Positions 1-37,046 of a stretch of DNA of 37,046 nucleotides are shown here, piece by piece. Made by a program: the position numbers and the translations under genes. A model generated the notes under the pieces. It had not been told where the DNA came from. It saw nothing but the letters and a program-made list of their open reading frames with translations, and ran no database searches. Positions within the stretch are counted from its first letter, which is position 1, and each line of letters begins with the position of its first letter. Origin of the DNA: a virus. Lineage: Duplodnaviria; Heunggongvirae; Uroviricota; Caudoviricetes. Location of the stretch: IMG/VR virus record IMGVR_UViG_2896601577_000003. One strand, given 5' to 3'.

Positions 1-141
1 TTACTGCTTACACTGTAAGAACGCCGCAAACTCCGCTCCCCAGAAGCTCATCCGTATTTCGCACAGCGAACCGTGCAGCATCCAGATGATGAGGATTGCC
101 GTCACGCAGAACGTGATGGCCGTAAGCGATTTTTGCGACAT
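1..141 (-). CDS. Hok/Gef-family type I toxin (small membrane peptide), chromosomal flank of the prophage
   Basis: 46-codon reverse-strand ORF (ATG 141-139, TAA 3-1), below the ORF-track length cut-off so read by hand: MSQKSLTAITFCVTAILIIWMLHGSLCEIRMSFWGAEFAAFLQCKQ. One hydrophobic helix followed by LCEIR...EFAAFL, the pattern I recall for Hok/Gef peptides. AGGAG about 8 nt upstream. Confidence 0.5.
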   Translation of the reverse strand: MSQKSLTAITFCVTAILIIWMLHGSLCEIRMSFWGAEFAAFLQCKQ

Positions 142-492
142 AGCGCTTGCTCCTTTTTCGGGGAGGCGCTAACCTATCACTTGCTTAGGGTAGACGGTTA
201 GGGCCTCGGTTAAACAAAAATGTTTTCCGGGGCCTTTCCACATCTGGCCTTCAGGTATTCCCTCCGACCATCAGCCGAAAGGCACCCGCGCGTAATCTAT
301 CGCTTTTTTGTTACTCCGGCAATTCTGCTCGTTAATTCTGAGGTAAGGGCAAACTCATCTGATTGTTTCCTCTGTGTGAAGTTGGCAGTTCATGCCACGG
401 GTAGACTGGCCCCCTGAATCTCCAGACAACCAGTATCACTTAAATAAGTGATAGTCTTAATACTAGTTTTTAGACTAGTCATTGGAGTACAG

Positions 493-854
493 ATGATTGA
501 TGTCTTAGGGCCGGAGAAACGCAGACGGCGTACCACACAGGAAAAGATCGCAATTGTTCAGCAGAGCTTTGAACCGGGGATGACGGTCTCCCTCGTTGCC
601 CGGCAACATGGTGTAGCAGCCAGTTATTTCTCTGGCGTAAGCAATACCAGGAAGGAAGTCTTACTGCTGTGGCCGCCGGAGAACAGGTTGTTCCTGCCTC
701 TGAACTTGCTGCCGCCATGAAGCAGATTAAAGAACTCCAGCGCCTGCTCGGCAAGAAAACGATGGAAAATTAACTCCTCAAAGAAGCCGTTGAATATGGA
801 CGGGCAAAAAAGTGGATAGCGCACGCGCCCTTATTGCCCGGGGATGGGGAGTAA
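493..854 (+). pseudogene. insC: IS2 orfA (InsC), frame-broken
   Basis: ORF 448..720 contains [44 protein letters not shown] (InsC N-terminus) and then leaves the InsC frame near 620. An in-frame TAA follows at 771-773 (MEN*). Intact InsC should be about 121 aa ending near 854. Confidence 0.7.
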
Positions 855-1717
855 GCTTAGTCAGCCGTTGTCTCCGGGTGTCGCGTGCGCAGTTGCACGT
901 CATTCTCAGACGAACCGATGACTGGATGGATGGCCGCCGCAGTCGTCACACTGATGATACGGATGTGCTTCTCCGTATACACCATGTTATCGGAGAGCTG
1001 CCCACGTATGGTTATCGTCGGGTATGGGCGCTGCTTCGCAGACAGGCAGAACTTGATGGTATGCCTGCGATCAATGCCAAACGTGTTTACCGGATCATGC
1101 GCCAGAATGCGCTGTTGCTTGAGCGAAAACCTGCTGTACCGCCATCGAAACGGGCACATACAGGCAGAGTGGCCGTGAAAGAAAGCAATCAGCGATGGTG
1201 CTCTGACGGGTTCGAGTTCTGCTGTGATAACGGAGAGAGACTGCGTGTCACGTTCGCGCTGGACTGCTGTGATCGTGAGGCACTGCACTGGGCGGTGACT
1301 ACCGGCGGCTTCAACAGTGAAACAGTACAGGACGTCATGCTGGGAGCGGTGGAACGCCGCTTCGGCAACGATCTTCCGTCGTCTCCAGTGGAGTGGCTGA
1401 CGGATAATGGTTCATGCTACCGGGCTAATGAAACACGCCAGTTCGCCCGGATGTTGGGACTTGAACCGAAGAACACGGCGGTGCGGAGTCCGGAGAGTAA
1501 CGGAATAGCAGAGAGCTTCGTGAAAACGATAAAGCGTGACTACATCAGTATCATGCCCAAACCAGACGGGTTAACGGCAGCAAAGAACCTTGCAGAGGCG
1601 TTCGAGCATTATAACGAATGGCATCCGCATAGTGCGCTGGGTTATCGCTCGCCACGGGAATATCTGCGGCAGCGGGCTTGTAATGGGTTAAGTGATAACA
1701 GATGTCTGGAAATATAG
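812..1717 (+). CDS. insD: IS2 orfB (InsD) transposase, DDE catalytic domain
   Basis: 301-aa ORF; sequence matches IS2 InsD as I recall it (…[32 protein letters not shown]…[19 protein letters not shown]…). Confidence 0.9.
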
Positions 1718-1728
1718 GGGCAAATCCA

Positions 1729-1924
1729 ACGGGATGCCCTCTGATGAGTGAATGGGGGAGGCGTGCTTTGAAGTGAATTTGTGGAAGGCTTCCAGTGTTG
1801 AGAAACATACGCCGCATTCTAGATTGTTACACTGATAATACTTTTGTCTCACGGTGTTTGAATCATTTTCCGGACGACTGGTGCGGATACGGGCAGATGC
1901 GCCACAAAGCGGACAACGGAACAT
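1729..1924 (-). pseudogene. ogr: Ogr/Delta-family zinc-finger late-gene activator, interrupted after codon 65 by IS2 (3' remainder at 332-396)
   Basis: N-terminus MFRCPLCGASARIRTSRPENDSNTVRQKYYQCNNLECGVCF has the C-x2-C ... C-x4-C spacing of P2 Ogr. ORF 1688..1924 runs into the IS2 end (the tail [11 protein letters not shown] is IS2-encoded and recurs on ORF 33127..33366). Joining 1729 to 396 across the duplication restores an 86-codon ORF ending TAA at 334-332. Confidence 0.7.
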
Positions 1925-2059
1925 AGCGACCTCTCTTATTGTAGTGCTTGCACTATTCTAGGTTGTATTCTCTAAGATTTAAACATGACTTTCTCTATAT
2001 AATGATTTTTAGCATTAGTTAATAAACGAACGGCACTCTAAGGAGCGCCGTCAAAGATA

Positions 2060-4918
2060 TTATTCTGATGTCACTCTTTGCGAGTGAGCTATTTTTAAAT
2101 CAGCGTTTCCTTCAAATACTACATTCAACTCATAGTTAAGAGTTAGCTTGAATTTTTCTGAGTCACTTTTGATATTCTCTGAAGTGACATTTACTAACTT
2201 ATTATTATCATATTCTCTAATAATTAATTTAGTGAAGTAGTTATCCTTTACCACAAGAGAAAATGGTTGATTAACAAATGGTAAGAAGTAAACCTTACGG
2301 GTACCGGATTCAGTAGTTATGTTCATAGAGCCATCATCATTTTTTCTCATTAGTTCTCTGAGGTTGGGATTATCGAAAAGCATACGATTATATTGCTGAA
2401 AGATCTCTTTACTCATCACAAGAACCAGTTTGCCAGCCAAGTCAGCAGATGATTTTATGTGATCAATCAACATATTGAAATCTTCTATTACGGTATGTTG
2501 CGAACAGCCAGTGCTAAATAAATTTGAAAGTATTATTCTCTGGATGTCCTTGAGAATTAAGTCTGCTTGAATATCACCTTCATTGATATAAGGGATGGAT
2601 TCTATTCCTTCGGCATACGGTTCTTTATCTATCTTAATAGATATCTTATGTTTTGTGAAACAATCGCTAGCCTGCTTAAAATCAATAGATTTGAAAAGTG
2701 AAAGAGGGAGCGTTTTCTTGATGCGTTTACGAAGATGTTCTGATGTTTTACGTGCAGTGCTATCTAGTCGATGTACATCTATGGCAGCATCCTGAAGTCT
2801 CATATCAAGATCTTTCTTTAGCATGTTAATATGCTCTTGAAGCAACTTTCTTAAGTTTTCTTTTTTTGTTTGGAGATCGTCCAATGTTAAAGTCAGCTTG
2901 ATTTTAGTGTATTCGATGGAGTTACAAATTTTTGATAATACTCCAATGAGTCGTTGCTTCTCACGATATGTTATATAGTTGTTTTCTATTGCTTCTTTTA
3001 TTTCTTTTGATACGCTATCGTTCTTGTTAGAAAAAATTAATAATAGCTGAACCCATGATTGTTCCATATCAATAAATCCACAGTCAAAAACATTACTGTA
3101 AACTCTGCCCATCACCATGTCTGTTTTATCATAGTCACGTAAACGCCTTGCTAAACTATTCATCCACCCATTGTGCTCCATATTTTCAGACCATGTCCAC
3201 AGGCAGATTCTAATTAATATCTTGATTAGTTGGCTTGCATTATCAATTTCTTCAGTGGGAGTTTCATATCCACCGGTTTGGTCAATAAGTTTACCCTCTA
3301 AAATAAGTTTAATGTAATGTGTCATTAGTTTGTCAGAAGTATTGATTCTTGATGTCAGATAAAGACATGTGCATATACGCATGTCAGTCAACGCATTTAT
3401 GATGGCAATATTGAACCACTCTCTGTCTGAATTGAAGTTTAGTTTTTTGGATATGAAAAAAACCGGGTTAAAAAGCTGGCCTTTGTAACTGTATTTTTCT
3501 ACCGAATGGCTGTCAATATTCATTGAGTGCTGCCATCGGTTAATAAGATCGACGGCTGTATCAATAGTAGAAGGATCGCGAGTCTGTGTTGCATCAATAA
3601 TCATCGATGGAAGTTCTTGTAGTTGCGTTTTGCAAAATAATTCAAATAAATCTGAATTCTCTGTATTGCAGAAACGAAAGTTTATGCTTTCTTGATATTG
3701 CTCCCAAACAGTGGTATAGGTTCTTAATATACGATTATAACGTGAACGAAGCGAGGCATTTAAGAGTGATTGGTTGTTTCGGAACCATTCTGTCAATATT
3801 GACCATTGTGAACGAGTAATTCCCATATAGATACAAAGTTCATTGCTGATAAGATGTTTTCTATTATTGATAATACGCACTCCGCTCCAAAGACATAATT
3901 CAAAAAATCTTTCAGAAAGATTAATTTTATCCATGGAATTATTTGATATTTTATAAACTTCATCTGAAAACTCATATTGAAAACTCCGTTCAAATAATTC
4001 TGTAGTGATCAGTAAGAAGTTATTGTTGGTATTATCATCTTGAAAAAAATACAAATCGCAGAGATTATTAAAGTTATTAATTAATGCAGAGATAGCATTG
4101 TCAAAACTAATGAGATCAGAATCCCGCAGATACATATACGTATCTGCTGTTATAGCCTGCATTGTAAGACTTACGGAAAAATCTCCTCCTTTAATCGGAG
4201 CCCTATAAAAACATTGCTTAAGTATTTTTATTAATAAGCTGTCTGGTTTGATATTTTTAACGCTAAAAAGTATCTTACCCGTGGATTCTGTTTCTTTTGT
4301 ACGATTATCACCAATGACAAATGACGCAAAATGATTCTTCTTTTTTAGTTGGTAATTAATAAGATTAAGAGTAAGTTGAAAAGGACGGTGATATAAACTT
4401 AACTCATCTTCCTTAGAATAACTGCTAGCCACAGATATGTATTCTCCTTTGTAATCAGCTTGCTTGATTTCTAAATTTGAATAGTTATGTTTTTGATAGA
4501 TAGGGTATAACCTAAGCTTGGCTGAGATTTTGTTACAAATATGGGGCATTACTATTTCGAAGGCAATGTATCGCTTTATAATTATTTGCCGTTTTACATC
4601 ATCAAGAATTTCAAGACTCACGATAAAGAACCAAATAGAAAGAACTATGTTTATCAAAAGCCATAATATGCTGATTAGACAAGCTATACCATAAAGATAA
4701 CTTCCAAAGACAGTTTTAATTAGTACACTGAGAAGTATAAATCCTGATAAGAAAAGCCCGCTGAGTCCAGCAAGCATGAATCCTGAGTAACGCTGATAAG
4801 CAGTTTGGGCTATTTTTCTATCTGCCTTTTTTTGGAATAAGATACTTACTAAACCTATAACAAGGGGTATACAATACCAATAATTGTCAATTGGCCACTT
4901 AAAATGGTTGTTTGCCAT
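2060..4918 (-). CDS. Hypothetical 952-aa membrane-anchored protein, unknown family (cargo gene in AT-rich island)
   Basis: Uninterrupted 2859-nt ORF in visibly AT-rich DNA. The first ~110 aa contain 3-4 hydrophobic helices (CIPLVIGLVSILF; FMLAGLSGLFLSGFILLSVLI; YLYGIACLISILWLLINIVLSIWFFIVSL). The remaining ~840 aa are Lys/Asn/Ile-rich with a coiled-coil-like stretch (…LTLTLDDLQTKKENLRKLLQEHINMLKKDLDMRLQD…). I found no Walker A, PD-(D/E)xK, HEPN or kinase motif by eye. Confidence 0.6.
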   Translation of the reverse strand: MANNHFKWPIDNYWYCIPLVIGLVSILFQKKADRKIAQTAYQRYSGFMLAGLSGLFLSGFILLSVLIKTVFGSYLYGIACLISILWLLINIVLSIWFFIVSLEILDDVKRQIIIKRYIAFEIVMPHICNKISAKLRLYPIYQKHNYSNLEIKQADYKGEYISVASSYSKEDELSLYHRPFQLTLNLINYQLKKKNHFASFVIGDNRTKETESTGKILFSVKNIKPDSLLIKILKQCFYRAPIKGGDFSVSLTMQAITADTYMYLRDSDLISFDNAISALINNFNNLCDLYFFQDDNTNNNFLLITTELFERSFQYEFSDEVYKISNNSMDKINLSERFFELCLWSGVRIINNRKHLISNELCIYMGITRSQWSILTEWFRNNQSLLNASLRSRYNRILRTYTTVWEQYQESINFRFCNTENSDLFELFCKTQLQELPSMIIDATQTRDPSTIDTAVDLINRWQHSMNIDSHSVEKYSYKGQLFNPVFFISKKLNFNSDREWFNIAIINALTDMRICTCLYLTSRINTSDKLMTHYIKLILEGKLIDQTGGYETPTEEIDNASQLIKILIRICLWTWSENMEHNGWMNSLARRLRDYDKTDMVMGRVYSNVFDCGFIDMEQSWVQLLLIFSNKNDSVSKEIKEAIENNYITYREKQRLIGVLSKICNSIEYTKIKLTLTLDDLQTKKENLRKLLQEHINMLKKDLDMRLQDAAIDVHRLDSTARKTSEHLRKRIKKTLPLSLFKSIDFKQASDCFTKHKISIKIDKEPYAEGIESIPYINEGDIQADLILKDIQRIILSNLFSTGCSQHTVIEDFNMLIDHIKSSADLAGKLVLVMSKEIFQQYNRMLFDNPNLRELMRKNDDGSMNITTESGTRKVYFLPFVNQPFSLVVKDNYFTKLIIREYDNNKLVNVTSENIKSDSEKFKLTLNYELNVVFEGNADLKIAHSQRVTSE

Positions 4919-5178
4919 TCGGTTAATGAATGCCTAAACGGGAAATAATGTAAAAGATTATTTTTTATAAATAATTCGTTTAAATATCCAACATAAAGTA
5001 GTACAAATGAAAAAGCTGATATGCAAAGTACTGATTTAACCGGTGAGGATGTTAATCTTATGATGTTTTTTTCAATAAAATTCCATTTTAAATTCGAATA
5101 AAATGGATTTTTAACCATTTTATTACGAACATAGTTCTTTGCTAAAATCTCTGTTGCACTTAAAAATTGTCCAATCAT
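4855..5178 (-). CDS. Small hypothetical membrane ORF (107 aa), either a separate gene or the frame-shifted N-terminus of the 952-aa gene
   Basis: ORF overlaps the 5' end of the large ORF by 64 nt in another frame. Contains a hydrophobic helix (VLCISAFSFVLLYVGYL). Same AT-rich composition. Homopolymers GGGG/AAAA lie in the overlap. Confidence 0.35.
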   Translation of the reverse strand: MIGQFLSATEILAKNYVRNKMVKNPFYSNLKWNFIEKNIIRLTSSPVKSVLCISAFSFVLLYVGYLNELFIKNNLLHYFPFRHSLTEWQTTILSGQLTIIGIVYPLL

Positions 5179-5426
5179 GAATTACTCTTCTATAAAGTGT
5201 GGGTCTACTAACTAAACTGGAACTTTTACTATTGAGTCATATTCCCTTGGACGGGATGGACTGTGAAGATTATACTTGACTTCCTCTGTCATGTGGGAAA
5301 AACATCCGTATTATTGTTAGCATCTGGTTGATGCCCCAACCTCTGACATCTAGTGGGCTGATACATTATCTTTTGTTCTTACTGTCAGTGTAGAAGCACA
5401 TCTCAAAAATAATATTTTTAAGAGAT

Positions 5427-6534
5427 TTATTCTGTTTCTGCTATCCATTCCGGGATTTTTGCTTCAAGTTCAAGCTGCGTGGTAAAGCCGCTGTTATCAA
5501 TGGTGTGCTCGGCTTTTGCAATAATCCAGTCCTGATAATCAATCTCGCTTTTAAAGCCTGTCACTGTGCCATGCATTTCGGGATAGAGTTCTGCACGACC
5601 ACGCGCCAGCGTGATGGAGAATGATGCGGCTCCGCGTTGTAGCTGCTGCCACTTTGCCGCCGCTGCGCGTCTTGCTGCCTGCTCGTTCTGATAAGTCTTG
5701 CGTAACACAAACACGTTGCCTTCCGCACCTTCCATATAGTCGCCTTCCCGACTGCTACTTTTCTCCTTTTTGGGTTTTGGCGGTTTGCGGCGTTTCACGC
5801 TGACTTTTTTCTTTTTCCCGTAATTAAGATCAAGCCAGTAGGCGCGTACCCCCGTATACGCCTCGCGGTCAGCAATGCGGAACTGATGGCGATCGCCGCT
5901 GCTGCGTGTAATGGCGAACGAGGGCAACGGCTGCCCCTGTGCGTTCACGCCACCACCTGGCATGATGAATAACAGATTGCCGCTTTTTACCGTGGCGATT
6001 GCTCCCAGCATTTCCGCCATGCGCGTAAGAAAGGACATGTCGCTTTCTTCGGTCTGGTCGGCGTGGTCGATTTCGATATCCATCAGCATTTCGCTGATTT
6101 GCGGTTTCAGACCGTATCGATGAGCGATGGCGGATACCACACGCTCAACGGTCACATCATGCCAGGACACCTCACGTTTAACGTTAAATTCATCCCGAAA
6201 ATCTGCGCTTCTGGCTGAAACAGTCAGCCTGTCCGGCGGTCCTTCGTGAGCGATTTCATCAACAATGTAAGTGCCTTTTTCTGTCAGCGGTTCCCCTTTC
6301 CAGCCAATGAGAACCGTCAGACGCGGCCCCGTGGCGGTAGCTGCAACTGACCATCCGCATCATCCAGCGTGATGGTGAGCTGGTCCGCCTCAAATCCCCG
6401 GTTGTCGGTCAGTTACAGGCTCATCAGGCGCTCCGCCACGCCTGACAGCGTTTTACCCTCCGAGAGAATATCAAAATCCGGCATTTTCACGGGGGCCGTG
6501 CCCTGACTGAGCAATTGCATGGTGGTGTCGGTCA
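5427..6534 (-). pseudogene. D: P2 gpD-like tail protein; C-terminal 247 codons intact, N-terminal third frame-broken
   Basis: ORF 5427..6170 matches the P2 D C-terminal region as recalled (…ATVKSGNLLFI…ITRSSGDRHQFRIADREAYTGV…REGDYMEGAEGNVF…SGFTTQLELE…). ATG at 6534-6532 gives MTDTTMQLLSQGTAPVKMPDFDILSEGKTLSGVAERLMSL, then an in-frame TAA and frame changes before 6170. Confidence 0.8.
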
Positions 6535-6692
6535 TCTACTCCCTCCCTGTGCGGCATGGTCGCATGTGCGTGCGGAGGGGGTTACTGCTTTTTGTTGTCG
6601 CCGTGGCGGGAGAACGGCGCAGGGGTGAGATTACGCGCGTGGTGGGTGATGATTGTTGCTGAATCATTTAACGGATACAAGGGGCTGAAGCT

Positions 6693-7877
6693 ATGAGTGA
6701 AACTCGTTTTCATGGTGCCCGTGTTACGGAGAATACCGACCTGGTAACAGCGATTAACGATGTTGATTCCAGCGTTATCGGTATCGTGGCAACGGCGGAT
6801 GATGCGGACGCGAAGCTGTTCCCGCTGAACAAGCCCACACTGCTGACCCGCGTCAATGACGTGCTGGGAAAATGCGGGACAACGGGGACGCTTTATCGTG
6901 CGCTTAAGGCCATCGCAGACCAGGTGAGCACAAAGGTGATCGTCGTTCGCGTGGCTGAACACAAAGAAGAAGACGGAAAGACGCAGGATCAACTGGTTAT
7001 CGGTGGTTCTGAGGATGACGGCAGCTATACGGGGATGTATGCGCTGCTTGTTGCAGAGCAGGATGAAAGCATCGGATACCGTCCGCGTATTCTGGCCGCG
7101 CCGGAGCTGGACACGGAGGCGGTAACAAAATCCCTGTGCGTGATTGCAGATAAACTGCGCGCGTTTGTGTATGCCTCATGTCATGGCTGTAACACGATGG
7201 CCGAGGCAATTACCTACCGCCAGAAATTCAACGAACGTGAGGTGATGCTCTTATGGCCGGACTTCATCGCCTACAACCCGAAAAATGGCAAAAACGAAAC
7301 GTTCCCCGCGCCTGCCTATGCGTGCGGCCTTCGTGCGTACATTGACCATGAACAGGGATGGCACAAATCGCTGTCCAACGTTCCGGTTAAAAATGTGCTG
7401 GGGATGTCGAGGCATGTGTTCTGGTCGTTGCAGGCCGAAGACAGCGATGCCAACAGCCTCAACAACAAAGAAATCACGACCATTATTCGTCGCAACGGGG
7501 TCCGCTTCTGGGGTAACCGCACACCGGAAACGAACGCCTACATCTTTGAGGTGTATACCCGAACCGCACAGGTGCTGGCTGATTCAATTGCGGAAGCGCA
7601 GTTTGAAACCATCGACAGTCCACTGACGCCTGCGAATGTGAAGGATGTTATCAGTGCCATCAGGGCAAAACTGGATTCACTGGTGACTGCCGGGAAACTG
7701 ATTGGCGCGGAGTGCTGGTATGACGTGGTGGATAACAGCACCACGGATTTACGTCAGGGACGTGTGCGTATTCGCTACAAATATACGCCCGTTCCGCCAC
7801 TGGAAGACATGGAGCTTTACCAGACGTTTACTGATGAATACTTTGAACCCGCATTTGCGGTGCTGGGAGGTGCCTGA
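6693..7877 (+). CDS. FI: Contractile tail sheath protein (P2 FI-like)
   Basis: 394 aa; motifs …FPLNKP…RILA…LRAF…REVMLLWPDF…EQGWHKSLSNV…RFWGNRT…TRTAQV…YTPVPPLE… match the P2 FI sheath family. AAGGGG RBS upstream. Confidence 0.9.
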   Translation: MSETRFHGARVTENTDLVTAINDVDSSVIGIVATADDADAKLFPLNKPTLLTRVNDVLGKCGTTGTLYRALKAIADQVSTKVIVVRVAEHKEEDGKTQDQLVIGGSEDDGSYTGMYALLVAEQDESIGYRPRILAAPELDTEAVTKSLCVIADKLRAFVYASCHGCNTMAEAITYRQKFNEREVMLLWPDFIAYNPKNGKNETFPAPAYACGLRAYIDHEQGWHKSLSNVPVKNVLGMSRHVFWSLQAEDSDANSLNNKEITTIIRRNGVRFWGNRTPETNAYIFEVYTRTAQVLADSIAEAQFETIDSPLTPANVKDVISAIRAKLDSLVTAGKLIGAECWYDVVDNSTTDLRQGRVRIRYKYTPVPPLEDMELYQTFTDEYFEPAFAVLGGA

Positions 7878-8353
7878 TGGCTGTGCCAAAACATCTTCGC
7901 TTTTTTACGCTGTTTGTGGATGGTGAAAACGAAGTGGGTAATGTGACGTCCGTCACTCTGCCTAAGCTGACGCGCAAAACCGACAGCTACCGGGGTGGTG
8001 GCATGATGGGTGCGGTAAGTATTGATCTCGGTCTGGACGACTCCGCGCTTGATGCGAGCTTTGTCATGGGGGCGCAGTTCGTGAGCTGTTCCTTAAGTAT
8101 GGCGGCACGATTGACGGCACGCTGCTGCGTTTTGCGGGTGAATACTACACCGATGCAGAAAGCGACCTGTATGAAGTCGAAATGCGCGGACGTGTGACGG
8201 AAATTGATATGGGGGAAGCCAAACAGGGCGAAGCCACATCACACACTTACGCCATTAAAACACCTACTACAAGCTGAGTGTTAACGATCGCCCGTTGTGG
8301 GAGATTGACCTGCTGAACTTCATTTACCGGAAGGACGGGGTAATGACTCCAAC

Positions 8354-8731
8354 TTATTGATAGTGTTTTATGTTCAGATAATGCCCGATGACTTTGTCAT
8401 GCAGCTCCACCGATTTTGAGAACGACAGCGACTTCCGTCCCAGCCGTGCCAGGTGCTGCCTCAGATTCAGGTTATGCCGCTCAATTCGCTGCGTATATCG
8501 CTTGCTGATTACGTGCAGCTTTCCCTTCAGGCGGGATTCATACAGTGGCCAGCCATCCGTCATCCATATCACCACGTCAAAGGGTGACAGCAAGCTCATA
8601 AGACGCCCCTGCGTCGCCATAGTGCGTTCACCGAATACGTGCGCAACAACCGTCTTCCGGAGCCTGTCATACGCGTAAAACAGCCAGCGCTGGCGCGATT
8701 TAGCCCCGACGTATCCCCACTGTTCGTCCAT
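8354..8731 (-). CDS. insB: IS1 InsB (expressed as InsAB' by -1 frameshift)
   Basis: 125-aa [43 protein letters not shown]… matches IS1 InsB. Confidence 0.9.
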
Positions 8732-8775
8732 TTCCGCGCAGACGATGACGTCACTGCCCGGCTGTATGCGCGAGG

Positions 8776-9051
8776 TTACCGACTGCGGCCTGAGTTTTTT
8801 AAGTGACGTAAAATCGTGTTGAGGCTAACGCCCATAATGCGTGCAGTTGCCCGGCATCCAACGCCATTCATGGCCATATCAATAATTTTCTGGTGCGTAC
8901 CGGGTTGAGAAGCGGTGTAAGTGAACTGCAGTTGCCATGTTTTACGGCAGTGAGAGCAGAGATAGCGCTGATGTCCGGCAGTGCTTTTGCCGTTACGCAC
9001 CACCCCGTCAGTAGCTGAACAGGAGGGACAGCTGATAGAAACAGAAGCCAC
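8776..9051 (-). CDS. insA: IS1 InsA
   Basis: 91 aa [46 protein letters not shown]… matches IS1 InsA. Confidence 0.9.
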
Positions 9052-9219
9052 TGGAGCACCTCAAAAACACCATCATACACTAAATCAGTAAGTTGGCAGC
9101 ATCACCGAAGGACGGCAAGGACATTGTGCCCGATCGCATCCGTTCCGCGCTTGGGCTTGGCTGATAAGTAATATGCTGGCGGCGCAGTGCGTCGCCTCTG
9201 ACTGAAAAGGAGACAACAG

Positions 9220-9594
9220 ATGAAAGACATCGATACTGAAACCCGGAATAACACCGTGGCGGATAATGTGACGGCAGTTGAGGATATGGCTGTCGAACGT
9301 GGCGTAAAACTGACCCGACCAATTGAGCGTGGTGGCGAAAAAATCACGTATGTGGAGATCACCGGGGCTATTGAGCAGGCTGGATCCCTGCGTGGTCTGT
9401 CGCTGTCTGATGTGCTGAATCTGAAAGCGGATACCATGTTCACGCTGTTGCCTCGCGTGACCTCGCCACGACTGGATGAAGTGATGATTAAAAAAATGTC
9501 GTCACGCGATTTTATTCAGTTGTGCGCTGTGGCTGTAAATTTTATGAGCGAGCCAGACTCTGGCGCGAAGAGCGTGCAGGAGACGGCAGCGTAA
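9220..9594 (+). CDS. E: Tail assembly chaperone (P2 gpE-like)
   Basis: 124-aa ORF between the tube and tape-measure genes. A downstream ORF in the -1 frame (open from 9492 to 9758) overlaps its 3' end, the conserved chaperone frameshift arrangement. Confidence 0.8.
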   Translation: MKDIDTETRNNTVADNVTAVEDMAVERGVKLTRPIERGGEKITYVEITGAIEQAGSLRGLSLSDVLNLKADTMFTLLPRVTSPRLDEVMIKKMSSRDFIQLCAVAVNFMSEPDSGAKSVQETAA

Positions 9595-9758
9595 TCACCC
9601 TGGTGTGCTTTGAGCACATCGAAGATCTGGTGGCGGATATTGCCGCCATTTTTAACTGGTCGCCCGCCGAAATCTTCATGATGACGCCCTGCGAAGTGGT
9701 TAGCTGGCGTGAGCGAGCGGCACTTCGTAGCGGGAATGCAGACAATGAAGACTCTTGA
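9492..9758 (+). CDS. E' extension reached by programmed -1 frameshift (E+E' fusion)
   Basis: -1 frame is open from 9492. A run of seven A (9490-9496, …ATT AAA AAA ATG… in the E frame) lies exactly where the two frames overlap. Confidence 0.55.
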   Translation, partial: KNVVTRFYSVVRCGCKFYERARLWREERAGDGSVITLVCFEHIEDLVADIAAIFNWSPAEIFMMTPCEVVSWRERAALRSGNADNEDS

Positions 9759-12551
9759 TATCCGGGTCGCTTTCAGCGCCGTTGACAGGCTGACCCGGCC
9801 TGCCGAAAACGCCCGCCGCCTGATGGGGCAGTTTGGTGACTCCATCCAGCGAACGCAGGGGGCGATCAAAAATCTCGAGCGTCAGGCGCGATCATTTGAG
9901 CGCGCCCGTGACGCTGTCAGTAAAGCGGATGCGGGCATCGTGAAAGCACGACGCCAGCTTAACGCCCTTAATCAGTTACAACGCACGGGTACAGTGCTCA
10001 GCGAAAAACAACAAAAGCTGATGCAGCAGTTAAGCACCCGGCTTGAACGCCTGAATGAATCGCGCACACGGGAAATTCAGAAAATGCGGGAGCTTGGCGG
10101 AGAGCTGAAACGCCACGGCATTTCCCTGACAGGCAGCGATAACACCATCCAGCAGGCCATCAGACGCACCGAACAGTACAACAACCAGCTTGAACGCGAA
10201 CGGCAGGCGCTTGCGCGTGTAACACGGGCGCGTGAGCGGTATTCGCGCGCGCAGGAAACAGCGGGAAAACTGAAAACAGGTGGTGCGCTGGCAATTGGTG
10301 CGGCAGCGGCGGGCGGCTATGCTGCCGGGCGTTTTTTGCAGCCTGCGATCGGGTTCGGCAAAGAGATGTTCCGCGTTCAGGCACTGACGCGAATCGACCA
10401 GAACAGCCCGCAGTTTAAGGCGCTGCGTGAGCAGGCGTTAAAACTTGGCTCTGAAACGCAGTTCACCGCAGGCGATGCCGCCAGTGGACAGGCATTTCTT
10501 GCAATGGCTGGCTTTACACCACAGGCCATTCAGGCTGCGCTCCCTGGCGTACTGAGCATGGCAACGGCTGGCGGTATGGACCTCGGTGAGACGGCGGATA
10601 TTGGCTCAAATATTCTGACGCAGTTCGGTCTTTCTGCTGACCAGATGGACCGGGTCGGCGACACACTCACCGCAGCGTTTACCCGTACCAACACTGACCT
10701 TCGCGCACTGGGTGAAACCATGAAATATGCAGGTCCGGTGGCGGGTAAGCTGGGAATATCTCTGGAGCAGGCCGCAGCGATGGCGGGCGTGCTGGCGAAT
10801 ATGGGTATCAGGGGGAGTGATGCTGGTACGGCAATGCGTGCCAGCCTGGCTCGTCTGGCATCACCGCCAAAGGCGGCAGCAGAGGCGCTGAAAGAGCTTG
10901 GCGTGTCTGTCTCGGATGCCGGGGCAAAATGCGCCCGATGGAGGATGTGCTGGCTGACCTTTATAAAGCTACCCGCAAATACGGGGAAGTTGACCGGGTA
11001 TCGTTCTTTAAGGACATTGCCGGAGAAGAGGCTTTCACATCATTTATGGCCCTCGTTGATGCGGCAGGTGACGGCTCCTTACCCAAACTGAGAAAAGAAC
11101 TTGAAGGCGCGCGCGGTGAGGCTGAACGCACGGCAAAGGTTATGGCCAACAACCTTGACGGCGATCTGAAATCACTCAGCAGTGCATGGGAAGGGTTGCG
11201 CATCCGCATTGCAGATCTGATTGACGGTCCGCTGCGTTCTGTCACGCAGTGGCTCACGCGTGTGGTATCAAAGGTGACGGCGCTGGCGCAGGCCCATCCC
11301 GCACTGACGCGCCAGCTACTGATTGCAGGCGGTGCATTGCTGGCAATGACTGCAACGGTTGGCTCGTTGTCGCTGGCTATTGGTGTGCTTGCTGGCCCGC
11401 TGGCAAAACTGCGTCTTGGTTTTTCCCTCCTGACCGGATCAATGAATGCTGTCAGGGTTCTGCCAGCACTATGGGGAATGGTGACGGGTTCCGTTTCTTT
11501 ACTGGGAGGCGCTATCGGGGCGTTGTTCAGTCCGGTTGGTCTTATCGTGGCTGCGCTTGCCGGAGCTGCCGTTCTTATCTGGAAATACTGGGATCCCATC
11601 AGGGCATTTTTTGCCGGGGTGTTCAGCGGGATTATGGAAAGGCTGACCCCGTTGCGCGAAACATTTGAACGGTTTGGTCCTGTTTTTGACGCAATCGGGA
11701 GTGGGATCAGCCAGGTGTTTAACTGGTTTAAATCGCTGCTGTCACCGATGGAGTCCAGCAAGGAAACTCTGGATAAATGTACCAGTGCTGGCGAGATATT
11801 CGGTAACGTTCTTGGCGGTGCGTTACAACTTGTTCTGACACCTGCAAAAATGTTGCTGGATACGCTGGCGTGGATACTTGAAAAGCTTGGTGTGCTTCCG
11901 GATGAAGCGGAAAGGGCGCGCAAGAAAATCGAAGACGCACAGCGTGCGGCCATTCTTCAGGACAAGGTTGCCTTGCTTCAGGGGGACCTGGCGAAAATCA
12001 ATCCGCCGAAGCCTGTGGAAAATGGCAATGGCACCGGAGGTGATAACCCCAAAGACAATAAACCGCTCACAGACAGCAATACCGGTACGCTGCGCAGACT
12101 CAGCAAAATTGCTGATAACACAGGTAAGCTGGTTGAGGAGACGAAAAAACGCATTGGCCCCGGCGATATTGTCTTTAAAAACCTGCCCCGAGCACTTGCT
12201 GTTCGTGGGGAGTGGCAGGAGCGGAAGATTGCGCAGGTCAGTAAGCCTGCCCCCGCAATTAATATCACACCCGTGGTTCCGGCTCCGCTGCCTCCGGCGC
12301 TGGTCCCTGTTGTTGCGGCCAGCTCCCGCCCGGTGGCGGAGGCTATACGATCTCCAGTGGCATCAGTTCCTGTAACTTCCCGTAACCGGGAGCCTGTTGC
12401 CTCCGGATTTGGTGGTGAAATTCATGTTCATCTGCATAACGTTGTTACGCAGAATCCCCGCGAACTGGCGAAACTGGTCGGTGAAATGGTCAGGGCAGAA
12501 ATGGAACGGCGCGCCCGTGCCGGGCGTGGCTGTTTTTACGATAAAGATTGA
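9736..12551 (+). pseudogene. T: Tail tape-measure protein (P2 gpT-like), split into two overlapping ORFs by a frame break
   Basis: ORFs 9709..11091 and 10929..12551 together give an ~810-aa Ala/Gly-rich protein with a hydrophobic central segment, typical of tape-measure proteins. The frames switch between about 10900 and 11090. Confidence 0.85.
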
Positions 12552-12557
12552 GGAGTC

Positions 12558-13052
12558 ATGGCCATGATGATGATCTACGGCATGTTTGTTTTTGAGCTGC
12601 GCACGCTGCCGCATCAGCAGTTACAGCAAAACAAAAGCTGGCGGCATGTGAAAAATGAACGCGTTAACCGTTCAGCAAGCTGGCAGTATATCGGTGCAGG
12701 TGATGATCGCATCGTTCTTTCTGGTGTGCTTTATCCTGAAATTACAGGTGGCGAAGTGTCGCTGTCGCTGCTGACCACGCAGGCGTATACAGGACGACCC
12801 TGGCCTTTGATTGATGGCGTCGGGCAGATTTACGGCATGTATGTCCTGACTGAAACGAATACGACCCGCTCCGAGTTTGATCGCTACGGTAAGGCGAAAA
12901 AGATAGAATTTTCACTGACTCTTGAACGCTGTGATGAGGATTTGCGGGAGCGCCTGCAATCCTCATCGTTCAGTGATATGCTGTCCGGCTTCAAAGATAA
13001 GGTGACATCATCTCTTAACAGCGCGGCCAGTTCAGTTAAAGGGCTGTTCTGA
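12558..13052 (+). CDS. U: Tail protein (P2 gpU-like)
   Basis: 164-aa ORF immediately after the tape-measure gene; sequence is consistent with the P2 gpU family as recalled. Confidence 0.8.
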   Translation: MAMMMIYGMFVFELRTLPHQQLQQNKSWRHVKNERVNRSASWQYIGAGDDRIVLSGVLYPEITGGEVSLSLLTTQAYTGRPWPLIDGVGQIYGMYVLTETNTTRSEFDRYGKAKKIEFSLTLERCDEDLRERLQSSSFSDMLSGFKDKVTSSLNSAASSVKGLF

Positions 13053-13065
13053 TTTAACACAAAAA

Positions 13066-13097
13066 CCGCTAATGGTCAGATTAGCGGTTTTCATTTT
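13066..13097. terminator. Bidirectional hairpin between convergent U and invertase genes
   Basis: Perfect 12-bp inverted repeat AAAACCGCTAAT / ATTAGCGGTTTT with a 6-nt loop, flanked by T-rich tracts on both strands. It overlaps the invertase stop codon. Confidence 0.5.
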
Positions 13098-13697
13098 CCT
13101 GAGTCTGCCCGGTTGTTTCTTCAGTCTGTATATCGCCTACAGGGTGATAACGATAAATCGTCGATGTGCCAATGCCGTAAATTATTGCCAGTTGTTTTCT
13201 GTCGTGCCCGTTTTTGATTAGCCTTGCTATTTGCTCATGCTGTTCTTTTGTCAGCTTCGGTCGACGTCCGCCTGTGCGCCCCTTGCGCGCGCTGCCGCCA
13301 GCCCGGCCAGTGTACGTTCAACAATTAATTCACGTTCCATTTCAGCCAGGGCACCCATCACGTGGAAGAAAAAACGCCCCATTGGAGAAGATGTGTCTAT
13401 GCTGTCGGTCAGACTGCGAAAATTAATCCCTCGCTCCCGTAGTTCCCCGACGAGAGAAATCAGATGTTTCATGCTTCGCCCGAGGCGATCCAGTTTCCAG
13501 ACAACCAGCGTGTCACCTTTTTGAAGGCGCTTTAAAGCGCGTTTTAATCCCGGTCGGTCTGTCTTTGTCCCGCTTAATTTATCTTCAAATATTTGTTCAC
13601 ATCCTGCACAAACAAGAGCGTTTCGTTGCAGGTCTGTATTCTGGTCATTTGTTGATACCCTTACATAGCCAATCAGCACACTGAATCTCCCGTCCAA
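13081..13697 (-). CDS. Serine DNA invertase (Hin/Gin/Pin/Cin family), one frame break near the catalytic-domain/HTH junction
   Basis: N-terminus …LIGYVRVSTNDQNTDLQRNAL…DTLVVWKLDRLGRSMKHLISLVGELRERGINFRSLTDSIDTSSPMGRFFFHVMGALAEMERELIVERT… is typical of this family. The C-terminal HTH (GRTGGRRPKLTKEQHEQIARLIKNGHDRKQLAIIYGIGTSTIYRY) is read in a shifted frame from about 13255. Confidence 0.85.
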
Positions 13698-13733
13698 AAG
13701 CGCAAATCATGCCATGCAGGCCAGAAACGGCCA

Positions 13734-13759
13734 TTATTTAAAACCTCGGTTTACAGGAA
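13734..13759. repeat. gix/hix-like 26-bp crossover site (left boundary of the invertible tail-fibre cassette)
   Basis: TTATTTAAAACCTCGGTTTACAGGAA closely resembles the Mu gix site as I recall it, and is a 21/26 inverted match to the site at 17187-17212. Confidence 0.7.
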
Positions 13760-14620
13760 ACGGTAAACAGGGCTGGTAACGCCGTGCAAAAAAATGGCGA
13801 TACCTTGTCCGGTGGGCTTACTTTTGAAAATGACTCAATCCTTGCCTGGATTCGAAATACTGACTGGGCGAAGATTGGATTTAAAAATGATGCCGATGGT
13901 GACACTGATTCATACATGTGGTTTGAAACAGGCGACAACGGCAATGAATATTTCAAATGGAGAAGCCGCCAGAGCACCACAACAAAAGACCTGATGACGC
14001 TGAAATGGGATGCACTAAATATTCTTGTTAATGCTGTCATTAATGGCAGTCTTGGAGTTGGTTCGACGAATGCGTTAGGTGGTAGCTCTATTGTTCTTGG
14101 TGATAATGACACCGGATTTAAACAGAATGGAGACGGTATTCTGGATGTTTATGCTAATAGTCAGCGTGTATTCCGCTTTCAGAATGGAGTGGCTATTGCT
14201 TTTAAAAATATTCAGGCCGGGGATGGTAAAAAATTCACGCTATCCAGCTCCAACAACTTCACAAAGAATGCAACGTTTAATTTATGGGGTGCTTCAACCC
14301 GTCCAGTAGTTGCAGAGTTAGGCGATGAGGCAGGATGGCATTTCTATAGCCAGCGAAATACAGATAACTCGGTAATATTTTCTGTTAACGGTCAGATACA
14401 GCCCAGCAACTGGGGGAATTTTGATTCACGCTATGTAAAAGATGTTCGCCTGGGTACGCGTGTTGTTCAATTGATGGCGCGTGGTGGTCGTTATGAAAAA
14501 GCCGGACACGCAATTACCGGATTAAGAATCATTGGTGAAGTAGATGGCGATGATGAAGCCATCTTCAGACCAATACAAAAATACATCAATGGCACATGGT
14601 ATAACGTCGCACAGGTGTAA
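13760..14620 (+). CDS. Alternative tail-fibre C-terminal variable domain (Sv), currently in the silent orientation
   Basis: Open frame from the crossover site; ends …IQKYINGTWYNVAQV, parallel to the other variable domain (…IQYCINGTWYNAGSI). Followed by a tail-fibre assembly gene. Confidence 0.7.
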   Translation, partial: TVNRAGNAVQKNGDTLSGGLTFENDSILAWIRNTDWAKIGFKNDADGDTDSYMWFETGDNGNEYFKWRSRQSTTTKDLMTLKWDALNILVNAVINGSLGVGSTNALGGSSIVLGDNDTGFKQNGDGILDVYANSQRVFRFQNGVAIAFKNIQAGDGKKFTLSSSNNFTKNATFNLWGASTRPVVAELGDEAGWHFYSQRNTDNSVIFSVNGQIQPSNWGNFDSRYVKDVRLGTRVVQLMARGGRYEKAGHAITGLRIIGEVDGDDEAIFRPIQKYINGTWYNVAQV

Positions 14621-14623
14621 ATT

Positions 14624-15151
14624 ATGCAGCATTTAAAAAATATTAAGTCCGGAAATCCAAAAACAAAAGAACAATATCAGCTAACAAAGAATTTTGATGT
14701 TATCTGGTTATGGTCCGAAGACGGTAAAAACTGGTATGAGGAAGTAAATAACTTTCAGGACGACACCATAAAGATTGTATACGACGAAAATAATATTATT
14801 GTTGCCATAACCAAAGATGCCTCAACGCTTAATCCCGAAGGCTTTAGTGTCGTTGAGATTCCAGATATAACAGCCAATCGTCGCGCCGATGATTCAGGGA
14901 AGTGGATGTTTAAGGACGGAACTGTGGTTAAGCGGATTTATACAGCAGACGAACAGCAACAACAGGCCGAATCACAAAAGGTCGCGTTGCTTTCTGAAGC
15001 TGAAAGCGTTATTCAGCCACTGGAACGCGCTGTCAGGCTGAATATGGCGATGGATGAGGAACGCACACGACTGGAGTCATGGGAACGCTACAGCGTTCTG
15101 GTCAGCCGTGTGGATACAGCAAATCCCGAATGGCCACAAAAGCCTGAGTAA
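14624..15151 (+). CDS. Tail-fibre assembly protein (Tfa/U type) for the silent fibre variant
   Basis: 175 aa, N-terminus [40 protein letters not shown]…; paralogous to ORF 15180..15713 on the opposite strand. Confidence 0.8.
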
Positions 15152-15179
15152 AAATTAAGGCCCAATATCGGGCCTTCTC

Positions 15180-15713
15180 TCATTCTGGTTGTTCGGGAAA
15201 CGTTACTGGCAGGCTGGAGGTGTCTGTAGATTCGACTTTCTGCGCATAGAGCATCCACTCGGTTAATTTTTGTTTATTCTCGTCGGAAATGATGCCCAGC
15301 CGTAGCTGTGAGTCCCATAGCTGGGTTTTATCCCTGACAAGTTGCAACAGGCTTTGCTTTTCATTTTCCGCTTGTTGCCTCTGCTCTTCCTCGGTATAAG
15401 TTCGCTTTATCACTACGCCATCTTTGAACAACCATTTCCCCGAAATATCAGCCCGGCGATTTGCTGTAATATCAGGTAATTCAACGACGCTTGCGCCTTC
15501 CGGATTAATTGCTGAAACATCCTTTTCAATACAAATAATAACGCCGTTATGGTCATAGACCATTTTCAAAGTGTCTGGCTGGAAATTCTTTTGTTCCTCA
15601 TACCAGTTTTTTCCATCATCTGAATAAAGCCATTTGATGTTAAATTGCTTTGTTAGCTGGTATTGCTCTTTTGTTTTAGGGTTGCCAGCAGTAATGTTTT
15701 TTAAGTGCATCAT
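15180..15713 (-). CDS. Tail-fibre assembly protein (Tfa/U' type) for the currently joined fibre variant
   Basis: 177 aa [40 protein letters not shown]…; convergent with its paralogue, as in Mu/P1-type invertible fibre cassettes. Confidence 0.8.
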   Translation of the reverse strand: MMHLKNITAGNPKTKEQYQLTKQFNIKWLYSDDGKNWYEEQKNFQPDTLKMVYDHNGVIICIEKDVSAINPEGASVVELPDITANRRADISGKWLFKDGVVIKRTYTEEEQRQQAENEKQSLLQLVRDKTQLWDSQLRLGIISDENKQKLTEWMLYAQKVESTDTSSLPVTFPEQPE

Positions 15714-15715
15714 CG

Positions 15716-17186
15716 TTAAATACTCCCCGCGTTATACCACGTCCCATTAATGCAATACTGAATTGGCCTTGCCTGTGTTGTATCAATTAATTCATCACGG
15801 TTTCCGTTAACTGAACCCGTAACGACATAACCTGACCTGTCAGACCAGCCGGGACCATTCCATGTCTGAACAGATGACAGACCGCCAAGGCGAATACCTG
15901 TAATAAACCTTGAGTTACATTCTGCCCGCGTATATGCACCAACATCTCCCGCTGAAGGTTTTCGTGTCGTGGTATAGAAATCTGACCAACCTAATTCAAC
16001 CCGGTAATGACTCCAACTTATTGATAGTGTTTTATGTTCAGATAATGCCCGATGACTTTGTCATGCAGCTCCACCGATTTTGAGAACGACAGCGACTTCC
16101 GTCCCAGCCGTGCCAGGTGCTGCCTCAGATTCAGGTTATGCCGCTCAATTCGCTGCGTATATCGCTTGCTGATTACGTGCAGCTTTCCCTTCAGGCGGGA
16201 TTCATACAGTGGCCAGCCATCCGTCATCCATATCACCACGTCAAAGGGTGACAGCAAGCTCATAAGACGCCCCAGCGTCGCCATAGTGCGTTCACCGAAT
16301 ACGTGCGCAACAACCGTCTTCCGGAGCCTGTCATACGCGTAAAACAGCCAGCGCTGGCGCGATTTAGCCCCGACGTATCCCCACTGTTCGTCCATTTCCG
16401 CGCAGACGATGACGTCACTGCCCGGCTGTATGCGCGAGGTTACCGACTGCGGCCTGAGTTTTTTAAGTGACGTAAAATCGTGTTGAGGCTAACGCCCATA
16501 ATGCGTGCAGTTGCCCGGCATCCAACGCCATTCATGGCCATATCAATAATTTTCTGGTGCGTACCGGGTTGAGAAGCGGTGTAAGTGAACTGCAGTTGCC
16601 ATGTTTTACGGCAGTGAGAGCAGAGATAGCGCTGATGTCCGGCAGTGCTTTTGCCGTTACGCACCACCCGTCAGTAGCTGAACAGGAGGGACAGCTGATA
16701 GAAACAGAAGCCACTGGAGCACCTCAAAAACACCATCATACACTAAATCAGTAAGTTGGCAGCATCACCATTCAACCCCATAACCATCACGAGCCGACCT
16801 GTAGGAAATGCCACCATTTTTATAATTCACACGGAATTGTACGGCAGGACAGCTACCAGCATTTATATTAAAGTGAAGAATTAATGTAGATGCACCACCA
16901 ATCAGGGCGTTATATGCACTACTATCCCAATTCCATCCAATGGATGTATCACCATTAACAGTATTACCTGTTTGTCGGAGTGCAAATGCATTGACATTTT
17001 TGGCACTAATTGAAATATCGCTAGAACCATCAAAACCAACTCCAGCAATTTTTCGTGCTGTTTTCAGCTTTGTTGCAGTAGCGGCATTGCCGGACAGTTC
17101 CCAGAAAGGCCACCGCTGAATGTTTGTCGATTGGTCCAGGTATTCGCTGTACTGAGTAACGGTATTTTCTCCCCGCTTGTGCCGAG
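15716..17186 (-). pseudogene. Tail-fibre variable C-terminal segment (Sv') joined in frame to H, interrupted by IS1 copy 2
   Basis: Reading on from H through the crossover site gives …AKNVNAFALRQTGNTVNGDTSIGWNWDSSAYNALIGG…DGYGVE | IS1 | …GWSDFYTTTRKPSAGDVGAYTRAE…IQYCINGTWYNAGSI, stop at 15718-15716. Confidence 0.7.
16003..16769 (-). mobile_element. IS1 copy 2 inserted inside the invertible tail-fibre cassette
   Basis: Same termini as copy 1. Perfect 9-bp target-site duplication ATTCAACCC at 15994-16002 and 16770-16778. InsB intact (16018..16395); insA frame-broken at a C-run (ORFs 16440..16667 and 16532..16714). Confidence 0.95.
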
Positions 17187-18476
17187 TTCTCGTAAACCGA
17201 GGTATTCGATAACGGCAGCAACGGTCGATTTCGCAAGAATATCCCGCCCGACTTTTGTCAGGGTTGCCAGGCTGGCGACATCATTCCCCGTAAAATACGG
17301 AAACCTGTCTGCCGCAGTAGCAAGCCCGGCCAGCGCCGTCAGGGTGGCATCTTTCGGTTGCTTACCCGCAAGCGCGTTAGTCATGGTGGTCGCAAAATTC
17401 GGGTCGTTTCCCAGCGCCGCCGCTAACTCGTTCAGCGTATTCAGTGCGTCAGGTGACGAATCTACAAGGGCGGCAATCGCAGCCATAACGAAAGCCGTGC
17501 TTGCGATTTGGGTATTATTCGTTCCCTGTCGCGCAGTTGGCGTTGTTGGCGTTCCGGTCAGCGCAGGACTGTTTAAGGGCGCTTTCTTGTTCGTTTCATC
17601 CATTACCGCCTTAACCGCTTTCGATGTCGCGGCCAGTGTTTCAGACGTGCTGTTGGTGGCACTACTGAGCTGGACTATCCCTTTTTGTGCCGTCGTGGCG
17701 TCCTGAGCGGTATATTTTGCGTTAGCAAGGTCATACGCGGCCTTTACTGCTTTCGGCGTTGCAGCCTGCGTTTCAGACGTGCTGTTGGTGGCGCTACTGA
17801 GCTGGACAAGGCCTTTTCGCGTCGTGCTGGCATCCTGCGCAGTATATTTACCGTTAGCAAGATCATACGCGGCCTTTACTGCTTTCGGCGTTGCAGCCTG
17901 CGTTTCAGACACGCTGTTAGTGGCGCTACTGAGTTGAACAAAGCCTTTTGCGGTCAGCGAGGCGTCCGGGTGACGTCGTGACTGTTCATGCTCTTTCAGT
18001 TTGTCATCCACGTAATCCACTGTGGCCATCACCATGGTGTTGTCCACGGTAAGCGCCACGGTGGCAGTGCTGGATACGGTCAGAATGGTGCGAAATGTTT
18101 GTGCACGACCGGACCCTTCGGCAACGGCTGGCTTGTAACTTTCGGCAGTATTTCCCACCGCGATTAAATCGCCGTGCTCATCAAATACACCAATTTCCCG
18201 GATCCAGAATCCGCCCGTTTCAGGAGGAATAACCAGCTCCGCAATAATGCGGTTCTGATGTGTTGCGTCCAGGATGACGCGATTAACAGTATGTCGCCAC
18301 ACCTCATGCACCAGACGGGTCTGCTTACTGTCTGGTGTGGGCAACGTGCCGCCACCGTCGCCCACGGCCATATGAGTCAGGCGGACAGGCTTACCATCTG
18401 GCGCGGCTACCTGAGCTAATTTTTTTGCACCCGTATCGGTGATAATGGTTTTAAATTTTCGTGTTGTGGTACTCAT
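17064..18476 (-). CDS. H: Tail fibre protein, constant N-terminal part (P2 gpH-like)
   Basis: 470-aa ORF with three tandem copies of a fibre repeat (…VQLSSATNSTSETQAATPKAVKAAYDLAN…). The ORF ends at 17064 only because of a 1-nt break near 17100; the reading frame otherwise continues through the crossover site into Sv'. Confidence 0.85.
   Translation of the reverse strand: MSTTTRKFKTIITDTGAKKLAQVAAPDGKPVRLTHMAVGDGGGTLPTPDSKQTRLVHEVWRHTVNRVILDATHQNRIIAELVIPPETGGFWIREIGVFDEHGDLIAVGNTAESYKPAVAEGSGRAQTFRTILTVSSTATVALTVDNTMVMATVDYVDDKLKEHEQSRRHPDASLTAKGFVQLSSATNSVSETQAATPKAVKAAYDLANGKYTAQDASTTRKGLVQLSSATNSTSETQAATPKAVKAAYDLANAKYTAQDATTAQKGIVQLSSATNSTSETLAATSKAVKAVMDETNKKAPLNSPALTGTPTTPTARQGTNNTQIASTAFVMAAIAALVDSSPDALNTLNELAAALGNDPNFATTMTNALAGKQPKDATLTALAGLATAADRFPYFTGNDVASLATLTKVGRDILAKSTVAAVIEYLGLRELGTSGEKIPLLSTANTWTNRQTFSGGLSGNCPAMPLLQQS
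17187..17212. repeat. gix/hix-like 26-bp crossover site (right boundary), inside the H coding sequence
   Basis: TTCTCGTAAACCGAGGTATTCGATAA; its reverse complement TTATCGAATACCTCGGTTTACGAGAA matches the site at 13734-13759 at 21/26 positions. Confidence 0.7.
17600..17990. repeat. Three tandem ~132-bp repeats inside H (tail-fibre repeat motif)
   Basis: Near-identical DNA units, for example starting 17731 and 17863, encoding KG(L/I)VQLSSATNS(T/V)SETQAATPKAVKAAYDLAN(G/A)KYTAQDA…; boundaries approximate. Confidence 0.6.
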
Positions 18477-19008
18477 GCTTAATCGCCTGGATAAATGGTA
18501 ATAACTTCACCGTCATAAGTTGCCGCCGCTGCGAAAATATCCCCGGAATTTCCTGAATGATATTCAGCCCTGTCATGTGGCGGCTGACCGGGCGGGCATC
18601 AGCAATCAACCGCTCCATTTCCAGATACATTTCCTCCGTCACGCCACTGTCCAGCGTGCCGACTTCAACGGTAAATGTTCCCGGTTCTCCGCCGAACTCC
18701 CACCACTCAGACACGCGAATGAGGTATCCCAGCGGCTCAATGGCCCGGCGCAGTGCGCTGATGGTCCCTTTGTGTCGGTGTATCAGCCATGCATCACGAA
18801 TAACCTGTCGCTTTGTCTCTTCCGGCCAGTTGCGATCCCAGCGGTCAACGGAAAACGCCCAGGCGAGATAAGGCAGCAGATGCACCGGGCAGGTGTCCGG
18901 CGACCACAGCGTGTTGAGGTCTACCGGAATGTCTGTAATGCGTGTTCCGACGGCTTCGGCACAACGCATGAAATTGCTGGCTGATGGTGGTAACAACGAA
19001 TTACTCAT
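18451..19008 (-). CDS. I: Baseplate protein (P2 gpI-like)
   Basis: Start MSNSLLPP… at 19008 overlaps the J stop (ATGAGTAA); the ORF-track start at 19041 is an upstream in-frame extension. Position between J and H. Confidence 0.75.
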   Translation of the reverse strand: MSNSLLPPSASNFMRCAEAVGTRITDIPVDLNTLWSPDTCPVHLLPYLAWAFSVDRWDRNWPEETKRQVIRDAWLIHRHKGTISALRRAIEPLGYLIRVSEWWEFGGEPGTFTVEVGTLDSGVTEEMYLEMERLIADARPVSRHMTGLNIIQEIPGIFSQRRQLMTVKLLPFIQAIKHEYHNTKI

Positions 19009-19896
19009 TGCGTCCACCTTCGCTGATGGTGAATGACTCACAGCGCGCCGCCTGTATGTCGCTGATGGCCATATTCTGTGTGGGTTCGATTATCTCCACG
19101 CGTTGCACACCGTGCACATGCAGTGCGGCAGCAATGGCGGACAACGCCACGTCCTGACCGATAAGCCCTGCTCAGCCAGCCACTTCCTGAACGACGATTC
19201 AGCCGCGGCCAGAATAGGTTCGGATTCCGGGCCGGGGTAAAAGTACAGTTTTGCATTCAGCCGCCATGTCACGATTCTGGCACTCTGTACGGTCAGGCGG
19301 TCGGCCACCGGGCGGGTATCCTCTGCATTCAGAACGGCGCGAACGGTATTAAGCAACGCCTCCGTTGCTGTGCCGTCGCCCTCAGTGGACAGGATGGAAA
19401 CCGTCACGTTGGCCGGAGACGGGCTGATGGCCTGCGCATCGCGTACCAGACCGCTGGCGCTGCGTGCAAAATACTCGTATGCACCTGACGGGCCAGCAAC
19501 ACTCAGACCGTCATATGCCCGTTGCGCCCGTAGTCTCAGCGAGGTGTCACTTTCCATCACTGCATCGGTGGTATCCGTTGCCGGAGTGATAACCAGGCGC
19601 TTTGTGTTCATATTGCCCGCGAGGTTGTCCAGGTCTGTCCCGGCGCTGTGGCTTAGCATGCAGGCGCGTGCACCCTCATTGACCCGCTGGCGTAACAGCA
19701 TTTCACGAAACGACATGGTTTGAGCGATAACGTTAAGGGGTTCCGATTCCAGCTCCAGCGCGGCGGAAACGGCTTCACGCTGTTCGGCGGGATAGGACGC
19801 AATCATCATGGCCTTTGTGTCAGCCAGAATTGCCTCAAAGTCAGGCTCCGCGATGATGGCGGGTTCCGGTAACTGTGAAAGGTCAACGGCAGGCAT
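19001..19896 (-). CDS. J: Baseplate protein (P2 gpJ-like), one frame break near 19172
   Basis: ORF 19090..19896 (268 aa). The C-terminus …IGQDVALSAIAAALHVHGVQRVEIIEPTQNMAISDIQAARCESFTISEGGRNE* is read in a shifted frame after a G-run; stop at 19003-19001. Confidence 0.85.
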
Positions 19897-19899
19897 GAT

Positions 19900-20250
19900 T
19901 TACTCCCTCAGCGTGATGGTTAATTCAACATTCTGCATGGTCTGCATGACAGTGCCCGACAGCGTCACCCCGGCGCGGCCTCCTGCCTTCCAGACAACGT
20001 CGATAGCGTCCAGGGCAATGCGGGGTTCCCATCGTGTCAGCGCAATCACGGCAGCACTCATGCATTGCAGACGCGTGGTGTTATTCATGGGTTCGTCAAT
20101 CAAATCAGGCACAAGGCTGCCATATTCCCGTCGCATAACCCGGCTTGCCAGCGGGGTGGTCAGGATGTCCCTGACTGACTGTTTCAGGTGCTCCATATCG
20201 TTCAGGTTTCCCGTTCCGTCCGGGTTCATTCCTGTGTAGCGGGTTGTCAC
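19900..20250 (-). CDS. W: Baseplate wedge protein (P2 gpW-like)
   Basis: 116 aa, GTG start overlapping the V stop (GTGA); position and size match P2 W. Confidence 0.8.
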   Translation of the reverse strand: MTTRYTGMNPDGTGNLNDMEHLKQSVRDILTTPLASRVMRREYGSLVPDLIDEPMNNTTRLQCMSAAVIALTRWEPRIALDAIDVVWKAGGRAGVTLSGTVMQTMQNVELTITLRE

Positions 20251-20827
20251 TGCGGGCCTCCTGTCGAATCGCTGCCACCTTTAACGCCACCGTGTTTATG
20301 CGTATGCACTGTGATGCCGTTTGAGGTGAAATTGCCGCCGCTGTGCGTGATATTGCCGCTCATCTTTCCCCTTTTGTGACGTCAAGCGTCGCCGTTCTCA
20401 GAAGGTCTGTGCATTCCACGACGGGCGTATCCAGTGTCACGCTGACGGATGCCTGCAGGGTGGCTGTTTTCATGCCGCTGGCGCTCAGTGCGCCTGCGTC
20501 CGCGTCGTAGCGGAACACCGCGCCATCCGGCGCGCTGACCACGATTTCTTTCAGGCTTTTGCCGGGGGCCGGAATGGCATCACTCCACAGGCTGCCAATT
20601 ATCATGGCGGTTTCCGGGTTGCCGCCAATGCAGGCAATTACCACCTGTTCGCCTGGTGATGGCGGCAGCCACACATTGAAGGCTCCCGCGCGAGTGGTGT
20701 TCCAGCGCAGCCAACCTGTTTCCAGTTCGCCGCTGCGAACGCGCACGCGCCAGGACTTCTCATCAACTTCAGAGATGATCCCGGTGCGGATGATATTGCT
20801 CAGTAGCCGCATGAGTTCTGCGCTCAC
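20247..20827 (-). CDS. V: Baseplate spike protein (P2 gpV-like), one frame break near 20368
   Basis: ORF 20360..20827. The C-terminal ~38 codons (…MSGNITHSGGNFTSNGITVHTHKHGGVKGGSDSTGGPQ*) are read in a shifted frame after a C-run. Confidence 0.85.
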
Positions 20828-21468
20828 CGTACAGCCTCTGCAATCCGGCCCAGCACCGTGTTATAAATCGGGCGCTCATCTGCCTGGCTGATACCCAGCA
20901 GCTCACGTACCGGGTAATCGGTGAAAATGCCCGGCGCAACCTGATCGCGCTCACCGAACTGATGAACGCGTGCAATACGTGCGGCCACGCCGCTGTAACC
21001 CACCGTCACACCGGAAGCATCTGCACGGGCTTTCAGGTAGCGGGCGGTGCGCAGTTTTACGAACATGGGGACGCGCTTTGTGCTGTCCTGGTTGATGCGC
21101 CGGGTGCGTATTTCCAGAAAGCGGTCGATGTCATCCCGGTAAAACGTGCGGATGCTGTTTTTATCCTCATCCCACCCGGTGATGGTTCGCCCGTATTTCC
21201 CCGTGTCGTGATGCCAGTTTTTCAGCGTGCGTGCTTCGTTATTCCAGATAAAGCGAATGCGCTCCTGTATCCGGGTTACGTGGCGTCTGCGTGGTGTCCA
21301 TGCGGTCCCGTCCGGCGCTTTCTGTGACCGGATACGTGCCTGCTGGGCGCGGCGTAAATCCTGTGCCAGCTTTCTGGCGATGTTATTGATGGCCTGCTGA
21401 TTCAGGCTGTCGCGGATGGCTTCAAAGGTTTCATCCACGCGAGTGAATGCCTTATCCATCGCTTTCAC
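20824..21468 (-). CDS. Tail completion / virion morphogenesis protein (P2 S position)
   Basis: 214-aa ORF between R and V, overlapping both. Assigned mainly by synteny. Confidence 0.65.
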   Translation of the reverse strand: MKAMDKAFTRVDETFEAIRDSLNQQAINNIARKLAQDLRRAQQARIRSQKAPDGTAWTPRRRHVTRIQERIRFIWNNEARTLKNWHHDTGKYGRTITGWDEDKNSIRTFYRDDIDRFLEIRTRRINQDSTKRVPMFVKLRTARYLKARADASGVTVGYSGVAARIARVHQFGERDQVAPGIFTDYPVRELLGISQADERPIYNTVLGRIAEAVR

Positions 21469-21919
21469 CCCACGTCACATCCTGGAATACATGCGACCAG
21501 TCGCCTTCGGGAGATGGCAGGCGGGGTTTTGGCTCCAGCAGGTGTTCTGCCTGCGGTGTGCCCTGACTGCTGCGCGTGATGCGAACGCGTTCCCGCAGGG
21601 GGAGCGTAAACAGGAGATCGGCGCTGTCATCGTCATTGATAACGGCGGAGAATTTGATGTCCTGATTACGCTCAGGGTTGAGCAACAACTGTGGCTGATT
21701 TTCGGATAACCACGCCAGCAGCGGCAGCGTGAGGTCGTCCAGCTCCCCGGCGTAATCCATGACAAACATCACCATCTGATAGCGGTAAACAAACGATGGG
21801 GTTTCTCCGGTCGTTTCAATGTTGCCGCTCTCCACGAAAATGGTGAATTTTTCCGGGTTAGCCTGACACCATCGGCATGAACGGGTCATGGCTTCACGCA
21901 GGGAATCAGTTTTCAGCAT
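21452..21919 (-). CDS. R: Tail completion protein (P2 gpR-like)
   Basis: 155 aa, same length as P2 R, directly downstream of the lysis cassette. Confidence 0.75.
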   Translation of the reverse strand: MLKTDSLREAMTRSCRWCQANPEKFTIFVESGNIETTGETPSFVYRYQMVMFVMDYAGELDDLTLPLLAWLSENQPQLLLNPERNQDIKFSAVINDDDSADLLFTLPLRERVRITRSSQGTPQAEHLLEPKPRLPSPEGDWSHVFQDVTWGESDG

Positions 21920-22196
21920 GGTTGTTATCCTCGTTGTTCAGTCGTTGCAGCCTGCGCTGTTCCAGTAATTCAATGGCCCGTTTATCCGCGTTACAGGTTT
22001 CCAGTGCATCCAGAAGGCGGTCGCCCCATATACCGAGATTTCCCCATGTGGGAGTGTCAGGGAAGGGGGGAGGCGTTACCGGTATGGTCAGCGTCTGCGG
22101 TATAAGCCGGACTGACGGCGCTGGCAGTGGCGCGTTCTGCGTGCCTGCGCAGCCTGTCAGTAAAACGAGCGTCAGGCAAAGCGTGGGCGCATTCAT
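21906..22196 (-). CDS. lysC: Rz1-like outer-membrane lipoprotein spanin (LysC-like), overlapping the 3' end of lysB in another frame
   Basis: Start MNAPTLCLTLVLLTGCAG has a lipobox (L-T-G-C); Pro-rich mature part; 96 codons; overlapping Rz/Rz1 architecture. Confidence 0.65.
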   Translation of the reverse strand: MNAPTLCLTLVLLTGCAGTQNAPLPAPSVRLIPQTLTIPVTPPPFPDTPTWGNLGIWGDRLLDALETCNADKRAIELLEQRRLQRLNNEDNNHAEN

Positions 22197-22464
22197 CTTT
22201 TGCAATATCGTTGCGTAGCTGTTCACGTCTTACCTCTCCGTCCTGATTGCGTTGCTGATTTTCCACGCGGAGTTGCGCCAGCACCTGCTGCATATCCTGT
22301 ACCCCGGCGCTGATGATATTCAGGGTGTCGGCGGTACTTTTCAGGGTGCTGGCCTGCGCTTCGTTTCTGGCGTTCTCCCGGCCCAGCGACCACGACAGAC
22401 GCATGGATGTTCCCCATCCGGCAGTCAGAAGGAAAGCGACGCCAAGCGTGGGCCAGAGCTTCAT
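22057..22464 (-). CDS. lysB: Rz-like inner-membrane spanin (LysB-like)
   Basis: Start MKLWPTLGVAFLLTAGWG (N-terminal TM) at 22464 overlaps the endolysin stop (ATGA), followed by a coiled-coil-like region. Confidence 0.7.
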   Translation of the reverse strand: MKLWPTLGVAFLLTAGWGTSMRLSWSLGRENARNEAQASTLKSTADTLNIISAGVQDMQQVLAQLRVENQQRNQDGEVRREQLRNDIAKDECAHALPDARFTDRLRRHAERATASAVSPAYTADADHTGNASPLP

Positions 22465-22852
22465 GCCGGATAGGCTCCGTGTGGTAACTGAAAATGCGGT
22501 CCGTCTTTCAGGGTCTTCCAGTCGCCGCCCCATTCCACCGGAATATTCAGTTCCCGGCTGGCCTGTCTGAATGCTGCTGCGATTTTTTCGTACAGCGGCC
22601 ATTCCCATGACACCTGGCTGCCGATATAAGCCACAACATCCACGGCATGCCCCGTAAGGTGGCGGCTGTTCATGGTCTGGCTCTTACCCGTGGCCACCAG
22701 TTGCTTCTGGCGGTAACGGCTGCGCAACCCTTCGGTGATACCAAAATCCACTTCCGAGATTTCCAGTGCCGTCGGGTCACTTTCACCAGATCAGGATTTA
22801 CACCCTGCAAATTCTTTTCGCTCCGGCTGCTGAATTTAAATGTGTTGCTCAT
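22461..22852 (-). CDS. Endolysin, M15-family L-alanyl-D-glutamate peptidase type (T5-Lys-like); one frame break near 22770
   Basis: MSNTFKFSSRSEKNLQGVNPDLVKVT… then, after a G-run, …EVDFGITEGLRSRYRQKQL…SRHLTGHAVDVVAY…DGPHFQLP. The H-x3-G-x-A-x-D and D-x2-H motifs fit zinc M15 peptidases. Confidence 0.75.
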
Positions 22853-23172
22853 TCGTCCTTCTCCTTCACCCTGCGATTAAAGGCCGCAATAACCTTGTCG
22901 CGAGCTTTCTCTGCACCCATAAAACCGATTGATGCGCCGATAAACGTCACGGCATCTTCAGGAAACCCGAAGAAGCGCAACGACCCGGCCACGGCCATGG
23001 CAAGAACGCCGCACGCCAGCGATCCCGTTACGGTCTGAACCAGTGTTCGTCCGTCATAAAGGCTCATCAGCGCGGAAATGCTGACCGCCGCGCCTACTGC
23101 ATACACCGTTGGCAGGTGGTCAAAGAGCCACGCAATAACCTGCTCTGTGATCCCTGTTTGAATGGTGCTCAC
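22849..23172 (-). CDS. Holin (three predicted TM helices)
   Basis: GTG start; VSTIQTGITEQVIAWLFDHLPTVYAVGAAVSISALMSL…VTGSLACGVLAMAVAG…FIGASIGFMGAEK…; immediately upstream of the endolysin. Confidence 0.6.
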   Translation of the reverse strand: MSTIQTGITEQVIAWLFDHLPTVYAVGAAVSISALMSLYDGRTLVQTVTGSLACGVLAMAVAGSLRFFGFPEDAVTFIGASIGFMGAEKARDKVIAAFNRRVKEKDE

Positions 23173-23174
23173 TG

Positions 23175-23375
23175 CTACTCCCCCCACAACTGAATCATTT
23201 CTCGTTTCTTCTTCTCCGGCTCCGGCATCTCCACTTCCTGCCCGGCGTCCAGAAATACCTGCTGACAGAGTCCGGGGTTGGCATCCAGCACCTTTTCGGT
23301 GACGCCCTGCGTCGTGCCGTAGTACCGGAAACAGAGCGAATCCACGGTGTCGCCTTCCAGTGCCTTCACTTTCAT
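23175..23375 (-). CDS. X: Tail protein X (P2 gpX-like, LysM-like)
   Basis: MKVKALEGDTVDSLCFRYYGTTQGVTEKVLDANPGLCQ… resembles P2 X as recalled. Confidence 0.75.
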   Translation of the reverse strand: MKVKALEGDTVDSLCFRYYGTTQGVTEKVLDANPGLCQQVFLDAGQEVEMPEPEKKKREMIQLWGE

Positions 23376-23869
23376 CAGCACAACTCCGCAAAGATTCGCG
23401 GGCGGCACAGAATGTCAGAGATGGCCCAGCTCACATCACGCCACAAATCCGATGTCTGTATATCCAGAGCGTCTGCCCGGCGGTCGCCCTTGTCCGTAGT
23501 GTCTGCATCACGATAACGCTCCAGAATCAGGGCGCGCGTGGCGGTATAAACAGCATTGCGCCAGTGCCAGAGATTGACGCTTTCTCCGTTAATTACGGGT
23601 GCCGGAACATCGGCCAGCGTCTGATGGCCAGCTGCCTGCTGTTCCTGCTGCCATGCTTCCAGCTCGCGGGTAACGTGTGCCACAGCCCCGGTGGCAGTAT
23701 GCAGCAGGCGGGAGGTGGTCACGCGCCCCGGCAGTCGTACCGCCAGACGCAGCTCGCGCAGCACAATATCCGGCCAGAATGCACCCGCTGAAATGCGGGT
23801 ATCGCCATCATCGGTATCGGTGATGTCGTCCTCTGCGGGTCCGGGTTCAGTTCTGGCAACCATAGTCAT
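23375..23869 (-). CDS. L: Head completion protein (P2 gpL-like)
   Basis: Start MTMVARTEP…; C-terminal …LILERYRDADTTDKGDRRADALDIQTSDLWRDVSWAISDI… matches P2 L as recalled. Confidence 0.8.
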   Translation of the reverse strand: MTMVARTEPGPAEDDITDTDDGDTRISAGAFWPDIVLRELRLAVRLPGRVTTSRLLHTATGAVAHVTRELEAWQQEQQAAGHQTLADVPAPVINGESVNLWHWRNAVYTATRALILERYRDADTTDKGDRRADALDIQTSDLWRDVSWAISDILCRPRIFAELC

Positions 23870-23972
23870 GGGGTTCACTCCTGAAAAAAAATCGGGCGGT
23901 GGGTGCGCGGTGTAAACGGTCACGGAGTCAAACCGGAACACCGCGCACGCCGCCCGCTGACGGGGTCAGTCG

Positions 23973-24773
23973 TTAACCGCGCTTCGCCTTCTGCGTCGCG
24001 GTGGTTTTTCGTGTTGCAGGCTTCCGCGTTGTCTTTTTACTTTTGCTGCTTTCGTCCTGCGCCTGCTGTGCGCTGGCGTCTTCTGGTTCGGCTGCGGAAT
24101 CGGCTTTTTTCAGGGCGCGGGAAAGGGTTGCAATCTCGCGTTTCACACCTGCGTTCGGGTTCAGGTGCATTGCTTCGCGCAGCAGCTTCAGTGACAGGGC
24201 CATGCTGTCCGCATCACTCAGGCCACGGCGGGCAAAGGCGCACGCTTTGCATAATTTGGCGCGCACTTCGTCCGGCATGTCCTGGTCGGTGACAATCTCC
24301 CGGAGGGTGTCCAGTGGTTCGATAAAGGCGGACAAATCCGCGTCGGCATCCGTCCCGGCCTGCGTCAGTACCGGATTACAGATTTCTTCGGTCAGTACCG
24401 TGGCAGCAGTACGGCCAAAGTTATCCGGCATGATGAGGTTGTGACGGACTACATACGCGCCGATACGCAGCGCAAGCGGAAGATCGCCACAGTCAATCGC
24501 CCACACCATCAGCGTGGCAATCACTTCATCCTGCTGCCCGCCGTCAGCCTCCAGCGTTCCCTCAATCCAGCCGGAAAAATCCGGCAACAACTCTTTTTTG
24601 ATGGCGGCTTTCGCGCTTCTGGCCTGTACGCCCTTAAGCCGGGCCTGTGCCAGACGCAGACGATACAGCACCTCTTCATGCGCGGTACGCGCGGCGTGGT
24701 CCACGCCTTCATTCGCCCGGCCTGCGCGCTGTGCCATCACGTTCTGCCAGTGTTGTTGTGCAGGAGTAATCAT
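23973..24773 (-). CDS. M: Terminase small subunit (P2 gpM-like)
   Basis: 266 aa with a basic C-terminal tail; position between N and L. Confidence 0.8.
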   Translation of the reverse strand: MITPAQQHWQNVMAQRAGRANEGVDHAARTAHEEVLYRLRLAQARLKGVQARSAKAAIKKELLPDFSGWIEGTLEADGGQQDEVIATLMVWAIDCGDLPLALRIGAYVVRHNLIMPDNFGRTAATVLTEEICNPVLTQAGTDADADLSAFIEPLDTLREIVTDQDMPDEVRAKLCKACAFARRGLSDADSMALSLKLLREAMHLNPNAGVKREIATLSRALKKADSAAEPEDASAQQAQDESSKSKKTTRKPATRKTTATQKAKRG

Positions 24774-24818
24774 TTTTTCTCTCCGTTACAGGCGGGCATG
24801 ATGCCCGCCGTGAGTTGA

Positions 24819-25860
24819 TTAGCTGTCGGCGAACTTCAGGCCAGTAACCATCGCGCACTTGCCATAGTCTTCAACGACATAAGCGTCATTGATGGACTGG
24901 TAGGTGGCGATGCGGTTGTATTCCGGCTCGTCTTTCATCAGGCGACGCATTGAACCTTTCTGCCAGTAAATCGACAGGTTGTTGAACGAGGTGATCAGCA
25001 TCGTTGCATCCGGGAAGAACGGCGCAAGGAACACGCCCAGCCCGCCAATGGTGCGCGATGACAGGATGAGCTGCCCGGCGAGTAATTCCGCATTGGGATT
25101 CTGGCCGCTGATGCTGTTCAGCACGGGCAGACGCAGCGAGTTAAACAGGTTGCGCCCCATAATCACCACGAGGTCGTCAGCTTCCTTGTGCCATTCATCC
25201 AGCAGGGATGAACGCGCGTCCTGTACCAGTGCATCAGCGTTCGCATACTTACCCGCGTGCGCCACGGTGTTGTCCATGTTGCGGGAGGTCAGCGTCACGT
25301 CATTCATAACGCGTTCGCTGGCGTCGGTTCTGATGTGCTCCAGCCAGCCCACGTTAACGTCCTGAAGCAGCTTGTTGGTGCTGAAGTTGGACTCATCCGC
25401 GTGAGACGTGCCGTTGAAACCGATCATGATGCGGTCAAGCGCCACCTGTCGGGCAATCTGTGCGCTGATGCGGGACTGAAAATCAGGGTGTGCCGACCAG
25501 GCATCAAGCTGCGGATACGAAATAAACGTGTCGTAGTTCACCTGTTCACACTGATATTTGCGGTTTTTCAGATCAACCACGTTATTCGGGTTACGGCGTT
25601 TTGTGCCGTCATAACTGGTATTCGTGCGCGCAATCGGTCCTGTGGTATCTAGGAGGATTTTTTCACCTTTCTGGTCGGTCACGCCGATCACGTTATTTTT
25701 TTCGTAAATTCGGTACTTTCCTTTGAGGCGTTTTCAAAACGCTGCTGCACCGCGGGTTCGCGACACCAGTGCAGATACCGGGATATTATTAAGCGACGCC
25801 TGCTGCGCCATATAGCAACCCAGCTTGTTGCGGGTAATATCTGACATCACCAGATTCATA
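24819..25860 (-). CDS. N: Major capsid protein (P2 gpN-like), N-terminal frame break(s) around 25690-25760
   Basis: ORF 24819..25691 matches the P2 N C-terminal two-thirds (…IMIGFNG…LLQDVNVGWL…DALVQDA…DLVVIMGRNL…LSIYWQKGSMRR…YVVEDY…). The N-terminus MNLVMSDITRNKLGCYMAQQ… is read from 25860 in another frame. Confidence 0.85.
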
Positions 25861-25882
25861 AAAAATTTGCTCCTTTGTCTAA

Positions 25883-26752
25883 TCAGAAGTCGGCCAGCTG
25901 GTCGGAGGCTGCGCCCGTTGCGGTGAAGCGGTTCTGCGGATCGCCGTCCTGCGTGCGCAGTTTTTCCTTCAGTGCTGCCAGCTCTGTGGTCAGTGACGTA
26001 ATTTTCTGGCGGTCCTGCTGATGGCGGGTTTCCAGCACATTAAAACGGTCGATAATGTCGGCCTGTGACGTTGCGACGCCTTCCACCGCTTCCTGAATAC
26101 GGGAAAAACTGGCGTCATCCGCTTTGCGGCCACGGCCAATAATCCCCATTACGCGGTTAAACCACTGGGTGCCTTCTTCCTGGCGTTGTTCTGCCATTTC
26201 GATGATTTCAGACTCGATGGCTTCGGAGATAAGCGGCGCTTCACCCTGGATACTGTTAAACGTCATCACCGCCTGACGTTGCTGTGCCGTGAATTTCAGG
26301 CGCTCAGTGCCCAGGCTTGCCGGGGTGTCGGTCATCGCCAGCCCGACCAGATAGGCGCGCCCGTTAACGGAGAACTGCGGGTGCAGTTCGATACTGGAAT
26401 AGATTTTCTTGCCGTCCGCAACAAGCTGCTTCATGCGCTCGGTCGGTTCGATTTCTGCATACAGCGCAGTACGTCCGGCCAGCGGACCTTCCGTAATGTC
26501 TTCCGTACTCAGTGCGGTGACATCGCCCATTGCGGAAAATTCGCTTGACGGGCATGGCGAGAGATAGTGCTCAACGTTCACGCGGGCAGCGTAAACATCC
26601 GGGTTGAAGTTCTCGGCGGCTTCACGCAGATGCACCGGACTGATTTCACGGCCATCAACAGTTGATCCGGAGACAGCCACGCGAAACTTTTTGCGGGATG
26701 TCTTTTTTTCATTAGCCATAGTTTTTGCCCCTCTGACTGGTTCTTCAGTCAT
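25883..26752 (-). CDS. O: Capsid scaffolding protein (P2 gpO-like)
   Basis: 289 aa; …FRVAVSGSTVDGREISP… N-terminus and coiled-coil C-terminus; divergent from P as in P2. Confidence 0.8.
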   Translation of the reverse strand: MTEEPVRGAKTMANEKKTSRKKFRVAVSGSTVDGREISPVHLREAAENFNPDVYAARVNVEHYLSPCPSSEFSAMGDVTALSTEDITEGPLAGRTALYAEIEPTERMKQLVADGKKIYSSIELHPQFSVNGRAYLVGLAMTDTPASLGTERLKFTAQQRQAVMTFNSIQGEAPLISEAIESEIIEMAEQRQEEGTQWFNRVMGIIGRGRKADDASFSRIQEAVEGVATSQADIIDRFNVLETRHQQDRQKITSLTTELAALKEKLRTQDGDPQNRFTATGAASDQLADF

Positions 26753-26873
26753 GATGGCAAAGCGTAACAGGCTGATACAAAGGGCTTTTGTTGTAAGAAA
26801 ACGGCCAGAACAGAGGGTTAAGGAGAACAGTTTCGCGCGCGGGTAATCTTCCTGTAATTACTCAGGGGGAGCA

Positions 26874-28623
26874 ATGATTCAGGACGCTTTTGTGCGCCAG
26901 CGTGCGCGGCAACTTTACTGGCAGGGTTATCCGCCCGCAGAAATATCACGTCTGATGGGAATAAACCCGAACACGATTTATGCGTGGAAAAAACGTGACC
27001 AGTGGGATGAAACGCCACCCGGGCAGCGTGTCACGCAGTCCATCGATGCGCGCCTCATCCAGCTTACTGAAAAACAGAATAAAACAGGCGGTGACTTTAA
27101 GGAAATAGACCTGCTGACCCGGCAGCTTAAAAAGCTGCATGATGGCCAGCCGGATGTGATGGCCGCAGGAAAGAAAGGCCGGGCGAAAAAACTCAAAAAT
27201 CATTTCACGCCGGAACAGATTGCCGCACTGCGGGAAAAAATCATCAGCAGGCTGGAGTGGCATCAGCGGGGCTGGTTTGACTCCCTGACCCTTTGCAGGG
27301 AAGCCGGGATACGTAACAGGATGATCCTGAAATCCCGACAGATTGGGGCGACCTGGTATTTTGCACAGGAAGCACTGCTGATGGCGCTGCGTGACGATGT
27401 GGCGCAACCTTACCAGCGTAACCAGATTTTTTTGTCTGCGTCGCGTCGTCAGGCGTTCCAGTTTAAAAGCATTATTCAGAAGGCGCGGCTGAAGTTGATG
27501 TGGAGCTGAAAGGGGGCGATAAAATCATCCTCTCCAACGGCGCAGAGCTGCATTTTCTCGGCACTTCTGCTGCGTCGGCACAGTCCTATACGGGCAATTT
27601 TTATTTTGATGAATTTTTCTGGGTCAGTCGCTTTGCTGAACTGCGCAAGGTGGCTGGCGCTATGGCAACCCTCAGCGGACTGCGGCGCACCTACTTCTCC
27701 ACGCCATCCACCGAAACGCACGAGGCATACGCCTACTGGAACGGCGACCGCTGGAACGAGAAAAAGGCCTCGCATAAACGCCAGCGTTTTTCTGTGGACT
27801 GGAAAACGCTGCATAACGGGCTTATCTGCCCTGACCGGACGTGGCGGCAAATTGTCACGCTGGAAGATGTGGTTAATCACGGCTGGAAACACACCGATAT
27901 CGACGAAATTCGTGATGAAAACACCGAAGACGAGTTCCTCAATCTCTATATGTGCGAGTTTGTCCGCGAAGGGGAATCGGCATTTAACCTGAATATCCTG
28001 ATTGGCTGCGGCGTTGACGGATACGACGACTGGAAAGACTGGAAACCTTTTGCTCCCCGCCGATGGGGAATCGTCCGGTATGGATTGGGTATGACGCAAA
28101 CGGCAGCAGTGGCAACGGCGACAGCGGCGCTGTGTCCGTGGTGGTTCCTCCGTCTGTTCCTGGTGGCCGTTTTCGAACGGTGGAGACGCGACGCGTTCAG
28201 GGGCTGGAGTTTGAAGAACAGGCCAGAGTCATTGAAGAGTTCACGTGTCGCTACAACGTGGAACACATCGGCATTGATGTGACGGGCGGGAACGGGGAGG
28301 CTGTTTATCAGATAGTGAAACGGTTTTTCCCTGCCGCTATTCCGTACACCTTCACGCTGTCATCAAAACGGTCGCTGGTACTGAAAATGCTGCAAATAAT
28401 GCGTGCCGGGCGGTGGGAATACGATCGCGCCGAACGCGAGCTGGTCGCGGCCTTTAACGCCGTGCGTAAGGTGAAAACACCGGGCGGCTTTATCACTTAC
28501 GAAACGGACCGAGCGAGGGGGATCAGCCACGGCGACCTTGCGTGGGTAACCATGCTTGCTGTCATTAACGAACCGATTGGCGGCGAAGGAGAAAACGAGC
28601 GTTTCACGGTTATGGAGTTCTGA
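26874..28623 (+). CDS. P: Terminase large subunit (P2 gpP-like), split into three overlapping ORFs by two frame breaks
   Basis: ORFs 26874..27509, 27500..28282 and 28063..28623 together give ~583 aa with terminase features. Breaks lie near 27500 and between about 28070 and 28280. Confidence 0.85.
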
Positions 28624-29680
28624 TGAGCAGAAAAAATAAAAAAGTGCGCATGAGTTCACGCATTGATCTCGCTGATGCGCTCAGGAAAGAATCATCGCTC
28701 AGTGCATTCACATTTGATGGTCCTTATCGCCTGACCGGGCATGACCTGCTGGACAATATGTACTGTGCTGATAACGGGCGGTGGTATGAACCCCGGTGGA
28801 CTGGTACGGTCTGGCAAGAGCTGCCCGGCAAACGTCTTGGCATCAGTCTGCGCTTTACTTTAAGCGCAATGTATTGCTCGGTTGCTACATCCCGCACCCG
28901 CTGCTTTCCCGGTAGGATTTCTCGGCGCTGGCGCTGGCGCTGGCGCTGGACTGGTTTGTGTTCGGTAACGCATTCCTTGAGCTTCGAAGCAATATGCTCG
29001 GCGAACCGCTTAAATTACGGCACGCCCTGGCGAAATACATGCGACGCGGAAGCGATCTTGAATCATGGTGGTATGTGCAGGATGGCAAGGATGCGTTTCA
29101 GTTTCGCCCAGGCAAAGTGTGTCACCTGATGAATCCTGACATTAACCAGGAAATCTACGGCATGCCGGAATATCTCGGCGCATTACTCTCGGCCAGCCTG
29201 TCTCATTCGGCGGACATGTTCAGAAAACTGTATTACGACAACGGATCCCACGCCGGGTGCATCATCTACATCGGTGCCGCGCAGGTAAACCGCGAAAGCA
29301 TGGACTCCCTGAAAGAAACGCTACAGGGTGCGCGTGGTGGTGGTGCGTTTAAAAACGTGCTCATTCATGCGCCCAACGGGGGCAAAGAGGGGGTGCAAAT
29401 TTTGCCGTTCCAGCAGATCACCGCAAAGGATGAGTTCATGAATGTTAAGGCGGCATCCCGTGATGATGTGCTGGCTGCGCACCGCGTTCCGCCGCAACTG
29501 ATGGGGGCGATGCCGGGTGAAAAAAGTGCGTTTGGTGATGTGGAGAAGGCCGCGCGGGTTTACGCAATTAACGAGCTGATGCCCGTCATGGAGGCCATGA
29601 AGCACATCAATGACTGGCTTGGCGAAGAGGTGATCCGCTTTAACCCTTACGCACTGTTAGACATCCAGCCCACATCCTGA
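28623..29680 (+). CDS. Q: Portal protein (P2 gpQ-like), split into two overlapping ORFs
   Basis: ORFs 28623..29129 and 28958..29680; start overlaps the P stop (TGATG). Frame break between about 28800 and 28915. Confidence 0.85.
28924..28947 (+). repeat. (GGCGCT)x4 hexanucleotide tandem repeat inside the portal gene
   Basis: Four perfect tandem hexamers, encoding (AL)4 in the downstream portal frame and RWRWRWRW in the upstream ORF frame. Confidence 0.85.
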
Positions 29681-29699
29681 CGCGCTTCGCTTGTCTGCT

Positions 29700-30160
29700 G
29701 CTTCGCCGGGGCATAAAAAATTTATGCCCCGACTCTCCAGCTCCTGTATCAGTCAGATAATTTCACGACGCCTTCCAGTTTATCGCCACCATCGACGGTC
29801 AGACTCTTACGCAATCCCACCGCGTTGACTGCATGTTCTCGCCGCCTCAGTGCGATTTTGACGGCCTTACCTTTCACCCCATCAAATCAGAATCCCTCAC
29901 GTATTTTTCACGCTCAGCGTGAGAAATACGGCCATTCTGTCGTGTCGCTGCGACATCGTTAAGGGAACGCTATTTACCCCCTGAAACGCGGGCTGTTCCC
30001 CGTCACCTGCGCGCAGAAAAAGCGCGTTTTTTTGTGCACGCACGGATCCTTGACGGATCCAGCCGCCACGCGGGCTGGAAGGGCAAAAATTCGTTCAAAA
30101 AAATTGTGCAAATTTGTGCACTATTGTGCAGCAGGGCGATGTGCGATTATCGCCCTAGTT
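29700..30160. other. Non-coding cos-proximal region (packaging site presumed here by synteny)
   Basis: About 470 bp with no convincing ORF, between the portal gene and the early-region cargo. Contains a perfect 10-bp-stem hairpin (29708-29730), a near-palindrome (29904-29926), direct ACGGATCC repeats (30042-30049, 30053-30060) and phased TTGTGCA repeats. I could not match the P2 19-nt cohesive end from memory. Confidence 0.3.
30104..30130. repeat. Three direct TTGTGCA repeats with exact 10-bp phasing
   Basis: TTGTGCA at 30104-30110, 30114-30120 and 30124-30130, followed by a 7-bp-stem hairpin GGGCGAT…ATCGCCC (30134-30155). Confidence 0.7.
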
Positions 30161-30169
30161 TGAGGGGGA

Positions 30170-30760
30170 TCAGGTGTTATTTTTATCTGTCGTCAGTGGG
30201 CTAAACCATCCACAATTTACATCGCATGACTGATGCGTTCTGTCCTCGTGTTTCTCCTGCCACAATGCTTTTCCGCCAGCCTTTATGATGGCTCTTTCAA
30301 CATCCCGCTCGTATCGCAAGGGCTGAAATACGTCATTAATGAAATATTCGCTTATGTCCGGAAGCGATACTGCAAAATTATTTGTTTGTTGCGCCGTCCT
30401 GCTATGCAGCAAAGCGGCATGCTTTAATGCGTCCTGTGCTTTCTGGAATTTAAGTGCATAGTCAGTGGCGATTTTTTCCAGTTCAGCGATTCGGTTGTCT
30501 TTGGTTTCCAGCCAATCAAGTAGCGCCAATACTTCAGGATCCCCGACATCCAACACTGTTACGCGTGATTTTTCATAATGTTCGTCAGCAAGAGTTCGGC
30601 CAATTTTGAAATCTCCATCATCACCATAACCGGAGCAGGCATAAACAACCTGTGCTCCAGATATTCGCTGAATTGACATTTCCTCGCCGCAAATAGGGCA
30701 TTTCGGTACTGGCACAGGTGAATAACGTTCACGTAATGCCTGATAGTTGATTTCGCTCAT
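30170..30760 (-). CDS. Hypothetical 196-aa protein with N-terminal zinc-ribbon-like motif; last gene of the early-strand operon next to cos
   Basis: MSEINYQALRERYSPVPVPKCPICGEEMSIQRISGAQVVYACSGYG… (C-x2-C … C) plus a C-terminal …HQSCDVNCGW. No family recognised. Confidence 0.55.
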   Translation of the reverse strand: MSEINYQALRERYSPVPVPKCPICGEEMSIQRISGAQVVYACSGYGDDGDFKIGRTLADEHYEKSRVTVLDVGDPEVLALLDWLETKDNRIAELEKIATDYALKFQKAQDALKHAALLHSRTAQQTNNFAVSLPDISEYFINDVFQPLRYERDVERAIIKAGGKALWQEKHEDRTHQSCDVNCGWFSPLTTDKNNT

Positions 30761-30823
30761 TAAGTCGTTCTCCTTGTTTATGTTCTGAGGTGGAGAGCAG
30801 GGCGAACTCGCCCTGATGTTGTG

Positions 30824-31135
30824 TTATTCAGGAAATAACGCCCGGATATTTCCGGCCATCTGACTGGTTATCTGTGCGGTTGATACTGGCTGTGATGTGG
30901 GGCGTTCTGTCCTGGTTTGTGTCACTGATAACGCTTCATCACCAGCCCATGCAGCCAGTCGATAAGCCTCTGCCGGATTCATTTTCAGAAGTGCCAGCCC
31001 GGCCAGAAAAGCCACGCGTTGGCCGCTTTTGCGGGCTTCTGGTGTAAGGCTGTCCAGCCAGGCGCATGCTTCTCCTTCGTTCTTGACGGCGGTGGGCTTC
31101 AGATAGAAACTTATCCGTCTGGTTGGAGTCGTCAT
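30824..31135 (-). CDS. ParR-like partition adaptor / centromere-binding protein
   Basis: From ATG at 31135: MTTPTRRISFYLKPTAVKNEGEACAWLDSLTPEARKSGQRVAFLAGLALL…IRALFPE resembles plasmid R1 ParR as recalled (…IAFKLNP…LDSIP…ALTAGLALY…LRSLFP). Start lies 4 nt after the parM-like stop with AAGGAG upstream. The ORF-track start at 31270 is an upstream extension. Confidence 0.65.
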   Translation of the reverse strand: MTTPTRRISFYLKPTAVKNEGEACAWLDSLTPEARKSGQRVAFLAGLALLKMNPAEAYRLAAWAGDEALSVTQTRTERPTSQPVSTAQITSQMAGNIRALFPE

Positions 31136-31139
31136 TGGT

Positions 31140-31745
31140 TTACTCCTTGTCCATTGCGTACAGCCCATTAACCAGAGCAAACTGTGGCACCCCGTCCGCG
31201 ATGAAAGTCGCATTAACTCCGCAGGCTTCGCGGATAGCGGGTGCCACAATCTCCGCCCCTCCACCGACAACCATCACCCGCCCGTAACCCGAAAAACCCG
31301 CCAGCGCGCGGATCACGCGTTGTTTCAGTGTTTCTTCCTTTTCACGAATTACCGCCATAAGGCTGGCGTAATGCGCGTCATTGTGGATGTGCTGGCGCAG
31401 CCAGGCTTCATCATGGCGATGTTCGATAATGGTATTGGCGATGTGGTGACTGGTGCGCATACCGTTAGTGGCCATCACCGACAGTACGGCATCGGCCATC
31501 AGAGAAACGCCCACGTGTGGATCGCAAAACACCTGGCTGATACCTGCCAGTTGCCCCTGAACCTTTGCCACATCCAGCGTGGTTCCGCCCAAATCCACAA
31601 TCAGCAGGGATTCAAACGGACTCATGTCAGCCAGTGCCTTAAAGCCAGCCGGAATGGATTCAGGCATAACCCGTACGTTACGGATAGTGAATGCTTCGCC
31701 GTTCTGGTACTCCACCGGGCGCATGACGTTCGCTTTTTTGCGGTT
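31140..31745 (-). pseudogene. ParM/StbA-like actin-fold ATPase, C-terminal ~200 codons only (5' end removed at the IS911 junction)
   Basis: …SLLIVDLGGTTLDVAKVQGQLAGISQVFCDPHVGVSLMADAV… and …GYGRVMVVGGGAEIVAPAI…VNGLYAM match the ParM phosphate-2 and C-terminal motifs. The first 5 codons of ORF 31140..31760 are encoded by the IS911 terminal repeat. Confidence 0.7.
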
Positions 31746-32902
<1,157 letters not shown>

Positions 32903-33167
32903 AACCGAAGAACACGGCGGTGCGGAGTCCGGAGAGTAACGGAATAGCAGAGAGCTTCGTGAAAACGATAAAGCGTGACTACATCAGTATCATGCCCAAA
33001 CCAGACGGGTTAACGGCAGCAAAGAACCTTGCAGAGGCGTTCGAGCATTATAACGAATGGCATCCGCATAGTGCGCTGGGTTATCGCTCGCCACGGGAAT
33101 ATCTGCGGCAGCGGGCTTGTAATGGGTTAAGTGATAACAGATGTCTGGAAATATAGGGGCAAATCCA
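32903..33167 (+). mobile_element. IS2 3'-terminal fragment (about 265 bp) abutting IS911
   Basis: Identical in content to 1464-1728 of the complete IS2 (InsD C-terminus …[28 protein letters not shown]… and right end GGGGCAAATCCA at 33167). Confidence 0.85.
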
Positions 33168-33366
33168 CTGCGGCACAGATCAGCTCGGAAAGTTCGTTAA
33201 GTGCATCCAGATCATCAGCGTAAAAAGCCACGTCATACAGACTTCGGATTGCTCTGGTCAATGAGTCACGGGCCGCACGTTCAGCATGAGCGCCTGATGC
33301 ACTTAAGCGAAAATAAAAACGCTCAAGTGCTTTGTTAATGAGAGTTTTATATTCTTTGCCCATCAC
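33168..33366 (-). pseudogene. Early-operon gene, 5' fragment truncated at the IS2 fragment
   Basis: ORF 33127..33366: MMGKEYKTLINKALERFYFRLSASGAHAERAARDSLTRAIRSLYDVAFYADDLDALNELSELICAAVD then an IS2-encoded tail. Confidence 0.4.
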
Positions 33367-33374
33367 AACGCCCT

Positions 33375-34010
33375 TTAATCTGCTTTCTGTATTTCAGCTT
33401 CTGAATCCATACAAATAATTTCGATATAGGGTTCATCGCCATTAACCTGGCGTGCCTTTTCAGCTTCGCTAATGATTTCTCGTACGGTCTGGTACGGAAG
33501 TTCCACAAGCAGTCGCGTGCCGTTCAGATAAACGTAAGTGGCTTCGTCGGCTCCGTTTTTACCCGCCGGAGTCACTCCGTCAATAGCGGATGCACGTAAT
33601 AACAGTTCACCGCGAAAATCAATAAAACGGATAAATACACCTTGTGCATGGTCTTTGGTCATAAAGCACCTGTTATAAATCAGTCTGTTTAATAAAACTT
33701 TGCCGCGAAGCAGACGATCAATCGTGCGAAGTGCTTCGTATAATGTGAAATCCTGCCCGAACTGATTGTCGCCACAGCTCAATGCAAAAATGCGGTTTCC
33801 GGTAAACGGATTGCGTGGGCATTTGTGGATCACGATTCCAGCTTTCTCAATCAGCCAGGTGTGCTCGCCGATTTGTTTTACTGGGTAGCCATCCTGCGTT
33901 GCGTGTGTATCACTCAGGCTGTAGCGGATGTTGCTGCGTGATGCACTGGTAGTGAAACGGTTAGCGTGGCGTTCTGTTCCGGTACGAAAATTACGGCGTT
34001 GCTTCAGCAT
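33375..34010 (-). CDS. Hypothetical early-operon protein (211 aa), in the position of P2 orf78/B
   Basis: Intact ORF downstream of the cox-position gene; no motif recognised. Confidence 0.45.
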   Translation of the reverse strand: MLKQRRNFRTGTERHANRFTTSASRSNIRYSLSDTHATQDGYPVKQIGEHTWLIEKAGIVIHKCPRNPFTGNRIFALSCGDNQFGQDFTLYEALRTIDRLLRGKVLLNRLIYNRCFMTKDHAQGVFIRFIDFRGELLLRASAIDGVTPAGKNGADEATYVYLNGTRLLVELPYQTVREIISEAEKARQVNGDEPYIEIICMDSEAEIQKAD

Positions 34011-34024
34011 AAAATGACACCTCG

Positions 34025-34303
34025 TTATTTTGTCATCTGCACGTATTTTTCTGCGCTCCTGATTGTTTTCAGGAAAAGAGCGAAGAGATTTACTGTGCGT
34101 CTTGAGTTCTTTTCATCTTGGTTGATGGGAATTGAACCTCTGTCAGCCTGTCTTTTCACTGTGTTAACAGCTTGGTTGGTACGCTTTGCGTAATCTTTCA
34201 GGCTTTCTTCAAGTACTGGTAACCCATGCTCATCGCGGTAGGGATAGAACGCTGCTAAACGCTCAAAGTCTGCCTGTTCGTGTGTGTTCAGGACTTTTGC
34301 CAT
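34025..34303 (-). CDS. Small early regulator in the Cox position (first gene of the early operon, divergent from C)
   Basis: 92-aa ORF, similar in size to P2 Cox (91 aa) but not recognisably similar in sequence. Assigned by position only. Confidence 0.4.
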   Translation of the reverse strand: MAKVLNTHEQADFERLAAFYPYRDEHGLPVLEESLKDYAKRTNQAVNTVKRQADRGSIPINQDEKNSRRTVNLFALFLKTIRSAEKYVQMTK

Positions 34304-34348
34304 GTGTGATAACCTGCGCTATCTGTGGTTGTTTGTGACTTGGTGTGC

Positions 34349-34388
34349 TTATAAGTACACCTTGTGCGCAAGCTTAGTGTACTTATAG
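34349..34388. promoter_or_regulatory. Candidate operator: 40-bp near-palindrome in the divergent cox/C promoter region
   Basis: TTATAAGTACAC…GTGTACTTATAG inverted arms (11/12) around the palindromic core CTTGTGCGCAAGC, centred between the divergent starts at 34303 and 34400. Confidence 0.4.
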
Positions 34389-34399
34389 GGACACTGTCA

Positions 34400-34708
34400 A
34401 TGCTTATCGGTGAAAAAATTAGAGTGATTCGTGAATCAGAGGATTTAACGCGCGAAGAATTTTGCGGCCTGATTGATGTGCCTATCGGCACTTTGCGTCG
34501 TTATGAAACGGGGCGGATTGAAAACATAGGGGGCGAAGTGCTTATCAAGATTGTTAATCACCCTCGCTTTTTTAAGTACATGAATTGGCTTATGACGGGA
34601 AAAACAAATGAGGCTGCTGGGCAGATCAGTCCCTCTCTCTCCCCTGATGGGCCAGAAAACACATCGTCTTCTCAAAAATCCCGCAAGACTGGTACACAGC
34701 CCGGCTAA
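34400..34708 (+). CDS. C: Immunity repressor (P2 C-like, HTH)
   Basis: From MLIGEKIRVIRESEDLTREEFCGLIDVPIGTLRRYETGR… to …QISPSLSPDGPENTSSSQKSRKTG; parallels P2 C as recalled (…SEKIVLMRKSEYLSRQQLADLTGVPYGTLSYYESGR…QIAPALAHFGQNETTSPHSGQKTG). The ORF-track start at 34364 is an upstream extension. Confidence 0.8.
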   Translation: MLIGEKIRVIRESEDLTREEFCGLIDVPIGTLRRYETGRIENIGGEVLIKIVNHPRFFKYMNWLMTGKTNEAAGQISPSLSPDGPENTSSSQKSRKTGTQPG

Positions 34709-34757
34709 TCATAGAACGCTGGGGCATGGTGGTCTTGTAACGCTGGGGTTTCACGAA

Positions 34758-36065
34758 TGAACCGCCCGGGAATCCTGGAGACTAAACTCCCTGAGAAAGA
34801 GGTAAACAGGATGACTAAAAATACTCGTTTTTCCCCGAAGTCCGTCAGAGGGCGATTCGTATGGTTCTGGAAAGTCAGGGCGAATATGACTCACAGTGGG
34901 CGGCAATTTGTTCCATTGCCCCAAAGATTGGCTGTACACCGGAGACTCTGCGTGTCTGGGTACGCCAGCATGAGCGGGATACCGGAGGCGGTGATGGCGG
35001 GCTCACCACCGCTGAACGTCAGCGTCTGAAAGAGCTGGAACGTGAAAATCGTGAACTGCGCCGCAGTAACGATATCCTTCGCCAGGCTTCCGCTTATTTT
35101 GCGAAGGCGGAGTTCGACCGCCTCTGGAAAAAGTGATGCCACTGCTGGATAAGCTGCGTAAGCTGTACGGGGTCGGACCGGTATGCAGTGAACTACATAT
35201 TGCCCCGTCAACGTATTACCACTGTCAGCAACAGCGACATCATCCTGATAAACGCAGTGCCCGTGCGCAGCGCGATGACTGGCTGAAGAAAGAGATACTG
35301 CGCGTATACGATGGGAATCATCAGGTATACGGTGTGCGTAAAGTCTGGCGTCAGTTGTTACGGGAAGGTATCAGAGTGGCCAGATGCACTGTGGCACGTC
35401 TCATGGCGGTTATGGGACTTGCCGGTGTTCTCCGGGGTAAAAAGGTCCGTACGACCATCAGCCGGAAAGCCGTTGCCGCAGGCGACCGCGTAAACCGTCA
35501 GTTCGTGGCAGAACGACCTGACCAGCTGTGGGTGGCTGATTTTACTTACGTCAGCACATGGCAGGGCTTCGTCTATGTGGCGTTCATCATTGATGTGTTT
35601 GCCGGATACATCGTGGGGTGGCGGGTCTCATCGTCCATGGAAACGACATTCGTGCTGGATGCTCTGGAGCAGGCGTTATGGGCCCGTCGACCGTCCGGCA
35701 CGGTCCATCACAGTGATAAAGGTTCTCAGTATGTATCGCTGGCCTACACACAGCGGCTTAAGGAAGCCGGATTACTGGCATCAACAGGAAGTACAGGCGA
35801 CTCGTATGACAACGCGATGGCGGAGAGCATCAATGGTCTTTACAAAGCGGAGGTAATACACCGTAAGAGCTGGAAAAACCGTGCAGAAGTGGAACTGGCC
35901 ACACTCACGTGGGTGGACTGGTATAATAATCGACGATTGCTGGAAAGGCTGGGCCATACTCCTCCGGCAGAAGCAGAAAAAGCTTATTATGCTTCCATCG
36001 GAAACGATGATCTGGCAGCCTGAGTTCACAGATAAAACACTCTCCAGGAAACCCGGGGCGGTTCA
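34758..36065 (+). mobile_element. IS3-family element (IS629-like, about 1.31 kb) inserted between C and int
   Basis: Imperfect terminal inverted repeats TGAACCGCCCGGGAATCCTGGAGA… (34758…) and …TCTCCAGGAAACCCGGGGCGGTTCA (…36065). orfA from about 34811 (MTKNTRFSP…, one frame break near 34840) and orfB 35133..36023 with a DDE domain; A AAA AAG slip motif near 35124-35130. Flanked by the direct repeat CGAA (34754-34757 and 36066-36069). Confidence 0.85.
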
Positions 36066-36068
36066 CGA

Positions 36069-37046
36069 ATGAGCATAAAATCAATTCTGGGAGGGTATCT
36101 TCTTGACATGTGCCCTGAGGGGCGTAAAGGCAAACGCATTCGCAAAAAATTTAAAACGAAATCGGATGCAGTTTTATATGAGCGGTGGGTGCTGGCGCAA
36201 CAGCATAACAATGAGTGGAAAGGAAACTCTATTGATCGCCGTCCTCTGTCAGTGCTTATTGACTTGTGGTGGAAATACCACGGCCAGCTAATGAAGTCAG
36301 GGCATAACACGCGCCTTAAATTGCTGCGCTTGAGTGAAGCAATGGATGACCCGTGCGTGCATAAACTTAATACAACGATGCTCACCGAGCTACGTGTGTC
36401 CAGGATAGAGCAGGGGATACAGCCCAGCACCATAAATCGAGAGATTGGGGCGTTAAGCGCGATGTTTACCGCACTCATCTCATCCGGCCATTTTCTTAAC
36501 GATAACCCCGTTCAAGGCCTTAAAGGAATGAAGGTTAAGGAGCGCGAAATGGGATATCTGAGTAAGTCTGAATGTGTTCAGTTGCTGGATGCACTGGCTG
36601 AAAATCCCGATGAACGACTGGCTGTCGAAATCCTTCTGTCGACCGGGGCGCGATGGGGCGAGGTAGCGGCACTGGAGCAGCGCCGTGTTCTTCATTGTCG
36701 AATCACTTTTTCAAAAACGAAGAACAGCAAAAACCGTACCGTTCCTATTTCTGAAAGCCTGTTTGAAAAGATCAAAAAACGGGGCGGGAAACTGGTGTTT
36801 CCGACGCTGGATTATTCATTGGTTCGCGATGTCATCAAAACGGTCGCACCTGATGTTCCTGACGGCCAGGCTGTTCATGCGCTGCACCACACCTTCGCCA
36901 GTCATTTCATGATGAACGGCGGCAATATTCTGACGCTCCAGAAAATTCTGGGGCACGCAAAGATTCAGACAACGATGATTTATGCCCATCTTGCGCCGGA
37001 TTACCTGCAGGATGCGGTGAGGTTTAATCCACTAGGAGGTGCTTAA
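36069..37046 (+). CDS. int: Tyrosine integrase (P2 Int-like)
   Basis: 325 aa ending …HALHHTFASHFMMNGGNILTLQKILGHAKIQTTMIYAHLAPDY… (R…H-x2-R…Y catalytic region); N-terminal …GRKGKRIRKKFKTKSDA… parallels P2 Int. Stop is the last codon of the window. Confidence 0.9.
   Translation: MSIKSILGGYLLDMCPEGRKGKRIRKKFKTKSDAVLYERWVLAQQHNNEWKGNSIDRRPLSVLIDLWWKYHGQLMKSGHNTRLKLLRLSEAMDDPCVHKLNTTMLTELRVSRIEQGIQPSTINREIGALSAMFTALISSGHFLNDNPVQGLKGMKVKEREMGYLSKSECVQLLDALAENPDERLAVEILLSTGARWGEVAALEQRRVLHCRITFSKTKNSKNRTVPISESLFEKIKKRGGKLVFPTLDYSLVRDVIKTVAPDVPDGQAVHALHHTFASHFMMNGGNILTLQKILGHAKIQTTMIYAHLAPDYLQDAVRFNPLGGA

Follow-up and report, generated by a model that had tools for sequence, protein, structure and literature searches.

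The hok gene, ogr and IS2

At the left end of the window (the whole stretch of 37,046 nucleotides analysed here), the minus strand carries a hok coding sequence of 46 codons and a stop at 141..1, and upstream of it lie a control region, the 3' part of the late-gene activator gene ogr (332..401, minus strand), a copy of IS2 (402..1728, plus strand) and the 5' part of ogr (1734..1924, minus strand). The hok stop codon occupies 3..1, and because window position 1 is its last base, the window is without the hok 3' untranslated part with its fbi element and terminator.

The hok product, MSQKSLTAITFCVTAILIIWMLHGSLCEIRMSFWGAEFAAFLQCKQ (translation of 141..1, minus strand), was taken from the open reading frame list and compared with Pfam and PHROG. 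It matched Pfam HOK_GEF (PF01848) with 29.9 bits (E 4e-7), above the gathering score of 22, with residues 7-44 aligned to profile positions 5-42 of 42, and it matched PHROG 251 ('MokW-like host killing') with an E value of 1.3e-22. When it was aligned with R1 Hok, HokB-E, HokW and PndA, for which the comparison peptides came from Table S2 of bioRxiv 10.1101/2025.08.07.668861, SLCEIR was located at residues 25-30 and EFAAF at residues 37-41. The peptide therefore has the build of the Hok/Gef family, that is, about 50 residues with an N-terminal hydrophobic helix and then a (S/D)LCE(I/V)R...E(V/F)AA segment. In relatives it is annotated as WP_000078916.1, 'Hok/Gef family protein', and PADLOC gave no match for Hok and the neighbouring 952-aa ORF. 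Judged by its sequence, the frame at 141..1 is a genuine toxin gene of the Hok/Gef family, as the original prediction of a 46-codon Hok/Gef ORF at the left edge had it.

The reconstruction of ogr and the limits of IS2 also agreed with what had been predicted, namely an ogr stop at 332-334 and an IS2 start at 402. Deletion of 402..1733 restored an ogr gene of 261 nt (86 codons), identical at 261/261 positions to the uninterrupted relative L001, with its stop codon (334..332) 9 nt upstream of the hok -35; the zinc-finger domain in the 5' part is intact (Pfam Ogr_Delta, 52.7 bits, residues 3-49). The IS2 copy is 1327 bp long, ends at 1728 and is flanked by a 5-bp target duplication, ACGGG, at 397-401 and 1729-1733. 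In comparison with IS2A of K-12, the copy lacks 4 bp after 616 and reads TAA for GAA at 771 in orfA. The exact IS2-in-ogr junction was found in no complete E. coli genome, in which the best contiguous matches were 94.7% identical. IMG/VR provirus L098 is identical over window 1-700 and likewise ends at the hok stop.

It had further been proposed that the prophage together with IS2 sits in a position that inactivates hok. The left end of IS2 (402) falls within ogr and is 80 nt away from the hok -35 (322..317), on its upstream side, so that IS2 is neither within nor abutting the hok/sok regulatory region, in contrast to a K-12-type IS-inactivated hok. IS2 thus disrupts ogr only and leaves the sequence of the hok cassette untouched.

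The hok leader, predicted promoters and predicted Sok RNA

Homology and conservation point to a hok promoter on the minus strand, with a predicted -35 TTGCCG at 322..317, a 17-nt spacer and a -10 TAGATT at 299..294, from which the transcript would start at about 287 (minus strand) with GGGUGCC. The -10 is present as TA[GAC]A[TA]T in 93/94 relatives, and among the 12 relatives without a nearby ogr or upstream homology it was retained in 11, a TTGC-type -35 being retained in 4. The hok mRNA leader (128..287, minus strand) was matched on the hok-sense strand by Rfam RF01794 'sok' over the full length of the model (1-157), with a score of 46 bits (E 1.4e-8) that is below the family gathering score of 59.

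On the plus strand, conservation argues for a Sok promoter with -35 TTGCTC at 147-152, a 17-nt spacer and -10 TAACCT at 170-175; the two hexamers are kept in 91/94 and 94/94 relatives, respectively, and the spacer is gap-free. This predicted -35 is antisense to the bases directly 3' of the hok SD. Fold and position further suggest a Sok antisense RNA of about 58-64 nt at 182..240 (plus strand), the ends of which we infer. Its 5' tail would be single-stranded over about 14 nt, with 18 nt before the main stem; a hairpin rich in G+C (200-236) and a UUUCC end would follow, and the RNA would be complementary to hok mRNA nt 48-106. The predicted 64-nt RNA folded with -23.2 kcal/mol (z -3.07), and the position of its hairpin is homologous to that of the sokT hairpin in the Rfam model.

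A generic scan of 1-420 for sigma-70 consensus promoters and terminators flagged neither of the two promoters nor any terminator, including any between ogr and hok. The promoters agree with the consensus at only 8/12 positions, which is why the scan missed the hok promoter. Both promoter assignments are predictions made from homology and conservation only. The original prediction had regarded the region upstream of hok as cut short, with the att junction falling in 142-331. As far as the sequence tells, however, 142-322 is fully taken up by the predicted hok promoter, the 5' tac, the Sok gene and the SD hairpin, which are conserved control elements, and the upstream control region is complete; moreover, five genomes without IS2 match window 1-401 with 100% identity.

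Folding of the hok mRNA

The MFE fold placed a tac element at the 5' end of the hok mRNA, GGGUGCCUU... (273..287, minus strand), and the fold and conservation together indicated an SD hairpin at 141..171 (minus strand; nt 117-147 of the reconstructed mRNA), in which the hok AGGAG (154..150) and the start codon are held against an upstream anti-SD CUCC (165..162). Within this hairpin GGAG (153..150) is paired with the CUCC and the AUG lies in the stem. The pairs were retained in 36-37 of the 37 distinct homologues, two of them alternating between G-C and G-U, and both the fold and the homologues thus display the RBS sequestration of hok/sok systems.

Beyond the window edge, the siblings have a hairpin after the hok stop, then fbi and then a terminator. 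The sibling fbi is AAGGCACCC, located 57-65 nt 3' of the stop and an exact complement of the 5' GGGUGCCUU, and the terminator 3' of it is CCCGCAGCG/CUGCGGG. With these two elements taken from siblings, outside this window, the reconstructed 408-nt hok mRNA had an MFE of -174.5 kcal/mol (z -6.99; 0/100 shuffles as good), and nt 1-15 (tac) were paired with nt 337-352 (fbi) in the MFE and the centroid folds alike, a pairing seen in siblings only, fbi being left of the window. A constrained comparison on the full-length RNA favoured the tac-fbi fold as well (-174.5 vs -160.0 kcal/mol). After a 3' deletion of 72 nt (fbi onward), the 5' end of the mRNA re-paired with nt 50-59 (238..229). By analogy, this refolding upon fbi removal follows the logic of R1, where fbi would act as a lock that is opened by 3' trimming.

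When the fold was projected on the 37 distinct homologues, 94% of the pair cells were canonical, compared with 38-43% for partners slid by 1-2 columns, and two-sided changes occurred at 27 pairs, although this agreement is inflated because one of the sequences in the alignment had supplied the structure that was tested. Variation on the fbi side was mostly wobble-compatible, with C>U changes keeping G-U pairs at positions 2, 3 and 5. RNAalifold, applied to the 37 homologues, chose a local 5' hairpin over tac-fbi, the one that forms with nt 50-59 after fbi removal. We read this hairpin as an alternative, processed-mRNA conformation and not as counter-evidence to fbi, because the single-sequence MFE, the centroid and the constrained comparison all favour tac-fbi in the full-length RNA.

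The upstream open reading frame

The sole ORF of the leader in the open reading frame list is a 24-codon frame at 243..169 (minus strand; MWKGPGKHFCLTEALTVYPKQVIG, then a stop), which is in frame with hok. The frame opens at mRNA nt 45, on the 5' side of the Sok-complementary hairpin, and closes with a UAG (171..169) 27 nt ahead of the hok start codon, where the SD hairpin has its 5' foot. Its AUG, which is conserved in 94/95 analysed relatives, was paired in the fbi-locked fold and unpaired after fbi removal. Among the loci the ORF is 1 to 79 codons long: 51 have a 19-codon form (that of most P2-type copies), 19 have 24 codons, the window's form included, 14 have 1-17 codons, and in 10 the ORF extends over 61-79 codons and overlaps hok. 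Neither peptide nor frame is conserved among the relatives, and Pfam and PHROG gave no family match.

The original prediction had called this frame mok-like. An ORF with a conserved AUG is indeed present on the hok strand, but it does not occupy the place that mok has in R1 or hokW and, as noted, the frame itself is not conserved. No ORF of at least 20 codons overlaps hok on its strand in the manner of an R1-type mok, no AUG, GUG or UUG was found in mRNA nt 88-106, and the loop in which R1 mok and mokW begin has no start codon here.

In R1, whose mok AUG is at 116-118, toxicity is lost when mok has a premature stop ahead of hok, and ribosomes must translate 'at least up to the hok SD' (PMC9841398). 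By the R1 rule, the upstream stop and the lack of an overlapping mok mean that Hok translation from the native locus might be weak or absent. The upstream ORF may be a functional mok analogue for which being translated is what counts; alternatively, its AUG may merely be part of a conserved helix. Further, we put forward as a tentative and rather doubtful idea that the leaders of Hok cluster 72, to which this peptide belongs, differ from R1 in having, in place of a mok that overlaps hok, a short ORF at nt 45 whose start is hidden in the fbi-locked fold and exposed by 3' trimming, that in P2-family phages, where the ORF ends at the foot of the SD hairpin, the terminating ribosome and not an overlapping frame opens the hok RBS, and that the adjacency of ogr without a terminator could tie Hok release to the late programme. 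The non-canonical, truncated leader ORF is the only mildly novel point of the locus.

Distribution of the ogr-hok junction and integration sites

Among 5426 complete E. coli genomes, window 1-401 had matches in 1545, and the ogr-hok junction was found at 80% coverage or more in 1214 (about 22%), a coverage which indicates that hok and ogr are joined in the same manner in these genomes; the segment was colinear in 1209 E. coli records. An ogr homologue adjoins hok in 82/96 fetched hok loci. The junction is located downstream of ihfA (the ihfA-btuC site) in strains VG38-53E1 and MEI003 and downstream of ytfP in strain CFSAN051542, and to the left of hok the prophage at ytfP consists of P88 DNA for at least 745 bp, 99.9% identical to the P88 record. 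The same junction is present in the phage records P88, Xuanwuvirus P884B11, 500465-2, Citrobacter phage Shae_phiSM, PhiR44_2 and Chuche, and the gene order of phage Chuche is cox - repressor - int - (attP) - mom/com - hok - ogr - D.

The sibling prophage of VG38-53E1 is 100% identical over window 1-401 and is flanked by a duplicated 25-bp att core, GGCCGCTCTGCGGCCTTTTTTCTTT, which is the ihfA terminator; its attR core is 261 bp beyond the hok stop, corresponding to 261 bp left of window position 1. The ihfA-btuC site of K-12 is empty, with a single att core and no hok, and the empty-site comparison that had been suggested as a check thus argues that hok is not chromosomal there. The window integrase is 99.6% identical to that of the VG38-53E1 prophage, and therefore the window prophage is likely integrated at the ihfA-btuC site.

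The original prediction had assigned hok to the chromosomal flank. Since the cassette lies between ogr and the phage attachment site, it belongs inside the prophage, not to the host flank, and it behaves as phage cargo: it is colinear in phage records, lies between att cores in lysogens and occurs at two or more integration sites. Many IMG/VR proviruses end exactly at the hok stop, like the window, and the left edge of the window is therefore a gene-call boundary of prophage prediction and not a phage-host junction.

Measured from the -10 to slightly beyond fbi, the cassette spans about 370-430 bp; it is also found in Stx phages, with 82% identity, on a few plasmids and at the chromosomal sites ykgM and serS. 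Matches in contigs of a Planococcaceae MAG, Vagococcus and Xanthomonas were near-identical to the E. coli cassette and lay on short or odd contigs, and we set them aside as probable contamination. Among the papers searched, none was dedicated to hok in P2-like phages.

Interpretation of the locus

We conclude that the locus is very probably a phage-borne hok/sok cassette, carried as cargo (a moron) by the P2-family, P88-like (Xuanwuvirus) prophage that fills the window. By analogy with R1, the full-length hok mRNA would be locked and untranslatable through its 5'-3' pairing; slow 3' trimming would strip fbi, whereupon the 5' end would refold onto nt 50-59 and expose the upstream AUG (nt 45) and the Sok target. 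As long as Sok is made, the processed mRNA would be bound and destroyed; once Sok synthesis stops, through loss of the prophage or shut-off of host transcription by another phage, the stable mRNA would be translated and Hok would depolarise the inner membrane. The benefit to the phage would likely be prophage retention and/or the exclusion of competing phages, and a lysis-helper role like that of hokW-sokW is possible.

It seems unlikely to us that the cassette serves mainly to help lysis within the late programme of the phage, like hokW-sokW of Sp5, instead of acting in addiction or exclusion. hokW-sokW about doubles the release of Sp5 after mitomycin C (Takada et al. 2021, PMC8621323), and ogr of a P2-like Salmonella prophage was transcribed in all tested conditions (PMC7067206); because ogr ends 9 nt before the hok -35 and no terminator-like site was found between them, ogr read-through could raise hok mRNA and collide with Sok transcription in the course of lytic growth. 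For P2-family phages, however, this role is by analogy only, the Hok peptide shares just 28% identity with HokW, which is in another cluster, and in this window IS2 would block read-through from ogr. Moreover, a read-through transcript would be 5'-extended, with tac not at its 5' end, so that its behaviour is not predictable.

Somewhat less probable still is a cassette that is phage-borne but translationally silent or decaying, in which the leader ORF is truncated, Hok is not made and the locus is hitch-hiking DNA. Because relatives exist in which this AUG begins an ORF of 61-79 codons that overlaps hok, the short upstream ORFs look truncated; the upstream peptide sequence is not conserved, and mok stops upstream of the hok start abolish toxicity in R1 (PMC9841398). 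Against such decay, the Hok ORF is intact in 91/95 loci, and its dN/dS of 0.13-0.32, calculated pairwise against relatives found by DNA similarity, indicates purifying selection; the 84 loci with an identical Hok peptide have 16 synonymous polymorphic sites, in a set that is biased because it was selected by protein identity. In addition, the promoter hexamers, tac, fbi and the SD hairpin are all conserved, a ribosome terminating at the UAG at the SD-hairpin foot would cover the anti-SD, and about 22% of the complete E. coli genomes carry the cassette.

That hok is a chromosomal gene beside the att site, its regulatory region truncated or displaced by the prophage and IS2 as in silenced K-12 loci, is highly implausible: hok is the last gene at the window edge, the end of ogr is 190 nt from the hok start and several K-12 hok loci reportedly have IS elements nearby, as Pedersen and Gerdes are said to have described in 1999, but different chromosomal sites as well as phage records contain the ogr-hok segment, the sibling att core lies beyond hok and the empty K-12 site is without it, 142-322 is full of conserved hok/sok elements, and IS2 is inside ogr with IS2-free copies identical over 1-401.

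For the phage-borne reading, the practical consequence is a correction of such prophage-boundary calls: hok should be counted with the phage, as its final gene, and not as the start of the host genes, and the calls cut off the 3' fbi element and the terminator. The cassette is common, apparently intact and already known at the level of annotation and catalogue; its leader without an overlapping mok offers a modest, testable point on the gating of Hok translation in cluster 72.

Comparison with known hok systems

The window Hok is 24-33% identical to R1 Hok, HokB, HokC, HokD, HokE, HokW and PndA. In Table S2 of Escalera-Maurer et al. (2026, bioRxiv 10.1101/2025.08.07.668861) it corresponds residue for residue to 72_1621 (construct LRP137) of Hok cluster 72, a high-abundance cluster, and 72_1589 of the same cluster, 74% identical, is the form that Stx phages carry (L007). 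In the arabinose-induced panel of that preprint, which contained both 72_1621 and 72_1589, 42/45 Hok peptides were toxic, and the three non-toxic ids were 19_179, 60_1482 and 69_1540. The window Hok peptide is thus already catalogued and, by the preprint's panel and id list, would be among the toxic ones. For cluster 72 the preprint deals with the coding sequence only, and the ogr-attP location in P2-family phages, mok and Sok of this cluster are absent from it; it describes hok as enriched in prophages, where its function 'remains to be studied'.

The K-12 genes hokA-E belong to the same Pfam family, with 24-28% identity to HokB, C, D and E. They are fixed chromosomal loci, whereas the window cassette is mobile with the phage and has its IS element in the neighbouring gene. 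hokW-sokW of the Stx2 prophage Sp5 (PMC8621323) shares PHROG 251 with the window Hok, but it is a separate locus, HokW is 51 aa long, 28% identical and in a different cluster, and mokW is a 70-codon in-frame N-terminal extension that starts in the loop downstream of the Sok hairpin. We considered whether the Stx-phage relative of the cassette was hokW itself and rejected this, hokW being a separate locus in those phages: Stx phages such as AP004402 carry both hokW (28.8 kb) and a cluster-72 cassette (15.6 kb).

With R1 hok/sok the cassette shares a structured mRNA of about 400 nt with a 5' tac able to pair with a 3' fbi, a stop-codon-proximal hairpin followed by fbi and the terminator, a buried hok SD, a predicted convergent Sok promoter with its -35 beside the hok SD on the other strand, and a predicted Sok hairpin with a short U tract behind it; both Hok peptides contain the SLCEIR and AAF motifs. 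In R1, the Sok -35 is antisense to the bases just 3' of the hok SD. The mok and hok start positions of the R1 sequence used here match PMC9841398. The two systems differ in that the peptides are 30% identical, 46 aa in the window and 52 aa in R1, that the window cassette has neither a hok-overlapping mok nor a start codon in the R1 mok loop, and that R1 hok/sok resides on a plasmid whereas the window cassette is carried by a phage.

Apparent variable cargo between ogr and gene D

The interval between ogr and tail gene D is occupied by a 952-aa ORF on the minus strand (2060-4918, with 4855-5178), for which no match was found in Pfam or PADLOC. By eye, this ORF is A+T-rich. What occupies this position differs among the related E. 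coli prophages: strain MEI003 has a GmrSD nuclease there, VG38-53E1 has a 1039-aa ORF labelled "MFS transporter", and CFSAN051542 has nothing. Judged by these sequences, the ogr-D interval looks like a variable cargo slot, and the cargo is possibly defensive. The adjoining gene D homologue (5427-6170, minus strand) is 247 aa as called and covers Phage_GPD profile positions 84-304, compared with 366-369 aa for the product of phages P88 and Chuche. Several E. coli relatives have a 267-aa version with a small pseudogene fragment alongside. These prophages may carry a split or mis-started gene D.

Insertion sequences

The IS2 copy in ogr (402-1728) is 1327 bp long rather than 1331 bp. Measured against K-12 IS2A, its orfA (insC) has lost 4 bp after position 616, and a GAA codon at 771 has become TAA. 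From its sequence, the copy is probably unable to make its own transposase. The identical insertion is present in L098, an IMG/VR provirus, and a few E. coli genomes carry IS2, differently arranged, close to the ogr-hok junction or right at it. A second insertion-sequence transposase gene, of the IS3 family and with rve, HTH_21 and rve_3 domains (35133-36023, plus strand), separates the early region from the integrase gene int (36069-37046) and is immediately upstream of int.

The hok/sok cassette and its flank

Rfam family RF01794 ("sok antitoxin") matched 128-287 on the minus strand, the hok-sense strand, covering the hok mRNA leader up to the hok start, and did not match the antisense Sok RNA; therefore, the family name misleads on strand assignment. 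A search of genome contigs found near-identical copies of this E. coli phage cassette (L013, L014, L017) in assemblies that carry the labels Planococcaceae MAG, Vagococcus sp. and Xanthomonas pisi. Because these contigs are short or odd, they are probably contaminants.

The interval from hok to the attachment site differs between the fetched relative loci (L002 5256-6000; L005 1-746; L006 1896-2905; L001 5740-6000): the ihfA-site prophage has 261 bp without a gene, P88 and the ytfP-site prophage have two small ORFs, one of them YidD-like, and phage Chuche has a Mom-like methyltransferase and Com.

Follow-up and report, generated by a model that had tools for sequence, protein, structure and literature searches.

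The window analysed here, a 37,046-nt stretch of viral DNA (IMG/VR record IMGVR_UViG_2896601577_000003), very probably represents the dead remnant of a P88-like prophage from the Shigella lineage, in which an IS2 element sits inside the late-activator gene ogr, has been passed on by inheritance and has itself decayed. In the account that we propose, IS2 transposed into codon 66 of an 86-codon ogr gene and duplicated 5 bp of target, ACGGG, as is usual for this element. It swapped the end of the Ogr protein for residues encoded by IS2 and severed the gene from its own 3′ end, leaving intact the zinc-finger domain, the part that is homologous to Ogr of phage P2. After insertion, the IS2 copy decayed differently in different lineages, with the copy in the window losing its own transposase, and the insertion itself counts as one early hit in the decay of the prophage. 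No observation spoke against this structural account.

The IS2 element, a member of the IS3 family with its transposase genes on the plus strand, occupies positions 402–1728 and is a defective copy of 1,327 bp, as delimited by end-to-end alignment and by the pattern of its termini. The left end reads TAGACTGGCCCCCTGAATCTCC from position 402 and the right end reads GGGGCAAATCCA, finishing at position 1728. Copies of the 5-bp target-site duplication ACGGG lie immediately outside, at 397–401 on the left and 1729–1733 on the right. Both termini and both duplications could be read directly from the DNA, which bears out the original prediction of an exact IS2 at 402 and 1728 flanked by ACGGG on each side. 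A 5-bp flanking repeat taken alone would arise by chance with p of approximately 1/1024. Evidence for the empty site came from E. coli: with IS2 and one copy of the repeat excised, a 760-bp stretch was 100% identical to the uninterrupted sequence of strains VG38-53E1, ETEC4088 and GDSC2BY4G, in which ACGGG is present as a single copy. An assembly artefact or a chance arrangement was also considered for the junctions and is ruled out, because the same junctions recur across many independent assemblies.

Comparison with known copies identified both the element and its defects. Annotated IS2 copies match the window IS2 from end to end at 99.6% identity, and megablast returned IS2 matches in 4,854 of the 5,426 complete E. 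coli genomes, thousands of them at an identity of at least 99%. Relative to the annotated IS2 of E. coli O121, the sequence is identical end to end except for a 4-bp deletion and the substitution G771T. Thus the window copy resembles E. coli IS2 in its termini, its orfA and orfB, its A6G slippery site and its 5-bp target duplication, but differs in being 1,327 bp rather than 1,331 bp long and in having a disabled orfA (493–773, plus strand, with the ATG at 493), in which CAGC is deleted between positions 616 and 617 and a GAA codon has become TAA at 771–773. The orfA/orfB layout with its A6G frameshift site (806–812) is still present, and orfB (301 aa, extending to 1717) is otherwise intact. 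Because orfA carries both the frameshift caused by the 4-bp deletion and the TAA stop, this copy is unable to make either OrfA or OrfAB transposase. The two orfA changes did not occur together in any IS2 of the 5,426 E. coli genomes, where the best identity was again 99.6%.

The gene that IS2 interrupts is encoded on the minus strand in two parts. The 5′ part (1729–1924) starts at position 1924 with a protein sequence beginning MFRCPLCGAS and comprises codons 1–65 and the first base of codon 66, including the whole Ogr/Delta zinc-finger domain. The 3′ part (332–396) comprises the last two bases of codon 66, codons 67–86 and a TAA stop at 334–332, and encodes a conserved C-terminal motif, W..LP.SHRG..Q..L. 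Deletion of 402–1733 in silico yielded an ORF of 86 codons that ends in ...GIPWHELPTSHRGNNQMSLPLPQN before the TAA at 334–332; this deletion and the empty sites together corroborate the original proposal that joining the flanks restores an 86-codon frame. At the uninterrupted E. coli sites the restored ORF carries the annotation 'ogr/Delta-like zinc finger protein', and the exact 86-aa protein is recorded on 477 contigs. Upstream of the ogr ATG, by approximately 30 bp, lies a sigma-70-like promoter match (1955–1983, minus strand), which is preceded by a terminator-like hairpin (2029–2052) that follows the cargo ORF described below; both are matches to consensus only.

Assignment of the split gene to ogr, as first proposed, was upheld by three comparisons: a match to Pfam PF04606 (Ogr_Delta) over residues 3–49 of the restored protein (52.3 bits against a cutoff of 26.3, E = 5.3e-14), 95–96% identity to the corresponding ORF of P88-type phages and 38% identity to P2 Ogr. 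The Ogr/Delta family also includes B of phage 186 and Delta of P4. Four cysteines, C4, C7, C32 and C37, are present in the restored protein and invariant across the alignments. With proteins of P2-like phages from Klebsiella and Enterobacter, the restored protein aligned over residues 1–83; similarity therefore extends past the zinc finger, which removes the reservation attached to the original prediction that it might end there.

The restored protein resembles P2 Ogr in its MF.CPLC start, its C-X2-C...C-X4-C arrangement and its 38% identity over residues 1–66 (E = 9e-15), and the gene resembles P2 ogr in lying at the end of the prophage beside gpD and the attachment site, as P2 ogr adjoins attP. 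It differs in length (86 aa as against 72 aa), in the spacing between the cysteine pairs (24 residues as against 22 in the C-X2-C-X22-C-X4-C of P2 Ogr) and in having an additional C-terminal extension with a conserved motif of its own. The closest phage counterpart is an unannotated ORF of P88 (NC_026014, 34476–34733), which is 95–96% identical over all 86 residues, and the same identity was found in the other Xuanwuvirus phages 500465-2, Chuche, PhiR44_2 and Shae_phiSM. As in the window, D lies upstream of ogr and hok downstream in P88 and the Xuanwuvirus phages; in P88 itself, D ends at 34433, ogr starts at 34476 and hok comes next. These phages are intact, in contrast to the window, where IS2 splits ogr, D and ogr are separated by a cargo gene, and the remainder of the prophage is degraded.

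Judged by the order and similarity of its genes, the host element is a P88-like prophage (Peduoviridae, genus Xuanwuvirus) located between ihfA and btuC. Alignment to phage P88 by blastn gave 95–98% identity across most of the late region, with collinear content and order. The window is also collinear with the prophage of an intact relative, E. coli VG38-53E1, in which the order is ihfA, hok, ogr, a 1,039-codon cargo gene, D ... int and btuC. P88-like phages differ from P2 in that the FI–U tail operon is inverted, and ogr follows either D or an inserted cargo gene. Downstream of ogr, at the end of the prophage next to ihfA, lies a hok/sok-type toxin–antitoxin module (1–287, minus strand) that is free of IS2. 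It comprises a Hok/Gef ORF of 46 aa at 1–141 and an Rfam sok match at 128–287 (46 bits, E = 1.4e-8, under the gathering score), and appears intact.

Between gpD and ogr lies the cargo gene, an AT-rich gene of 1,039 codons on the minus strand (2060–5178), which in the window is broken by a frameshift near 4860–4900 into ORFs of 107 aa and 952 aa. Searches of the 1,039-aa protein against Pfam and with PADLOC found no match; in E. coli relatives the gene is annotated as an 'MFS transporter'. An HxsDBCA system or other genes occupy the same position in other prophages, which marks this position as a variable cargo slot. Elsewhere in the window, the segment from 13.1 to 17.9 kb carries two oppositely oriented tail-fibre assembly genes, as does the invertible segment of P88, and a 132-bp tandem duplication with copies 83% identical lies inside a tail-fibre gene (17608–17871).

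The insertion is shared across Shigella. The same IS2 insertion was found in ten of ten Shigella chromosomes examined, with an identical right junction in every one; the sole difference at the left junction among these ten is that ACGGG is short of one G in some lineages. We conclude from the common junctions that the insertion is old and vertically inherited, not recurrent in the clade. As universal as the insertion is the nonsense codon S41* in D, which is common to all ten chromosomes, and two deletions in FII occur in every chromosome that retains that region. The IS2 insertion, D S41* and the FII frameshifts, all of them shared where the region is present, may have arisen in any order. 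When the same insertion was sought in the 5,426 complete E. coli genomes, none carried it, and the nearest cases were independent IS2 insertions at other positions. One candidate for a shared left junction (H77, from E. coli TO6) was rejected: it is an IS cluster that adjoins a hok gene and is unrelated.

The present product of the split gene, a 78-aa fusion protein, is labelled 'MULTISPECIES [Shigella]' in the database and occurs in exactly this form on 169 contigs, and it was found in CP000036 and many other complete chromosomes. We take CP000036 to be S. boydii Sb227. The assignment to Shigella is uncertain to the extent that it depends on the cluster label in the database and on this identification of CP000036. 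Decay of the IS2 copy differs by lineage, with a 12-bp deletion in one and a 1-bp deletion in another. Among the loci compared, CP026872 alone shares the 4-bp deletion of the window copy, and the TAA at 771–773 is private to the window.

Lesions are not confined to ogr. A map made by tblastn, protein by protein, against the intact relative revealed at least 15 lesions in the prophage besides the IS2 in ogr. Genes of the late region are affected as follows: D (5430–6535) carries the nonsense codon S41* and a 1-bp deletion; the tube gene FII (7877–8338) carries two 1-bp deletions and is also interrupted by IS1; T (9745–12548), J (19004–19896), V (20250–20812), the endolysin gene (22464–22852) and the portal gene Q (28623–29677) each carry a frameshift; and the terminase gene P (26874–28620) carries two. 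The IS1 in the tail tube gene FII (8339–9106) is flanked by a 9-bp target duplication, and a second IS1 lies in the tail-fibre region (16003–16769) in direct orientation relative to the first. In the related Shigella chromosome CP026872, the DNA between the two IS1 positions is apparently missing. A partial IS911 (31746–32902, minus strand) abuts a 265-bp remnant of the IS2 right end (32903–33167) that is 100% identical to 1464–1728; together these take the place of approximately 4.4 kb of prophage DNA, with the result that the replication gene A, several early genes and half of parM are missing. Between int and the repressor gene C there is another IS3-family element (approximately 34758–36066), and its E. 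coli matches are annotated as 'IS3 family transposase' with an AL1L pseudoknot.

We considered whether gpD might already be truncated in the intact E. coli relative. In VG38-53E1, the annotation gives gpD (locus L002, 7304–8413) as a 'VgrG/Pvc8 family' protein of 266 aa. The truncation was rejected: on translation, the 369-aa ORF is fully open, and the RefSeq start of this gene is probably set too far downstream. Given the full-length D ORF in VG38-53E1, the D lesion is specific to the Shigella lineage.

What the insertion did to Ogr depends on what the protein lost. At present the gene reads as an ORF at 1688–1924 on the minus strand, with its stop codon at 1688–1690, that encodes Ogr residues 1–65 followed by 13 IS2-encoded residues. 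The original prediction that the Ogr frame reads into IS2 after codon 65 is correct in detail: 65 codons and 1 nt precede the junction, and 13 IS2 codons follow. The last 21 residues of Ogr have thereby been exchanged for 13 from IS2. The insertion point, in codon 66 of 86, is 16 residues beyond the zinc-finger domain (residues 3–49) and falls exactly between P65 and W66 of a tail motif, IP[W/R/Y/H]xx[L/F]PxSH[R/Y]GxxQ[L/M]xL. This motif is kept in relatives down to 47% identity and the linker that precedes it is variable; conservation of the motif while the linker varies freely implies selection on the Ogr tail. An AlphaFold model (15 relatives) gave moderate confidence (pLDDT approximately 70–78) for residues 1–52, modelled as three strands plus one helix; confidence was low for residues 53–86 (pLDDT 46–56). 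The model fits an Ogr whose zinc domain is folded and whose tail is flexible, and IS2 leaves residues 1–52, the part predicted to be folded, untouched.

In phage P2, Ogr is required for late transcription, binding repeats at approximately −55 and contacting the C-terminal domain of the RNA polymerase alpha subunit (PMC3152322). That requirement lends weight to the reading in the original prediction, according to which IS2 leaves a null allele of the only late activator and is enough alone to shut off all the P2-type late operons of the prophage. In its favour, the window, searched as a whole, holds one Ogr/Delta homologue only, the tail that was removed bears the conserved motif, and the ogr transcript is left without its native 3′ end. 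Against it, the Pfam domain and the predicted folded part are intact, and full-length P2 Ogr aligns with residues 1–66 only, such that the 65 retained residues correspond to approximately the whole of P2 Ogr; as P2 Ogr matches no further than this, P2 works without this tail. The motif is likewise missing from Salmonella relatives of 71–75 aa that are 62–65% identical. Moreover, Gebhardt and colleagues, in the Journal of Bacteriology in 1993, are said to have found that C-terminal truncation of P2 Ogr was without effect on its activity. The claim that IS2 alone would silence the late genes is thus not supported as it was stated, since the zinc-finger domain is intact and only the tail is lost. 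It is also moot, as this prophage carries many independent lesions in late and replication genes, with D, FII, T, J, V, P and Q among the broken late genes. We judge the reading of the insertion as a self-sufficient null allele to fall somewhat short of an even proposition. Loss of activator function by the 78-aa product, considered by itself, is inferred from sequence and appears evenly balanced. Whatever the activity of the fusion, the number of independent lesions makes the IS2 insertion one hit in the decay of the prophage and not the sole cause of its silence.

The intact zinc-finger domain and the intact promoter-like site upstream would also suit an opposite reading, that Shigella has kept the fusion of Ogr(1–65) as a working, domesticated transcription factor. 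The identical 78-aa product on so many contigs is compatible with this, as is the finding of 0 differences in 1729–1924 among the compared loci against approximately 17 variable sites in the adjacent IS2. However, these loci were selected because they encode the 78-aa protein exactly, which makes the invariance of 1729–1924 a product of the sampling; and at the IS2 rate a stretch of 196 nt should hold only approximately 2.5 changes, which leaves the invariance comparison without power. The known targets of Ogr, the late operons, are pseudogenized, and no other target is known. We therefore regard domestication of the fusion as very improbable.

Late promoters of P2 carry a dyad, TGT-N12-ACA, centred near −55. 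In the window the exact dyad occurs 10 times against 9.5 expected, and none of these matches falls in the FI/D or P/O intergenic regions; two of them, at 5287–5304 and 5383–5400, lie just upstream of the cargo gene. In both of these divergent intergenic regions we found the element TTTGTTGT-N12-AGAAC, identical at 6591–6615 (FI/D) and 26787–26811 (P/O), located 75–90 bp upstream of the start codons of FI and P, and conserved identically in P88. The element is one base off the P2 dyad, although the pattern was derived from these two sites and the match is not independent. We propose these elements as candidate Ogr-binding sites.

Related E. coli prophages carry IS2 close to the same place as the result of separate events. 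In STEC384/379, an independent IS2 lies 9 bp from the window site, inside the ogr tail, with the duplication GTTCA; in ETEC4068/4075, an IS2 lies 144 bp upstream of the ogr ATG with the duplication GGAAA; and in strain 165, an IS2 lies in the cargo gene with the duplication CATCG. In the three E. coli insertion loci IS2 spans 3393–4723 (L004), 3736–5066 (L005) and 4136–5466 (L006). Together with the window this makes four independent IS2 insertions of one orientation that fall within approximately 1 kb, in related prophages that share the ihfA–btuC site, a pattern that could mean either that IS2 prefers the 3′ end of ogr and its neighbourhood as a target or that such insertions are favoured for locking the prophage in. 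However, an IS was found nearby in only 9 of approximately 1,550 E. coli genomes with the locus, the genomes do not count as independent, a shared orientation in four of four insertions has p = 1/8, and the four target sequences share no obvious motif. The small number of cases, from non-independent genomes, hints at a regional preference of IS2 near ogr, but a preferred target or selection for locking-in seems unlikely as an explanation. A combined account, in which the 78-aa fusion is still active in Shigella and IS2 repeatedly targets, or is selected at, the end of ogr and so locks prophages in, is one that we consider quite unlikely. We return to the view that IS2 entered ogr once in this lineage and was inherited as part of a decaying prophage.

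The kind of event is well understood: it is IS-mediated pseudogenization in a cryptic prophage of a Shigella-type genome, and its products are already publicly annotated. As a clean and fully documented case of IS-mediated prophage decay, its value lies mainly in correct annotation. It also cautions against assuming that every split regulator gene is a null allele, and against crediting any single lesion with the silencing of a remnant that has more than 15. For the Ogr family, the C-terminal motif of the P88-type protein, which is absent from P2 Ogr, may bear on how this subfamily of activators works.

Follow-up and report, generated by a model that had tools for sequence, protein, structure and literature searches.

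The DNA analysed here (the window) is a stretch of 37,046 nucleotides from IMG/VR virus record IMGVR_UViG_2896601577_000003 and carries a P2-like prophage. The features at the junction between its D and ogr genes are:

402-1728: IS2, assigned from IS2 matches, interrupting ogr
1729..1924, minus strand: 5' part of ogr (Pfam Ogr_Delta, 4.2e-14); the 3' end of the gene lies at ~332-401
1966..5430: AT-rich cargo insert of 3,465 bp, bounded on one side by the D stop codon and on the other by the 41 bp still present upstream of ogr, delimited by alignment to an empty junction
2029..2052, minus strand: terminator-like hairpin, 8 nt past the cargo stop codon (10-bp stem, 6 GC pairs, weak T tail)
2060..5178, minus strand: disrupted cargo gene, split into a 107-aa ORF (4855..5178) and a 952-aa ORF (2060..4918); intact relatives have 1,039 aa
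2063..2719, minus strand: predicted C-terminal HK97-fold (capsid-protein-like) domain, residues about 821-1039, modelled as 815-1039
2720..3994, minus strand: helical-repeat (α-solenoid-like) region, residues about 396-820
3995..4489, minus strand: predicted α/β module, residues about 231-395
4610..5040, minus strand: membrane module of four transmembrane (TM) helices, residues about 47-67, 95-115, 134-155 and 167-190, from hydropathy and AF2 helices
4864..4867, minus strand: frameshift site inside TM2, where a C5 run has shrunk to C4 at Pro105-Leu106; the first altered codon is 106
5179..5430, minus strand: leader preceding the cargo gene, non-coding, containing a promoter-like site (5394..5365; consensus match only)
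5427..6535, minus strand: gpD (Pfam Phage_GPD), with a 1-bp deletion at ~6326 that causes a frameshift, as seen by alignment to the intact 1,110-nt D of a related locus (L002)

The segment from 1966 to 5430 is cargo, a cassette gained by horizontal transfer that occupies the D-ogr slot of a P2-like prophage. Homology to the empty junction of a sister prophage in E. coli N54 (L013), where D and ogr are 42 bp apart, runs up to window position 1965 and resumes at 5431. The initial annotation had placed the D stop at 5427 and the ogr start at 1924, and both coordinates hold; since the aligned insert spans 1966..5430, the island bounds of 1925 and 5426 that it gave were right to within ~40 bp. Its impression by eye of an AT-rich insert is borne out by 400-bp windows, in which the GC fraction is 0.28-0.37 within ~2000-5400 versus 0.53-0.57 in the phage genes on both sides. 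The comparison of P2-like prophages that it had suggested agrees with horizontal acquisition at a site that varies repeatedly: many E. coli prophages have nothing at this junction, and others carry GmrSD, PIN, DUF3800, YecA or hypothetical genes there. The insert thus has the marks of a moron, namely a fixed junction that is empty or differently filled in relatives, atypical composition and its own expression signals, of which the promoter and terminator are consensus matches only.

The cassette consists of one gene with its own leader and terminator-like hairpin, and in the window this gene is dead, a pseudogene created by the loss of 1 bp, inside a decaying prophage riddled with IS elements. 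The IS2 copy in ogr is flanked by a 5-bp duplication (window 1-401 corresponds to 11605-12005 of E. coli locus L001, and window 1729 onward to L001 12001 onward), and the carrier prophage is itself decaying. In the cargo gene the window reads TACCCCTTG where L001, L014 and L021 have TACCCCCTTG; one C is missing, so that TAC CCC CTT becomes TAC CCC TTG. The intact 3,120-nt coding sequence is present in L001, L002 and L014-L019. Intact alleles include WP_049143931 (E. coli RIVM_C040348) and WP_264716223 (VG38-53E1), and WP_001553851 on pIP1206 is a member of the plasmid clade. The two E. coli copies (L001, L002) encode 1,039 aa from a start equivalent to window 5178, and seven of eight closely related viral contigs have the 1,039-aa version, L021 being cut at residue 659 and L020 frameshifted. 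The 107-aa fragment is recorded on four contigs, one of them a 4.7-Mb chromosome, and the frameshift is therefore a real allele and no one-off read error.

The 952-codon ORF that the initial annotation took for the whole gene is present at 2060..4918 on the minus strand, yet it is only the 3' part of the 1,039-aa gene. That such a frame is unlikely by chance is confirmed by our own arithmetic: with a stop-codon frequency of ~0.075 per codon at ~33% GC, the probability of a 952-codon open frame is ~1e-32. Because the break lies inside TM2, the 952-aa product would lose TM1 and half of TM2. The proposal that came with the ORF, to clone 1925-5426 and challenge it with phages, would therefore assay a dead allele. 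Frameshifts recur in the family (window copy, L020, L043); they may reflect the cost of a toxic effector, and a dispensable gene would fit equally well. Apparent soluble or split versions, matched without the TM part, were also considered; the idea fails in the one case examined, L043, where an A/T run within TM4 carries a frameshift. Another match of this kind, P0289, begins at a contig end.

The intact product is predicted to be an inner-membrane protein with a cytoplasmic N-terminus and four TM helices; the positive-inside pattern indicates an N-in/C-in topology. The initial annotation had counted three to four N-terminal TM helices: four is correct for the intact protein by hydropathy and AF2, and the 952-aa ORF on which the count was based lacks TM1 and half of TM2. 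TM2-TM4 is the best-conserved part of the family, with a mean pairwise identity of 0.34 versus 0.15-0.21 elsewhere. P105 and N177 are invariant in this region and Q96 and W173 nearly so. The protein has two short periplasmic loops (27 and ~11 residues), both of them poorly conserved. Some 850 residues (~85% of the protein) are predicted to be cytoplasmic and to comprise the α/β module, a long helical-repeat scaffold and the C-terminal HK97-fold domain. The segment previously described as coiled-coil-like is instead this large helical-repeat region, which carries most of the conserved polar residues (W492, E493, D544, W549, N595, D599, R657, R692, Y694) and a conserved SGRxYSG loop (689-696) modelled at low confidence. 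In the predicted structure the C-terminal domain has the A and P domains and the spine helix of the HK97 fold; pLDDT is 79 for the full-length AF2 model and 94 for the fragment model. This domain is absent from the initial annotation, which had been made from sequence only and to which it was not visible.

No NTPase, nuclease, HEPN, kinase or Sir2/TIR domain was found by profile search of the window ORFs, and pattern searches for Walker A and HNH motifs were likewise empty, in line with what had been noted before. Loose regular-expression matches resembling HEPN and PD-ExK were set aside, as they fell off the conserved residues. The protein has no recognisable pore-forming or enzymatic motif.

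The family is real and under selection (dN/dS 0.36-0.59 among close copies). A word-indexed search gave 183 matches; at 50% identity the family comprises 502 clusters, 150 of them at E ≤ 1e-30, nearly all full-length with 1,030-1,150 aa. It occurs in at least 15 genera of Gammaproteobacteria and beyond, including a Desulfobacterota member; since the genome scan with the A1 alignment reaches only members that keep two TM motifs, this range is a lower bound. The protein had been assigned to no known family, and this stands. Pfam, NCBIfam, PADLOC and PHROGs returned nothing meaningful for the window ORFs, 45 diverse full-length members and 42 C-terminal fragments; PDB sequences gave nothing or noise with the whole-family and C-terminal-domain (A4) profiles; and tblastn against 50,697 phage records gave no match. 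The PADLOC check proposed earlier, run on PADLOC-DB 2.0.0, matched no family at E ≤ 1 for the E. coli protein, and among the 45 diverse members the single match, to PD-T7-3 (E = 0.005), is noise. No paper on the family emerged from literature searches by accession or with terms for HK97, defence and capsid mimicry, and the newly named P4 systems do not resemble it (bioRxiv 10.64898/2026.02.27.708500). Some 700 sequences of the closest E. coli/Shigella cluster are annotated wrongly or not at all, as are plasmid copies by the hundred in E. coli, Klebsiella and Enterobacter.

The public names that do exist ('MFS transporter', and 'chromate transporter' for a Pantoea homolog) would make the protein a transporter. 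Beyond these names in the source records, the TM helices are what speaks for such a function, and they number only four, confined to residues 47-190 of 1,039, as against the ~12 in two six-helix bundles expected of an MFS protein. At E ≤ 1 the E. coli protein matches no family in Pfam or NCBIfam, MFS and other transporters included, and no transporter family recurs among the 45 diverse members, where SLAC1 and SdpI appear in one member each (E about 0.002-0.007). The RefSeq name 'MFS transporter' is thus unsupported and contradicted by these scans, and we regard transport as close to untenable.

The gene is always alone, with neighbours that vary between loci, and no conserved partner was seen in any locus examined. 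In three genomes (L022, L029, L035) distant homologs lie between hsdS and hsdR in the order hsdM-hsdS-X-hsdR. HsdM is 74-79% identical among these three cases, which may represent one event or one mobile module; the window copy and most other loci are not embedded in this way. In a P4-like element the relative is accompanied by HNH and DUF3800, and in a lambdoid prophage it adjoins the lysis genes. On IncF plasmid islands the neighbours are VapBC, an S-4TM pair, an AAA ATPase (+UvrD), RES and a P-loop NTPase. TIR-like and KAP genes also occur beside it in plasmid islands, and Rpn and SIR2 genes are further neighbours. None of the seven plasmid loci inspected has the gene in a leading-region (establishment/anti-defence) position. 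Distant homologs in Shewanella, Psychrobacter, Acinetobacter and Pseudoalteromonas are placed between housekeeping genes and have no defence neighbour.

Because phages, satellites and plasmids carry it in their slots for cargo and defence genes, the protein is a strong candidate for a new kind of anti-phage protein. The reading we favour, to which we give a probability of roughly 45%, is a single-gene, membrane-anchored anti-phage protein acting in conflicts between mobile genetic elements, with a capsid-like domain that would sense head assembly. A conserved effector joined to a variable sensor is the usual pattern in immune proteins. By this pattern the fast-evolving cytoplasmic part would be the sensor, its capsid-like domain and solenoid engaging the head-assembly machinery of the infecting phage; the capsid-like domain might be built into the capsomers of the phage, or might bind the usual docking partners of the capsid protein. 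Clustering or a conformational change would then switch on the conserved 4TM module, which would permeabilize or depolarize the inner membrane and abort the infection late, before progeny are finished. The contexts (type I restriction-modification (R-M) operons, the P4-like element, the lambdoid prophage and the plasmid islands) strengthen the case for defence, and six of eight randomly chosen loci of unknown function from P4 hotspots protected against phages (bioRxiv 10.64898/2026.02.27.708500). Counting against an anti-phage role are the missing PADLOC 2.0 match, the several distant homologs among housekeeping genes, the perhaps single origin of the three R-M-embedded cases and the want of a recognised pore-forming or enzymatic motif. 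The carrier prophage makes an HK97-fold capsid of its own, and self-targeting would therefore need to be avoided.

A more specific version, which we consider unlikely, is that this is the first bacterial immune protein with a viral capsid-fold domain integrated as bait: the domain would enter, or be recognised by, the phage's head-assembly machinery, and the resulting clustering of the pentamer or hexamer type would gather the 4TM modules into a membrane pore. The 'integrated decoy' logic is known from plant NLRs, and the same logic would here be applied to phage capsids. The HK97 fold would then have a third cellular use, besides capsids and encapsulins.

The capsid-like domain could also act without abortion, by co-assembling with the invader's capsid protein and tethering or capping the growing shell at the membrane, which would block productive head assembly and leave the cell alive. 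The TM module would then be an anchor and oligomerization platform, and a passive anchor is not expected to be the most conserved part of a protein, with invariant polar residues in its helices; a stoichiometric poison would moreover have to compete with the very abundant capsid protein. We think this quite unlikely. Other prophage membrane proteins block genome entry or envelope steps, and a single-gene integral inner-membrane protein on a prophage, satellite and plasmid would suit superinfection exclusion at the inner membrane, where genome entry or another envelope step is blocked and the cytoplasmic domains are regulatory or structural. However, known Sie proteins are small, this one is predicted to have ~85% of its length, with the capsid-like domain, in the cytoplasm, the short periplasmic loops are poorly conserved, and the R-M-embedded position is typical of post-entry defences. 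Exclusion is in our view improbable. So, and to a like degree, is a function outside immunity, in which a membrane-tethered, self-assembling capsid-fold scaffold (encapsulin-like or lattice-forming) would serve element maintenance, membrane organization or stress tolerance: such a scaffold has no conserved cargo-enzyme partner here, because the neighbours differ everywhere, and no match to a Linocin or encapsulin sequence family, and the patchy, mobile, AT-rich and often pseudogenized distribution better suits accessory conflict genes than housekeeping ones.

To our knowledge, the HK97 fold has so far been found only in the capsids of viruses, gene-transfer agents and satellites and in encapsulin shells; in the present models it forms the cytoplasmic end of an integral membrane protein that is widespread. 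Should the favoured anti-phage reading be correct, structural mimicry of the most conserved phage protein would be a new sensing principle, and the model joining capsid assembly to membrane disruption is directly testable. Should the protein not be antiviral, it would still represent a new exaptation by cells of a fold that is a hallmark of viruses, with a bearing on the exchange of capsid proteins between viruses and cells.

With HK97-fold capsid and encapsulin proteins the C-terminal domain shares its predicted fold and no detectable sequence relationship; neither Pfam nor PHROGs gave a match to the capsid and encapsulin families (Phage_capsid, Linocin_M18, PHROG capsid). Those proteins are free shell subunits, whereas here a compact 225-residue domain forms the end of an integral membrane protein of 1,039 aa, genes for a portal, scaffold, protease or cargo enzyme are absent from its surroundings, and any shell formation is hypothetical. 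SaPIbov5 Ccm, a homolog of capsid proteins that the satellite encodes, co-assembles with the capsids of the helper phage (PMC8569155). Ccm, however, is soluble and capsid-sized and serves satellite packaging, whereas the protein described here is membrane-anchored, four times larger and also present in plasmids and R-M operons, where packaging is irrelevant.

The PrrC anticodon nuclease, whose gene lies within the EcoprrI type I R-M operon, is an abortive-infection effector guarded by the R-M complex. The likeness is one of genomic logic only, in that three distant family members fill the hsdS-hsdR slot; there is no similarity in sequence, domain or fold, the NTPase/nuclease domain is absent and the window copy is not R-M-embedded. 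The membrane-linked Abi systems λ RexAB, Kiwa (KwaA/KwaB) and F-plasmid PifA are likewise borne by prophages or plasmids. RexB and KwaA have four TM helices, like the membrane module here; PifA is triggered by the T7 capsid protein, and Lit is a capsid-sensing defence. Lit and CapRel-SJ46 also travel on prophages or plasmids. We know of no capsid-fold domain in RexAB, Kiwa, PifA, CapRel-SJ46 or Lit, and the literature searched holds none; no PADLOC model of these systems matches the protein or the 45 diverse members. CapRel-SJ46, too, senses capsids (PMC9712102), and the logic that we propose to be shared with all five is a phage structural protein as trigger and membrane integrity as target. 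Unlike in these systems, sensor and putative effector would here lie in one polypeptide.

A further parallel, in genomic terms, is with the cargo of the P2 variable sites, old, tin and Z/fun (PMC9122126; bioRxiv 10.64898/2026.02.27.708500). These moron genes are likewise AT-rich, non-essential single genes at a fixed junction, swapped for unrelated cargo in sister prophages; their sites are gpA-gpQ or tail-fibre/sheath, whereas the junction here is D-ogr, and the proteins are unrelated. Neither of the two studies names D-ogr as a cargo site, and this junction deserves a place on the list of P2 cargo sites.

An AT-rich insert of about 3.5 kb had been proposed between the tail gene D and ogr, and the GC scan bears this out: GC content (400-bp windows) is 0.28–0.37 across ∼ 2000–5400 versus 0.53–0.57 in the flanking phage genes. 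The flanks are as named, with a Pfam Phage_GPD match for the ORF that ends at 5427 and an Ogr_Delta match for the one that begins at 1924. The limits of the insert were set by alignment of the window to the empty junction of a sister prophage in E. coli N54, in which 42 bp separate D from ogr. The insert begins directly 3′ of the stop codon of D, and the 41 bp preceding ogr are retained.

Features of the window around the D–ogr junction:
about 332–401 and 1729–1924, minus strand: ogr, split by IS2
402–1728: IS2, inside ogr, with a 5-bp target duplication
1966..5430: cargo insert, 3,465 bp
2060..4918, minus strand: 952-aa ORF, 3′ piece of a gene split by a 1-nt loss in a C5 run
4855..5178: 107-aa ORF, 5′ piece of the same gene
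5427–6535, minus strand: gpD, with a 1-bp deletion at about 6326 (E. coli RIVM_C040348 has the intact gene, 1,110 nt)
about 8339–9103: IS1 (ORFs 8354..8731 and 8776..9051), interrupting the 3′ end of the tail-tube gene

By megablast, only 5 of 5,426 complete E. coli genomes carry the island. The backbone prophage is frequent: at least 80% of window 5400–25000 is covered in 93 genomes. The D–ogr junction of E. coli P2-like prophages is a recurrent cargo site. It is vacant in many prophages and occupied in others by GmrSD, PIN, DUF3800, YecA or hypothetical genes (examples in NZ_CP028379, NZ_AP018808, NZ_CP010221 and NC_018661). The junction is not named as a hotspot in PMC9122126 (Rousset et al.) or bioRxiv 10.64898/2026.02.27.708500.

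The initial annotation assigned the island a 952-codon gene. The frame exists, and the argument that it is unlikely to arise by chance stands (∼ 1e-32 at the base composition of the island, an arithmetic estimate), but it is a fragment of a frameshifted gene. The intact gene is a single 3,120-nt CDS encoding 1,039 aa in E. coli VG38-53E1 and RIVM_C040348, and the 1,039-aa CDS is also found in seven of eight closely related viral contigs. In the window the C5 run is short by one C (TAC CCC CTT to TAC CCC TTG, 4864–4867). Four contigs, one of them a 4.7-Mb chromosome, have the identical 107-aa product, so the frameshifted allele is real; the window copy is a pseudogene.

Decay extends across the host prophage: IS2 lies in ogr, IS1 in the tail-tube gene, and a 1-bp loss breaks gpD into three ORFs; D is also truncated in VG38-53E1. 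The 78-aa ‘ogr’ ORF (1688..1924) runs on into the end of IS2, and a Hok/Gef-family gene lies at 1–141, as in the intact E. coli relatives. IS1 and the other lesions indicate a cryptic prophage in an IS-rich, Shigella-like host. The closest protein cluster consists mostly of entries, many fragmentary, from Shigella and E. coli, and the host is probably Shigella or a comparably IS-rich E. coli lineage. The sheath-to-U tail block (FI from 6693–7877 on, plus strand) is divergent from D and ogr (minus strand), an orientation that differs from the P2 gene order. Because the arrangement is kept in VG38-53E1 and RIVM_C040348, and reportedly in UTI89 and H10407, it is a feature of the lineage and not a local rearrangement.

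Two further family genes are independently frameshifted, at 8001–11116 of an IMG/VR contig (L020) and at 3426–6592 of L043, a lambdoid prophage locus beside a lysis cassette, where the shift lies in an A/T run within TM4. Two of the three frameshifts fall in homopolymer runs within transmembrane (TM) helices. Independent frameshifts may mark the price of carrying a toxic effector or, equally, simple decay; recurrent loss at homopolymer tracts could stem from selection against a toxic gene, from on/off switching or from decay alone.

That the protein belongs to no known family was upheld by profile checks: the intact form matches no entry of Pfam, NCBIfam, PADLOC 2.0 or PHROGs and, with the family profile included, no PDB sequence. 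Forty-five diverse members scanned singly against PADLOC and Pfam gave single-member noise only. A word-indexed search found 183 relatives of 1,030–1,070 aa in Enterobacterales, none with a Pfam domain; their names are ‘hypothetical’, ‘MFS transporter’ and, once each, ‘Nicotin…’ and ‘chromate transporter’. The names ‘MFS transporter’ (WP_264716223 and relatives) and ‘chromate transporter’ (Pantoea plasmid NZ_CP071407) have neither profile nor TM-count support, and such names are spreading to some 700 entries from Shigella and E. coli. By exhaustive HMM search the family comprises 502 clusters at 50% identity, of which 150 reach E ≤ 1e-30; nearly all span the full profile (1,030–1,150 aa). A genome scan, which reached only members retaining two TM motifs, recovered the family from Erwinia, Citrobacter, Phytobacter, Pseudoalteromonas, Shewanella, Alteromonas, Vibrio, Enterovibrio, Psychrobacter, Acinetobacter, Kangiella, Aliikangiella, Bermanella and a Desulforhopalus. 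Members occur on 377 plasmid records (216 conjugative), and dN/dS among close intact copies is 0.36–0.59.

Hydropathy places four TM helices at ∼ 47–67, 95–115, 134–155 and 167–190. Mean K+R counts over 63 diverse members (N-terminus 8.3, loop 1 1.8, loop 2 3.0, loop 3 0.4, post-TM4 4.4) give a clean positive-inside pattern that puts the N-terminus and the ∼ 850 C-terminal residues in the cytoplasm, a strong prediction of an N-in inner-membrane protein with four TM helices. TM2–TM4 are best conserved (mean pairwise identity 0.34 versus 0.15–0.21 in all other regions), with P105 and N177 invariant and Q96 and W173 nearly so; this exceeds the needs of a passive anchor. The AlphaFold2 model of the full protein (39-sequence alignment, pLDDT 79, pTM 0.66) runs from a helical membrane bundle through an α/β module (231–395) and a long helical region (396–820) to a C-terminal module that is α/β plus β-rich. 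The conserved polar residues beyond the membrane part, W492, E493, D544, W549, N595, D599, R657, R692 and Y694, fall in the helical region. The SGRxYSG motif (residues 686–699, window about 3083–3124; R692 invariant, Y694 nearly so) is among the best-conserved soluble motifs and lies within the sole long low-confidence loop of the model (pLDDT < 50), a candidate functional loop for gating, binding or cleavage.

Residues 815–1039 were excised from 42 diverse members and modelled alone (pLDDT 94.1, pTM 0.88). As a second test of the fold, with a different algorithm and library, Foldseek against BFVD returned 159 matches at E ≤ 1e-3 (TM-scores 0.4–0.57), and all named matches are capsid or structural proteins. 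The predicted HK97 capsid fold is, for a prediction, solid. Sequence-level signal to capsid families is absent from the domain; such similarity is commonly absent among HK97-fold proteins themselves. A phage capsid gene is a plausible, unproven ancestor.

The family gene is always solitary and its neighbours differ between loci. It sits in a P4-like element (D5-type primase, HNH, SRAP, FRG, DUF3800), in an island beside a CAP12/Pycsar-type TIR protein, Rpn and an integrase (the TIR neighbour recurs in Erwinia), in a Pectobacterium islet (KAP NTPase, integrase fragment, SIR2_2) and, in L043, between nin-type genes and the lysis cassette. A small ORF and a roughly 299-aa CAP12/Pycsar-type TIR protein adjoin members at L007 (6149–7328) and the Enterobacter plasmid locus L040 (9413–10592, the TIR protein annotated ‘nucleotide-binding protein’); the pair recurs in unrelated elements. 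The Erwinia neighbour is a single 369-aa TIR protein, and the recurrent-TIR loci include L024 (11859–12965). On IncF plasmids the gene lies near replication genes, not in the leading region. A divergent VapBC pair is found 345 bp upstream on IncF-type plasmids of three genera (pIP1206, L040 and Cronobacter L042), the identical spacing suggesting a conserved block; other neighbours there are type I HsdR, an S-4TM pair, AAA ATPases (one with UvrD helicase), RES, HNH and P-loop NTPases. In Shewanella, Psychrobacter, Acinetobacter and Pseudoalteromonas it is inserted alone, with housekeeping genes on either side. The most telling context is a type I restriction–modification operon, hsdM–hsdS–X–hsdR with the family gene as X, in a viral contig, Kangiella and Aliikangiella. 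The hsdS–hsdR slot is that of the abortive-infection nuclease PrrC in EcoprrI. HsdM is 74–79% identical across the three cases, which may represent a single mobile module. Unknown genes at P2 and P4 hotspots are often antiviral; six of eight random unknown P4 loci protected (bioRxiv 10.64898/2026.02.27.708500). The family protein is described neither there nor in PMC9122126.

By observation or strong prediction, then, the gene is mobile single-gene cargo, and its product joins a conserved TM core, a large cytoplasmic helical scaffold and a C-terminal capsid fold. We favour a putative anti-phage protein, at a probability of roughly 0.55–0.6; the whole case is based on structure prediction and genomic association. 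A composite mechanism, to which we give slightly under even odds, has the capsid-like domain engage head assembly and the 4TM module permeabilize the membrane. The faster-evolving cytoplasmic part would be the infection sensor and the conserved membrane module the executor. The capsid-like domain would enter the head-assembly pathway either as part of capsomers or through binding to proteins whose docking site is the capsid protein, and the resulting clustering would gate the 4TM module in a late abortive response.

A non-abortive poison of assembly, akin to SaPIbov5 Ccm, seems unlikely. Superinfection exclusion is improbable for a protein that lies almost wholly in the cytoplasm, and we give as little weight to a membrane-tethered scaffold with no immune role. 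A transporter is contradicted by the domain scans and hardly credible.

MFS transporter identity was rejected on the lack of a profile match and an unsupportive TM count, and the PADLOC models do not match the protein. The C-terminus resembles HK97 capsid proteins and encapsulins in fold, but differs in sequence family, partners and architecture. At most, the protein works like RexAB, Kiwa, PifA, CapRel and Lit, abortive systems that are linked to the membrane or triggered by capsids, and like capsid mimics of the Ccm kind; it is a member of none. Since the literature and libraries searched describe no bacterial membrane or defence protein with a capsid-fold domain, family and architecture are, within these, new in kind. 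This surprising feature provides a directly testable hypothesis for a family widespread in clinically relevant plasmids and prophages.

Follow-up and report, generated by a model that had tools for sequence, protein, structure and literature searches.

The stretch of DNA analysed here (the window, 37,046 nucleotides, positions counted from its first letter) contains a P2-like prophage, and between two conserved genes of this prophage, gpD and ogr, two overlapping open reading frames (ORFs) are found on the minus strand. The first-pass annotation, made from the letters and the ORF list, had offered two readings of this pair, namely a small membrane partner gene overlapping a large effector gene, or a single protein of about 1050 amino acids with a frame break at a homopolymer. 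The features of the locus, as interpreted below, are as follows.

1688..1924, minus strand: ogr (PF04606), the downstream anchor; its 3' end is cut by IS2, leaving 78 aa compared to 86 aa in E. coli relatives
2029..2052, minus strand: terminator-like hairpin directly after the stop codon; 10-pair stem with 6 GC pairs, a consensus match only
2060..5178, minus strand: the whole gene, 1039 codons plus stop after restoring one C in the C run
2060..4918, minus strand: the large ORF, 952 aa, ATG start
2060..4863, minus strand: the 3' piece in the ancestral frame, codons 106-1039 plus stop
2063..2737, minus strand: predicted C-terminal HK97-fold (capsid/encapsulin-like) domain, residues 815-1039
4610..5043, minus strand: predicted four-helix transmembrane (TM) region, residues 46-190, with AlphaFold helices at 46-66, 85-114, 134-158 and 160-190 and a conservation peak at 101-140
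4855..5178, minus strand: the 5' fragment ORF, 107 aa, ATG start (product P0121); as a piece of the whole gene, codons 1-105 (N-terminal cytoplasmic segment, TM1 and the first half of TM2) plus two out-of-frame codons and a stop
4864..4867: the frame-break site, G4 on the plus strand and C4 on the minus strand; a run of five in close relatives other than the C4 assemblies
5427..6170, minus strand: gpD (tail protein D, PF05954), the upstream anchor, shortened in the window by a private 1-nt deletion at 6326

The geometry of the two ORFs is as originally described: the 64 nucleotides 4855-4918 are common to both in the ORF list, and the offset between their starts (5178-4918 = 260) is no multiple of 3, so that they lie in different frames. 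Both frames are, indeed, open over 4855-4933, the last upstream stop of the large frame being the TAG at 4936-4934. At the break, the minus strand reads GTA TAC CCC TTG TTA TAG, its CCCC corresponding to the GGGG at 4864-4867 of the plus strand. The 107-codon ORF is real coding sequence: homologues with as little as about 25% identity share it at their N-terminus. In its first 18 codons (4865-4918), the 952-aa ORF reads codons 88-105 of the whole gene out of frame, and this part is not ancestral coding sequence. Inspection of the minus strand upstream of the ATG at 4918 revealed no Shine-Dalgarno-like sequence, and gene callers place the start of the large ORF either at ATG 4918, giving 952 aa, or at ATG 4777, giving 905 aa. 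The exact 952-aa product is absent from the protein collection because the callers took the 905-aa start.

Comparison with relatives makes it nearly certain that the two ORFs are pieces of one 1039-codon gene, from which one C of a run of five is missing. In five complete E. coli genomes, 3422 bases align to 3421 query bases, and the sole indel across these 3.4 kb maps to the C run. The E. coli relatives are annotated with a single CDS of 3120 nt (WP_264716223 or WP_049143931); once the base is restored, the window protein has 1039 aa and shows 5 differences (99.5% identity) from WP_264716223 of E. coli VG38-53E1 and 2 differences from S. boydii ACD06715.1. The context of the run is ATACCCCCTTG in L001, L002, L033-L038 and L039-L044, and ATACCCCTTG in the window and L004-L006. 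Base-by-base reading shows a run of five in at least 16 close copies (match length implies the same for 3 more) and a run of four in four assemblies, with no other length seen; among close copies on viral contigs, six of the eight have the intact C5. Hence the conjecture of a single-base break at a short homopolymer was correct for the GGGG run at 4864-4867, where relatives have one base more, while the AAAA run that had also been suspected is not involved. With C4 in place of C5, the frame shifts at codon 105/106 and runs into a stop two codons on, and the remainder shows up as a second, overlapping ORF.

The same conclusion follows from the whole homologue family. Relatives down to about 22% identity are single ORFs of 1030-1130 aa, and the few that are broken break elsewhere. 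Specifically, the search yielded 183 homologues, the full-length ones being 1027-1079 aa long and covering 95-100% of the query, and 496 cluster representatives, the full-length ones matching profile positions 1-1050 in one stretch; a single ORF of 1032-1094 aa is present at 20 of 26 loci, and the breaks at the remaining 6 lie at different positions. A homologue is present in 377 plasmid records; in 300 of these, the match spans 80% or more of the query, and each of the three plasmid records inspected has one CDS. The family, which comprises about 500 clusters at 50% identity, lacks annotation. The choice between a single protein and two genes had been left to homologous loci, and these encode one fused ORF, with none split at codon ~105. 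Furthermore, the break falls in the middle of TM2, within the motif GGQLTIIGIVYP[LM]V[VI]GL[VI]S, the most conserved stretch of the family, and therefore neither piece keeps this motif intact. Q96, L97, T98, I100, G101, V103, Y104, P105, V107, G109, L110, S112, F115, Q116 and K118 are invariant columns around the break; in the family alignment, the invariant blocks are Q96-K118 and Q129-L142, and block conservation is 0.88-0.92 at residues 101-140, compared to about 0.5-0.6 elsewhere. No evidence against the single-gene reading was found.

A true two-gene module, in which a gene for a 107-aa membrane partner overlaps and is translationally coupled to the gene for a 952-aa protein, has to be judged very improbable against this background. 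The two ORFs overlap and each has an ATG start, as is known from operons; however, no relative shows this layout, no complete homologous locus examined is split at this point, and the split lies within an invariant TM helix, its position cutting the most conserved motif. Moreover, the large ORF would begin with 18 conserved codons read out of frame, from an ATG that lacks a Shine-Dalgarno-like sequence and on which the callers disagree. A regulatory break, be it programmed -1 ribosomal frameshifting or phase variation by a homopolymer switch, appears just as implausible. Judging from the sequence, the wild-type VYPLVIG would be regained exactly if tRNA-Pro slipped by -1 on C-CCC; yet UAC CCC UUG does not contain an X XXY YYZ heptamer, and in the relatives the protein is encoded in one frame. 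As for phase variation, phase-variable loci have long homopolymers, usually of 7 or more bases, and a run of 4-5 bases is too short for efficient slipped-strand switching; among close relatives, there are no run lengths besides C5 and C4, and C4 is confined to four assemblies that show other homopolymer deletions as well.

The locus thus holds one gene, not two, whether the missing C is an error or real. Of these two options, an assembly error, that is, systematic under-calling of C/G homopolymers, is the probable one. The repaired allele of the lineage exists exactly (P0296 = ACD06715.1, S. boydii CDC 3083-94): C5, and with it a protein identical to this repaired allele, is found on 11 contigs of the same Shigella boydii lineage (CP001063.1, CP026762.1 and nine contigs of 5-10 kb, of which the four shown are 6.6 kb), and these contigs share the IS1 and IS2 insertions of the window wherever they reach them. 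C4 occurs in only four assemblies, namely CP026867.1, which does not differ from the window over 11.2 kb, CP026872.1, PTES01 and PSSS01. No SNP unites these four assemblies, and position 3176, which is G in the window and L004 and A in L005, L006 and all intact copies, splits the group. The C4 assemblies carry further 1-nt deletions, at 10925, 10815, 7995, 6581, 6495, 6326, 2594, 843 and 579, nearly all in C/G runs; these nine are absent from the other six assemblies of the lineage, and the way in which some of them are shared conflicts with the SNPs. By comparison, the C-run deletion at 8073 looks real because it is present in every S. boydii copy.

A real deletion would mean that an S. boydii sub-lineage lost one C of the C5, perhaps recurrently, turning the gene into a recent pseudogene. 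We regard this as the less likely option, although by no means a negligible one. In its favor, the four assemblies, with their different private SNPs, all have C4, whereas their other homopolymer deletions are sporadic, and CP026762.1, a long-read assembly of a neighbouring accession series, has C5; both observations count against an artefact. A real frameshift would also be unsurprising, since the prophage is evidently in decay, with IS1 in the tube gene, IS2 in ogr and the lineage-wide C-run deletion at 8073. Other copies of the gene are independently broken elsewhere: L045 has an A7 to A6 change, L046/P0135 a stop at aa 315 and P0125 an internal deletion, and in S. dysenteriae there are contig breaks at codon 94. 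The sharing of C4 by four assemblies was considered as proof of an inherited mutation and dropped, since the lineage also contains the intact allele and the homopolymer deletions are homoplasic. Against a real deletion stand, besides the eleven intact contigs, the absence of SNP support for a clade of the four, which position 3176 contradicts, and the sporadic or homoplasic character of the other deletions in the same assemblies.

Under the preferred reading of a single gene that is probably broken by an assembly error, the intact product can be considered as a whole. According to the AlphaFold full model (pLDDT 81), the N-terminus is cytoplasmic, and four TM helices, a helical region of about 600 residues and a C-terminal domain of the HK97 fold follow. 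Polar residues that are invariant abound in the TM helices, among them Q96, T98, S112, Q116, S132, N177 and S181. That both ORFs encode hydrophobic helices, as had been noted, is borne out by the Kyte-Doolittle segments of the repaired protein at 45-68, 90-117, 132-162 and 156-196; the "about five" N-terminal TM helices that had been envisaged are to be corrected, since the model shows four helices of TM length. In the predicted structures, residues 815-1039 display an E-loop hairpin, a spine helix and A and P domains, the elements that define the HK97 fold, so that this assignment appears sound at the level of the models.

The capsid models of Pfam and PHROG do not match the protein, and when hhalign was used to compare the family profile with the P2-type capsid protein encoded in the window itself, the result was a non-significant E of 0.096 and a probability of 0.6%. 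Foldseek with the full model against the PDB returned nothing at E<=0.001, yielding only weak capsid and helical-repeat matches, and a profile search of PDB sequences found no match. With the intact protein, Pfam and NCBIfam gave no match at E<=1, PADLOC-DB 2.0 no family at E<=1, and PHROGs a sole, unusable match (E 0.015 over 37 residues). The term "effector" used for the large ORF in the first-pass annotation is not backed by any domain match. Taken together, these data indicate that the intact gene encodes an uncharacterised membrane protein of no known family, which is predicted to end in a virus-capsid-like domain.

Position and composition show the intact gene to be AT-rich cargo, a single gene acquired horizontally and inserted between gpD and ogr. 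The GC content is 31-36% over about 1950-5400, compared to 53-56% in the flanks, and neither DNA nor protein matches to the gene were found in 50,697 phage GenBank records; being absent from all of these, the gene is variable cargo. Location between conserved phage genes, deviant composition and lack of a match in phage records are the properties expected of the variable cargo (morons) of P2-like phages. A search of positions 1-9000 of the window against Rfam gave no match.

The surroundings of the homologues offer some hints as to function. Aliikangiella and Psychromonas have the gene order hsdM-hsdS-[homologue]-hsdR, and an IMG/VR contig has hsdS-[homologue]-hsdR. (Tandem ORFs of about 1090 aa in L024 and L026, which could be taken for a pair of paralogues, proved not to be one: the second ORF is hsdR.) Other homologues have a TIR protein, a KAP NTPase, RES, PDC-S02 or YhcG nucleases among their neighbours, and those on IncF plasmids lie in accessory regions beside TA/RES genes. 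A literature search on the protein and assembly accessions and on capsid-like defence domains found nothing relevant.

From these surroundings, we would give even odds to a defence role of any kind, anti-phage or anti-mobile-element, for the intact protein. The variable cytoplasmic part, including the capsid-like domain, might sense or bind phage head-assembly components or self-oligomerise, and the highly conserved TM bundle might be the effector, permeabilising the membrane or tethering the target. Developed in full, this becomes a speculative scheme of an undescribed single-gene system, rather unlikely in all its particulars, in which an HK97-fold capsid mimic, together with the helical region, would recognise or co-assemble with the head proteins of an invader, or oligomerise in a capsomer-like manner, and thereby switch on a four-helix polar TM bundle that would collapse the membrane or tether and block head assembly; the family would spread on P2-like prophages, on IncF plasmids and within type I restriction-modification (R-M) operons. 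A non-defence protein, that is, a transporter (as the PGAP name has it), a factor in the maintenance of phage or plasmid, or a membrane protein of lysogenic conversion, is a serious contender with a likelihood somewhat short of one half. It would fit the ordinary metabolic neighbours at many homologue loci and the lack of a PADLOC match, and some RefSeq records bear the name "MFS transporter". This label we reject: the protein has four TM helices as opposed to twelve, and no MFS, Pfam or NCBIfam model matches it even at E<=1. The cargo site in the prophage, the IncF accessory regions beside TA/RES genes and the location between hsdS and hsdR in three loci also speak against a non-defence role.

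For the reading of the record, the implication is that the 107-aa membrane ORF and the 952-aa ORF are one disrupted gene and should not be counted as an operon of a small partner and a large effector. The assembly of the window appears to under-call C/G homopolymers, and errors of the same type leave the tape-measure gene split (10925) and gpD shortened (6326), so that what look like further pseudogenes in this record call for caution. Of greater interest than the break is the family itself with its unusual predicted build, in which four TM helices are combined with a helical region and a capsid-fold domain. This architecture, the travel on prophages and plasmids and the place in restriction-modification operons make the gene a candidate new defence gene that would be cheap to test.

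Among known systems, MFS transporters are likewise integral membrane proteins, but the cargo protein differs from them in the number of TM helices, in its soluble part of 840 residues and in matching no MFS model. As a single AT-rich gene between conserved phage genes, it resembles the P2-like accessory genes old, tin and Z/fun and the defence hotspots reported by Rousset et al. 2022 (PMC9122126), in PMC13586616 and in bioRxiv 10.1101/2024.10.15.618418. Its gpD-ogr site, however, differs from the cos-adjacent and Z/fun hotspots, and it has no homology to any validated system. The PrrC anticodon nuclease exemplifies a gene embedded in a type I R-M operon between hsdS and hsdR. Three distant homologues occupy exactly this position; unlike PrrC-like genes, the cargo gene encodes neither an ATPase nor a nuclease domain, and the window copy and most homologues are not beside R-M genes. 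Lambda RexB is a prophage-encoded membrane protein of exclusion or abortive infection. With RexB, P22 SieA (PMC10883804) and the assembly-blocking Tab (PMC10884400), the cargo protein shares the prophage-borne single gene, the membrane anchor and a conceivable link to virion assembly, but it is much larger, has another architecture and shows no sequence similarity to them. Finally, HK97-fold major capsid proteins and encapsulins have 5-12% identity to its C-terminal domain; in these proteins, the fold forms a free shell subunit, whereas here it is predicted to be the tail of a 1039-aa membrane protein encoded by a cargo gene outside the head-gene module.

The two overlapping minus-strand reading frames were described accurately in the first-pass annotation, as judged from the ORF listing and the minus-strand sequence:

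4855..5178, minus strand: ORF of 107 codons (ORF listing)
2060..4918, minus strand: ORF of 952 codons (ORF listing)

They lie in different frames and have 64 nt in common. Read on the minus strand, the small frame ends in ...GTA TAC CCC TTG TTA TAG, and the large frame opens at 4933 and has its ATG start at 4918; the plus-strand GGGG at 4864-4867, correctly named in that annotation, is the CCCC run of this sequence. Of the two readings then offered, two genes or one protein with a homopolymer frame break, the latter is borne out: one C added at 4864-4868 yields a single 1039-aa ORF, as in relatives. A megablast search with 2000-5420 as the query matched, among 5,426 complete E. coli genomes, five chromosomal copies with 98.9-99.8% identity, each of 3422 bases versus 3421 query bases, and in the two copies aligned base by base the extra C at 4864-4868 is the sole indel. 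The annotation of these E. coli genomes shows one 3120-nt CDS at the locus (WP_264716223, 'MFS transporter', or WP_049143931, 'hypothetical protein'), from whose product the repaired 1039-aa window protein differs by five substitutions.

The same organization prevails among more distant relatives. The full-length members of a set of 183 homologues measure 1027-1079 aa (query coverage 95-100%, identity down to 26%), and, of 496 representatives clustered at 50%, those of full length align to the profile without interruption from position 1 to ~1050. Homologues occur in 377 plasmid records (one CDS in each of the three inspected), in nine viral contigs and in 18 species-representative genomes, as far afield as Shewanella, Pseudoalteromonas, Psychrobacter and Desulforhopalus. 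The comparison of homologous loci for one ORF or two, as had been proposed, gave one: the gene is one ORF of 1032-1094 aa in 20 of the 26 fetched loci, the remaining six are broken at other places, and none is broken at codon ~105. Among the columns invariant in an alignment of 47 sequences are Q96, L97, T98, I100, G101, V103, Y104, P105, V107, G109, L110, S112, F115, Q116 and K118, and block conservation is highest at residues 101-140 (0.88-0.92, versus ~0.5-0.6 elsewhere). Since these columns and the conservation peak surround the site, the break at P105/L106 bisects the signature transmembrane (TM) helix of the family.

The two-gene module is thus refuted: relatives have one ORF, the split falls inside a conserved TM helix, and the 952-codon ORF starts out of frame, its codons 1-18 being conserved codons misread. 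A programmed frameshift is not indicated either, there being no slippery heptamer and one frame in relatives; a phase switch was rejected as an explanation of the overlap. Judged by sequence comparison, the overlap is a single-base homopolymer frameshift in a gene already intact in public databases and, as a finding, ordinary.

Only four recorded assemblies encode exactly the 107-aa product: CP026867.1 (identical to the window across 11.2 kb), CP026872.1, PTES01000001.1 and PSSS01000001.1. All four have four C's in the run (C4), an IS2 in ogr and an IS1 in the tail-tube gene. The allele of this lineage with the C restored (C5) yields a product that exactly matches ACD06715.1 of Shigella boydii CDC 3083-94; it is present on 11 contigs (CP001063.1, CP026762.1 and nine of 5-10 kb, at least four of these 6.6 kb long), with the same IS1 and IS2 insertions wherever the contig extends that far. 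Base-by-base comparison of the lineage copies across 6.5-11 kb found no SNP uniting the four C4 assemblies; at position 3176, the window and CP026872.1 stand on one side and the other two group with the intact copies. Other single-nucleotide deletions, almost all of them in C/G runs, occur in the C4 assemblies:

Window: 10925, 6326
PTES01: 10925, 10815, 6495, 843, 579
CP026872.1: 7995, 6581, 6495, 2594

The way in which certain of these deletions are shared conflicts with the SNPs, and all are absent from the other six assemblies compared. As the lack of a uniting SNP, the scattered deletions, the SNP conflict and the six clean assemblies form a signature of homopolymer under-calling, we infer that C4 in the window was probably introduced by assembly. 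A real, recent deletion carried by these four assemblies is the less likely alternative; in that case, as read from the sequence, the exact wild-type protein would be restored by tRNA-Pro slipping by -1 on C-CCC. Unlike the run at 4864-4867, the C6-to-C5 deletion at 8073 in the tail-tube gene, found in 10 of 10 S. boydii copies whatever their source, is distributed as a real inherited lineage indel should be and looks genuine.

The tape-measure gene (within 9709..12551, plus strand) reads as a pair of overlapping ORFs (9709..11091 and 10929..12551); at 10925, the window is one C short of the C5 run of CP026762.1 and PSSS01, a deletion of the same error type as the cargo-gene break, present in PTES01 and absent in PSSS01. 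At 6326, a private 1-nt deletion in GGGGCGCGCG, probably another assembly error, shortens gpD (5427..6170 and upstream, minus strand) to 247 aa, whereas sister assemblies encode 306 aa and E. coli RIVM_C040348 encodes 369 aa. The 3.1-kb cargo gene contains four private substitutions (2156, 3462, 3794, 4457), two of them non-synonymous (V573, E1008), versus only two in the remaining ~8 kb compared, a difference for which relaxed constraint, chance or sequencing error might account. Loss of the gene or damage to it is frequent in Shigella and E. coli, through independent disruptions: a close copy has an A7-to-A6 frameshift at codon ~36 (L045, nt 5107), the E. coli DEC6A copy a premature stop at aa 315 (L046; P0135), and a Salmonella copy an internal deletion (P0125).

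The window is a P2-like prophage adjoining hok, ihfA and pheST, with the cargo gene between gpD and ogr:

~390-1720: IS2 element, InsC-like ORF 448..720 and InsD-like ORF 812..1717
1688..1924, minus strand: ogr, cut by IS2
5427..6170, minus strand: gpD
6693..7877, plus strand: tail sheath FI
after FI: tail tube FII, interrupted by IS1
8354-9051: IS1 element, InsA/InsB ORFs, breaking FII
further along the window: tape measure, gpU, fibre, baseplate, capsid, scaffold, terminase

The element identified from its protein sequences as IS2 sits in the 3' end of ogr, leaving an Ogr of 78 aa versus 86 aa; the IS1 insertion is also found in the S. boydii copies whose contigs extend there. A Hok/Gef-family toxin ORF (1-141, minus strand) lies at the prophage/chromosome junction, adjoining ihfA-pheT in related genomes. 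The FI-FII-E-T-U tail block (6693-13052) lies on the strand opposite D-cargo-ogr (1688-6170), FI and D diverging from a short spacer, whereas in P2 FI...U, D and ogr are co-linear; since intact-looking E. coli prophages share this arrangement, it is a gene-order variant of the prophage group and not a Shigella rearrangement. GC content is 31-36% over ~1950-5400 versus 53-56% in the flanks, a terminator-like hairpin lies 3' of the cargo-gene stop codon, and GenBank phage records yielded no DNA or protein match to the gene. Low GC, its position between gpD and ogr and its absence from phage records mark it as variable prophage cargo.

The intact protein matched nothing in Pfam, PADLOC, NCBIfam, PHROGs or PDB sequences, and the name 'MFS transporter' is unsupported. 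An AlphaFold model built with the 47-sequence alignment (pLDDT 81, pTM 0.66) comprises, in order:

N-terminal cytoplasmic segment
46-66, 85-114, 134-158, 160-190: TM helices
stalk helix
~236-330: small alpha/beta insert
~336-820: long helical region
C-terminal alpha/beta domain

Hydropathy and the model agree on four TM helices, not the "about five" first suggested for the fused protein. Some members of ~977 aa (P0166, P0170) start just before TM2 (MTWQG..GGQLTII..) and are without TM1, either as a natural variant with three TM helices or because their starts were mis-called. The family is uncharacterised and architecturally unusual and, by sequence, falls outside every known defence family.

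At three loci, homologues with ~24-25% identity are embedded between hsdS and hsdR of type I restriction-modification operons, their start and stop codons abutting or overlapping the adjacent genes:

L024, 5944-12449
L026, 5992-12635
L047, 3523-9289

These belong to Aliikangiella marina, Psychromonas aquatilis and an IMG/VR contig. Elsewhere, neighbours include a CAP12/Pycsar-type TIR protein, a KAP NTPase, a RES toxin, toxin-antitoxin pairs, PDC-S02 candidates and YhcG nucleases; many homologues are located in IncF plasmid accessory regions, and at other loci the neighbours are ordinary genes. The genomic neighbours point towards defence, not conclusively, and an anti-phage or anti-mobile-element role has, in our estimate, about an even chance of being correct. 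It is a speculative and rather improbable extension that the capsid-fold C-terminal domain would bind or co-assemble with phage head components, or oligomerise like a capsomer, and thereby gate the TM bundle. As a subject for experiments, the family is a reasonable choice. A known counterpart exists for the C-terminal fold alone. The TM bundle is near-invariant and in places polar, with a much more variable cytoplasmic part attached, a pattern that resembles defence proteins in which a conserved effector is joined to a diversifying sensor.

Follow-up and report, generated by a model that had tools for sequence, protein, structure and literature searches.

Organization of the prophage locus and inventory of its frame breaks

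The window, that is, the whole 37,046-nucleotide stretch of DNA analysed here, is a P2-like prophage remnant from a Shigella boydii-lineage chromosome, in which it adjoins ihfA/pheT; chromosomal genes are absent from the window itself, and its sequence is identical to CP026867.1, of assembly GCA_002949895.1, where checked (20,173 bases compared). A colinear set of P2 late genes, together with an integrase and ogr, was recognized by tblastn with 34 reference proteins, from reference annotations and from Pfam labels, and runs in the order ogr, D, FI, FII, E, E', T, U, invertible fibre segment, G, H, I, J, W, V, S, R, lysis genes, X, L, M, N, O, P, Q. The same late order, at 97.5–99.5% identity, is found in enterobacterial P2-like prophages, for which the UTI89 and GDSC2BY4G prophages served as references. 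Compared with prophages of this type, however, the early region of the window is rearranged or deleted and has been invaded by IS elements, and a cargo ORF of 1039 aa lies between ogr and D. The integrase and two of the insertion sequences are located as follows.

36069–37046, + strand: prophage integrase, intact as far as the window extends (325 aa in the source record)
402–1728, + strand: IS2 (1327 bp) in ogr, with a contraction of a CAGC repeat (4 bp) at 617 and a G>T change (TAA) at 771
34761–36061, + strand: IS629 (1308 bp against an expected 1310), with one base missing at 34765 and another at 34837 (C5>C4), the second of which breaks orfA

Two copies of IS1 lie in FII and H. The preliminary description had regarded the IS insertions as real, and the same IS2 and IS1 insertions indeed occur in several other assemblies; the insertion of IS1 copy 2 in H is common to UAUR01, CP026762 and CP026797. 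It had also described the two IS2 lesions as possibly real. Both were found at the positions given; the contraction is probably real because it is common to two other assemblies (only CP026762 and CP026872), and the stop-generating 771T, private among 12 assemblies, could be either real or an error. IS1 copy 1 carries a private 8610T, insA of IS1 copy 2 has lost one base at 16667 (C4>C3), and the IS629 deletion at 34837 is also present in the CP026872 copy. Just upstream of IS629, a deletion at 34721 (G5>G4) is common to CP026795, CP026797 and PTES01.

Frame breaks were mapped by tblastn with 34 proteins of an intact E. coli relative and by aligning the window base by base with two E. coli references, lesion states were compared across 16 other assemblies of the same prophage, and the occurrence of truncated proteins was counted on independent contigs from NCBI, ENA and Logan. 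Comparison with intact P2-like prophages of E. coli shows 21 single-base deletions in the window and not one insertion in coding sequence; each of the 21 one-base indels that lie in genes or close to them is a deletion. The genes broken are D, FII, T, the invertase, H, I, J, V, the endolysin, N, P, Q, the cargo gene, IS1 copy 2 and IS629. Every break reported from the first inspection was recovered, and four others had been overlooked (cargo gene 4864, I 18541, early-region 33703 and intergenic 29998). The 18 deletions outside IS elements were sorted into four real ones, 12 probable artefacts and two ambiguous ones (28791 and 34721), and the initial view that the breaks represent errors rather than decay thus stands for about two thirds of them (12/18) and fails for the remainder.

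Lesions shared across the Shigella lineage

The one-base deletions at FII 8068, FII 8257, N 25695 and P 27484, the 11-bp deletion at N 25758, and the nonsense mutations at D codon 41 and Q codon 98 are genuine pseudogene mutations, because they are found in independent assemblies of different technologies and strains, in a manner that fits the phylogeny. The genes concerned are the following.

5430–6535, − strand: gene D, with the real nonsense codon 41 (TCA>TAA, 6413–6415) and a private one-base deletion at 6326
7877–9161, + strand: gene FII, with real one-base deletions at 8068 (G6>G5) and 8257 (A5>A4) and IS1 copy 1 inside (8339–9106)
24822–25859, − strand: capsid gene N, lacking 11 bp at 25758 and one base at 25695, both losses real
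26874–28620, + strand: terminase gene P, with a real one-base deletion at 27484 (CC>C) and a private one at 28060 (C3>C2)
28623–29680, + strand: portal gene Q, with the real nonsense codon 98 (CAG>TAG, 28913–28915) and a one-base deletion at 28789–28791

Truncated proteins that identify the D, FII, N and P lesions are present on between 114 and 953 independent contigs, namely the 106-aa FII fragment on 953 (including ABB66010.1 of S. boydii Sb227), the 290-aa ORF of N on 690, the 40-aa fragment of D on 643 and the 211-aa fragment of P that results from the 27484 deletion on 114; a 41-aa fragment of N is found on 24. The lesion states of FII equal those of the window in 14 of 14 Shigella assemblies, the D nonsense codon is present in every Shigella assembly covering it, and the N, P and Q lesions are likewise identical wherever they are covered. 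The two N lesions were considered as mutually compensating (−1 and −11 giving −12), and this was ruled out by a stop in the shifted stretch between them, which ends the 41-aa fragment. The 247-aa ORF of D and the 96-aa ORF of the endolysin were rejected as lesion markers, since both are downstream ORFs with internal starts and are non-diagnostic.

The Sanger-sequenced genome of Sb227 (CP000036) carries this prophage at the same site beside ihfA/pheT; the IS2 insertion is shared, and the FII frameshifts and the D nonsense codon are identical to those of the window. The two FII breaks, which had been put forward as pinpointed examples of sequencing error, are therefore both real. Unlike the window, Sb227 has neither of the two IS1 insertions and none of the private one-base deletions at the sites that its locus covers (4864 to 19166); this locus stops at about 19.7 kb, and N, P and Q lie outside its coverage. 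As for Q, the gene also contains an in-frame (GGCGCT)n expansion at 28924–28935, and its deletion at 28789–28791, which occurs in the otherwise clean CP041513 as well, is ambiguous between a real event and an error. With these shared lesions, the prophage is truly defective.

Probable assembly artefacts

The deletions at 4864, 6326, 10921, 13279, 17100, 18541, 19166, 20368, 22769, 28060, 29998 and 33703 are probably artefacts; nine of them are strictly private and three more are common only to other error-laden long-read assemblies, and private substitutions do not accompany them. In addition to D and P, they affect the following features.

2060–5178, − strand: cargo ORF of 1039 aa, split by a one-base deletion at 4864 (G5>G4)
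9745–12551, + strand: tape measure gene T, one-base deletion at 10921–10925 (G5>G4)
13084–13679, − strand: invertase of the invertible tail-fibre segment, one-base deletion at 13279–13283 (C5>C4)
15719–18476, − strand: tail fibre gene H, with IS1 copy 2 inside (16003–16769) and a one-base deletion at 17100–17103 (C4>C3)
18482–19008, − strand: gene I, one-base deletion at 18541–18545 (C5>C4)
19004–19896, − strand: gene J, private one-base deletion at 19166–19169 (C4>C3)
20250–20812, − strand: gene V, private one-base deletion at 20368–20372 (C5>C4)
22464–22852, − strand: M15 endolysin, private one-base deletion at 22769 (C3>C2)
29998–30002, no strand: intergenic site, private one-base deletion (C5>C4)
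33375–34010, − strand: ORF of 211 aa, in which a private one-base deletion at 33703 (C3>C2) fuses a 95-aa ORF and a 112-aa DUF4761 ORF

The cargo ORF, which has no significant Pfam or PADLOC match, is intact in 9 of 10 loci, the exception being CP026731 with breaks of its own, and its deletion is common only to the error-laden CP026872, PTES01 and PSSS01. Similarly, the T deletion is common only to PTES01, with the 935-aa protein intact in 11 other Shigella assemblies, and the deletions at H 17100 and at 16667 in IS1 copy 2 are common only to CP026797. The J site is C4 in 16 other Shigella assemblies. The invertase is intact (199 aa) in 12 of 12 other Shigella assemblies, and its deletion recurs in several unrelated E. 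coli assemblies, while that of gene I, probably an artefact at a recurrent site, is common to CP026797, CP026872 and PSSS01 and to two Logan contigs of diverged prophages. The private D deletion at 6326 lies outside any homopolymer. Moreover, the diagnostic fragments of T, H, J, V, the second P break (186 aa) and the early region are each found on one contig only, which is the source genome, and the 211-aa ORF, probably a false fusion, forms a one-member cluster. Genes T, I, J and V, the invertase, the endolysin and the cargo gene are probably intact in the actual strain.

Inherited decay and probable consensus error as sources of the lesions

Among the original runs of the window, 7 of 29 G/C 5-runs are shortened compared with 0 of 152 A/T runs of at least five (p = 1.4e-6), and 13 deletions stand against 0 insertions (p = 2e-4). 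The branch leading to the window has 9 private deletions and neither a substitution nor an insertion, against 39 substitutions to 2 deletions in the pooled clean assemblies (Fisher p = 2e-8); the single private substitution outside IS elements, at 25665, is synonymous and thus of no use as a strain marker in searches with proteins. The nearest relative, CP026866, which has nine derived SNPs in common with the window, differs from it over 13.7 kb by 3 substitutions and 7 indels.

A census of runs, outside which the C3>C2 deletions (22769, 28060 and 33703) fall, found shortened G/C 5-runs in the window (6/28), CP026797 (6/28), CP026872 (9/19), PTES01 (5/28) and PSSS01 (3/18), and none in Sb227, AERO01, AMKA01, UAUR01, UAUO01, CP026762, CP026811 and CP041513. 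The frequency in the window rises with run length (2/86 for G/C 4-runs versus 6/28 for 5-runs), its A/T runs are unaffected, and lengthening is seen in no assembly, the ambiguous 28791 site excepted. Error-laden assemblies overlap at 1–2 sites per pair, which equals the chance expectation (about 1–2), and the sharing of deletion sites conflicts with the SNP phylogeny. On the + strand, C5 runs are hit more often than G5 runs (5/8 versus 2/21; p = 0.008), an asymmetry whose cause is unexplained. In CP026872, a C4>C3 deletion truncates the essential gene pheT. The 5.1-kb housekeeping flank in the source genome (ihfA, pheT, pheS, rplT, rpmI) has no private lesion, but it is uninformative because it holds only three G/C runs of at least five (P about 0.45 under the error model).

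The shared or private status of the lesions, the absence of accompanying substitutions and a pattern made up of deletions only, specific to the assembly and dependent on run length, are direct observations, and we infer consensus under-calling as the cause of that pattern. Very probably, two layers of lesions are superimposed, lineage decay and consensus errors left uncorrected in a PacBio assembly without polishing. The first layer is real decay inherited across the lineage, comprising the insertions of IS2 in ogr, of IS1 in FII and H and, within the early region, of IS629 and an element of the IS3 family, as well as the nonsense codons of D and Q, the one-base deletions of FII (two), N and P, and the 11-bp deletion of N. 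In the second, the consensus caller would have lost one base from roughly one G/C 5-run in five, some 2% of the 4-runs and a few of the 3-runs, which would have produced the false breaks in the cargo gene, T, the invertase, I, J, V and the endolysin, the extra breaks in D, H and P, and the false fusion of two early ORFs.

Were all frame breaks real, they would represent the neutral build-up of homopolymer slippage in a dead prophage of this strain. Shigella genomes are rich in pseudogenes, slippage in homopolymers is the commonest genuine frameshift mechanism, the prophage had already lost function through IS elements and shared lesions, and a few sites recur in unrelated assemblies. Such a history is nevertheless very improbable, since the private branch holds 9–13 deletions with no substitution or insertion, the opposite of the clean sisters (39:2), with about 21% of G/C 5-runs and no long A/T run hit; the same pattern, at other sites, recurs in same-series assemblies, whereas equally dead copies of the prophage in Sanger, draft and clean assemblies lack it, and site sharing contradicts the SNP phylogeny. 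A mismatch-repair-deficient mutator, as strain or stored stock, might be invoked, given that mismatch-repair loss strongly raises one-base run indels in E. coli mutation-accumulation work and that these historical strains were stored for decades. However, transitions would be raised at least as much as indels, with both +1 and −1 changes, whereas synonymous 25665 is the only private substitution outside IS elements, insertions are lacking and A/T runs are untouched; the same defect would also be needed separately in the assemblies of several non-sister strains, and this explanation is barely credible.

The recurrence of the 18541, 13279 and 28791 deletions in unrelated or otherwise clean assemblies could suggest that G/C 5-runs are hypermutable, contingency-like sites at which shared deletions are parallel real events. 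For these three sites, the Logan runs concerned are ERR10498788, SRR15989306 and SRR36641798. Hypermutability of this kind is highly improbable, as the overlaps between assemblies match independent random error, eight assemblies of the same prophage have no such deletion at any of 13–28 runs, 5-runs are far shorter than known contingency tracts, and no run is lengthened. It is likewise very improbable that slippage recurs, as at a true hot spot, in just some of these runs (invertase 13279, I 18541, Q 28791); if it did, Shigella and E. coli would have lost these genes many times over in independent events, and some of what is counted here as error would be genuine parallel decay.

The reading as decay overlaid by consensus error also agrees with the sequencing background. 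The accession of the source falls inside the block CP0267xx–CP0268xx, which passages of PMC7819885 and PMC10132075 cite to Kim et al. 2018 as 'generated with PacBio sequencing'. This series is described as 59 historical Shigella genomes, PacBio-only, and the accessions flanking CP026867 (CP026774–CP026878, CP026832) are cited to it, reportedly without short-read editing; the accession block suggests that CP026867, which is not named in the literature searched, belongs to the same series. These unpolished genomes have been criticised in print for 'numerous indels in the homopolymers' (Yassine et al. 2022, PMC8795385), and a published cgMLST comparison reported that PacBio and Illumina genomes of one and the same strain differed at 9–584 alleles, to which the rate in the window (about 0.35 per kb) corresponds at the upper end of the implied range. 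Like the window, the PacBio RS II assemblies of Kim et al. 2018 show assembly-specific single-base homopolymer deletions and false frameshifted genes. The artefact lesions of the window are confined to G/C runs, whereas the sister assembly CP026731 also loses bases from A/T runs, and the lesion at 6326 departs from the homopolymer pattern.

The finding is an ordinary but useful caution for annotation, with practical rather than conceptual value. False frameshifts in CP026867 and its sister PacBio assemblies inflate pseudogene counts, cgMLST alleles and gene-content comparisons. At this locus, seven genes (the cargo ORF, T, the invertase, I, J, V and the endolysin) would be misannotated as pseudogenes, and one spurious fusion gene would enter the annotation. 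A blanket dismissal of homopolymer breaks as error would also be wrong: FII, N and P carry real breaks, and D and Q carry real nonsense codons.

Prophage structure and inventory of lesions

The P2-like prophage of the 37 kb window has its top complete E. coli matches in NZ_CP136025 (98.5% identity) and UTI89 (98.1%), and its late genes are colinear with both. No difference from the locus of CP026867.1 (GCA_002949895.1, 4,607,924 bp) was found over 20,173 common bases. The prophage, with the identical IS2 insertion, sits at the ihfA/pheT site in many Shigella assemblies, of which most are S. boydii according to their protein names. The alignment revealed that four IS elements break up the prophage; they are listed with two further genes:

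1-141, minus strand, hok/gef-family toxin gene (46 aa), directly beyond the ogr end, same as in the E. coli reference
402-1728, IS2, within ogr
2060-5178, minus strand, AT-rich cargo ORF (1039 aa) between ogr and D, labelled 'MFS transporter' in RefSeq
8339-9106, IS1 copy 1, within FII
16003-16769, IS1 copy 2, within H
34761-36061, IS629

A tblastn search with 34 proteins from an intact E. coli relative, together with indel enumeration against two E. coli references, confirmed all frame breaks listed in the preliminary description and revealed four that it had overlooked, in the cargo ORF (4864), gene I (18541), the early region (33703) and intergenic DNA (29998). The one-base deletions number 21 (18 outside IS elements and 3 within), while the coding sequence of the window has no one-base insertion relative to the two references. 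In addition, N carries an 11-bp deletion, the GGCGCT repeat of Q is expanded in frame by 12 bp, and nonsense codons occur at D codon 41 (TCA>TAA) and Q codon 98 (CAG>TAG). Counted by original length, 7 of 29 G/C 5-runs are shortened versus 0 of 152 A/T runs at least 5 bases long (p = 1.4e-6), a pattern far from chance; site 6326 lies outside any homopolymer. Among the window's G/C 5-runs outside IS elements, shortening affects 5 of 8 C5 runs on the plus strand versus 2 of 21 G5 runs (p = 0.008), an asymmetry absent from the sister error-laden assemblies.

The 4-bp contraction and G>T stop previously described in IS2 are both present. The contraction (617) also occurs in CP026762 and CP026872 and is absent from CP026866, while the G>T at 771 (IS2) and the T at 8610 (IS1 copy 1) are private substitutions within multi-copy IS elements. 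These three states may stem from gene conversion among IS copies, from repeat reads mixed in the consensus, or from real mutation.

Distribution of lesions among independent assemblies

Broken genes were translated from the natural start to the premature stop, the out-of-frame tail being diagnostic of each lesion, and the fragments were matched as exact sequences among ~15 billion proteins. The fragments split into a widely distributed group and a one-contig group.

Table. Contigs carrying each truncated protein
FII, 106 aa: 953, including Sanger-sequenced S. boydii Sb227 (ABB66010.1), ENA and Logan assemblies
N, 290 aa: 690
D, 40 aa: 643
P, 211 aa: 114
N, 41 aa: 24
T, H, J and V, second P fragment, fused early ORF: one contig each, that of the source genome

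With five fragments as queries, the prophage was retrieved from 16 more Shigella assemblies, for which difference matrices and a per-lesion state table defined three lesion classes. Lesions 8068, 8257, 25695, 25758 and 27484, as well as the D and Q stop codons, are common to every Shigella assembly having the region, and those at 6326, 13279, 19166, 20368, 22769, 28060, 29998 and 33703 are private to the window. The third class occurs elsewhere only in few long-read assemblies, none of them nearest to the window: 4864 in CP026872, PTES01 and PSSS01; 10921 in PTES01; 17100 and 16667 in CP026797; and 18541 in CP026797, CP026872 and PSSS01. The states at 28791 (shared with CP026795, CP026872, CP041513 and PTES01) and 34721 (shared with CP026795, CP026797 and PTES01) are split among assemblies and ambiguous. 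The nearest relative, CP026866, has nine derived SNPs in common with the window, from which it is separated in the first 13.7 kb by just 3 substitutions but by 7 indels.

Table. Private substitutions, deletions and insertions per assembly, IS elements left out
Window (CP026867): 0, 9, 0
CP026797: 0, 9, 0
CP026731: 0, 14, 0
CP026872: 2, 6, 0
PTES01: 2, 9, 0
Sb227: 8, 0, 0
CP026866: 8, 0, 0
CP026766: 14, 2, 1

Private deletions are absent from UAUR01, CP026762, AERO01, AMKA01 and CP041513. The clean assemblies together hold 39 substitutions and 2 deletions, and their contrast with the window gives Fisher p = 2e-8. A census of every homopolymer shows that shortening depends on assembly and run length: G/C 5-runs are shortened in 6 of 28 covered in the window, 6/28 in CP026797, 9/19 in CP026872, 5/28 in PTES01 and 3/18 in PSSS01, and in none in eight assemblies, the Sanger genome among them. 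In the window, 2 of 86 G/C 4-runs and no A/T runs are shortened; no assembly has lengthened runs, the ambiguous 28791, where the majority state is arbitrary, aside. Given these per-run frequencies, chance alone should make two error-laden assemblies share one or two sites, as was observed, and the apparent homoplasy therefore needs no biological explanation.

Consensus error and real mutation as proposed causes

For 12 of the 18 non-IS one-base deletions, taken as a set rather than lesion by lesion, PacBio consensus error is the best explanation; of the other six, four are real and two undecided. The earlier attribution of the frame breaks to sequencing or assembly error instead of decay thus holds for about two thirds of them, which are deletion-only and private or shared by few assemblies, and fails for the four real, lineage-wide deletions. 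Real mutation, as neutral decay or a mismatch-repair mutator, does not fit, since it would give substitutions at least as frequent as indels, +1 as well as -1 changes, and altered A/T runs too. The I deletion (18541) also occurs in two Logan contigs from diverged prophages, the invertase deletion (13279) in several unrelated E. coli assemblies, and the Q deletion (28791) in the otherwise clean CP041513. In other strains, therefore, real mutation may also recur at a few of the runs.

Consensus error also accords with the inferred membership of CP026867 in a PacBio series, based on its accession block: passages of PMC7819885 and PMC10132075 credit flanking accessions (CP026774 to CP026878, plus CP026832) to Kim et al. 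(2018), while our literature search found no paper naming CP026867. Yassine et al. 2022 (PMC8795385) describe many homopolymer indels in genomes of this series, for which short-read correction is said to be lacking. In the sister assembly CP026872, a C4>C3 deletion cuts the essential pheT from 795 to 757 aa (~15895-18168 in its locus L040; coordinate 15918 in locus L039), which suggests that G/C-run deletions of the series strike essential genes too. In CP026867, the 5.1 kb of housekeeping genes flanking the prophage is free of private lesions; with three G/C runs of at least 5 bases, this stretch has too few to discriminate.

Variable segments and state of the prophage

P2-like phages often bear accessory or defence cargo at the position of the 1039-aa ORF, which is unbroken in most Shigella carriers and has no significant Pfam or PADLOC match (top, SLAC1, E = 0.014, below cut-off). 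The tail-fibre segment beside the invertase (13730-17216) is inverted in CP026866, Sb227, CP026731 and UAUO01 relative to the window; the segment has therefore switched during the history of the lineage, and its invertase (199 aa, unbroken in all assemblies but the window) was recently active. The Q hexanucleotide (GGCGCT)n at 28924-28935, with 2, 3 or 4 copies depending on the assembly and a copy number that disagrees with the SNP tree, behaves like a small VNTR. One deletion removed the holin-to-N block from several sister strains (loci L013, L015, L016, L019-L022; ~locus 8962-9846, equivalent to 22.8-26.7 kb of the window), so that a 294-aa ORF with a GPO_N and a Peptidase_M15_4 domain now runs from the beginning of scaffold gene O into the endolysin; the block is retained in the window, CP026866 and CP026872.

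The prophage is truly defective, its other real lesions being the IS insertions, two nonsense codons and the 11-bp deletion. In the real strain, the cargo ORF, T, invertase, I, J, V and endolysin are probably intact, and the early ORF of 211 aa is probably a false fusion. Assembly error and prophage decay are both already well known, so that there is little novelty here; the finding is useful in practice for annotation.

Follow-up and report, generated by a model that had tools for sequence, protein, structure and literature searches.

The FI-U tail-gene block divergent from D in a P88-like prophage is the inherited gene order of phage P88 and its relatives

Introduction

In phage P2 (NC_001895), the F operon reads FI FII E E' T U D and is followed by ogr; FI-U, D, ogr and V-G all point the same way, and U overlaps D. 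The consensus of the Ogr-type activator site, TGT-N12-ACA, and its dependence on Ogr have been described (PMC3931495). The divergent P2 promoters pP and pO are annotated as having one activator site in common. At P2 pF, the centre of the activator site lies 82-83 bp from the FI ATG, and the -10 element, GAAAAT, occupies positions 53-58 from the site start.

A different order is found in Escherichia phage P88 (NC_026014 / KP063541), whose relatives include P884B11, 520873, 503458, 500465-2 and Citrobacter PhiSM. Of these, P88 and PhiSM are known to be active (PMC5285337, PMC6456863). In the P88 record, D and V-H are encoded on the strand opposite to that of U, T, E', E, FII and FI. The words inversion, inverted and orientation are absent from the P88 paper, and we found in the literature neither an explicit description of the FI-U inversion nor a description of an activator site common to D and FI.

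Here we analysed a stretch of 37,046 nucleotides of viral DNA (the window; IMG/VR record IMGVR_UViG_2896601577_000003), in which the initial annotation had reported a flipped FI-U tail-gene block.

Results

Gene order of the window

Searches of the window with P2 proteins (tblastn) identified the P2-type late genes Q P O N M L X, R S V W J I H G, FI FII E T U D and ogr, and gave no match in the window for the lysis genes Y, K, lysA and lysB. The matches to ogr (1727-1924), D (5430-6481) and H (17103-18458), as well as those to I, J, W, V, S, R, X, L, M, N and O, were located on the minus strand. The matches to FI (6711-7844), FII (7877-8342), E (9286-9561), T (9754-11912) and U (12564-12944) were located on the plus strand, together with those to P and Q. 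Pfam supported the assignments of the sheath, GPD, GpU and Ogr_Delta. The window lacks the common orientation of FI-U, D, ogr and V-G that is canonical in P2; in it, leftward ogr and D are followed by rightward FI FII E E' T U, the leftward invertase, the fibre cassette, and leftward H I J W V S R through to O (Table 1).

The initial annotation was right on the layout: FI, FII, E, T and U are on the plus strand, whereas ogr, D and the genes for head and baseplate are on the minus strand, so that the block runs opposite to its direction in P2. FI diverges from D, with the start codons separated by a 157-bp spacer (6536-6692) and the D start codon at 6535, and U converges on the invertase, with the two stop codons (13050-13052 and 13081-13083) 28 bp apart.

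Table 1 Features of the window and the evidence for them.
Feature	Position	Strand	Evidence or remark
ogr (Ogr/Delta zinc-finger late activator), split by IS2	332..1924	-	Pieces 1729-1924 and 332-401; P2 Ogr tblastn match
IS2 insertion in ogr	402..1728	+	5-bp target duplication ACGGG; NCBIfam IS2 TnpB, 727 bits
Low-GC cargo ORF between D and ogr	2060..5178	-	ORFs; GC 0.32-0.34
Gene D (late control D / baseplate hub)	5427..6535	-	tblastn, ORFs; L003 D with Pfam Phage_GPD
D-FI divergent spacer, proposed bidirectional late promoter region (pD / pF)	6536..6692		Sequence conservation
-10-like GACCAT, D-ward	6556..6561	-	Positions 52-57, opposite strand; site-anchored alignment, 22 non-redundant loci
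Candidate Ogr-type activator site TGT-N12-AGA (TGT-N12-ACA class)	6596..6613		1 mismatch
-10-like GATGAT, FI-ward	6648..6653	+	Positions 52-57 from site start; site-anchored alignment, 24 non-redundant loci
FI, tail sheath	6693..7877	+	ORF, tblastn, Pfam Phage_sheath_1
FII, tail tube	7877..9164	+	Interrupted by IS1 at 8339-9106
IS1 copy 1, inside FII	8339..9106	-	Own 9-bp target duplication GAAGGACGG
E and E' tail assembly chaperone genes	9220..9758	+	ORFs, tblastn
T, tape measure	9745..12551	+	Frame broken near 10924 by 1-base deletion
U, tail protein	12558..13052	+	ORF, tblastn; Pfam Phage_P2_GpU on L003 copy
Perfect 12-bp-stem hairpin flanked by A run and T run	13062..13091		Resembles bidirectional terminator, U versus invertase
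Serine DNA invertase (Gin/Pin/Hin type)	13081..13679	-	L003 copy: Pfam Resolvase and HTH_7
Invertible tail-fibre segment	13746..17200		gix-like sites 13746-13759 and 17187-17200
IS1 copy 2, inside invertible fibre segment	16003..16769	As copy 1	Own 9-bp target duplication ATTCAACCC
Second candidate activator site TGT-N12-AGA, O/P divergent spacer	26792..26809		Comparison for D/FI site

The prophage is degraded, carrying five IS elements (two further IS3-family elements besides IS2 and the two IS1 copies) and a deletion of gene A. D, which had been read as a single open frame, is split by a 1-base deletion near 6325. FII contains two 1-base deletions (near 8067 and near 8256) besides its IS1 insertion, and the invertase frame is broken by another near 13282. 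The cargo gene between D and ogr encodes 1039 aa in an intact relative and is split in the window by a homopolymer deletion near 4863; it had no match in Pfam, PADLOC, NCBIfam or PHROGs. In total, about 20 single-base homopolymer deletions were observed in comparison with a 99.6% identical relative, suggesting error-prone reads; the resulting apparent frameshifts affect J, V, P and Q as well as D, T, FII and the invertase. In the intact relative L003, ogr is annotated and carries Pfam Ogr_Delta, and the collinearity of the window with L003 breaks in ogr at 401/1729.

The same order in relatives

Comparative analyses showed that the arrangement is a reproducible gene order and not a chance pattern. 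The window is collinear end to end with P88 and with an intact E. coli prophage. Its identity to P88 over 5431-13771 and 17192-30130 is 95-98%, as within a genus; to the intact prophage it is 99.6%, and here IS insertions are the only differences in layout. P88 carries D, FI to U, the invertase, the fibre cassette and H to V in the same arrangement, with an equal 157-bp D-FI spacer. The gene order is identical in the intact relative L003, which contains no IS, and is kept in relatives that lack an invertase (strains War and CM2). The D-FI junction was present in 1389 of the 5426 complete E. coli genomes (about a quarter) and the U-invertase junction in 621 of the 5426; every E. coli match of at least 95% identity spans the D-FI junction. 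Close relatives all share one orientation of the FI-U block.

A scan of species-representative genomes extended this comparison. Among the best 80 of 307 relatives, 48 loci had the P88 order, with D at least 61% identical and about 22 genera of Enterobacterales represented, and 32 had the P2 order, with D 47-54% identical; because only the best 80 of the 307 were taken, these counts are not prevalences. In neighbour-joining trees of D and FI, rooted on phiCTX, itself of P2 order, the 50 P88-order tips formed one clade in each tree with no exception, and L003 and P88, the closest relatives of the window, fell inside it. The single clade in both trees indicates one ancient inversion, to which the P88 order points back, with the P2 order taken as ancestral on the basis of one distant outgroup and general knowledge of contractile-tail gene order.

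The initial annotation had by implication treated the orientation as a rearrangement or assembly problem peculiar to this genome, and had named related phages with the orientation as their ancestral arrangement as what would refute it. Such relatives exist (48 loci, a single clade), and the orientation is native to P88 and other isolated phages and occurs in 1389 complete E. coli genomes. The apparently flipped tail-gene block is the normal inherited order of P88 and its relatives; it is ordinary and involves no local rearrangement or error. We are highly confident that the window is a degraded P88-like prophage (Xuanwuvirus, Peduoviridae) whose order was inherited clade-wide from one ancient inversion and did not arise locally.

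Other origins of the arrangement

The FI-U module might instead have been replaced in the clade ancestor by one from another phage lineage, inserted in the opposite orientation, with no inversion at all. Phage genomes are mosaic, the end result would look identical, and an origin of such age is unreadable from the junction sequences. However, the FI-U proteins are about as diverged from P2 (33-46% identity, tblastn) as the adjoining and remaining late proteins (36-61%), the FI and D trees show the same split, and pF retains the P2 geometry, with its site 74-88 bp from the FI ATG. We consider such a replacement improbable.

A recent inversion in the window genome, catalysed by the adjoining serine invertase at cryptic sites near 6560 and 13060, was suggested by the position of the invertase gene, which abuts the U end of the block, and by the neighbouring fibre cassette, which does invert. 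That cassette (13746-17200) is bounded by inverted crossover sites of the adjoining invertase, is known in both orientations, and is flipped in the window relative to P88. The gix-like sites, however, bound only the fibre cassette, and no cryptic invertase site was found at either junction (6535-6692 and 13053-13100), where the initial annotation had proposed searching. Inverted repeats were likewise lacking at the block ends, with only chance-level pairs observed; the best pair (26 nt, 73% complementarity) lies within the coding sequences of D and the invertase. Since the same order also occurs in relatives without any invertase, and all E. coli matches of at least 95% identity span the junction, we regard this explanation as very unlikely.

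Mis-orientation of the block during genome assembly is hardly credible either. The homopolymer deletions point to error-prone reads and the five IS elements are repeats able to confuse assemblers, but the junctions are not at repeats, and their sequences recur in phage genomes and in hundreds of complete genomes that were assembled independently.

IS-mediated inversion has a negligible chance of being the cause. The window does contain five IS elements, including an IS1 copy inside the block and a second IS1 copy outside it, but, as the initial annotation had noted, the IS1 copies are in direct orientation with each keeping its own target duplication (9 bp) and the block ends lie away from IS elements. 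The signature of such an event, a segment flanked by IS copies in inverted orientation whose target duplications have been exchanged, is therefore absent, and the IS-free L003 has the same order.

Promoter-like elements in the D-FI spacer

A generic sigma-70 scan of the D-FI spacer gave nothing convincing, as expected for activator-dependent late promoters. Exact TGT-N12-ACA occurred 10 times in the window versus 9.5 expected, with none in the late spacers. The variant TGT-N12-AGA was found by comparing the D-FI and O/P spacers, and was then confirmed across loci. In the D-FI spacer, the distance from the centre of the candidate Ogr site (6596-6613) is 88 bp to the FI ATG and 69 bp to the D ATG. 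In 44 of the 48 P88-order loci, a TGT-N12-ACA site with no more than one mismatch was centred 74-88 bp upstream of the FI ATG.

Alignments anchored on the site revealed a conserved nAnnAT at positions 52-57 on both strands. The D-ward side additionally contained a conserved CGCGCGCG box at about 38-47, despite the variable length of the D leader; in the lineage of the window, this box is degenerate (CCGCACGCACATGC) and the activator site is TGT-N12-AGA. P2-order loci showed no such element beyond pF, on the side opposite to FI. In three loci (L034, L048 and L049), the site centre is just 40-48 bp from the extrapolated D start, a spacing that would fit a transcription start 55 bp from the centre only if D in fact begins further downstream. 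We also sought a third activator site for R/S/V; the single candidate was a weak match with two mismatches at 22372-22394, inside a lysis gene. As S overlaps V in the window, there is no separate pV gap, unlike in P2.

The initial annotation had expected D to be stripped of its operon promoter. The conserved promoter-like architecture of the spacer faces D as well as FI, however, and transcription of D most likely begins at a late promoter of its own. D was thus probably not left without a promoter; pD, and the common use of one site by D and FI, are inferred here from sequence conservation alone.

Discussion

These results support that the P88 order was inherited from an ancestral inversion, which would have covered the segment from pF through FI to U, broken upstream of pF at one end and at the boundary of U with D at the other. 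D would then have gained its own late promoter across the activator site from pF. We give a slightly better than even chance to the fuller reading, in which this clade-defining inversion was tolerated because the Ogr site is dyad-symmetric, the site giving rise to a D-ward pD and so to a second bidirectional late promoter. Transcription of the late genes would most likely start in two short divergent promoter regions, pP/pO and pD/pF, in each of which a single dyad-symmetric Ogr-type site lies about 55 bp from the transcription start on either side. The putative pD would lie next to the same site as pF, with the conserved CGCGCGCG box and a -10 element at fixed distance, in parallel with pP/pO. 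At the other end, FI-U transcription may stop at the bidirectional hairpin common to the converging gene, and the convergent operon ends made by the inversion may now host cargo, such as an invertase or an acetyltransferase.

The case is a caution that comparison with the type phage P2 alone makes a widespread, normal prophage order look rearranged. An FI-U block that diverges from D can serve annotation pipelines as a reliable marker of phages of the P88 type and their relatives. The biological interest is modest and lies in the inferred bidirectional pD/pF promoter with one common site; if true, it would show how a symmetric activator site permits an operon to be split and inverted without regulatory loss.

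Among known systems, the window resembles P2 in its gene set (33-61% protein identity), the internal order of FI-U, the geometry of pF and the position of ogr after D, and differs from it in the inversion of FI-U and the divergence of D from FI. The D/FI spacer of the window (157 bp) resembles P2 pP/pO (173 bp) and is close in size to the O/P spacer of the window (154 bp); like P2 pP/pO, it contains one site of the TGT-N12-ACA class approximately midway, here a candidate, with -10-like elements about 48 bp from the centre on both sides. A divergent D-FI junction, detected by matches spanning both genes, also occurs in phages of other host genera, namely Salmonella SEN4/SEN5 (matched through locus L039), Klebsiella 3LV2017 and ST16-OXA48phi5.4, and Serratia KSP20, at 67-71% nucleotide identity, and several of these phages lack an invertase. 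The closest described system is P88. Unlike P88, the copy in the window carries IS2 in ogr, IS1 in FII, IS1 in the fibre segment and two more IS3-family elements, lacks A, cox and neighbouring early genes, and has many homopolymer frameshifts. Its integrase and C repressor are only 43% and 37% identical to those of P88, a different cargo gene is located between D and ogr, and its fibre cassette is oppositely oriented.

Gene order of the FI-U block and its distribution

The tail genes FI, FII, E, E′, T and U were found on the plus strand and D, ogr and V through H on the minus strand, and tblastn with P2 proteins together with the ORF table confirmed this layout as initially annotated, including the divergent starts of D and FI and the short gap between U and the invertase gene. 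The genes were placed correctly, but not all of them are intact single ORFs: D, T, the invertase gene, FII and ogr are each disrupted. S abuts or overlaps V (window 20824-20827; 34069-34081 in L003, an intact E. coli prophage beside ihfA), with no gap like that of P2 orf30/pV.

Features of the prophage; genes were placed by tblastn of P2 proteins against the window unless ORF or element boundaries are given
Feature	Position (nt)	Strand	Remarks
IS2	402-1728		5-bp duplication ACGGG; in ogr after about codon 65 of 86
ogr	1727-1924	-	
Cargo ORF	2060-5178	-	between D and ogr; GC 0.32-0.34
D	5430-6481	-	start codon at 6535
D-FI divergent spacer	6536-6692		157 bp
Ogr-type activator site	6596-6613		in D-FI spacer
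FI	6711-7844	+	ORF 6693-7877
FII	7877-8342	+	
IS1 copy 1	8339-9106		in FII
E	9286-9561	+	
T	9754-11912	+	
U	12564-12944	+	ORF 12558-13052
U stop, invertase stop	13050-13052, 13081-13083		convergent, 28 bp apart
Hairpin	13062-13091		perfect; A run and T run on opposite sides
Invertible tail-fibre segment	13746-17200		
IS1 copy 2	16003-16769		within tail-fibre segment
H, I, J, W, V, S, R, X, L, M, N, O		-	
P, Q		+	
IS3-family transposase gene 1	31776-32501	-	early region; element span 31746-33168
IS3-family transposase gene 2	35133-36023	+	early region; span about 34750-36030

The FI-U order, initially regarded as a notable rearrangement, is the known and native order of P88-type phages and of a wide sister clade of P2, and it is already present in published phage genomes; our literature search found no paper explicitly discussing the FI-U inversion. 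Related phages having this orientation as their inherited one had been named beforehand as counting against a rearrangement, and they are found. By megablast, the region 5200-14000 shows 94-98% identity and collinearity throughout with P88 and related phages (Xuanwuvirus, Peduoviridae); it is collinear in 634 complete E. coli genomes as well. In the P88 record, one strand carries V, W, J, I, H and G with the fibre cassette, the invertase gene and D, and the opposite strand carries U, T, E′, E, FII and FI. L003 matches the window at 99.6% identity and has an identical order, three IS insertions being the sole difference in the region compared. Of 5426 complete E. coli genomes, 1389 matched a query of 701 bp across the D-FI junction (coverage at least 80%), and matches of at least 95% identity span the junction practically without exception; the U-invertase junction was found in 621 complete E. 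coli genomes. The FI-U order is independent of the invertase, because the orientation is kept with other genes after U, namely an acetyltransferase cargo gene in strain War and a directly following, converging fibre assembly gene in strain CM2 (junction 69.5% identical). The D-FI junction also occurs in isolated phages of other genera, such as Salmonella SEN4/SEN5, Klebsiella 3LV2017 and Serratia KSP20. The P88 order is compatible with a working phage, since both P88 and Citrobacter PhiSM have been reported as active and temperate (PMC5285337, PMC6456863).

Origin of the P88 order

One genome per bacterial species was searched with an alignment of D proteins, and the best 80 of 307 relatives were classified by tblastn with P88-type and P2 proteins. 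The P88 order (V W J I on plus, U T E FII FI on minus, D ogr on plus) was observed in 48 of these best 80 loci, with D identity to the P88 type of 61% or more, in Salmonella, Serratia, Erwinia, Pantoea, Klebsiella, Enterobacter, Citrobacter, Kosakonia, Pectobacterium, Brenneria, Edwardsiella, Hafnia, Yersinia, Morganella, Providencia, Xenorhabdus, Photorhabdus and others; 32 of the 80 had the P2 order (D 47-54% identical to the P88 type). One P88-like prophage, with D 98% identical to the E. coli type, was on a contig labelled Vagococcus sp. WN89Y, a Firmicute (NZ_JBQPOM010000071.1, 10001-11095), which is probably contaminant or mislabelled Enterobacterales DNA.

In neighbour-joining trees of D (n = 84 sequences) and FI (n = 74), rooted with Pseudomonas phage phiCTX, the 50 P88-order tips formed a single clade without exception. 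Because phiCTX carries the P2 order and the P88-order tips are monophyletic, the P2 order appears to be ancestral and the P88 order derived once, so that the latter is likely the product of a single inversion. Acquisition of the FI-U module from elsewhere fits less well than inversion in place, because FI-U (33-46% identical to the P2 proteins) is about as diverged as the other late proteins (36-61%).

A search of both block junctions for cryptic invertase sites and short inverted repeats had been suggested. No inverted repeats were found at the block ends, and the invertase crossover sequence occurs in the window only at 13746-13759 and 17187-17200, the bounds of the tail-fibre cassette, which is flipped relative to P88. 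The two IS1 copies are direct, each with its own 9-bp target duplication, as previously noted; recombination between them was ruled out by their orientation, the intact duplications and IS-free relatives. Recurrence of the junction sequences in hundreds of independent assemblies ruled out an assembly artefact.

State of the prophage copy

Independently of the FI-U order, this prophage is necessarily non-functional, owing to IS2 in ogr, which removes the C-terminal end of the late activator Ogr, IS1 in FII and in the fibre segment, two IS3-family elements, and the loss of A and cox. At the first IS3-family element, A, cox and P88 gp08-gp15 are missing, and ParM lacks its N-terminal 118 residues; with A, cox and their neighbours lost, replication and excision as in P88 are impossible. 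The second IS1 copy interrupts the fibre C-terminal exon now joined to H, and the fibre segment ends in gix-like sites (TTCCTGTAAACCGA / TTCTCGTAAACCGA).

About 20 single-base indels distinguish the window from L003 (including 4863, 6325, 8067, 8256, 10924, 13282, 17102, 18544, 19168, 20371, 27483, 28059, 28788 and 29997), nearly all of them one-base deletions in runs of 4-6 identical bases. They break the frames of D, FII, T, invertase, J, V, P, Q and the cargo ORF, with one deletion each in D, T and invertase, and two in FII besides the IS1. Because the deletions are so uniform in type, sequencing error is favoured over decay, which suggests that these genes are not real pseudogenes. Two further differences from L003 are not homopolymer changes and are thus probably real variation: a tandem insertion of 12 bp (GGCGCTGGCGCT) in Q, the portal gene (about 28924), and an 11-bp deletion near the N/O boundary (about 25757).

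The cargo ORF (1039 aa in L003, where RefSeq labels it an MFS transporter) had no match in Pfam, PADLOC, NCBIfam or PHROGs. The D-ogr slot holds a YecA-family gene in War and is empty in CM2, and these differences in content indicate a variable cargo site.

A putative bidirectional late promoter between D and FI

The proposal that D was separated from its promoter probably does not hold, given an Ogr-type site and a D-ward -10-like element in the D-FI spacer. The TGT-N12-ACA element is present in P2 late promoters, which require Ogr (PMC3931495), and in the P2 record the divergent promoters pP and pO are annotated with one activator site in common, about 55 bp from each start. Exact matches to TGTTGT-N12-AGAAC were found in the window only in the two divergent late spacers, O/P (154 bp) and D/FI. 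Among the 48 P88-order loci from the best 80 of 307, the D-FI spacer is 122-198 bp long, and 44 contain one TGT-N12-ACA site with at most one mismatch, its centre lying 74-88 bp before the FI start (82-83 bp in P2).

When spacers were aligned by anchoring on this site, the FI-ward strand showed a conserved nAnnAT (GATTAT, GATGAT, AACATA) at positions 52-57. On the D-ward strand, nAnnAT (GAAACTAT, AATCAT, GACCAT) likewise lies at 52-57 and is preceded by a conserved CGCGCGCG box at about 38-47; these positions hold despite the variable D leader length. The box, about 38-47 nt from the site start, is seen D-ward in most P88-order loci (L008-L051; D-ward side at window 6536-6613). A box of this type also occurs P-ward in the O/P spacer (window 26786-26873), as TTTCGCGCGCGGGTAATCT, and P2 has a similar GC-rich stretch, CGCGGGGCGCG, at the matching position on the P-ward side. 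P2-order loci have no D-ward-type element on the pF side facing away from FI. The site-to-D distance is only 40-48 bp in three loci, at odds with the promoter model, and the GC box is degenerate in the window's own lineage.

These motifs are most simply read as a bidirectional late promoter, pD/pF, in which both directions share a single symmetric activator site in the manner of pP/pO. D would be transcribed from the D-ward pD and FI-U from pF, one site serving both, and the FI-U transcript would end at the hairpin after U. This putative promoter and the likely single-origin inversion are modestly interesting by-products of the analysis. In the window's lineage, a single long late operon may run from O through G; if so, there would be four late units served by two divergent promoter regions, compared with pP, pO, pV and pF in P2.

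Follow-up and report, generated by a model that had tools for sequence, protein, structure and literature searches.

An IS1 element near the 3' end of a phage tail-tube gene raises the question whether the insertion disabled this gene, and the prophage with it, or whether it struck a gene that was already broken. We analyzed this locus in a window of 37,046 bases, which is the whole stretch of DNA that was available. The data almost certainly describe a simple insertion of a complete IS1SD-like IS1 into a defective P88-like prophage in a Shigella-type chromosome. Shigella-type is a working assignment, based on the IS load and on two relatives that are named S. boydii strains. The coordinates of all features are collected in Table 1.

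The element is a complete IS1 with a perfect target-site duplication

The window of 37,046 bases was searched for the end patterns of IS1. They were found in exactly two places, at 8339/9106 and at 16003/16769. The first pair encloses 768 bp (8339-9106) that constitute a complete element with its transposase genes on the minus strand. The first-pass annotation had described a 768-bp IS1 with canonical ends at this position, and both ends are indeed exact. The left and right terminal repeats agree with each other at 18 of 23 positions. InsAB', the IS1 transposase, arises when the ribosome slips into the -1 frame at the A6C motif. In the element studied here, a -1 slip at A6C yields an open InsAB' frame of 232 aa. 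This protein scored 245 bits against the NCBIfam model NF033558 (IS1 family transposase), for which the cut-off is 100 bits, and 258, 94 and 70 bits against Pfam PF03400, PF12759 and PF03811, respectively. The region of the finding was also scanned for promoters and terminators. The sole signal above chance was promoter-like and lies at 9099-9072 (minus strand) within IRL, where the insA promoter of IS1 is expected. An Rfam scan of the same region returned no match.

Every defining trait of the IS1 family that can be tested on sequence was found, namely the length, the ends, the insA/A6C/insB' arrangement, the profile matches and the 9-bp duplication. The nearest IS1 copies among 5426 complete E. 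coli genomes were 99.6% identical and carry the PGAP label IS1SD. The element is like IS1SD, the Shigella dysenteriae isoform that is close to IS1A/IS1R of E. coli K-12 and plasmid R100, in its 768 bp, its ends, the A6C motif, the 232-aa InsAB' and the 9-bp duplication. A single residue differs. The T at 8610 places Gln148 in InsAB' where these elements have Leu, and this allele is not private to the copy in the tube gene.

We then turned to the flanks of the element. Within the 37,046 bases there are just two occurrences of the 9-mer GAAGGACGG, against a mean of 0.25 in shuffled sequence. Both occurrences abut the element, at the positions that had been reported for a perfect 9-bp duplication (8330-8338 and 9107-9115), and that claim is thus correct. 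Two given flanking 9-mers would match by chance with a probability of about 4e-6. The empty site was observed in six related loci and in an intact E. coli homologue (L001). In all of them exactly 777 bp (768 + 9) are absent and GAAGGACGG is present as a single copy. The IS1 insertion is real and correct to the base.

Table 1. Coordinates of the IS1 insertion, the tail-tube pseudogene and other mobile-element features in the window
Feature	Position	Strand	Remark
IS3-family elements or fragments (n = 3)	402-1728, 31746-33167, ~35000-36100		
rve-domain transposase ORFs of the IS3-family elements	812-1717, 31776-32501, 35133-36023		
Tail-tube (P2 FII family) pseudogene, 5' part	7877..8338	+	Codons 1-155 of the intact 170-aa homologue
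G5 run, first frameshift	8068..8072	+	Codon 64/65; 1-bp deletion vs G6 of intact homologue
A4 run, second frameshift	8257..8260	+	Codon 128; 1-bp deletion vs A5 of intact homologue
Left copy of 9-bp duplication	8330..8338	.	GAAGGACGG; abuts IS1
Complete IS1, IS1SD-like	8339..9106	-	IRL at the 9106 end, IRR at the 8339 end
IRR, 23-bp terminal inverted repeat	8339..8361	+	GGTAATGACTCCAACTTATTGAT; exact match to canonical end
insB' frame, open, catalytic part of InsAB'	8354..8799	-	PF03400 2.7e-77, NF033558 5e-73
insA, 91 aa, intact	8776..9051	-	Pfam PF03811 and PF12759
A6C motif in insA/insB' overlap, predicted -1 frameshift site	8794..8802	-	TTAAAAAAC; sequence motif
IRL, 23-bp terminal inverted repeat	9084..9106	-	GGTGATGCTGCCAACTTACTGAT; reverse complement ends at 9106; canonical, exact
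Right copy of 9-bp duplication	9107..9115	.	GAAGGACGG; abuts IS1
Junction with IS1, sequence			CTTCATTTACCGGAAGGACGG followed by GGTAATGACTCC
Tail-tube pseudogene, 3' remnant	9116..9164	+	Last 15 codons KDIVPDRIRSALGLG and TGA (9162-9164)
Second IS1, own perfect 9-bp duplication	15994-16002 and 16770-16778		ATTCAACCC
Second IS1, 767 bp	16003..16769	-	Same orientation as the first; 1-bp deletion in C run, insA frameshifted
ALIL frameshift pseudoknot (Rfam RF01497)	35091-35207		

The tail-tube gene carries frameshifts besides IS1

The tube gene was restored in silico. IS1 and one copy of the duplication were excised, and for the restored protein both deleted bases were also put back. The excised sequence was aligned with an intact 513-nt homologue from E. 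coli JNE151685 (WP_000290450, 'phage major tail tube protein'). Compared with this gene, the locus has four lesions: a G to T exchange at 7942 (K22N), the shortening of G6 to G5, the shortening of A5 to A4, and IS1. Frame breaks had been suspected near 8080 and 8265. Both are real, but their positions had to be corrected to the two homopolymer runs at 8068-8072 and 8257-8260. Along the sequence the reading frame of the tube gene runs in 0, then in -1 and then in -2. The ORF that begins at the tube start codon has 106 aa and ends at 8197, and only about its first 65 residues are authentic. An intact tube ORF is not present, the frame being interrupted by two 1-bp deletions and IS1.

The element was inserted after nucleotide 464 of the tube gene, in codon 155 of 170 and 15 codons from the stop. 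The distance had been given as about 18 codons before the end. This figure is reached only when counting starts from the first base of the duplicated 9-mer (codon 152 of 170), whereas 15 codons lie downstream of the insertion. Since 768 + 9 = 777 = 3 x 259, IS1 and the additional 9-mer leave the frame unchanged. The statement that the reading frame resumes past the element thus stands, while the end of the gene, earlier placed at 9163, is a TGA at 9162-9164. In the C-terminal frame, the junction reads ...NFIYRKDG followed by VMTPTY and two stops.

The restored tube protein matched PF04985 (Phage tail tube protein FII) with 9e-47 over residues 4-168. Against TIGR01611 it scored 122.6 bits (cut-off 102.75 bits, 1e-35). 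Alignment of the restored protein with P2 FII, the check proposed in the first-pass annotation, gave 42% identity with an E value of 5e-43, and the description of the gene as FII-like proved right at the family level. The full-length match to the FII-family profiles holds only after the in silico repair. The restored 170-aa protein resembles P2 gpFII in matching the family profile from end to end, and the gene order of P2 is kept here (sheath, tube, E/E+E', tape measure, U). In contrast to P2 gpFII, the gene in the window is a pseudogene with two frameshifts and IS1. The appropriate annotation is a pseudogene with three lesions rather than an IS1-disrupted gene.

The frameshifts are older than the insertion

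In the index of the assembly collection, 1068 blocks contain exactly this truncated 106-aa product. Ten related loci, taken from the more than 1000 listed assemblies, were read in detail. The G5 run, the A4 run and K22N were present in all ten, with or without IS1. In four of these loci (L003, L004 from CP026866.1, L006 and L010), IS1 occupies the identical position, points the same way and is flanked by the same duplication. The other six (L005 from CP000036.1, L007 from CP026731.1, L008, L009, L011 and L012) have an uninterrupted site in which GAAGGACGG occurs once. Two of these six come from named strains, S. boydii serotype 4 Sb227 for CP000036.1 (PMC8767353) and S. boydii ATCC 8700 for CP026731.1 (PMC9430107). 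Both 1-bp deletions are real, because they are shared by many independent assemblies. Since G5 and A4 also occur in the loci that lack IS1, the deletions predate the element, and IS1 did not inactivate the tube gene. Judged by this distribution, the tube gene was dead before IS1 arrived.

About nine fixed SNPs in the flanks separate the loci with IS1 from the loci that lack it. Together with the shared junctions, these SNPs fit a single insertion that was inherited by one clade. The part of the window from 7745 to 13091 is an exact substring of CP026867.1 (GCA_002949895.1) at 409192-414538, which takes in IS1 and the tape-measure frameshift that is private to the window. The window was probably taken from CP026867.1, a record whose accession series also contains Shigella reference strains. 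None of 5426 complete E. coli genomes had the insertion, as a query across both junctions gave no match with a coverage of 80% or more. In the GTDB representative genomes, neither the exact left junction nor the G5 frameshift allele was found. Presence or absence of the insertion can serve to mark one clade among the Shigella-type strains with this P88-like remnant.

From established IS1 biology, the following course of events would be expected. InsAB' transposase, produced by the -1 frameshift at A6C, would bind the terminal repeats of about 23 bp and would join IS1 to a target whose strands are cut 9 bp apart. Repair of the resulting gaps would then give the duplication of GAAGGACGG. The target was codon 155 of 170 in a tube gene that two 1-bp homopolymer deletions had already turned into a pseudogene, and the insertion was afterwards passed on vertically within one strain clade. 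As the tube gene was already a pseudogene, the insertion was presumably selectively neutral. Functionally, the insertion most likely had no effect, since the tube gene no longer worked and the prophage has further defects. This type of event is already known and represents ordinary prophage decay. Its importance outside annotation is small; what the locus offers is a clean textbook insertion with an empty-site control, in which the order of events is resolved, frameshifts first and IS1 later.

Identity between the IS1 copies does not date the insertion

The second IS1 sits inside an invertible tail-fibre segment. The first-pass annotation had proposed to compare the two copies base by base in order to judge the age of the insertion. 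This comparison revealed two differing positions, an A for T at the equivalent of 8610 and a 1-bp deletion in the C run of insA. In the sister genome CP026866.1, the second IS1 has 768 bp. The 1-bp deletion is thus private to the genome of the window, or it is an assembly error.

The base at 8610 was followed in other genomes. The T is missing from the orthologous IS1 in 4/4 sister assemblies, which have A and hence Leu148. In GCA_900457245.1, at least seven copies at unrelated sites (L016-L022) match the tube-site element with 100% identity along all 768 bp, and most of them have 9-bp duplications of their own. On the sequence evidence, Gln148 is a multi-copy allele in this lineage. The identical copies at other loci, most of which have their own duplications, suggest that the Gln148 variant has transposed.

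The allele difference at the fixed tube site may have arisen by gene conversion between dispersed IS1 copies (concerted evolution in Shigella). We regard this as a tentative explanation with somewhat less than an even chance of being right, and a plain point mutation or a repeat consensus error explains the base at 8610 equally well. If gene conversion is the true cause, identity between IS copies is useless as a clock for dating insertions. Whatever the cause, the age of the insertion could not be read from the comparison, because the tube-site copy has many identical counterparts at other sites of a related genome and sister genomes differ in their allele at this fixed site. The same caution applies to identity among IS copies wherever it is taken to date insertions. 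The phylogenetic distribution of the insertion is better evidence on its history than copy identity.

Alternative explanations

We considered whether IS1 inactivated a working tube gene and thereby the prophage, so that the other frame breaks would be later decay or sequencing errors. By itself, the element would cut off the last 15 residues and append VMTPTY, and both frame breaks fall in homopolymer runs, where sequencing errors tend to occur. However, both 1-bp deletions were found in all ten independently assembled relatives, including the six with the empty site, S. boydii Sb227 among them. The deletions are older than the insertion, and IS1 as the inactivating lesion was therefore rejected as very improbable.

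Even less probable is that the IS1 pair represents the arms of a Tn9-like composite transposon which carried the 6.9 kb of tail genes lying between them. Such an arrangement is suggested by the same orientation of the two copies, by their spacing of 7.66 kb and by their near identity, with only 2 differing positions. Yet each copy has a perfect 9-bp duplication of its own (GAAGGACGG versus ATTCAACCC), the outer flanks are unlike, and the DNA between the copies is colinear with the intact phage P88_4B11 except for the invertible segment. Owing to these separate duplications and the colinearity, the two elements are to be seen as two independent simple insertions in place, and the composite transposon was rejected for lack of a shared duplication in the outer flanks. 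A misplacement of IS1 during assembly of a genome rich in IS1 copies has hardly any probability left either. IS-rich genomes are difficult to assemble, and the genome has several private 1-bp deletions that are possible assembly errors. Against this stand the same junctions and the same duplication in four other independent assemblies, on which misassembly was rejected, and an excision product that equals the empty site of the relatives exactly. A precise 9-bp duplication, moreover, could not be created by an artefact. We thus retain a simple insertion of IS1 into a tube gene that was already a pseudogene. As a direct pair, the two IS1 copies could mediate a deletion of 7.66 kb via homologous recombination.

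The prophage is P88-like and decayed

Over most of its length, the window is 96-99% nucleotide-identical to, and colinear with, phage P88_4B11 (Xuanwuvirus). In the tube region, the nucleotide identity to P88_4B11 and to Citrobacter phage Shae_phiSM is 96%. By these identities, the prophage is P88-like (Peduoviridae, genus Xuanwuvirus) and not P2. Phage P2 itself (genus Peduovirus) was ruled out, with 42% identity of the tube protein to P2 FII as opposed to 96-99% of the window to P88_4B11. The prophage has no counterpart of P88_4B11 30206-35441, a region that contains the replication gene, and the gap lies beside the second IS3-family element. A perfect direct repeat of 265 bp (1464-1728 = 32903-33167) links the first two IS3-family elements. 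The decay of this prophage is evident from deletions, frameshifts and at least five IS insertions, the IS1 in the tube gene being one of them.

Four 1-bp deletions, at 4863, 6325, 10920 and 16666, are private to this genome when set against the relatives compared at each site. Their sequence contexts are G5, CGCGC, G5 and C4, respectively. They frameshift a cargo ORF, gpD, the tape-measure gene (split into 9745-11091 and 10929-12551) and insA of the second IS1. These deletions may be real decay or homopolymer assembly errors.

Decay of genes and prophages driven by IS elements has been described in Shigella, with IS1 expansion and pseudogene formation (PMC8072062, PMC3218036). The present case is alike in its many IS copies, its pseudogenes and a defective prophage that carries IS1 and IS3-family elements. 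It shows no notable difference from that pattern; the IS element in the tube gene struck a gene that was already dead.

Other features of the prophage

The invertible tail-fibre segment spans 13730-17216 and has crossover sites of about 25 bp at 13730-13754 and 17192-17216. It contains two tail-fibre assembly genes, alternative fibre C-termini and the second IS1. In CP026866.1 (L031) and in phage P88_4B11 the segment has the opposite orientation. As it is inverted relative to the sister CP026866.1, the adjacent resolvase-family invertase seems to have stayed active after the second IS1 was inserted.

A cargo ORF lies on the minus strand at 2060-5179, between an ogr-like gene and gpD, and has 1039 aa when intact. 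The deletion at 4863 (G5 to G4) frameshifts it and leaves 952 aa. Its GC content is 33%, compared with 51% for the window. The N-terminus looks hydrophobic and, as judged by eye, is possibly membrane-spanning. The ORF had no match in Pfam or PADLOC. Among 5426 complete E. coli genomes it was present in just 5, with the PGAP label 'MFS transporter' or hypothetical, and an accessory or defence role is possible. A tail-fibre gene contains a 132-bp tandem duplication at 17608-17871 with units that are 83% identical, and the same structure is visible in the comparison with P88_4B11.

Follow-up and report, generated by a model that had tools for sequence, protein, structure and literature searches.

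A probable P2-type E/E+E' frameshift cassette in a degraded P88-like prophage, with A_AAT_TTT as the likeliest slip site

Frameshifting in the tail chaperone genes is described for long-tailed phages, including the gpG/gpGT pair of lambda, and tail assembly is sensitive to the proportion in which both proteins are made (Xu, Hendrix and Duda 2004; reviewed in PMC5009743). In the FETUD operon of P2, the products E and E+E' arise by a programmed -1 frameshift (Christie et al. 2002, as cited in PMC3091744); PMC3091744 gives the slip site as TTTTTTG and the products as 91 and 142 aa, and it reports P2, KS5, KS14 and KL3 without a hairpin.

The DNA analyzed here, called the window, is the whole 37,046-nt stretch of the IMG/VR record IMGVR_UViG_2896601577_000003, which is assigned from its sequence to a P88-like prophage of Xuanwuvirus (Peduoviridae). 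Its E/E' cassette adds one more ordinary case to the P2-type E/E+E' frameshifts already known, differing slightly in its heptamer, and is carried by a dead prophage. Like P2, the window has the gene order FI, FII, E, E', T, U, an E homologous to that of P2 and a GpE domain in the -1 frame; the proposed slip site falls in the same column that ends the E domain, no hairpin follows it, and the predicted fusion is colinear with the 142-aa E+E'. Unlike P2, the window has its heptamer, A_AAT_TTT, one codon upstream of the P2 T_TTT_TTG, the TTG of which is ATG in the window; furthermore, the tail of E past the slip site is 17 codons long as against 7 in P2, the N terminus of E is extended by about 25 residues, and the linker from the slip site to GpE is longer by about 10 residues. 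With lambda gpG/gpGT the pair would share a common N-terminus for both products and low-level -1 slippage, and the locus likewise lies between the major tail/tube and tape-measure genes. It differs from lambda G/T in having no detectable sequence homology, another slippery sequence and a contractile tail; the slippery sequence of lambda is G_GGA_AAG.

Within its own group, the E-E' region of the window was 98-99.7% identical to that of phages 503458, 520873, P88_4B11 and phiSM, and about 85% identical in nucleotides to that of P88, Chuche, 500465-2 and PhiR44_2. P88 and the other Xuanwuvirus/Gemsvirus prophages compared (NC_026014, NC_049343, Chuche, PhiR44_2) have the same architecture, the same run of seven A's (A7) near the start of the overlap and the same A_AAT_TTT. 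Unlike the P88 type, the clade of the window reads AAATTTTATG and not AAATTTTTTG at the slip site, and most of its members are without a -1-frame TGA between the A7 run and the heptamer.

Gene order and anatomy of the E/E' cassette

The cassette is flanked by FII, the tail tube gene, and T, the tape-measure gene, in the P2 order FI-FII-E-E'-T-U, and the window is colinear with P88_4B11 over these genes (Table 1). A tail-chaperone pair between the tube and tape-measure genes had been proposed in a sequence-only reading of this DNA, and it was borne out by the GpE domain in the -1 frame, the match of E to PHROG 103 and the P2 gene order.

Table 1. Positions of the features of the window discussed in the text
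Feature	Coordinates	Strand	Basis or remark
IS3-family transposase ORF	812-1714	+	Pfam rve + HTH_21
952-aa ORF	2063-4918	-	in insertion 1966-5430 relative to P88_4B11
Tail sheath gene FI	6693-7877		Pfam Phage_sheath
Tail tube gene FII, IS1-interrupted	7877..9164	+	Pfam Phage_tube on 5' part; blastn vs P88_4B11 and IS1 ends
IS1 in FII	8339-9106	-	strand is that of InsA/InsB; target duplication copies at 8330-8338 and 9107-9115
Gene E, tail assembly chaperone, 124 aa	9220..9594	+	ORF list; PHROG 103; tblastn to P2 E
A7 run, codons AAA AAA A(TG), Lys-Lys-Met of E	9490..9496	+	rejected as programmed slip site
A_AAT_TTT, likeliest -1 slip site	9537..9543	+	heptamer scan; alignment column; constraint switch
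E' extension, -1 frame, 72 codons	9543-9755, stop TGA 9756-9758	+	Pfam PF06528
GpE domain	about 9630-9737	+	3' of the E stop
Tape-measure gene T, split pseudogene	9745..12551	+	Pfam PhageMin_Tail; alignment to P88_4B11; frames 9709..11091 and 10929..12551
GpU	12558-13052		Pfam
DNA invertase gene, truncated	ORF 13251..13697	-	1-nt deletion at about 13278
Second IS1	about 16003-16770		inside invertible tail-fibre segment
IS3-family transposase ORF	31779-32501	-	Pfam rve + HTH_21
IS3-family transposase ORF	35133-36020	+	Pfam rve + HTH_21

By direct reading, a Shine-Dalgarno (SD) sequence, AAGGAG, was found about 8 nt upstream of the ATG of E. The -1 frame is closed upstream by a TAA at 9489-9491, opens at 9492 and reaches a stop ending at 9758, and its overlap with E, 9492-9594 (103 nt), agreed with what had been claimed. 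The -1 ORF matched Pfam Phage_P2_GpE (PF06528) with 46.2 bits against a cut-off of 23. For E itself, the match to Pfam Phage_TAC_7 was weak (20.7 bits, under the cut-off of 25) and that to PHROG 103 'tail protein' was strong (126.6 bits); tblastn of E matched the E genes of P2, 186, PSP3, KS14 and RSA1 with E values of about 1e-7 to 1e-9, that of P2 at 34.8% identity and E = 3e-7. By this homology E would be a gpE-type chaperone, an assignment that is marginal on Pfam alone. No NCBIfam model was found for E, E' or the fusion. Taken together, E and E+E' are predicted to form a tail-chaperone pair of the usual P2 type, dependent on a -1 ribosomal frameshift.

Candidate slip heptamer and the switch of reading frame

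A heptamer scan of the 103-nt overlap found A_AAT_TTT as the only in-frame canonical X_XXY_YYZ heptamer, and the slip site is most likely this heptamer, judged from the sequences compared, and not the A7 run. It stands at the conserved position that closes the E domain, and the P2 heptamer TTTTTTG itself is missing there (TTT ATG). Heptamers of the form H_HH.U_UU.Y rank among the most efficient in E. coli (PMC4066793). A_AAT_TTT was retained in each of the 89 sequences recovered by similarity search, which comprised IMG/VR prophages together with 13 full-length phage records, and in the further IMG/VR loci found by pattern search its conservation was built into the search pattern; the window was identical to the commonest haplotype over 9478-9600. 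A T_TTT tetramer at 9510-9513 was rejected as a candidate, being C_TTT in the P88 clade and lying where the -1 frame is unconstrained, and direct reading revealed no slippery motif at 9544-9594.

The E-E' regions of 13 Peduoviridae lineages, close relatives, two bacterial genomes and IMG/VR prophages were then compared; the bacterial genome contigs, scanned with E, yielded two loci, both of the P88 type. The fusions were built by a procedure that, applied to P2, returned 91 and 142 aa, the sizes given in the literature. In the MAFFT alignment of the fusions of the 13 lineages the heptamers share one column, at the Phe(-Leu) codons that end the E domain. T_TTT_TTG occupied this column in 11 of the 13 lineages, including P2, 186, KS14, RSA1, SEN4 and SEN8; ST16-OXA48phi5.4 had C_CCT_TTC, and a Mannheimia phage had G_GGA_AAG further downstream. 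The A_AAT_TTT of the window (Asn-Phe) overlaps the T_TTT_TTG column, and the P2 TTTTTTG aligned with 9540-9546. A_AAT_TTT lies outside the interval 9486-9525 that the sequence-only reading gave for its candidate site; the A7 run is 41-47 nt 5' of the heptamer, and the position first proposed was mislocated by about 45 nt. In SEN4 and Shewanella M16-3, the -1 frame opens exactly at the heptamer. Among the distant genera, conservation of the 16 residues before the Phe was in frame 0, the -1 frame of that stretch holding stops in P88, KpCP052639 and SEN4, and the 16 residues after it scored higher in the -1 frame in every comparison, the motif W..ER.GDG carrying the signal.

The same switch was seen at synonymous sites. 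Between the window and the P88 clade, the stretch 9497-9536 contained 7 synonymous and 2 non-synonymous changes in the E frame and 0 and 10 in the -1 frame; at 9544-9591 the counts were 1 and 8 in the E frame and 6 and 3 in the -1 frame, and the E'-only stretch gave 6 and 4. The contrasts between the two stretches of overlap gave Fisher p = 0.015 and 0.003, and as they rest essentially on one deep split, that of the window from the P88 clade, few independent substitutions underlie these values. Because the counts flip at the heptamer, constraint on the E' frame, or on both frames at once, starts there and not at the run, and 9537-9543 is where constraint leaves the 0 frame for the -1 frame. 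The earlier proposal had been made to depend on conservation of the E' frame in related phages, and such conservation was present from 9537 onward and absent over 9492-9536.

Stimulatory elements were looked for by folding 60 and 100 nt 3' of each candidate site and of the P88 and P2 sites, and no signal of a downstream structure was obtained at either candidate, in P88 or in P2 (z from -0.73 to +1.19). In the window the z-scores were -0.46 and -0.73, and neither a hairpin downstream nor an SD-like stimulator upstream emerged, with no SD-like element visible 6-17 nt 5' of the site; the stimulatory hairpin that had been named earlier as a check was not seen, as has been reported for P2. Since no hairpin or SD-like stimulator was found, the efficiency of slippage may be low. 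A local hairpin at about 9557-9582 was rejected, as it is not conserved in P88, and an Rfam scan of 9100-9900 returned a chance osmY match alone (E = 0.6).

Most ribosomes would translate E and then stop, and a minority would slip back by one base on A_AAT_TTT, the tRNA-Asn of the P site moving from AAU to AAA and the tRNA-Phe of the A site from UUU to UUU. The shifted ribosomes would read on in the -1 frame and yield a 179-aa E+E' with the GpE domain, the junction being ...LCAVAVNF/YERARLWREERAGDG... (that is, ...AVAVNF/YERARLW...) and the junction peptide ...DFIQLCAVAVNFYER. This predicted fusion aligned with the 142-aa P2 E+E' in BLASTP with 91.7 bits (E = 6e-29), colinear across the junction. 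Here we infer slippage at the heptamer, its efficiency and the chaperone role alike: by analogy with lambda gpG/gpGT (PMC5009743) and P2 E/E+E', the two proteins would act as chaperones of the tape-measure protein and bring in tube subunits, and the weight of their ratio, which would be fixed by slip efficiency, is carried over from the same systems. On the whole we are fairly confident that the locus encodes an E/E+E' pair made by a -1 slip at A_AAT_TTT, and that the A7 run would be mere Lys-Lys-Met codons.

Slip-site variation in the genus and competing readings

Sequences of the P88 type read GTA AAT TTT TTG (AAATTTTTTG), in which the two heptamers A_AAT_TTT and T_TTT_TTG overlap and are not separable as slip site. 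Every window-type sequence, on the other hand, reads GTA AAT TTT ATG (AAATTTTATG), so that the P2-type heptamer is gone and A_AAT_TTT alone is left. This ATG variant was present in at least 120 IMG/VR contigs and 60 distinct sequences, many of them full-length prophages of 33-39 kb; the P88_4B11 record also has it, and phiSM was identical to the window from the A7 run through AAATTTTATG. Since phiSM is described as temperate and fully functional (PMC6456863), tail formation is compatible with the loss of TTTTTTG. Elsewhere, phiT5282H has CCCTTTTTTG, and ST16-OXA48phi5.4 keeps C_CCT_TTC alone. These comparisons suggest that the slip site has most likely moved by one codon with the register of the fusion kept. 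We lean towards a turnover of slip sites within one genus, in which the ancestral AAATTTTTTG would have given way to a window clade relying on A_AAT_TTT and, in parallel, a CCCTTTTTTG-type sequence to C_CCT_TTC in the Klebsiella phage ST16-OXA48phi5.4. If this is true, a natural frameshift site has shifted by one codon with the length of the fusion unchanged (F-Y-E versus F-L-E).

It could be argued instead that the signal of the window clade is broken, the change of TTG to ATG having killed T_TTT_TTG, with E+E' made inefficiently and A_AAT_TTT a bystander. The absence from the window of the heptamer found in 11 of the 13 lineages agrees with it, as does the heavy degradation of the prophage, but the ATG variant is widespread and not private to a dead prophage, being found also in the plaque-forming phiSM and in the P88_4B11 record. 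Furthermore, the E' frame is open and conserved across the clade, ST16-OXA48phi5.4 has independently kept an upstream heptamer alone, and A_AAU_UUU falls among the heptamers rated efficient in E. coli (PMC4066793). We consider a broken signal improbable, and a working A_AAT_TTT remains the preferred reading.

Far less of the evidence fits the site put forward by the sequence-only reading, a programmed -1 shift at the A7 run, whether through slippage on T_AAA_AAA or A_AAA or through an extra A added in transcription. Such a shift would join E(1-92) to NVVTRFYSVVRCGCKFYERARLW...E', with the junction ...LDEVMIKKNVVTR (...MIKK-NVVTR...). The seven A's are present as claimed, A-runs are classic sequences of both ribosomal and transcriptional slippage, and the run is kept as A7 or A8 across Xuanwuvirus-type sequences; the -1 frame opens inside it, at 9492, in the window and in 173 of about 180 window-type loci. 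The register, however, is wrong: the E frame passes through the run as ATT AAA AAA ATG (Ile-Lys-Lys-Met), which is T_AAA_AAA and not X_XXY_YYZ, and the P-site codon would have to re-pair with UAA. At best the run offers an A_AAA tetramer, a recognized -1 motif though a 'less efficient' one (PMC4066793). A -1-frame TGA was moreover found at the equivalent of 9507-9509, five codons past the run, in 99 P88-type loci (65 distinct sequences), in 6 window-type loci and in a few others, about 110 related loci in all; in the 6 window-type loci it was produced by CGC becoming CGT, a synonymous substitution for E. Wherever this TGA occurs, slippage at the run would lead to a dead-end peptide, and the P88-type sequences retain the A7 run despite it. 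The -1 frame between the run and 9537 also shows the absence of synonymous changes noted above (0 of 10). A fusion at the run would drop the conserved last helix of E (SSRDFIQLCAVAVNF), losing the matches there, and scored 81.3 bits with P2 E+E' as against 91.7 bits.

The run itself is unremarkable, because its count in the window matches that of shuffled sequence: 16 A7 runs against 11.7 +/- 4.1 in dinucleotide shuffles, of which 19 of 100 reached 16. In the 13-lineage alignment, the Lys-Lys codons behind it were confined to the genus and absent in other genera. Seven A's are also short for efficient transcriptional slippage. The features of A-run sites such as those of dnaX and IS elements, namely an X_XXY_YYZ register together with a shifted frame that is open and conserved downstream, were thus not found at this run. 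A programmed site there is very unlikely in our estimate, and the stops that relatives carry in the -1 frame already refute it for the most part. As the -1 frame is open from the run in most window-type loci, a trace of slippage on the A_AAA tetramer is possible, and the open frame might provide the window clade with a minor second junction beside that at A_AAT_TTT.

We give hardly any credence to the last alternative, that no frameshift occurs and a small 'GpE family' protein is made separately from an internal GTG at 9603 or 9522: public records of relatives do list a 51-aa 'tail protein' CDS equivalent to 9603..9758, and PHROG 1756 was built from ORF calls starting at the 9522 equivalent, but by direct reading no SD sequence precedes either GTG, whereas E has AAGGAG, which makes independent initiation unlikely; -1-frame conservation starts at the heptamer, 60 nt 5' of GTG 9603, the records of 186, KS14 and Mannheimia 587AP1 annotate a frameshift, and P2 E' is described as made only as an E+E' fusion from the E start (PMC3091744, citing Christie 2002 and Xu 2004). 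The match of the -1 ORF to PHROG 1756 is uninformative on the junction, because the profile begins at the GTG of the ORF caller. The E' domain, having no SD of its own, is reachable solely through a -1 shift from E.

Some variation in the length of the A-run was also seen. Three IMG/VR loci (variant GATCAAAAAATG) have A6 instead of A7, which would truncate E and reflects either a homopolymer mutation or a sequencing error. One further locus (L022:801-1154) has A8 (ATA AAA AAA) with the -1 frame open; its record bears the title 'Vagococcus sp.', and as an enterobacterial P88-like prophage would hardly be expected in that host, the sequence is probably contamination.

Annotation of related records and state of the prophage

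The main value of these results lies in the correction of annotation. In all five RefSeq/GenBank records of the Xuanwuvirus type that were checked (L001, L002, L009, L017 and L019; phages 503458, P88, Chuche, P88_4B11 and 500465-2), E and a separate 51-aa 'tail protein' are given unjoined, and the correct product would be an E+E' fusion of 176-179 aa made by a -1 shift at AAATTTT(TTG). These records start E' at a GTG without an SD sequence and label the tube proteins 'head closure'; such errors are propagating. For readers of sequence, it is a caution that the first homopolymer in an ORF overlap need not be the slip site, and that the site is better located from its register, from the stops that relatives carry and from where constraint on synonymous sites changes frame.

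The window is a nearly complete P88-like prophage, but a dead one. An IS1 splits the tube gene FII, flanked by a 9-bp target duplication (GAAGGACGG), and a 1-nt deletion at about 10920 (a G5 run in P88_4B11, G4 in the window) leaves the tape-measure gene in two frames. Because of these two lesions, the frameshift cassette is intact yet non-functional in practice. The IS1 junction in FII was found in no complete E. coli RefSeq genome, and this IS1 copy shares no more than 97-98% identity with the IS1A of E. coli, so that Shigella or another relative may be the host. A second IS1, with the target duplication ATTCAACCC, lies within the invertible tail-fibre segment, whose arrangement also differs from that in P88_4B11, and the loss of one nucleotide cuts the DNA invertase gene short. 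Insertion sequences riddle the prophage: it holds two IS1 copies and three IS3-family transposase ORFs, the latter all in segments missing from P88_4B11.

Within E', the window carries a change of its own, G to T at 9690, which turns a Gly of the conserved GpE domain into Cys (MMTPCEVVSW in the window; MMTPGEVVSW in 503458, P88_4B11 and P88) and possibly reflects relaxed selection in a dead prophage. Finally, a 952-aa ORF was noted in a cargo position beside late gene D. It had no match in Pfam, in PADLOC or by tblastn in 50,697 phage records; among 5,426 complete E. coli genomes its region occurred in only 5, annotated there by PGAP as 'MFS transporter' or 'hypothetical protein', and it is possibly an uncharacterized moron or defence gene.

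Follow-up and report, generated by a model that had tools for sequence, protein, structure and literature searches.

Tail-fibre segments inverted by Gin-family enzymes have been textbook systems since the 1980s, and the mechanism of the switch considered below is taken from the established knowledge of Gin and Hin. In phage P1, the ends of the C segment carry 0.6-kb inverted repeats. Among the closest described systems is the B segment of Shigella boydii with its invertase gene pinB (Tominaga et al. 1991, GenBank D00660), in which a Gin-like invertase gene adjoins an invertible Sv-U/U'-Sv' segment and the Mu-like Sv-U/U'-Sv' genes lie downstream of a constant fibre part that is unlike Mu S. 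The locus analysed here, part of a 37,046-nucleotide stretch of DNA (the window), shares these properties with the B segment, but its segment measures 2.68 kb without IS1, compared with apparently ∼3.1 kb, by coordinates, for the B segment (PMC3241671). According to the P1 record (AF234172), the P1 C segment is 89–93% identical to SHFPINB.

The Mu G segment with its gin gene has the same layout as our locus (Sc, site, Sv-U, U'-Sv', site and outward-reading invertase gene). Over its first 200 nt, enhancer stretch included, the invertase gene is identical to gin at 197 of 200 positions, U and U' are 96.6% and 97.2% identical to their Mu counterparts, and the C-terminal 165 aa of Sv', once repaired, are 87% identical to Mu S'. 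Unlike in Mu, however, the host phage is P2-like, with an H protein of the P2 type as Sc; the identity of Sv to Mu S is only 46.5% (46–55% across the S proteins of Mu and P1), and the C-terminal DNA-binding domain of the invertase diverges from Gin. The P1/P7 C segment with cin and the e14 P segment with pin belong to the same Din family, and in cin the enhancer occupies the same place in the gene, but cix and pix have the core AA instead of GA and sequence identity is lower. Overall, the region is very probably a Din-family (Gin/Cin/Pin/PinB-type) tail-fibre host-range inversion switch in a P2-like prophage of the P88/Xuanwuvirus type. Its features are listed in Table 1.

Table 1. Positions of the features of the invertible tail-fibre locus in the window
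Feature	Position	Strand	Remarks
Serine DNA invertase gene, Din-family (Gin/Cin/PinB-like)	13081-13679	-	GTG start; 599 nt as given
Enhancer (sis) equivalent, putative, Fis-dependent recombinational	13590-13661	-	inside invertase 5' end, gene positions 19-90; by homology
Left crossover site	13734-13759	+	TTATTTAAAACCTCGGTTTACAGGAA; core TC at 13746-13747
Sv, silent alternative fibre C-terminal part	13760-14620	+	open in frame from site to stop; Pfam Gp34_trimer 9.7e-12
U, tail-fibre assembly chaperone paired with Sv	14624-15151	+	Pfam Caudo_TAP 4e-35
GC-rich hairpin, terminator-like, between convergent U and U'	15157-15176		consensus scan only
U', tail-fibre assembly chaperone paired with Sv'	15180-15713	-	Pfam Caudo_TAP 1.1e-36
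Sv' (whole, including IS1)	15716-17186	-	currently joined tip
Sv' distal (3') part	15716-16002	-	severed from rest of H by IS1; includes duplication copy 15994-16002
IS1 copy 2	16003-16769	-	767 bp, after H codon 566
Sv' proximal part	16770-17186	-	fused to Sc; contains duplication copy 16770-16778
Right crossover site	17187-17212	+	TTCTCGTAAACCGAGGTATTCGATAA; core GA at 17199-17200
Sc, constant N-terminal part of H	17213-18476	-	P2-type collar domain and fibre repeats

Crossover sites, enhancer and natural inversion

A preliminary description, made from the sequence alone, had proposed a matched pair of inverted, gix-like 26-bp sites, and exact alignment bears this out. The two sites are reverse complements of each other at 21 of 26 positions and have identical central dinucleotides, as is characteristic of the Din family. 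The 14-nt core AAACCTCGGTTTAC, with at most one mismatch, occurs at two places in the 37-kb window, which are the two sites, against a chance expectation of 0 (100 shuffles). When aligned with known sites, the reverse complement of the left site (TTCCTGTAAACCGAGGTTTTAAATAA) matched bixR at 25/26 and gix at 24/26 positions, and the right site matched bixL at 24/26, cixR at 23/26 and gix, which has the same GA core, at 22/26. The right site is part of the H reading frame and is translated as ..IEYLGLRE.., and the left site lies 54 bp upstream of the start codon of the invertase gene, which adjoins the segment as had been described. In Din-family systems the cis enhancer is found towards the 5' end of the invertase gene; here, the corresponding stretch equals that of Mu gin at 72 of 72 positions and agrees at 55 of 72 with the enhancer annotated in cin (P1 record AF234172); its enhancer function and Fis dependence are therefore predicted by homology. 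As far as the sequence can tell, the cis parts (both sites, their matching cores and the enhancer stretch) are intact.

We constructed a synthetic flipped junction by inverting the segment at the core and searched for it in complete E. coli genomes. The junction was matched at 100% identity, and ∼356 complete genomes had the flipped junction compared with 158 that had the present one. In strain RM11911 the whole segment is inverted, and its hybrid sites, TTATTTAAAACCTC/GGTTTACGAGAA and TTCCTGTAAACCGA/GGTATTCGATAA, are reciprocal and exactly as predicted. One of the flipped-state sites is identical to bixL (26/26), whereas the other differs from bixR at 3 positions. Both sites are endpoints of a natural inversion (seen for the left site in L003), and in the family the segment occurs both ways round, exchanged at the site cores, as found in public genomes of other strains. 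Consistent with these results, inversion in tail-fibre loci of P2-like prophages of E. coli has been shown experimentally (Goldberg et al. 2014, PMC4272514). The occurrence in nature of the predicted flipped junction, together with the inverted segment and hybrid sites of RM11911, identifies the two sites, at the level of sequence, as true crossover sites. Inverted repeats can, as a general point, recombine, and the sites could on this ground be taken for chance or relic repeats, with the two orientations produced by homologous recombination or by assembly choice. We consider such an origin practically negligible in probability and effectively refuted, because the homology shared at the exchange in RM11911 is limited to ∼25 bp, the breakpoints coincide exactly with the core and give reciprocal hybrids, the sites agree at 22–25 of 26 positions with gix and bix, which were defined by experiment, 0 chance matches to the site core are expected in the window, and a cognate invertase gene and enhancer are adjacent.

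In a switch of the Gin and Hin type, the serine invertase, encoded just outside the segment, would bind both 26-bp sites and Fis would bind the enhancer inside the invertase's own gene; both sites would then be cut at the central dinucleotide, and strand rotation would invert the segment between the cores. Late transcription is expected to come in from H, so that Sc would form an in-frame fusion with Sv', with U' behind it, as at present, or with Sv, with U behind it.

Alternative fibre tips and the IS1 insertion

The segment contains, as previously described, two alternative fibre C-termini with their assembly proteins in opposite orientations (Sv-U and U'-Sv'). Sc has the Pfam domains Phage_tail_fib (1.3e-53) and Phage_fiber_2 (8.2e-62) and is collinear with the tail-fibre CDS of the relative L001. 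Inversion of the segment in silico joined Sc to Sv as an uninterrupted 716-aa H, followed by U, and this protein differs at 3 residues from the annotated 716-aa fibre of RM11911. In the present orientation, repair of the IS1 insertion and of a single-base deletion (see below) gave a 661-aa H composed of Sc and Sv', followed by U' and different at 6 residues from the H of L001. Both orientations are in frame through the right site, which, like that of a fibre switch, lies inside the fibre gene, and each tip has its own chaperone. The claims that inversion swaps the tip in frame and that the silent variant is undamaged are thus borne out, with Sv and U both intact. Which receptors the two tips recognise is predicted from homology.

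The currently joined tip, Sv', whose end is Mu S'-like, is broken by IS1 at H codon 566, as had also been noted. This IS1 copy is flanked by a 9-bp target duplication, ATTCAACCC, and is 99.7% identical to the 768-bp IS1 at 8339–9106 with its terminal sequences intact; a 1-base deletion affects a C-run inside insA, and the Pfam domain DDE_Tnp_IS1 was found on the gene called in L006. IS1 is recognised by a length of ∼768 bp, terminal inverted repeats, insA/insB and a duplication of 8–9 bp, and the copy here fits this definition. The distal part of Sv' is collinear with the H of L001 up to the insertion point, and the uninterrupted target (the module without IS1, at ∼99% identity) was found in 39 complete E. 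coli genomes. The insertion is genuine and lengthens the segment from ∼2.7 kb to 3.45 kb. To our knowledge, an IS1 insertion is not known from the published pinB system. We note that, of the two tips, it is the one resembling Mu S' that IS1 has disrupted.

Single-base frame breaks in the invertase gene and Sv'

Din-family invertases are small serine recombinases that have an N-terminal catalytic domain, with the nucleophilic Ser near residue 9–10, and a C-terminal HTH domain for DNA binding. The invertase gene aligns collinearly with a CDS of L001 (600 nt, annotated as "recombinase family protein"), and the one gap in the alignment lies at a C-run. The preliminary description had called the gene a Gin/Pin-type invertase and suspected a frame break near 13255. 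The first point was confirmed after frame repair: the repaired protein has 199 aa, differs from that of L001 at 1 residue, contains Resolvase (1.4e-50) and HTH_7 (4e-13) domains, and matches the Gin structures 4m6f (E 3e-100) and 3uj3 (E 1.4e-99). The break is also present in the sequence as given, but what lies near 13255 is only the resulting stop codon (13251–13253, upstream of HTH_7); the lesion itself, newly recognised here, reads on alignment as the loss of 1 base from a G/C5 run at 13279–13282 (C4 in the window compared with C5 in relatives). As written, the ORF (13251–13679) encodes 142 aa, in which the catalytic domain is intact, near-identical to Gin and carries the VRVSTNDQ motif; the HTH_7 coding sequence is present, and comes into frame only after one base is added to the run. 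A second 1-base deletion, missed previously, lies in a C-run of Sv' (17100–17102) and, as written, ends H after 470 aa, upstream of the IS1 insertion.

Comparison with three relatives revealed ∼20 single-base indels, or ∼1 per 1.5 kb, every one of them a deletion in the window, and roughly half fall in G/C runs of at least 4. Among G/C5 runs, 7 of 28 are shortened in the window, compared with 1 of 137 A/T runs (of at least 5). Because the indels are all deletions and concentrated in this way, the frame break in the invertase gene probably reflects a sequencing artefact in the assembly and not pseudogenisation, and we consider it likely that the 1-base breaks in the invertase and Sv' alike represent assembly consensus errors.

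The deletion in the invertase gene could instead be real, in which case the enzyme would be without its HTH DNA-binding domain and the segment locked in the IS1-disrupted orientation, as a fossilised switch, unless another Din-family invertase acts in trans; Din-family enzymes can reportedly substitute for one another. The ORF as written does stop after 142 aa, upstream of HTH_7, and decay of the prophage is evident from its five IS elements and a 5.7-kb deletion. Moreover, the identical 142-aa truncation recurs in independent assemblies, on 20 contigs, of which many are short, and in at least 3 allelic backgrounds, which indicates that a genuine -1 mutation at the run occurs in nature and could be real here. 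Among these carriers are several large contigs from GenBank-only (GCA) assemblies. However, the strong G/C-run bias of the window's deletions, at ∼0.3% substitution divergence, fits consensus error rather than natural decay, the shortened run was absent from all 396 complete RefSeq E. coli genomes, and the H truncation at 17100 occurs on no contig besides the window's own record. We therefore regard a locked switch as unlikely.

The same -1 change in at least 3 different alleles could also point to a slipped-strand contingency site, formed by the G5 tract in the hinge that connects the catalytic domain to the DNA-binding domain, by which the invertase would be turned reversibly off and on, a switch on the switch. 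In ten loci with the -1 change that we examined, the downstream frame is fully open in all except L010, where a further frame change lies near the 3' end of the invertase gene. If the tract were such a recurrent, possibly reversible frameshift hotspot, the window would represent an OFF state, locked on the tip killed by IS1 with the intact tip in reserve. We judge this second-order switch highly improbable, and the contingency site equally so, since five bases make a short run for phase variation, the truncation is found on ∼20 contigs compared with at least 1000 occurrences of the intact protein, complete genomes do not carry it (0/396), and the carriers among large GCA contigs may share the same error mode. 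Artefact remains the preferred explanation of the break, and the many 1-base frameshifts of this record, that of the invertase included, should not be taken as evidence of pseudogenes unless the reads are checked.

The host prophage and its relatives

The host (GenBank CP026867.1) is a P2-like prophage of the P88/Xuanwuvirus type, an assignment that follows from both synteny and nucleotide identity. Its gene order (sheath, tube, E, T, U, invertase, invertible fibre segment, H, I, J, W and V) is that of L001 and L002 and of Xuanwuvirus (P88-like Peduoviridae) prophages such as phage 503458, P884B11 and E. coli GDSC2BY4G, to which it is 95–99.6% identical at the nucleotide level (phage 503458, 95.3% identity over 72% query cover; P884B11, 98.7% over 66%). 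These records already annotate the invertase and fibres, the module of phage 503458 being labelled "DNA invertase / tail fiber / chaperone", but their copies are without the IS1 insertions and single-base deletions found here. In the window, IS elements are located within ogr and the tail-tube gene and at the int start, and the replication gene is lost. The prophage is defective, and the earlier view of a complete host-range switching module holds for the cis parts but not for their surroundings: whether or not the segment flips, the switch can no longer alter a phage's host range.

Overall, the system is already known and adds little new biology, and hundreds of E. coli prophages, as well as classified phages, contain this same module in annotated form. 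For annotation, the region is of use in that it should be labelled a PinB/Gin-type switch of a P88-like prophage that is defective. It also provides a worked example of how the orientation polymorphism of such a switch can be confirmed from public genomes by means of a synthetic flipped junction.

Crossover sites and inversion of the fibre segment

According to the preliminary description, two 26-bp sites, inverted relative to each other at 21 of 26 positions and resembling the gix site of phage Mu, bound the tail-fibre segment, and exact alignment bears out both points. The region 12800-17600 was read directly and its ORFs were listed, as shown in the table. Each site matches the reverse complement of the other at 21/26 positions, with an identical central dinucleotide, and their 14-nt core is found nowhere else in the window (chance expectation 0). 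Compared with the published Din-family sites (Table 3 of PMC3241671), the left site matches bixR of the Shigella boydii B-pinB system at 25/26 positions, bixL at 23/26, gix at 24/26 and cixR of phage P1 at 19/26; the corresponding values for the right site are 22/26, 24/26, 22/26 and 23/26. Further, bixL of B-pinB is a 26/26 match to the flipped-state site of the window's module. A scan of the whole window with the palindromic dix consensus (TTC...AAAC...GTTT...GAA) scored the true left site no better than ∼20 background 26-mers, and shuffles gave ∼12 comparable matches. Because this consensus does not discriminate, it was dropped, and the site call rests on identity with gix and bix and on the endpoints of natural inversion.

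Features of the switch region, insertion elements of the prophage and single-base deletions
Feature	Position	Strand	Basis or context
P2 gpU-type tail gene	ends 13052	+	ORF listing
Invertase, resolvase-like	13081-13679	-	Pfam Resolvase and HTH_7 (frame-repaired)
Left 26-bp site	13734-13759		
Sv, silent fibre tip, open from left site on	to 14620	+	Pfam Gp34_trimer
U, chaperone	14624-15151	+	Pfam Caudo_TAP
Hairpin	between U and U' chaperone genes		
U', chaperone	15180-15713	-	Pfam Caudo_TAP
Sv', second fibre tip, IS1-interrupted	between U' and right site	-	
Right 26-bp site	17187-17212		
Sc, constant part of P2-type H	17213-18476	-	Pfam Phage_tail_fib and Phage_fiber_2
I, J, W, V	beyond Sc	-	
IS2-like element	402-1728		within ogr (late activator gene); 5-bp target overlap
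IS1 copy 1	8339-9106 (768 bp)		tail-tube gene, near 3' end; duplication GAAGGACGG
IS1 copy 2	16003-16769 (767 bp)	-	Sv'; ATTCAACCC at 15994-16002 and 16770-16778
IS3-family element	31746-33167		adjoins 5.7-kb deletion
IS3-family element	34761-36061		start of int
Single-base deletions, examples	4864, 8068, 10921, 13279, 17100, 18541, 19166, 20368, 28060, 29998, 33703, 34721		

With its frame repaired, the invertase has 199 aa and differs by 1 residue from the protein of E. coli GDSC2BY4G. Over the first ∼130 residues it is nearly identical to Mu Gin (PDB 4m6f and 3uj3), and its DNA-binding domain diverges; the protein cluster to which it belongs has 1018 members, with one exact sequence on at least 1000 contigs. 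Positions 19-90 of the gene are the counterpart of the enhancer annotated inside P1 cin, and this stretch (13590-13661) is identical to Mu gin at 72/72 positions and to P1 at 55/72. Similarly, the gix-gin region of Mu can be aligned throughout with the site, the intergenic region and the gene start of the window. Judged from the sequence, the sites, the enhancer stretch and this alignment together indicate that every cis component of a Gin-type system is present. Between the convergent gpU and invertase genes lies a hairpin of 12 pairs with a T-run after it (13062-13091), which overlaps the last codons of the invertase and is probably a shared bidirectional terminator.

Inversion has been demonstrated experimentally in the fibre loci of P2-like prophages of E. 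coli (PMC4272514). We flipped 13747-17199 in silico and searched complete E. coli genomes with the synthetic 600-nt Sc-Sv junction that this produced. The junction was found over its full length at 100.0% identity in three genomes and at ≥80% coverage in 356, and the junction of the present orientation was found in 158. In E. coli RM11911, the flanks align collinearly with the window and the entire segment between the sites is inverted; its sites are the reciprocal hybrids TTATTTAAAACCTC joined to GGTTTACGAGAA and TTCCTGTAAACCGA joined to GGTATTCGATAA, the exact outcome expected of exchange at the core. Homologous recombination as the source of the two orientations among genomes was rejected because the two segment ends, in the comparison of RM11911 with the window, share homology over ∼25 bp only and because the hybrids are exact.

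Reading frames of the fibre and the interrupted tip

As the segment is now oriented, the site is translated as ..IEYLGLRE.. and H continues into Sv'; after flipping, the site is translated as ..IEYLGLQETVNRAGN.. and H becomes a protein of 716 aa without a stop, which differs by 3 residues from the annotated 716-aa fibre of RM11911. The earlier claims that the right site lies within H, so that inversion swaps the tip in frame, and that the silent variant is intact are thus upheld. When IS1 and one copy of its duplication were removed and one base was restored at 17100-17102, the H of the present orientation came to 661 aa, with 6 residues different from the H of E. coli GDSC2BY4G. The U and U' proteins of Mu are 96.6% and 97.2% identical to those of the window, and over its last 165 residues Sv' has 87% identity to Mu S'; in contrast, for Sv the identity is no higher than 46.5% with Mu S and 55% with P1 S. 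Within the constant part of H is an internal direct repeat of ∼214 nt at 86% identity, offset by 132 nt (17608-17952), which encodes the repeated fibre motif SSATNS.SETQAATPKAVKAAYDLA (Pfam Phage_fiber_2, three copies).

The currently joined tip, Sv', had been described as interrupted by IS1 copy 2 with a target duplication, and ATTCAACCC does flank the element on both sides. IS1 enters after codon 566 of H: with the frameshift at 17100 disregarded, translation of H would continue for 4 residues into IS1 and give a product of 570 aa, and as written H stops at 470 aa. Through this truncated H product the window was placed in GenBank CP026867.1 (GCA_002949895.1), a chromosome of 4.6 Mb. None of the complete E. 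coli RefSeq genomes that contain the module has this insertion in Sv', and a scan of species-representative genomes for the junction of IS1 with Sv' gave 0 matches. Together with the IS load, the absence from those E. coli genomes hints that the source may be a Shigella. The possibility that the element is an assembly artefact was ruled out by the exact target duplication and the precise empty site in relatives. Overall, the observation and its interpretation in the preliminary description are correct as a whole.

The frame break in the invertase gene

A break in the invertase frame had been noted near 13255. It is present in the sequence as written, where the single gap in the gene relative to E. 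coli GDSC2BY4G is one base missing from a C5 run (C4 at 13279-13282), but its reality is doubtful. Compared with three relatives, ∼20 single-base indels occur over ∼30 kb, and all are deletions in the window, with no insertion; about half lie in G/C runs at least four bases long, and they split the tape-measure, I, J, V and terminase genes, among others. Shortening affects 7/28 G/C5 runs and 1/3 longer G/C runs, compared with 1/137 A/T runs of 5 or more, and the difference between the two IS1 copies is of the same kind, copy 2 departing from copy 1 as the window does from its relatives. This pattern looks like residual long-read consensus error, natural decay being implausible at ∼0.3% substitution divergence, and the many frameshifts in CP026867.1 look like systematic consensus error rather than pseudogenisation. 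The sole insertion seen in the window, 12 bp at 28924 relative to E. coli JNEC-KY180, is in frame in the terminase/portal region and consists of two extra units of a GGCGCT tandem hexamer repeat.

A -1 frameshift that arose in nature would be consistent with the identical 142-aa invertase product on 20 contigs, many of them short, from independent assemblies and at least three allelic backgrounds. From these contigs, either the same -1 change arises in nature or the same error recurs, the G5 tract being either a mutational hotspot or a place of recurrent error. The downstream frame is still open in 9 of ten such loci examined, the remaining one (L010) having an extra frame change near the 3' end. 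However, the short run occurs in 0/396 complete RefSeq E. coli genomes holding that stretch, and the single-base indels in the window are deletions only, with a bias to G/C runs. On balance, we regard the invertase frame break in the window as probably an artefact.

Phage type and state of the prophage

Leaving IS1 aside, 39 complete E. coli genomes contain the region, with identities of 98.5-99.6%. Among classified phages, it matches P2-like members of the genus Xuanwuvirus, namely 503458 (72% of the query covered, 95.3% identity), 520873 (70%, 96.0%) and P884B11 (66%, 98.7%), and the record of phage 503458 already annotates "DNA invertase," "tail fiber protein" and "tail fiber chaperone." In E. 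coli GDSC2BY4G, the order is sheath, tube, E, tape measure, U, recombinase, fibre, chaperone, chaperone, fibre, I, J, W and V, as in the window; therefore, the location of T and U on one strand and of H, I, J, W and V on the other is the normal layout of the phage type and not a rearrangement. Both the kind of system and the phage type are already known, hundreds of sequenced genomes carry the system, and the only strain-specific features are IS1 in the expressed tip and the doubtful frameshift. No mention of CP026867 was found in the literature.

Between ogr and gene D lies a 1039-aa ORF (2060-5178, minus strand; 1228-4347 at locus L007), labelled "MFS transporter" in RefSeq and split in the window by the G-run deletion at 4864. 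A check for defence-system homology gave no Pfam or PADLOC match, and the ORF is possibly a cargo (moron) gene of the phage type, as yet uncharacterised.

A single prophage, extending from hok and ogr to int, makes up almost the whole window and carries five IS elements. Three of these are IS3-family insertions, and those in ogr and beside the deletion share an identical 265-bp end. The 5.7-kb deletion has cost the prophage its replication endonuclease gene and a portion of parM. Copies 1 and 2 of IS1 form direct repeats with a spacing of 6.9 kb; the DNA between them runs from the end of the tube gene through E, the tape-measure gene, U and the invertase and takes in most of the invertible segment, so that recombination between the copies would delete the switch. 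Even if it still flips, the segment no longer serves a viable phage.
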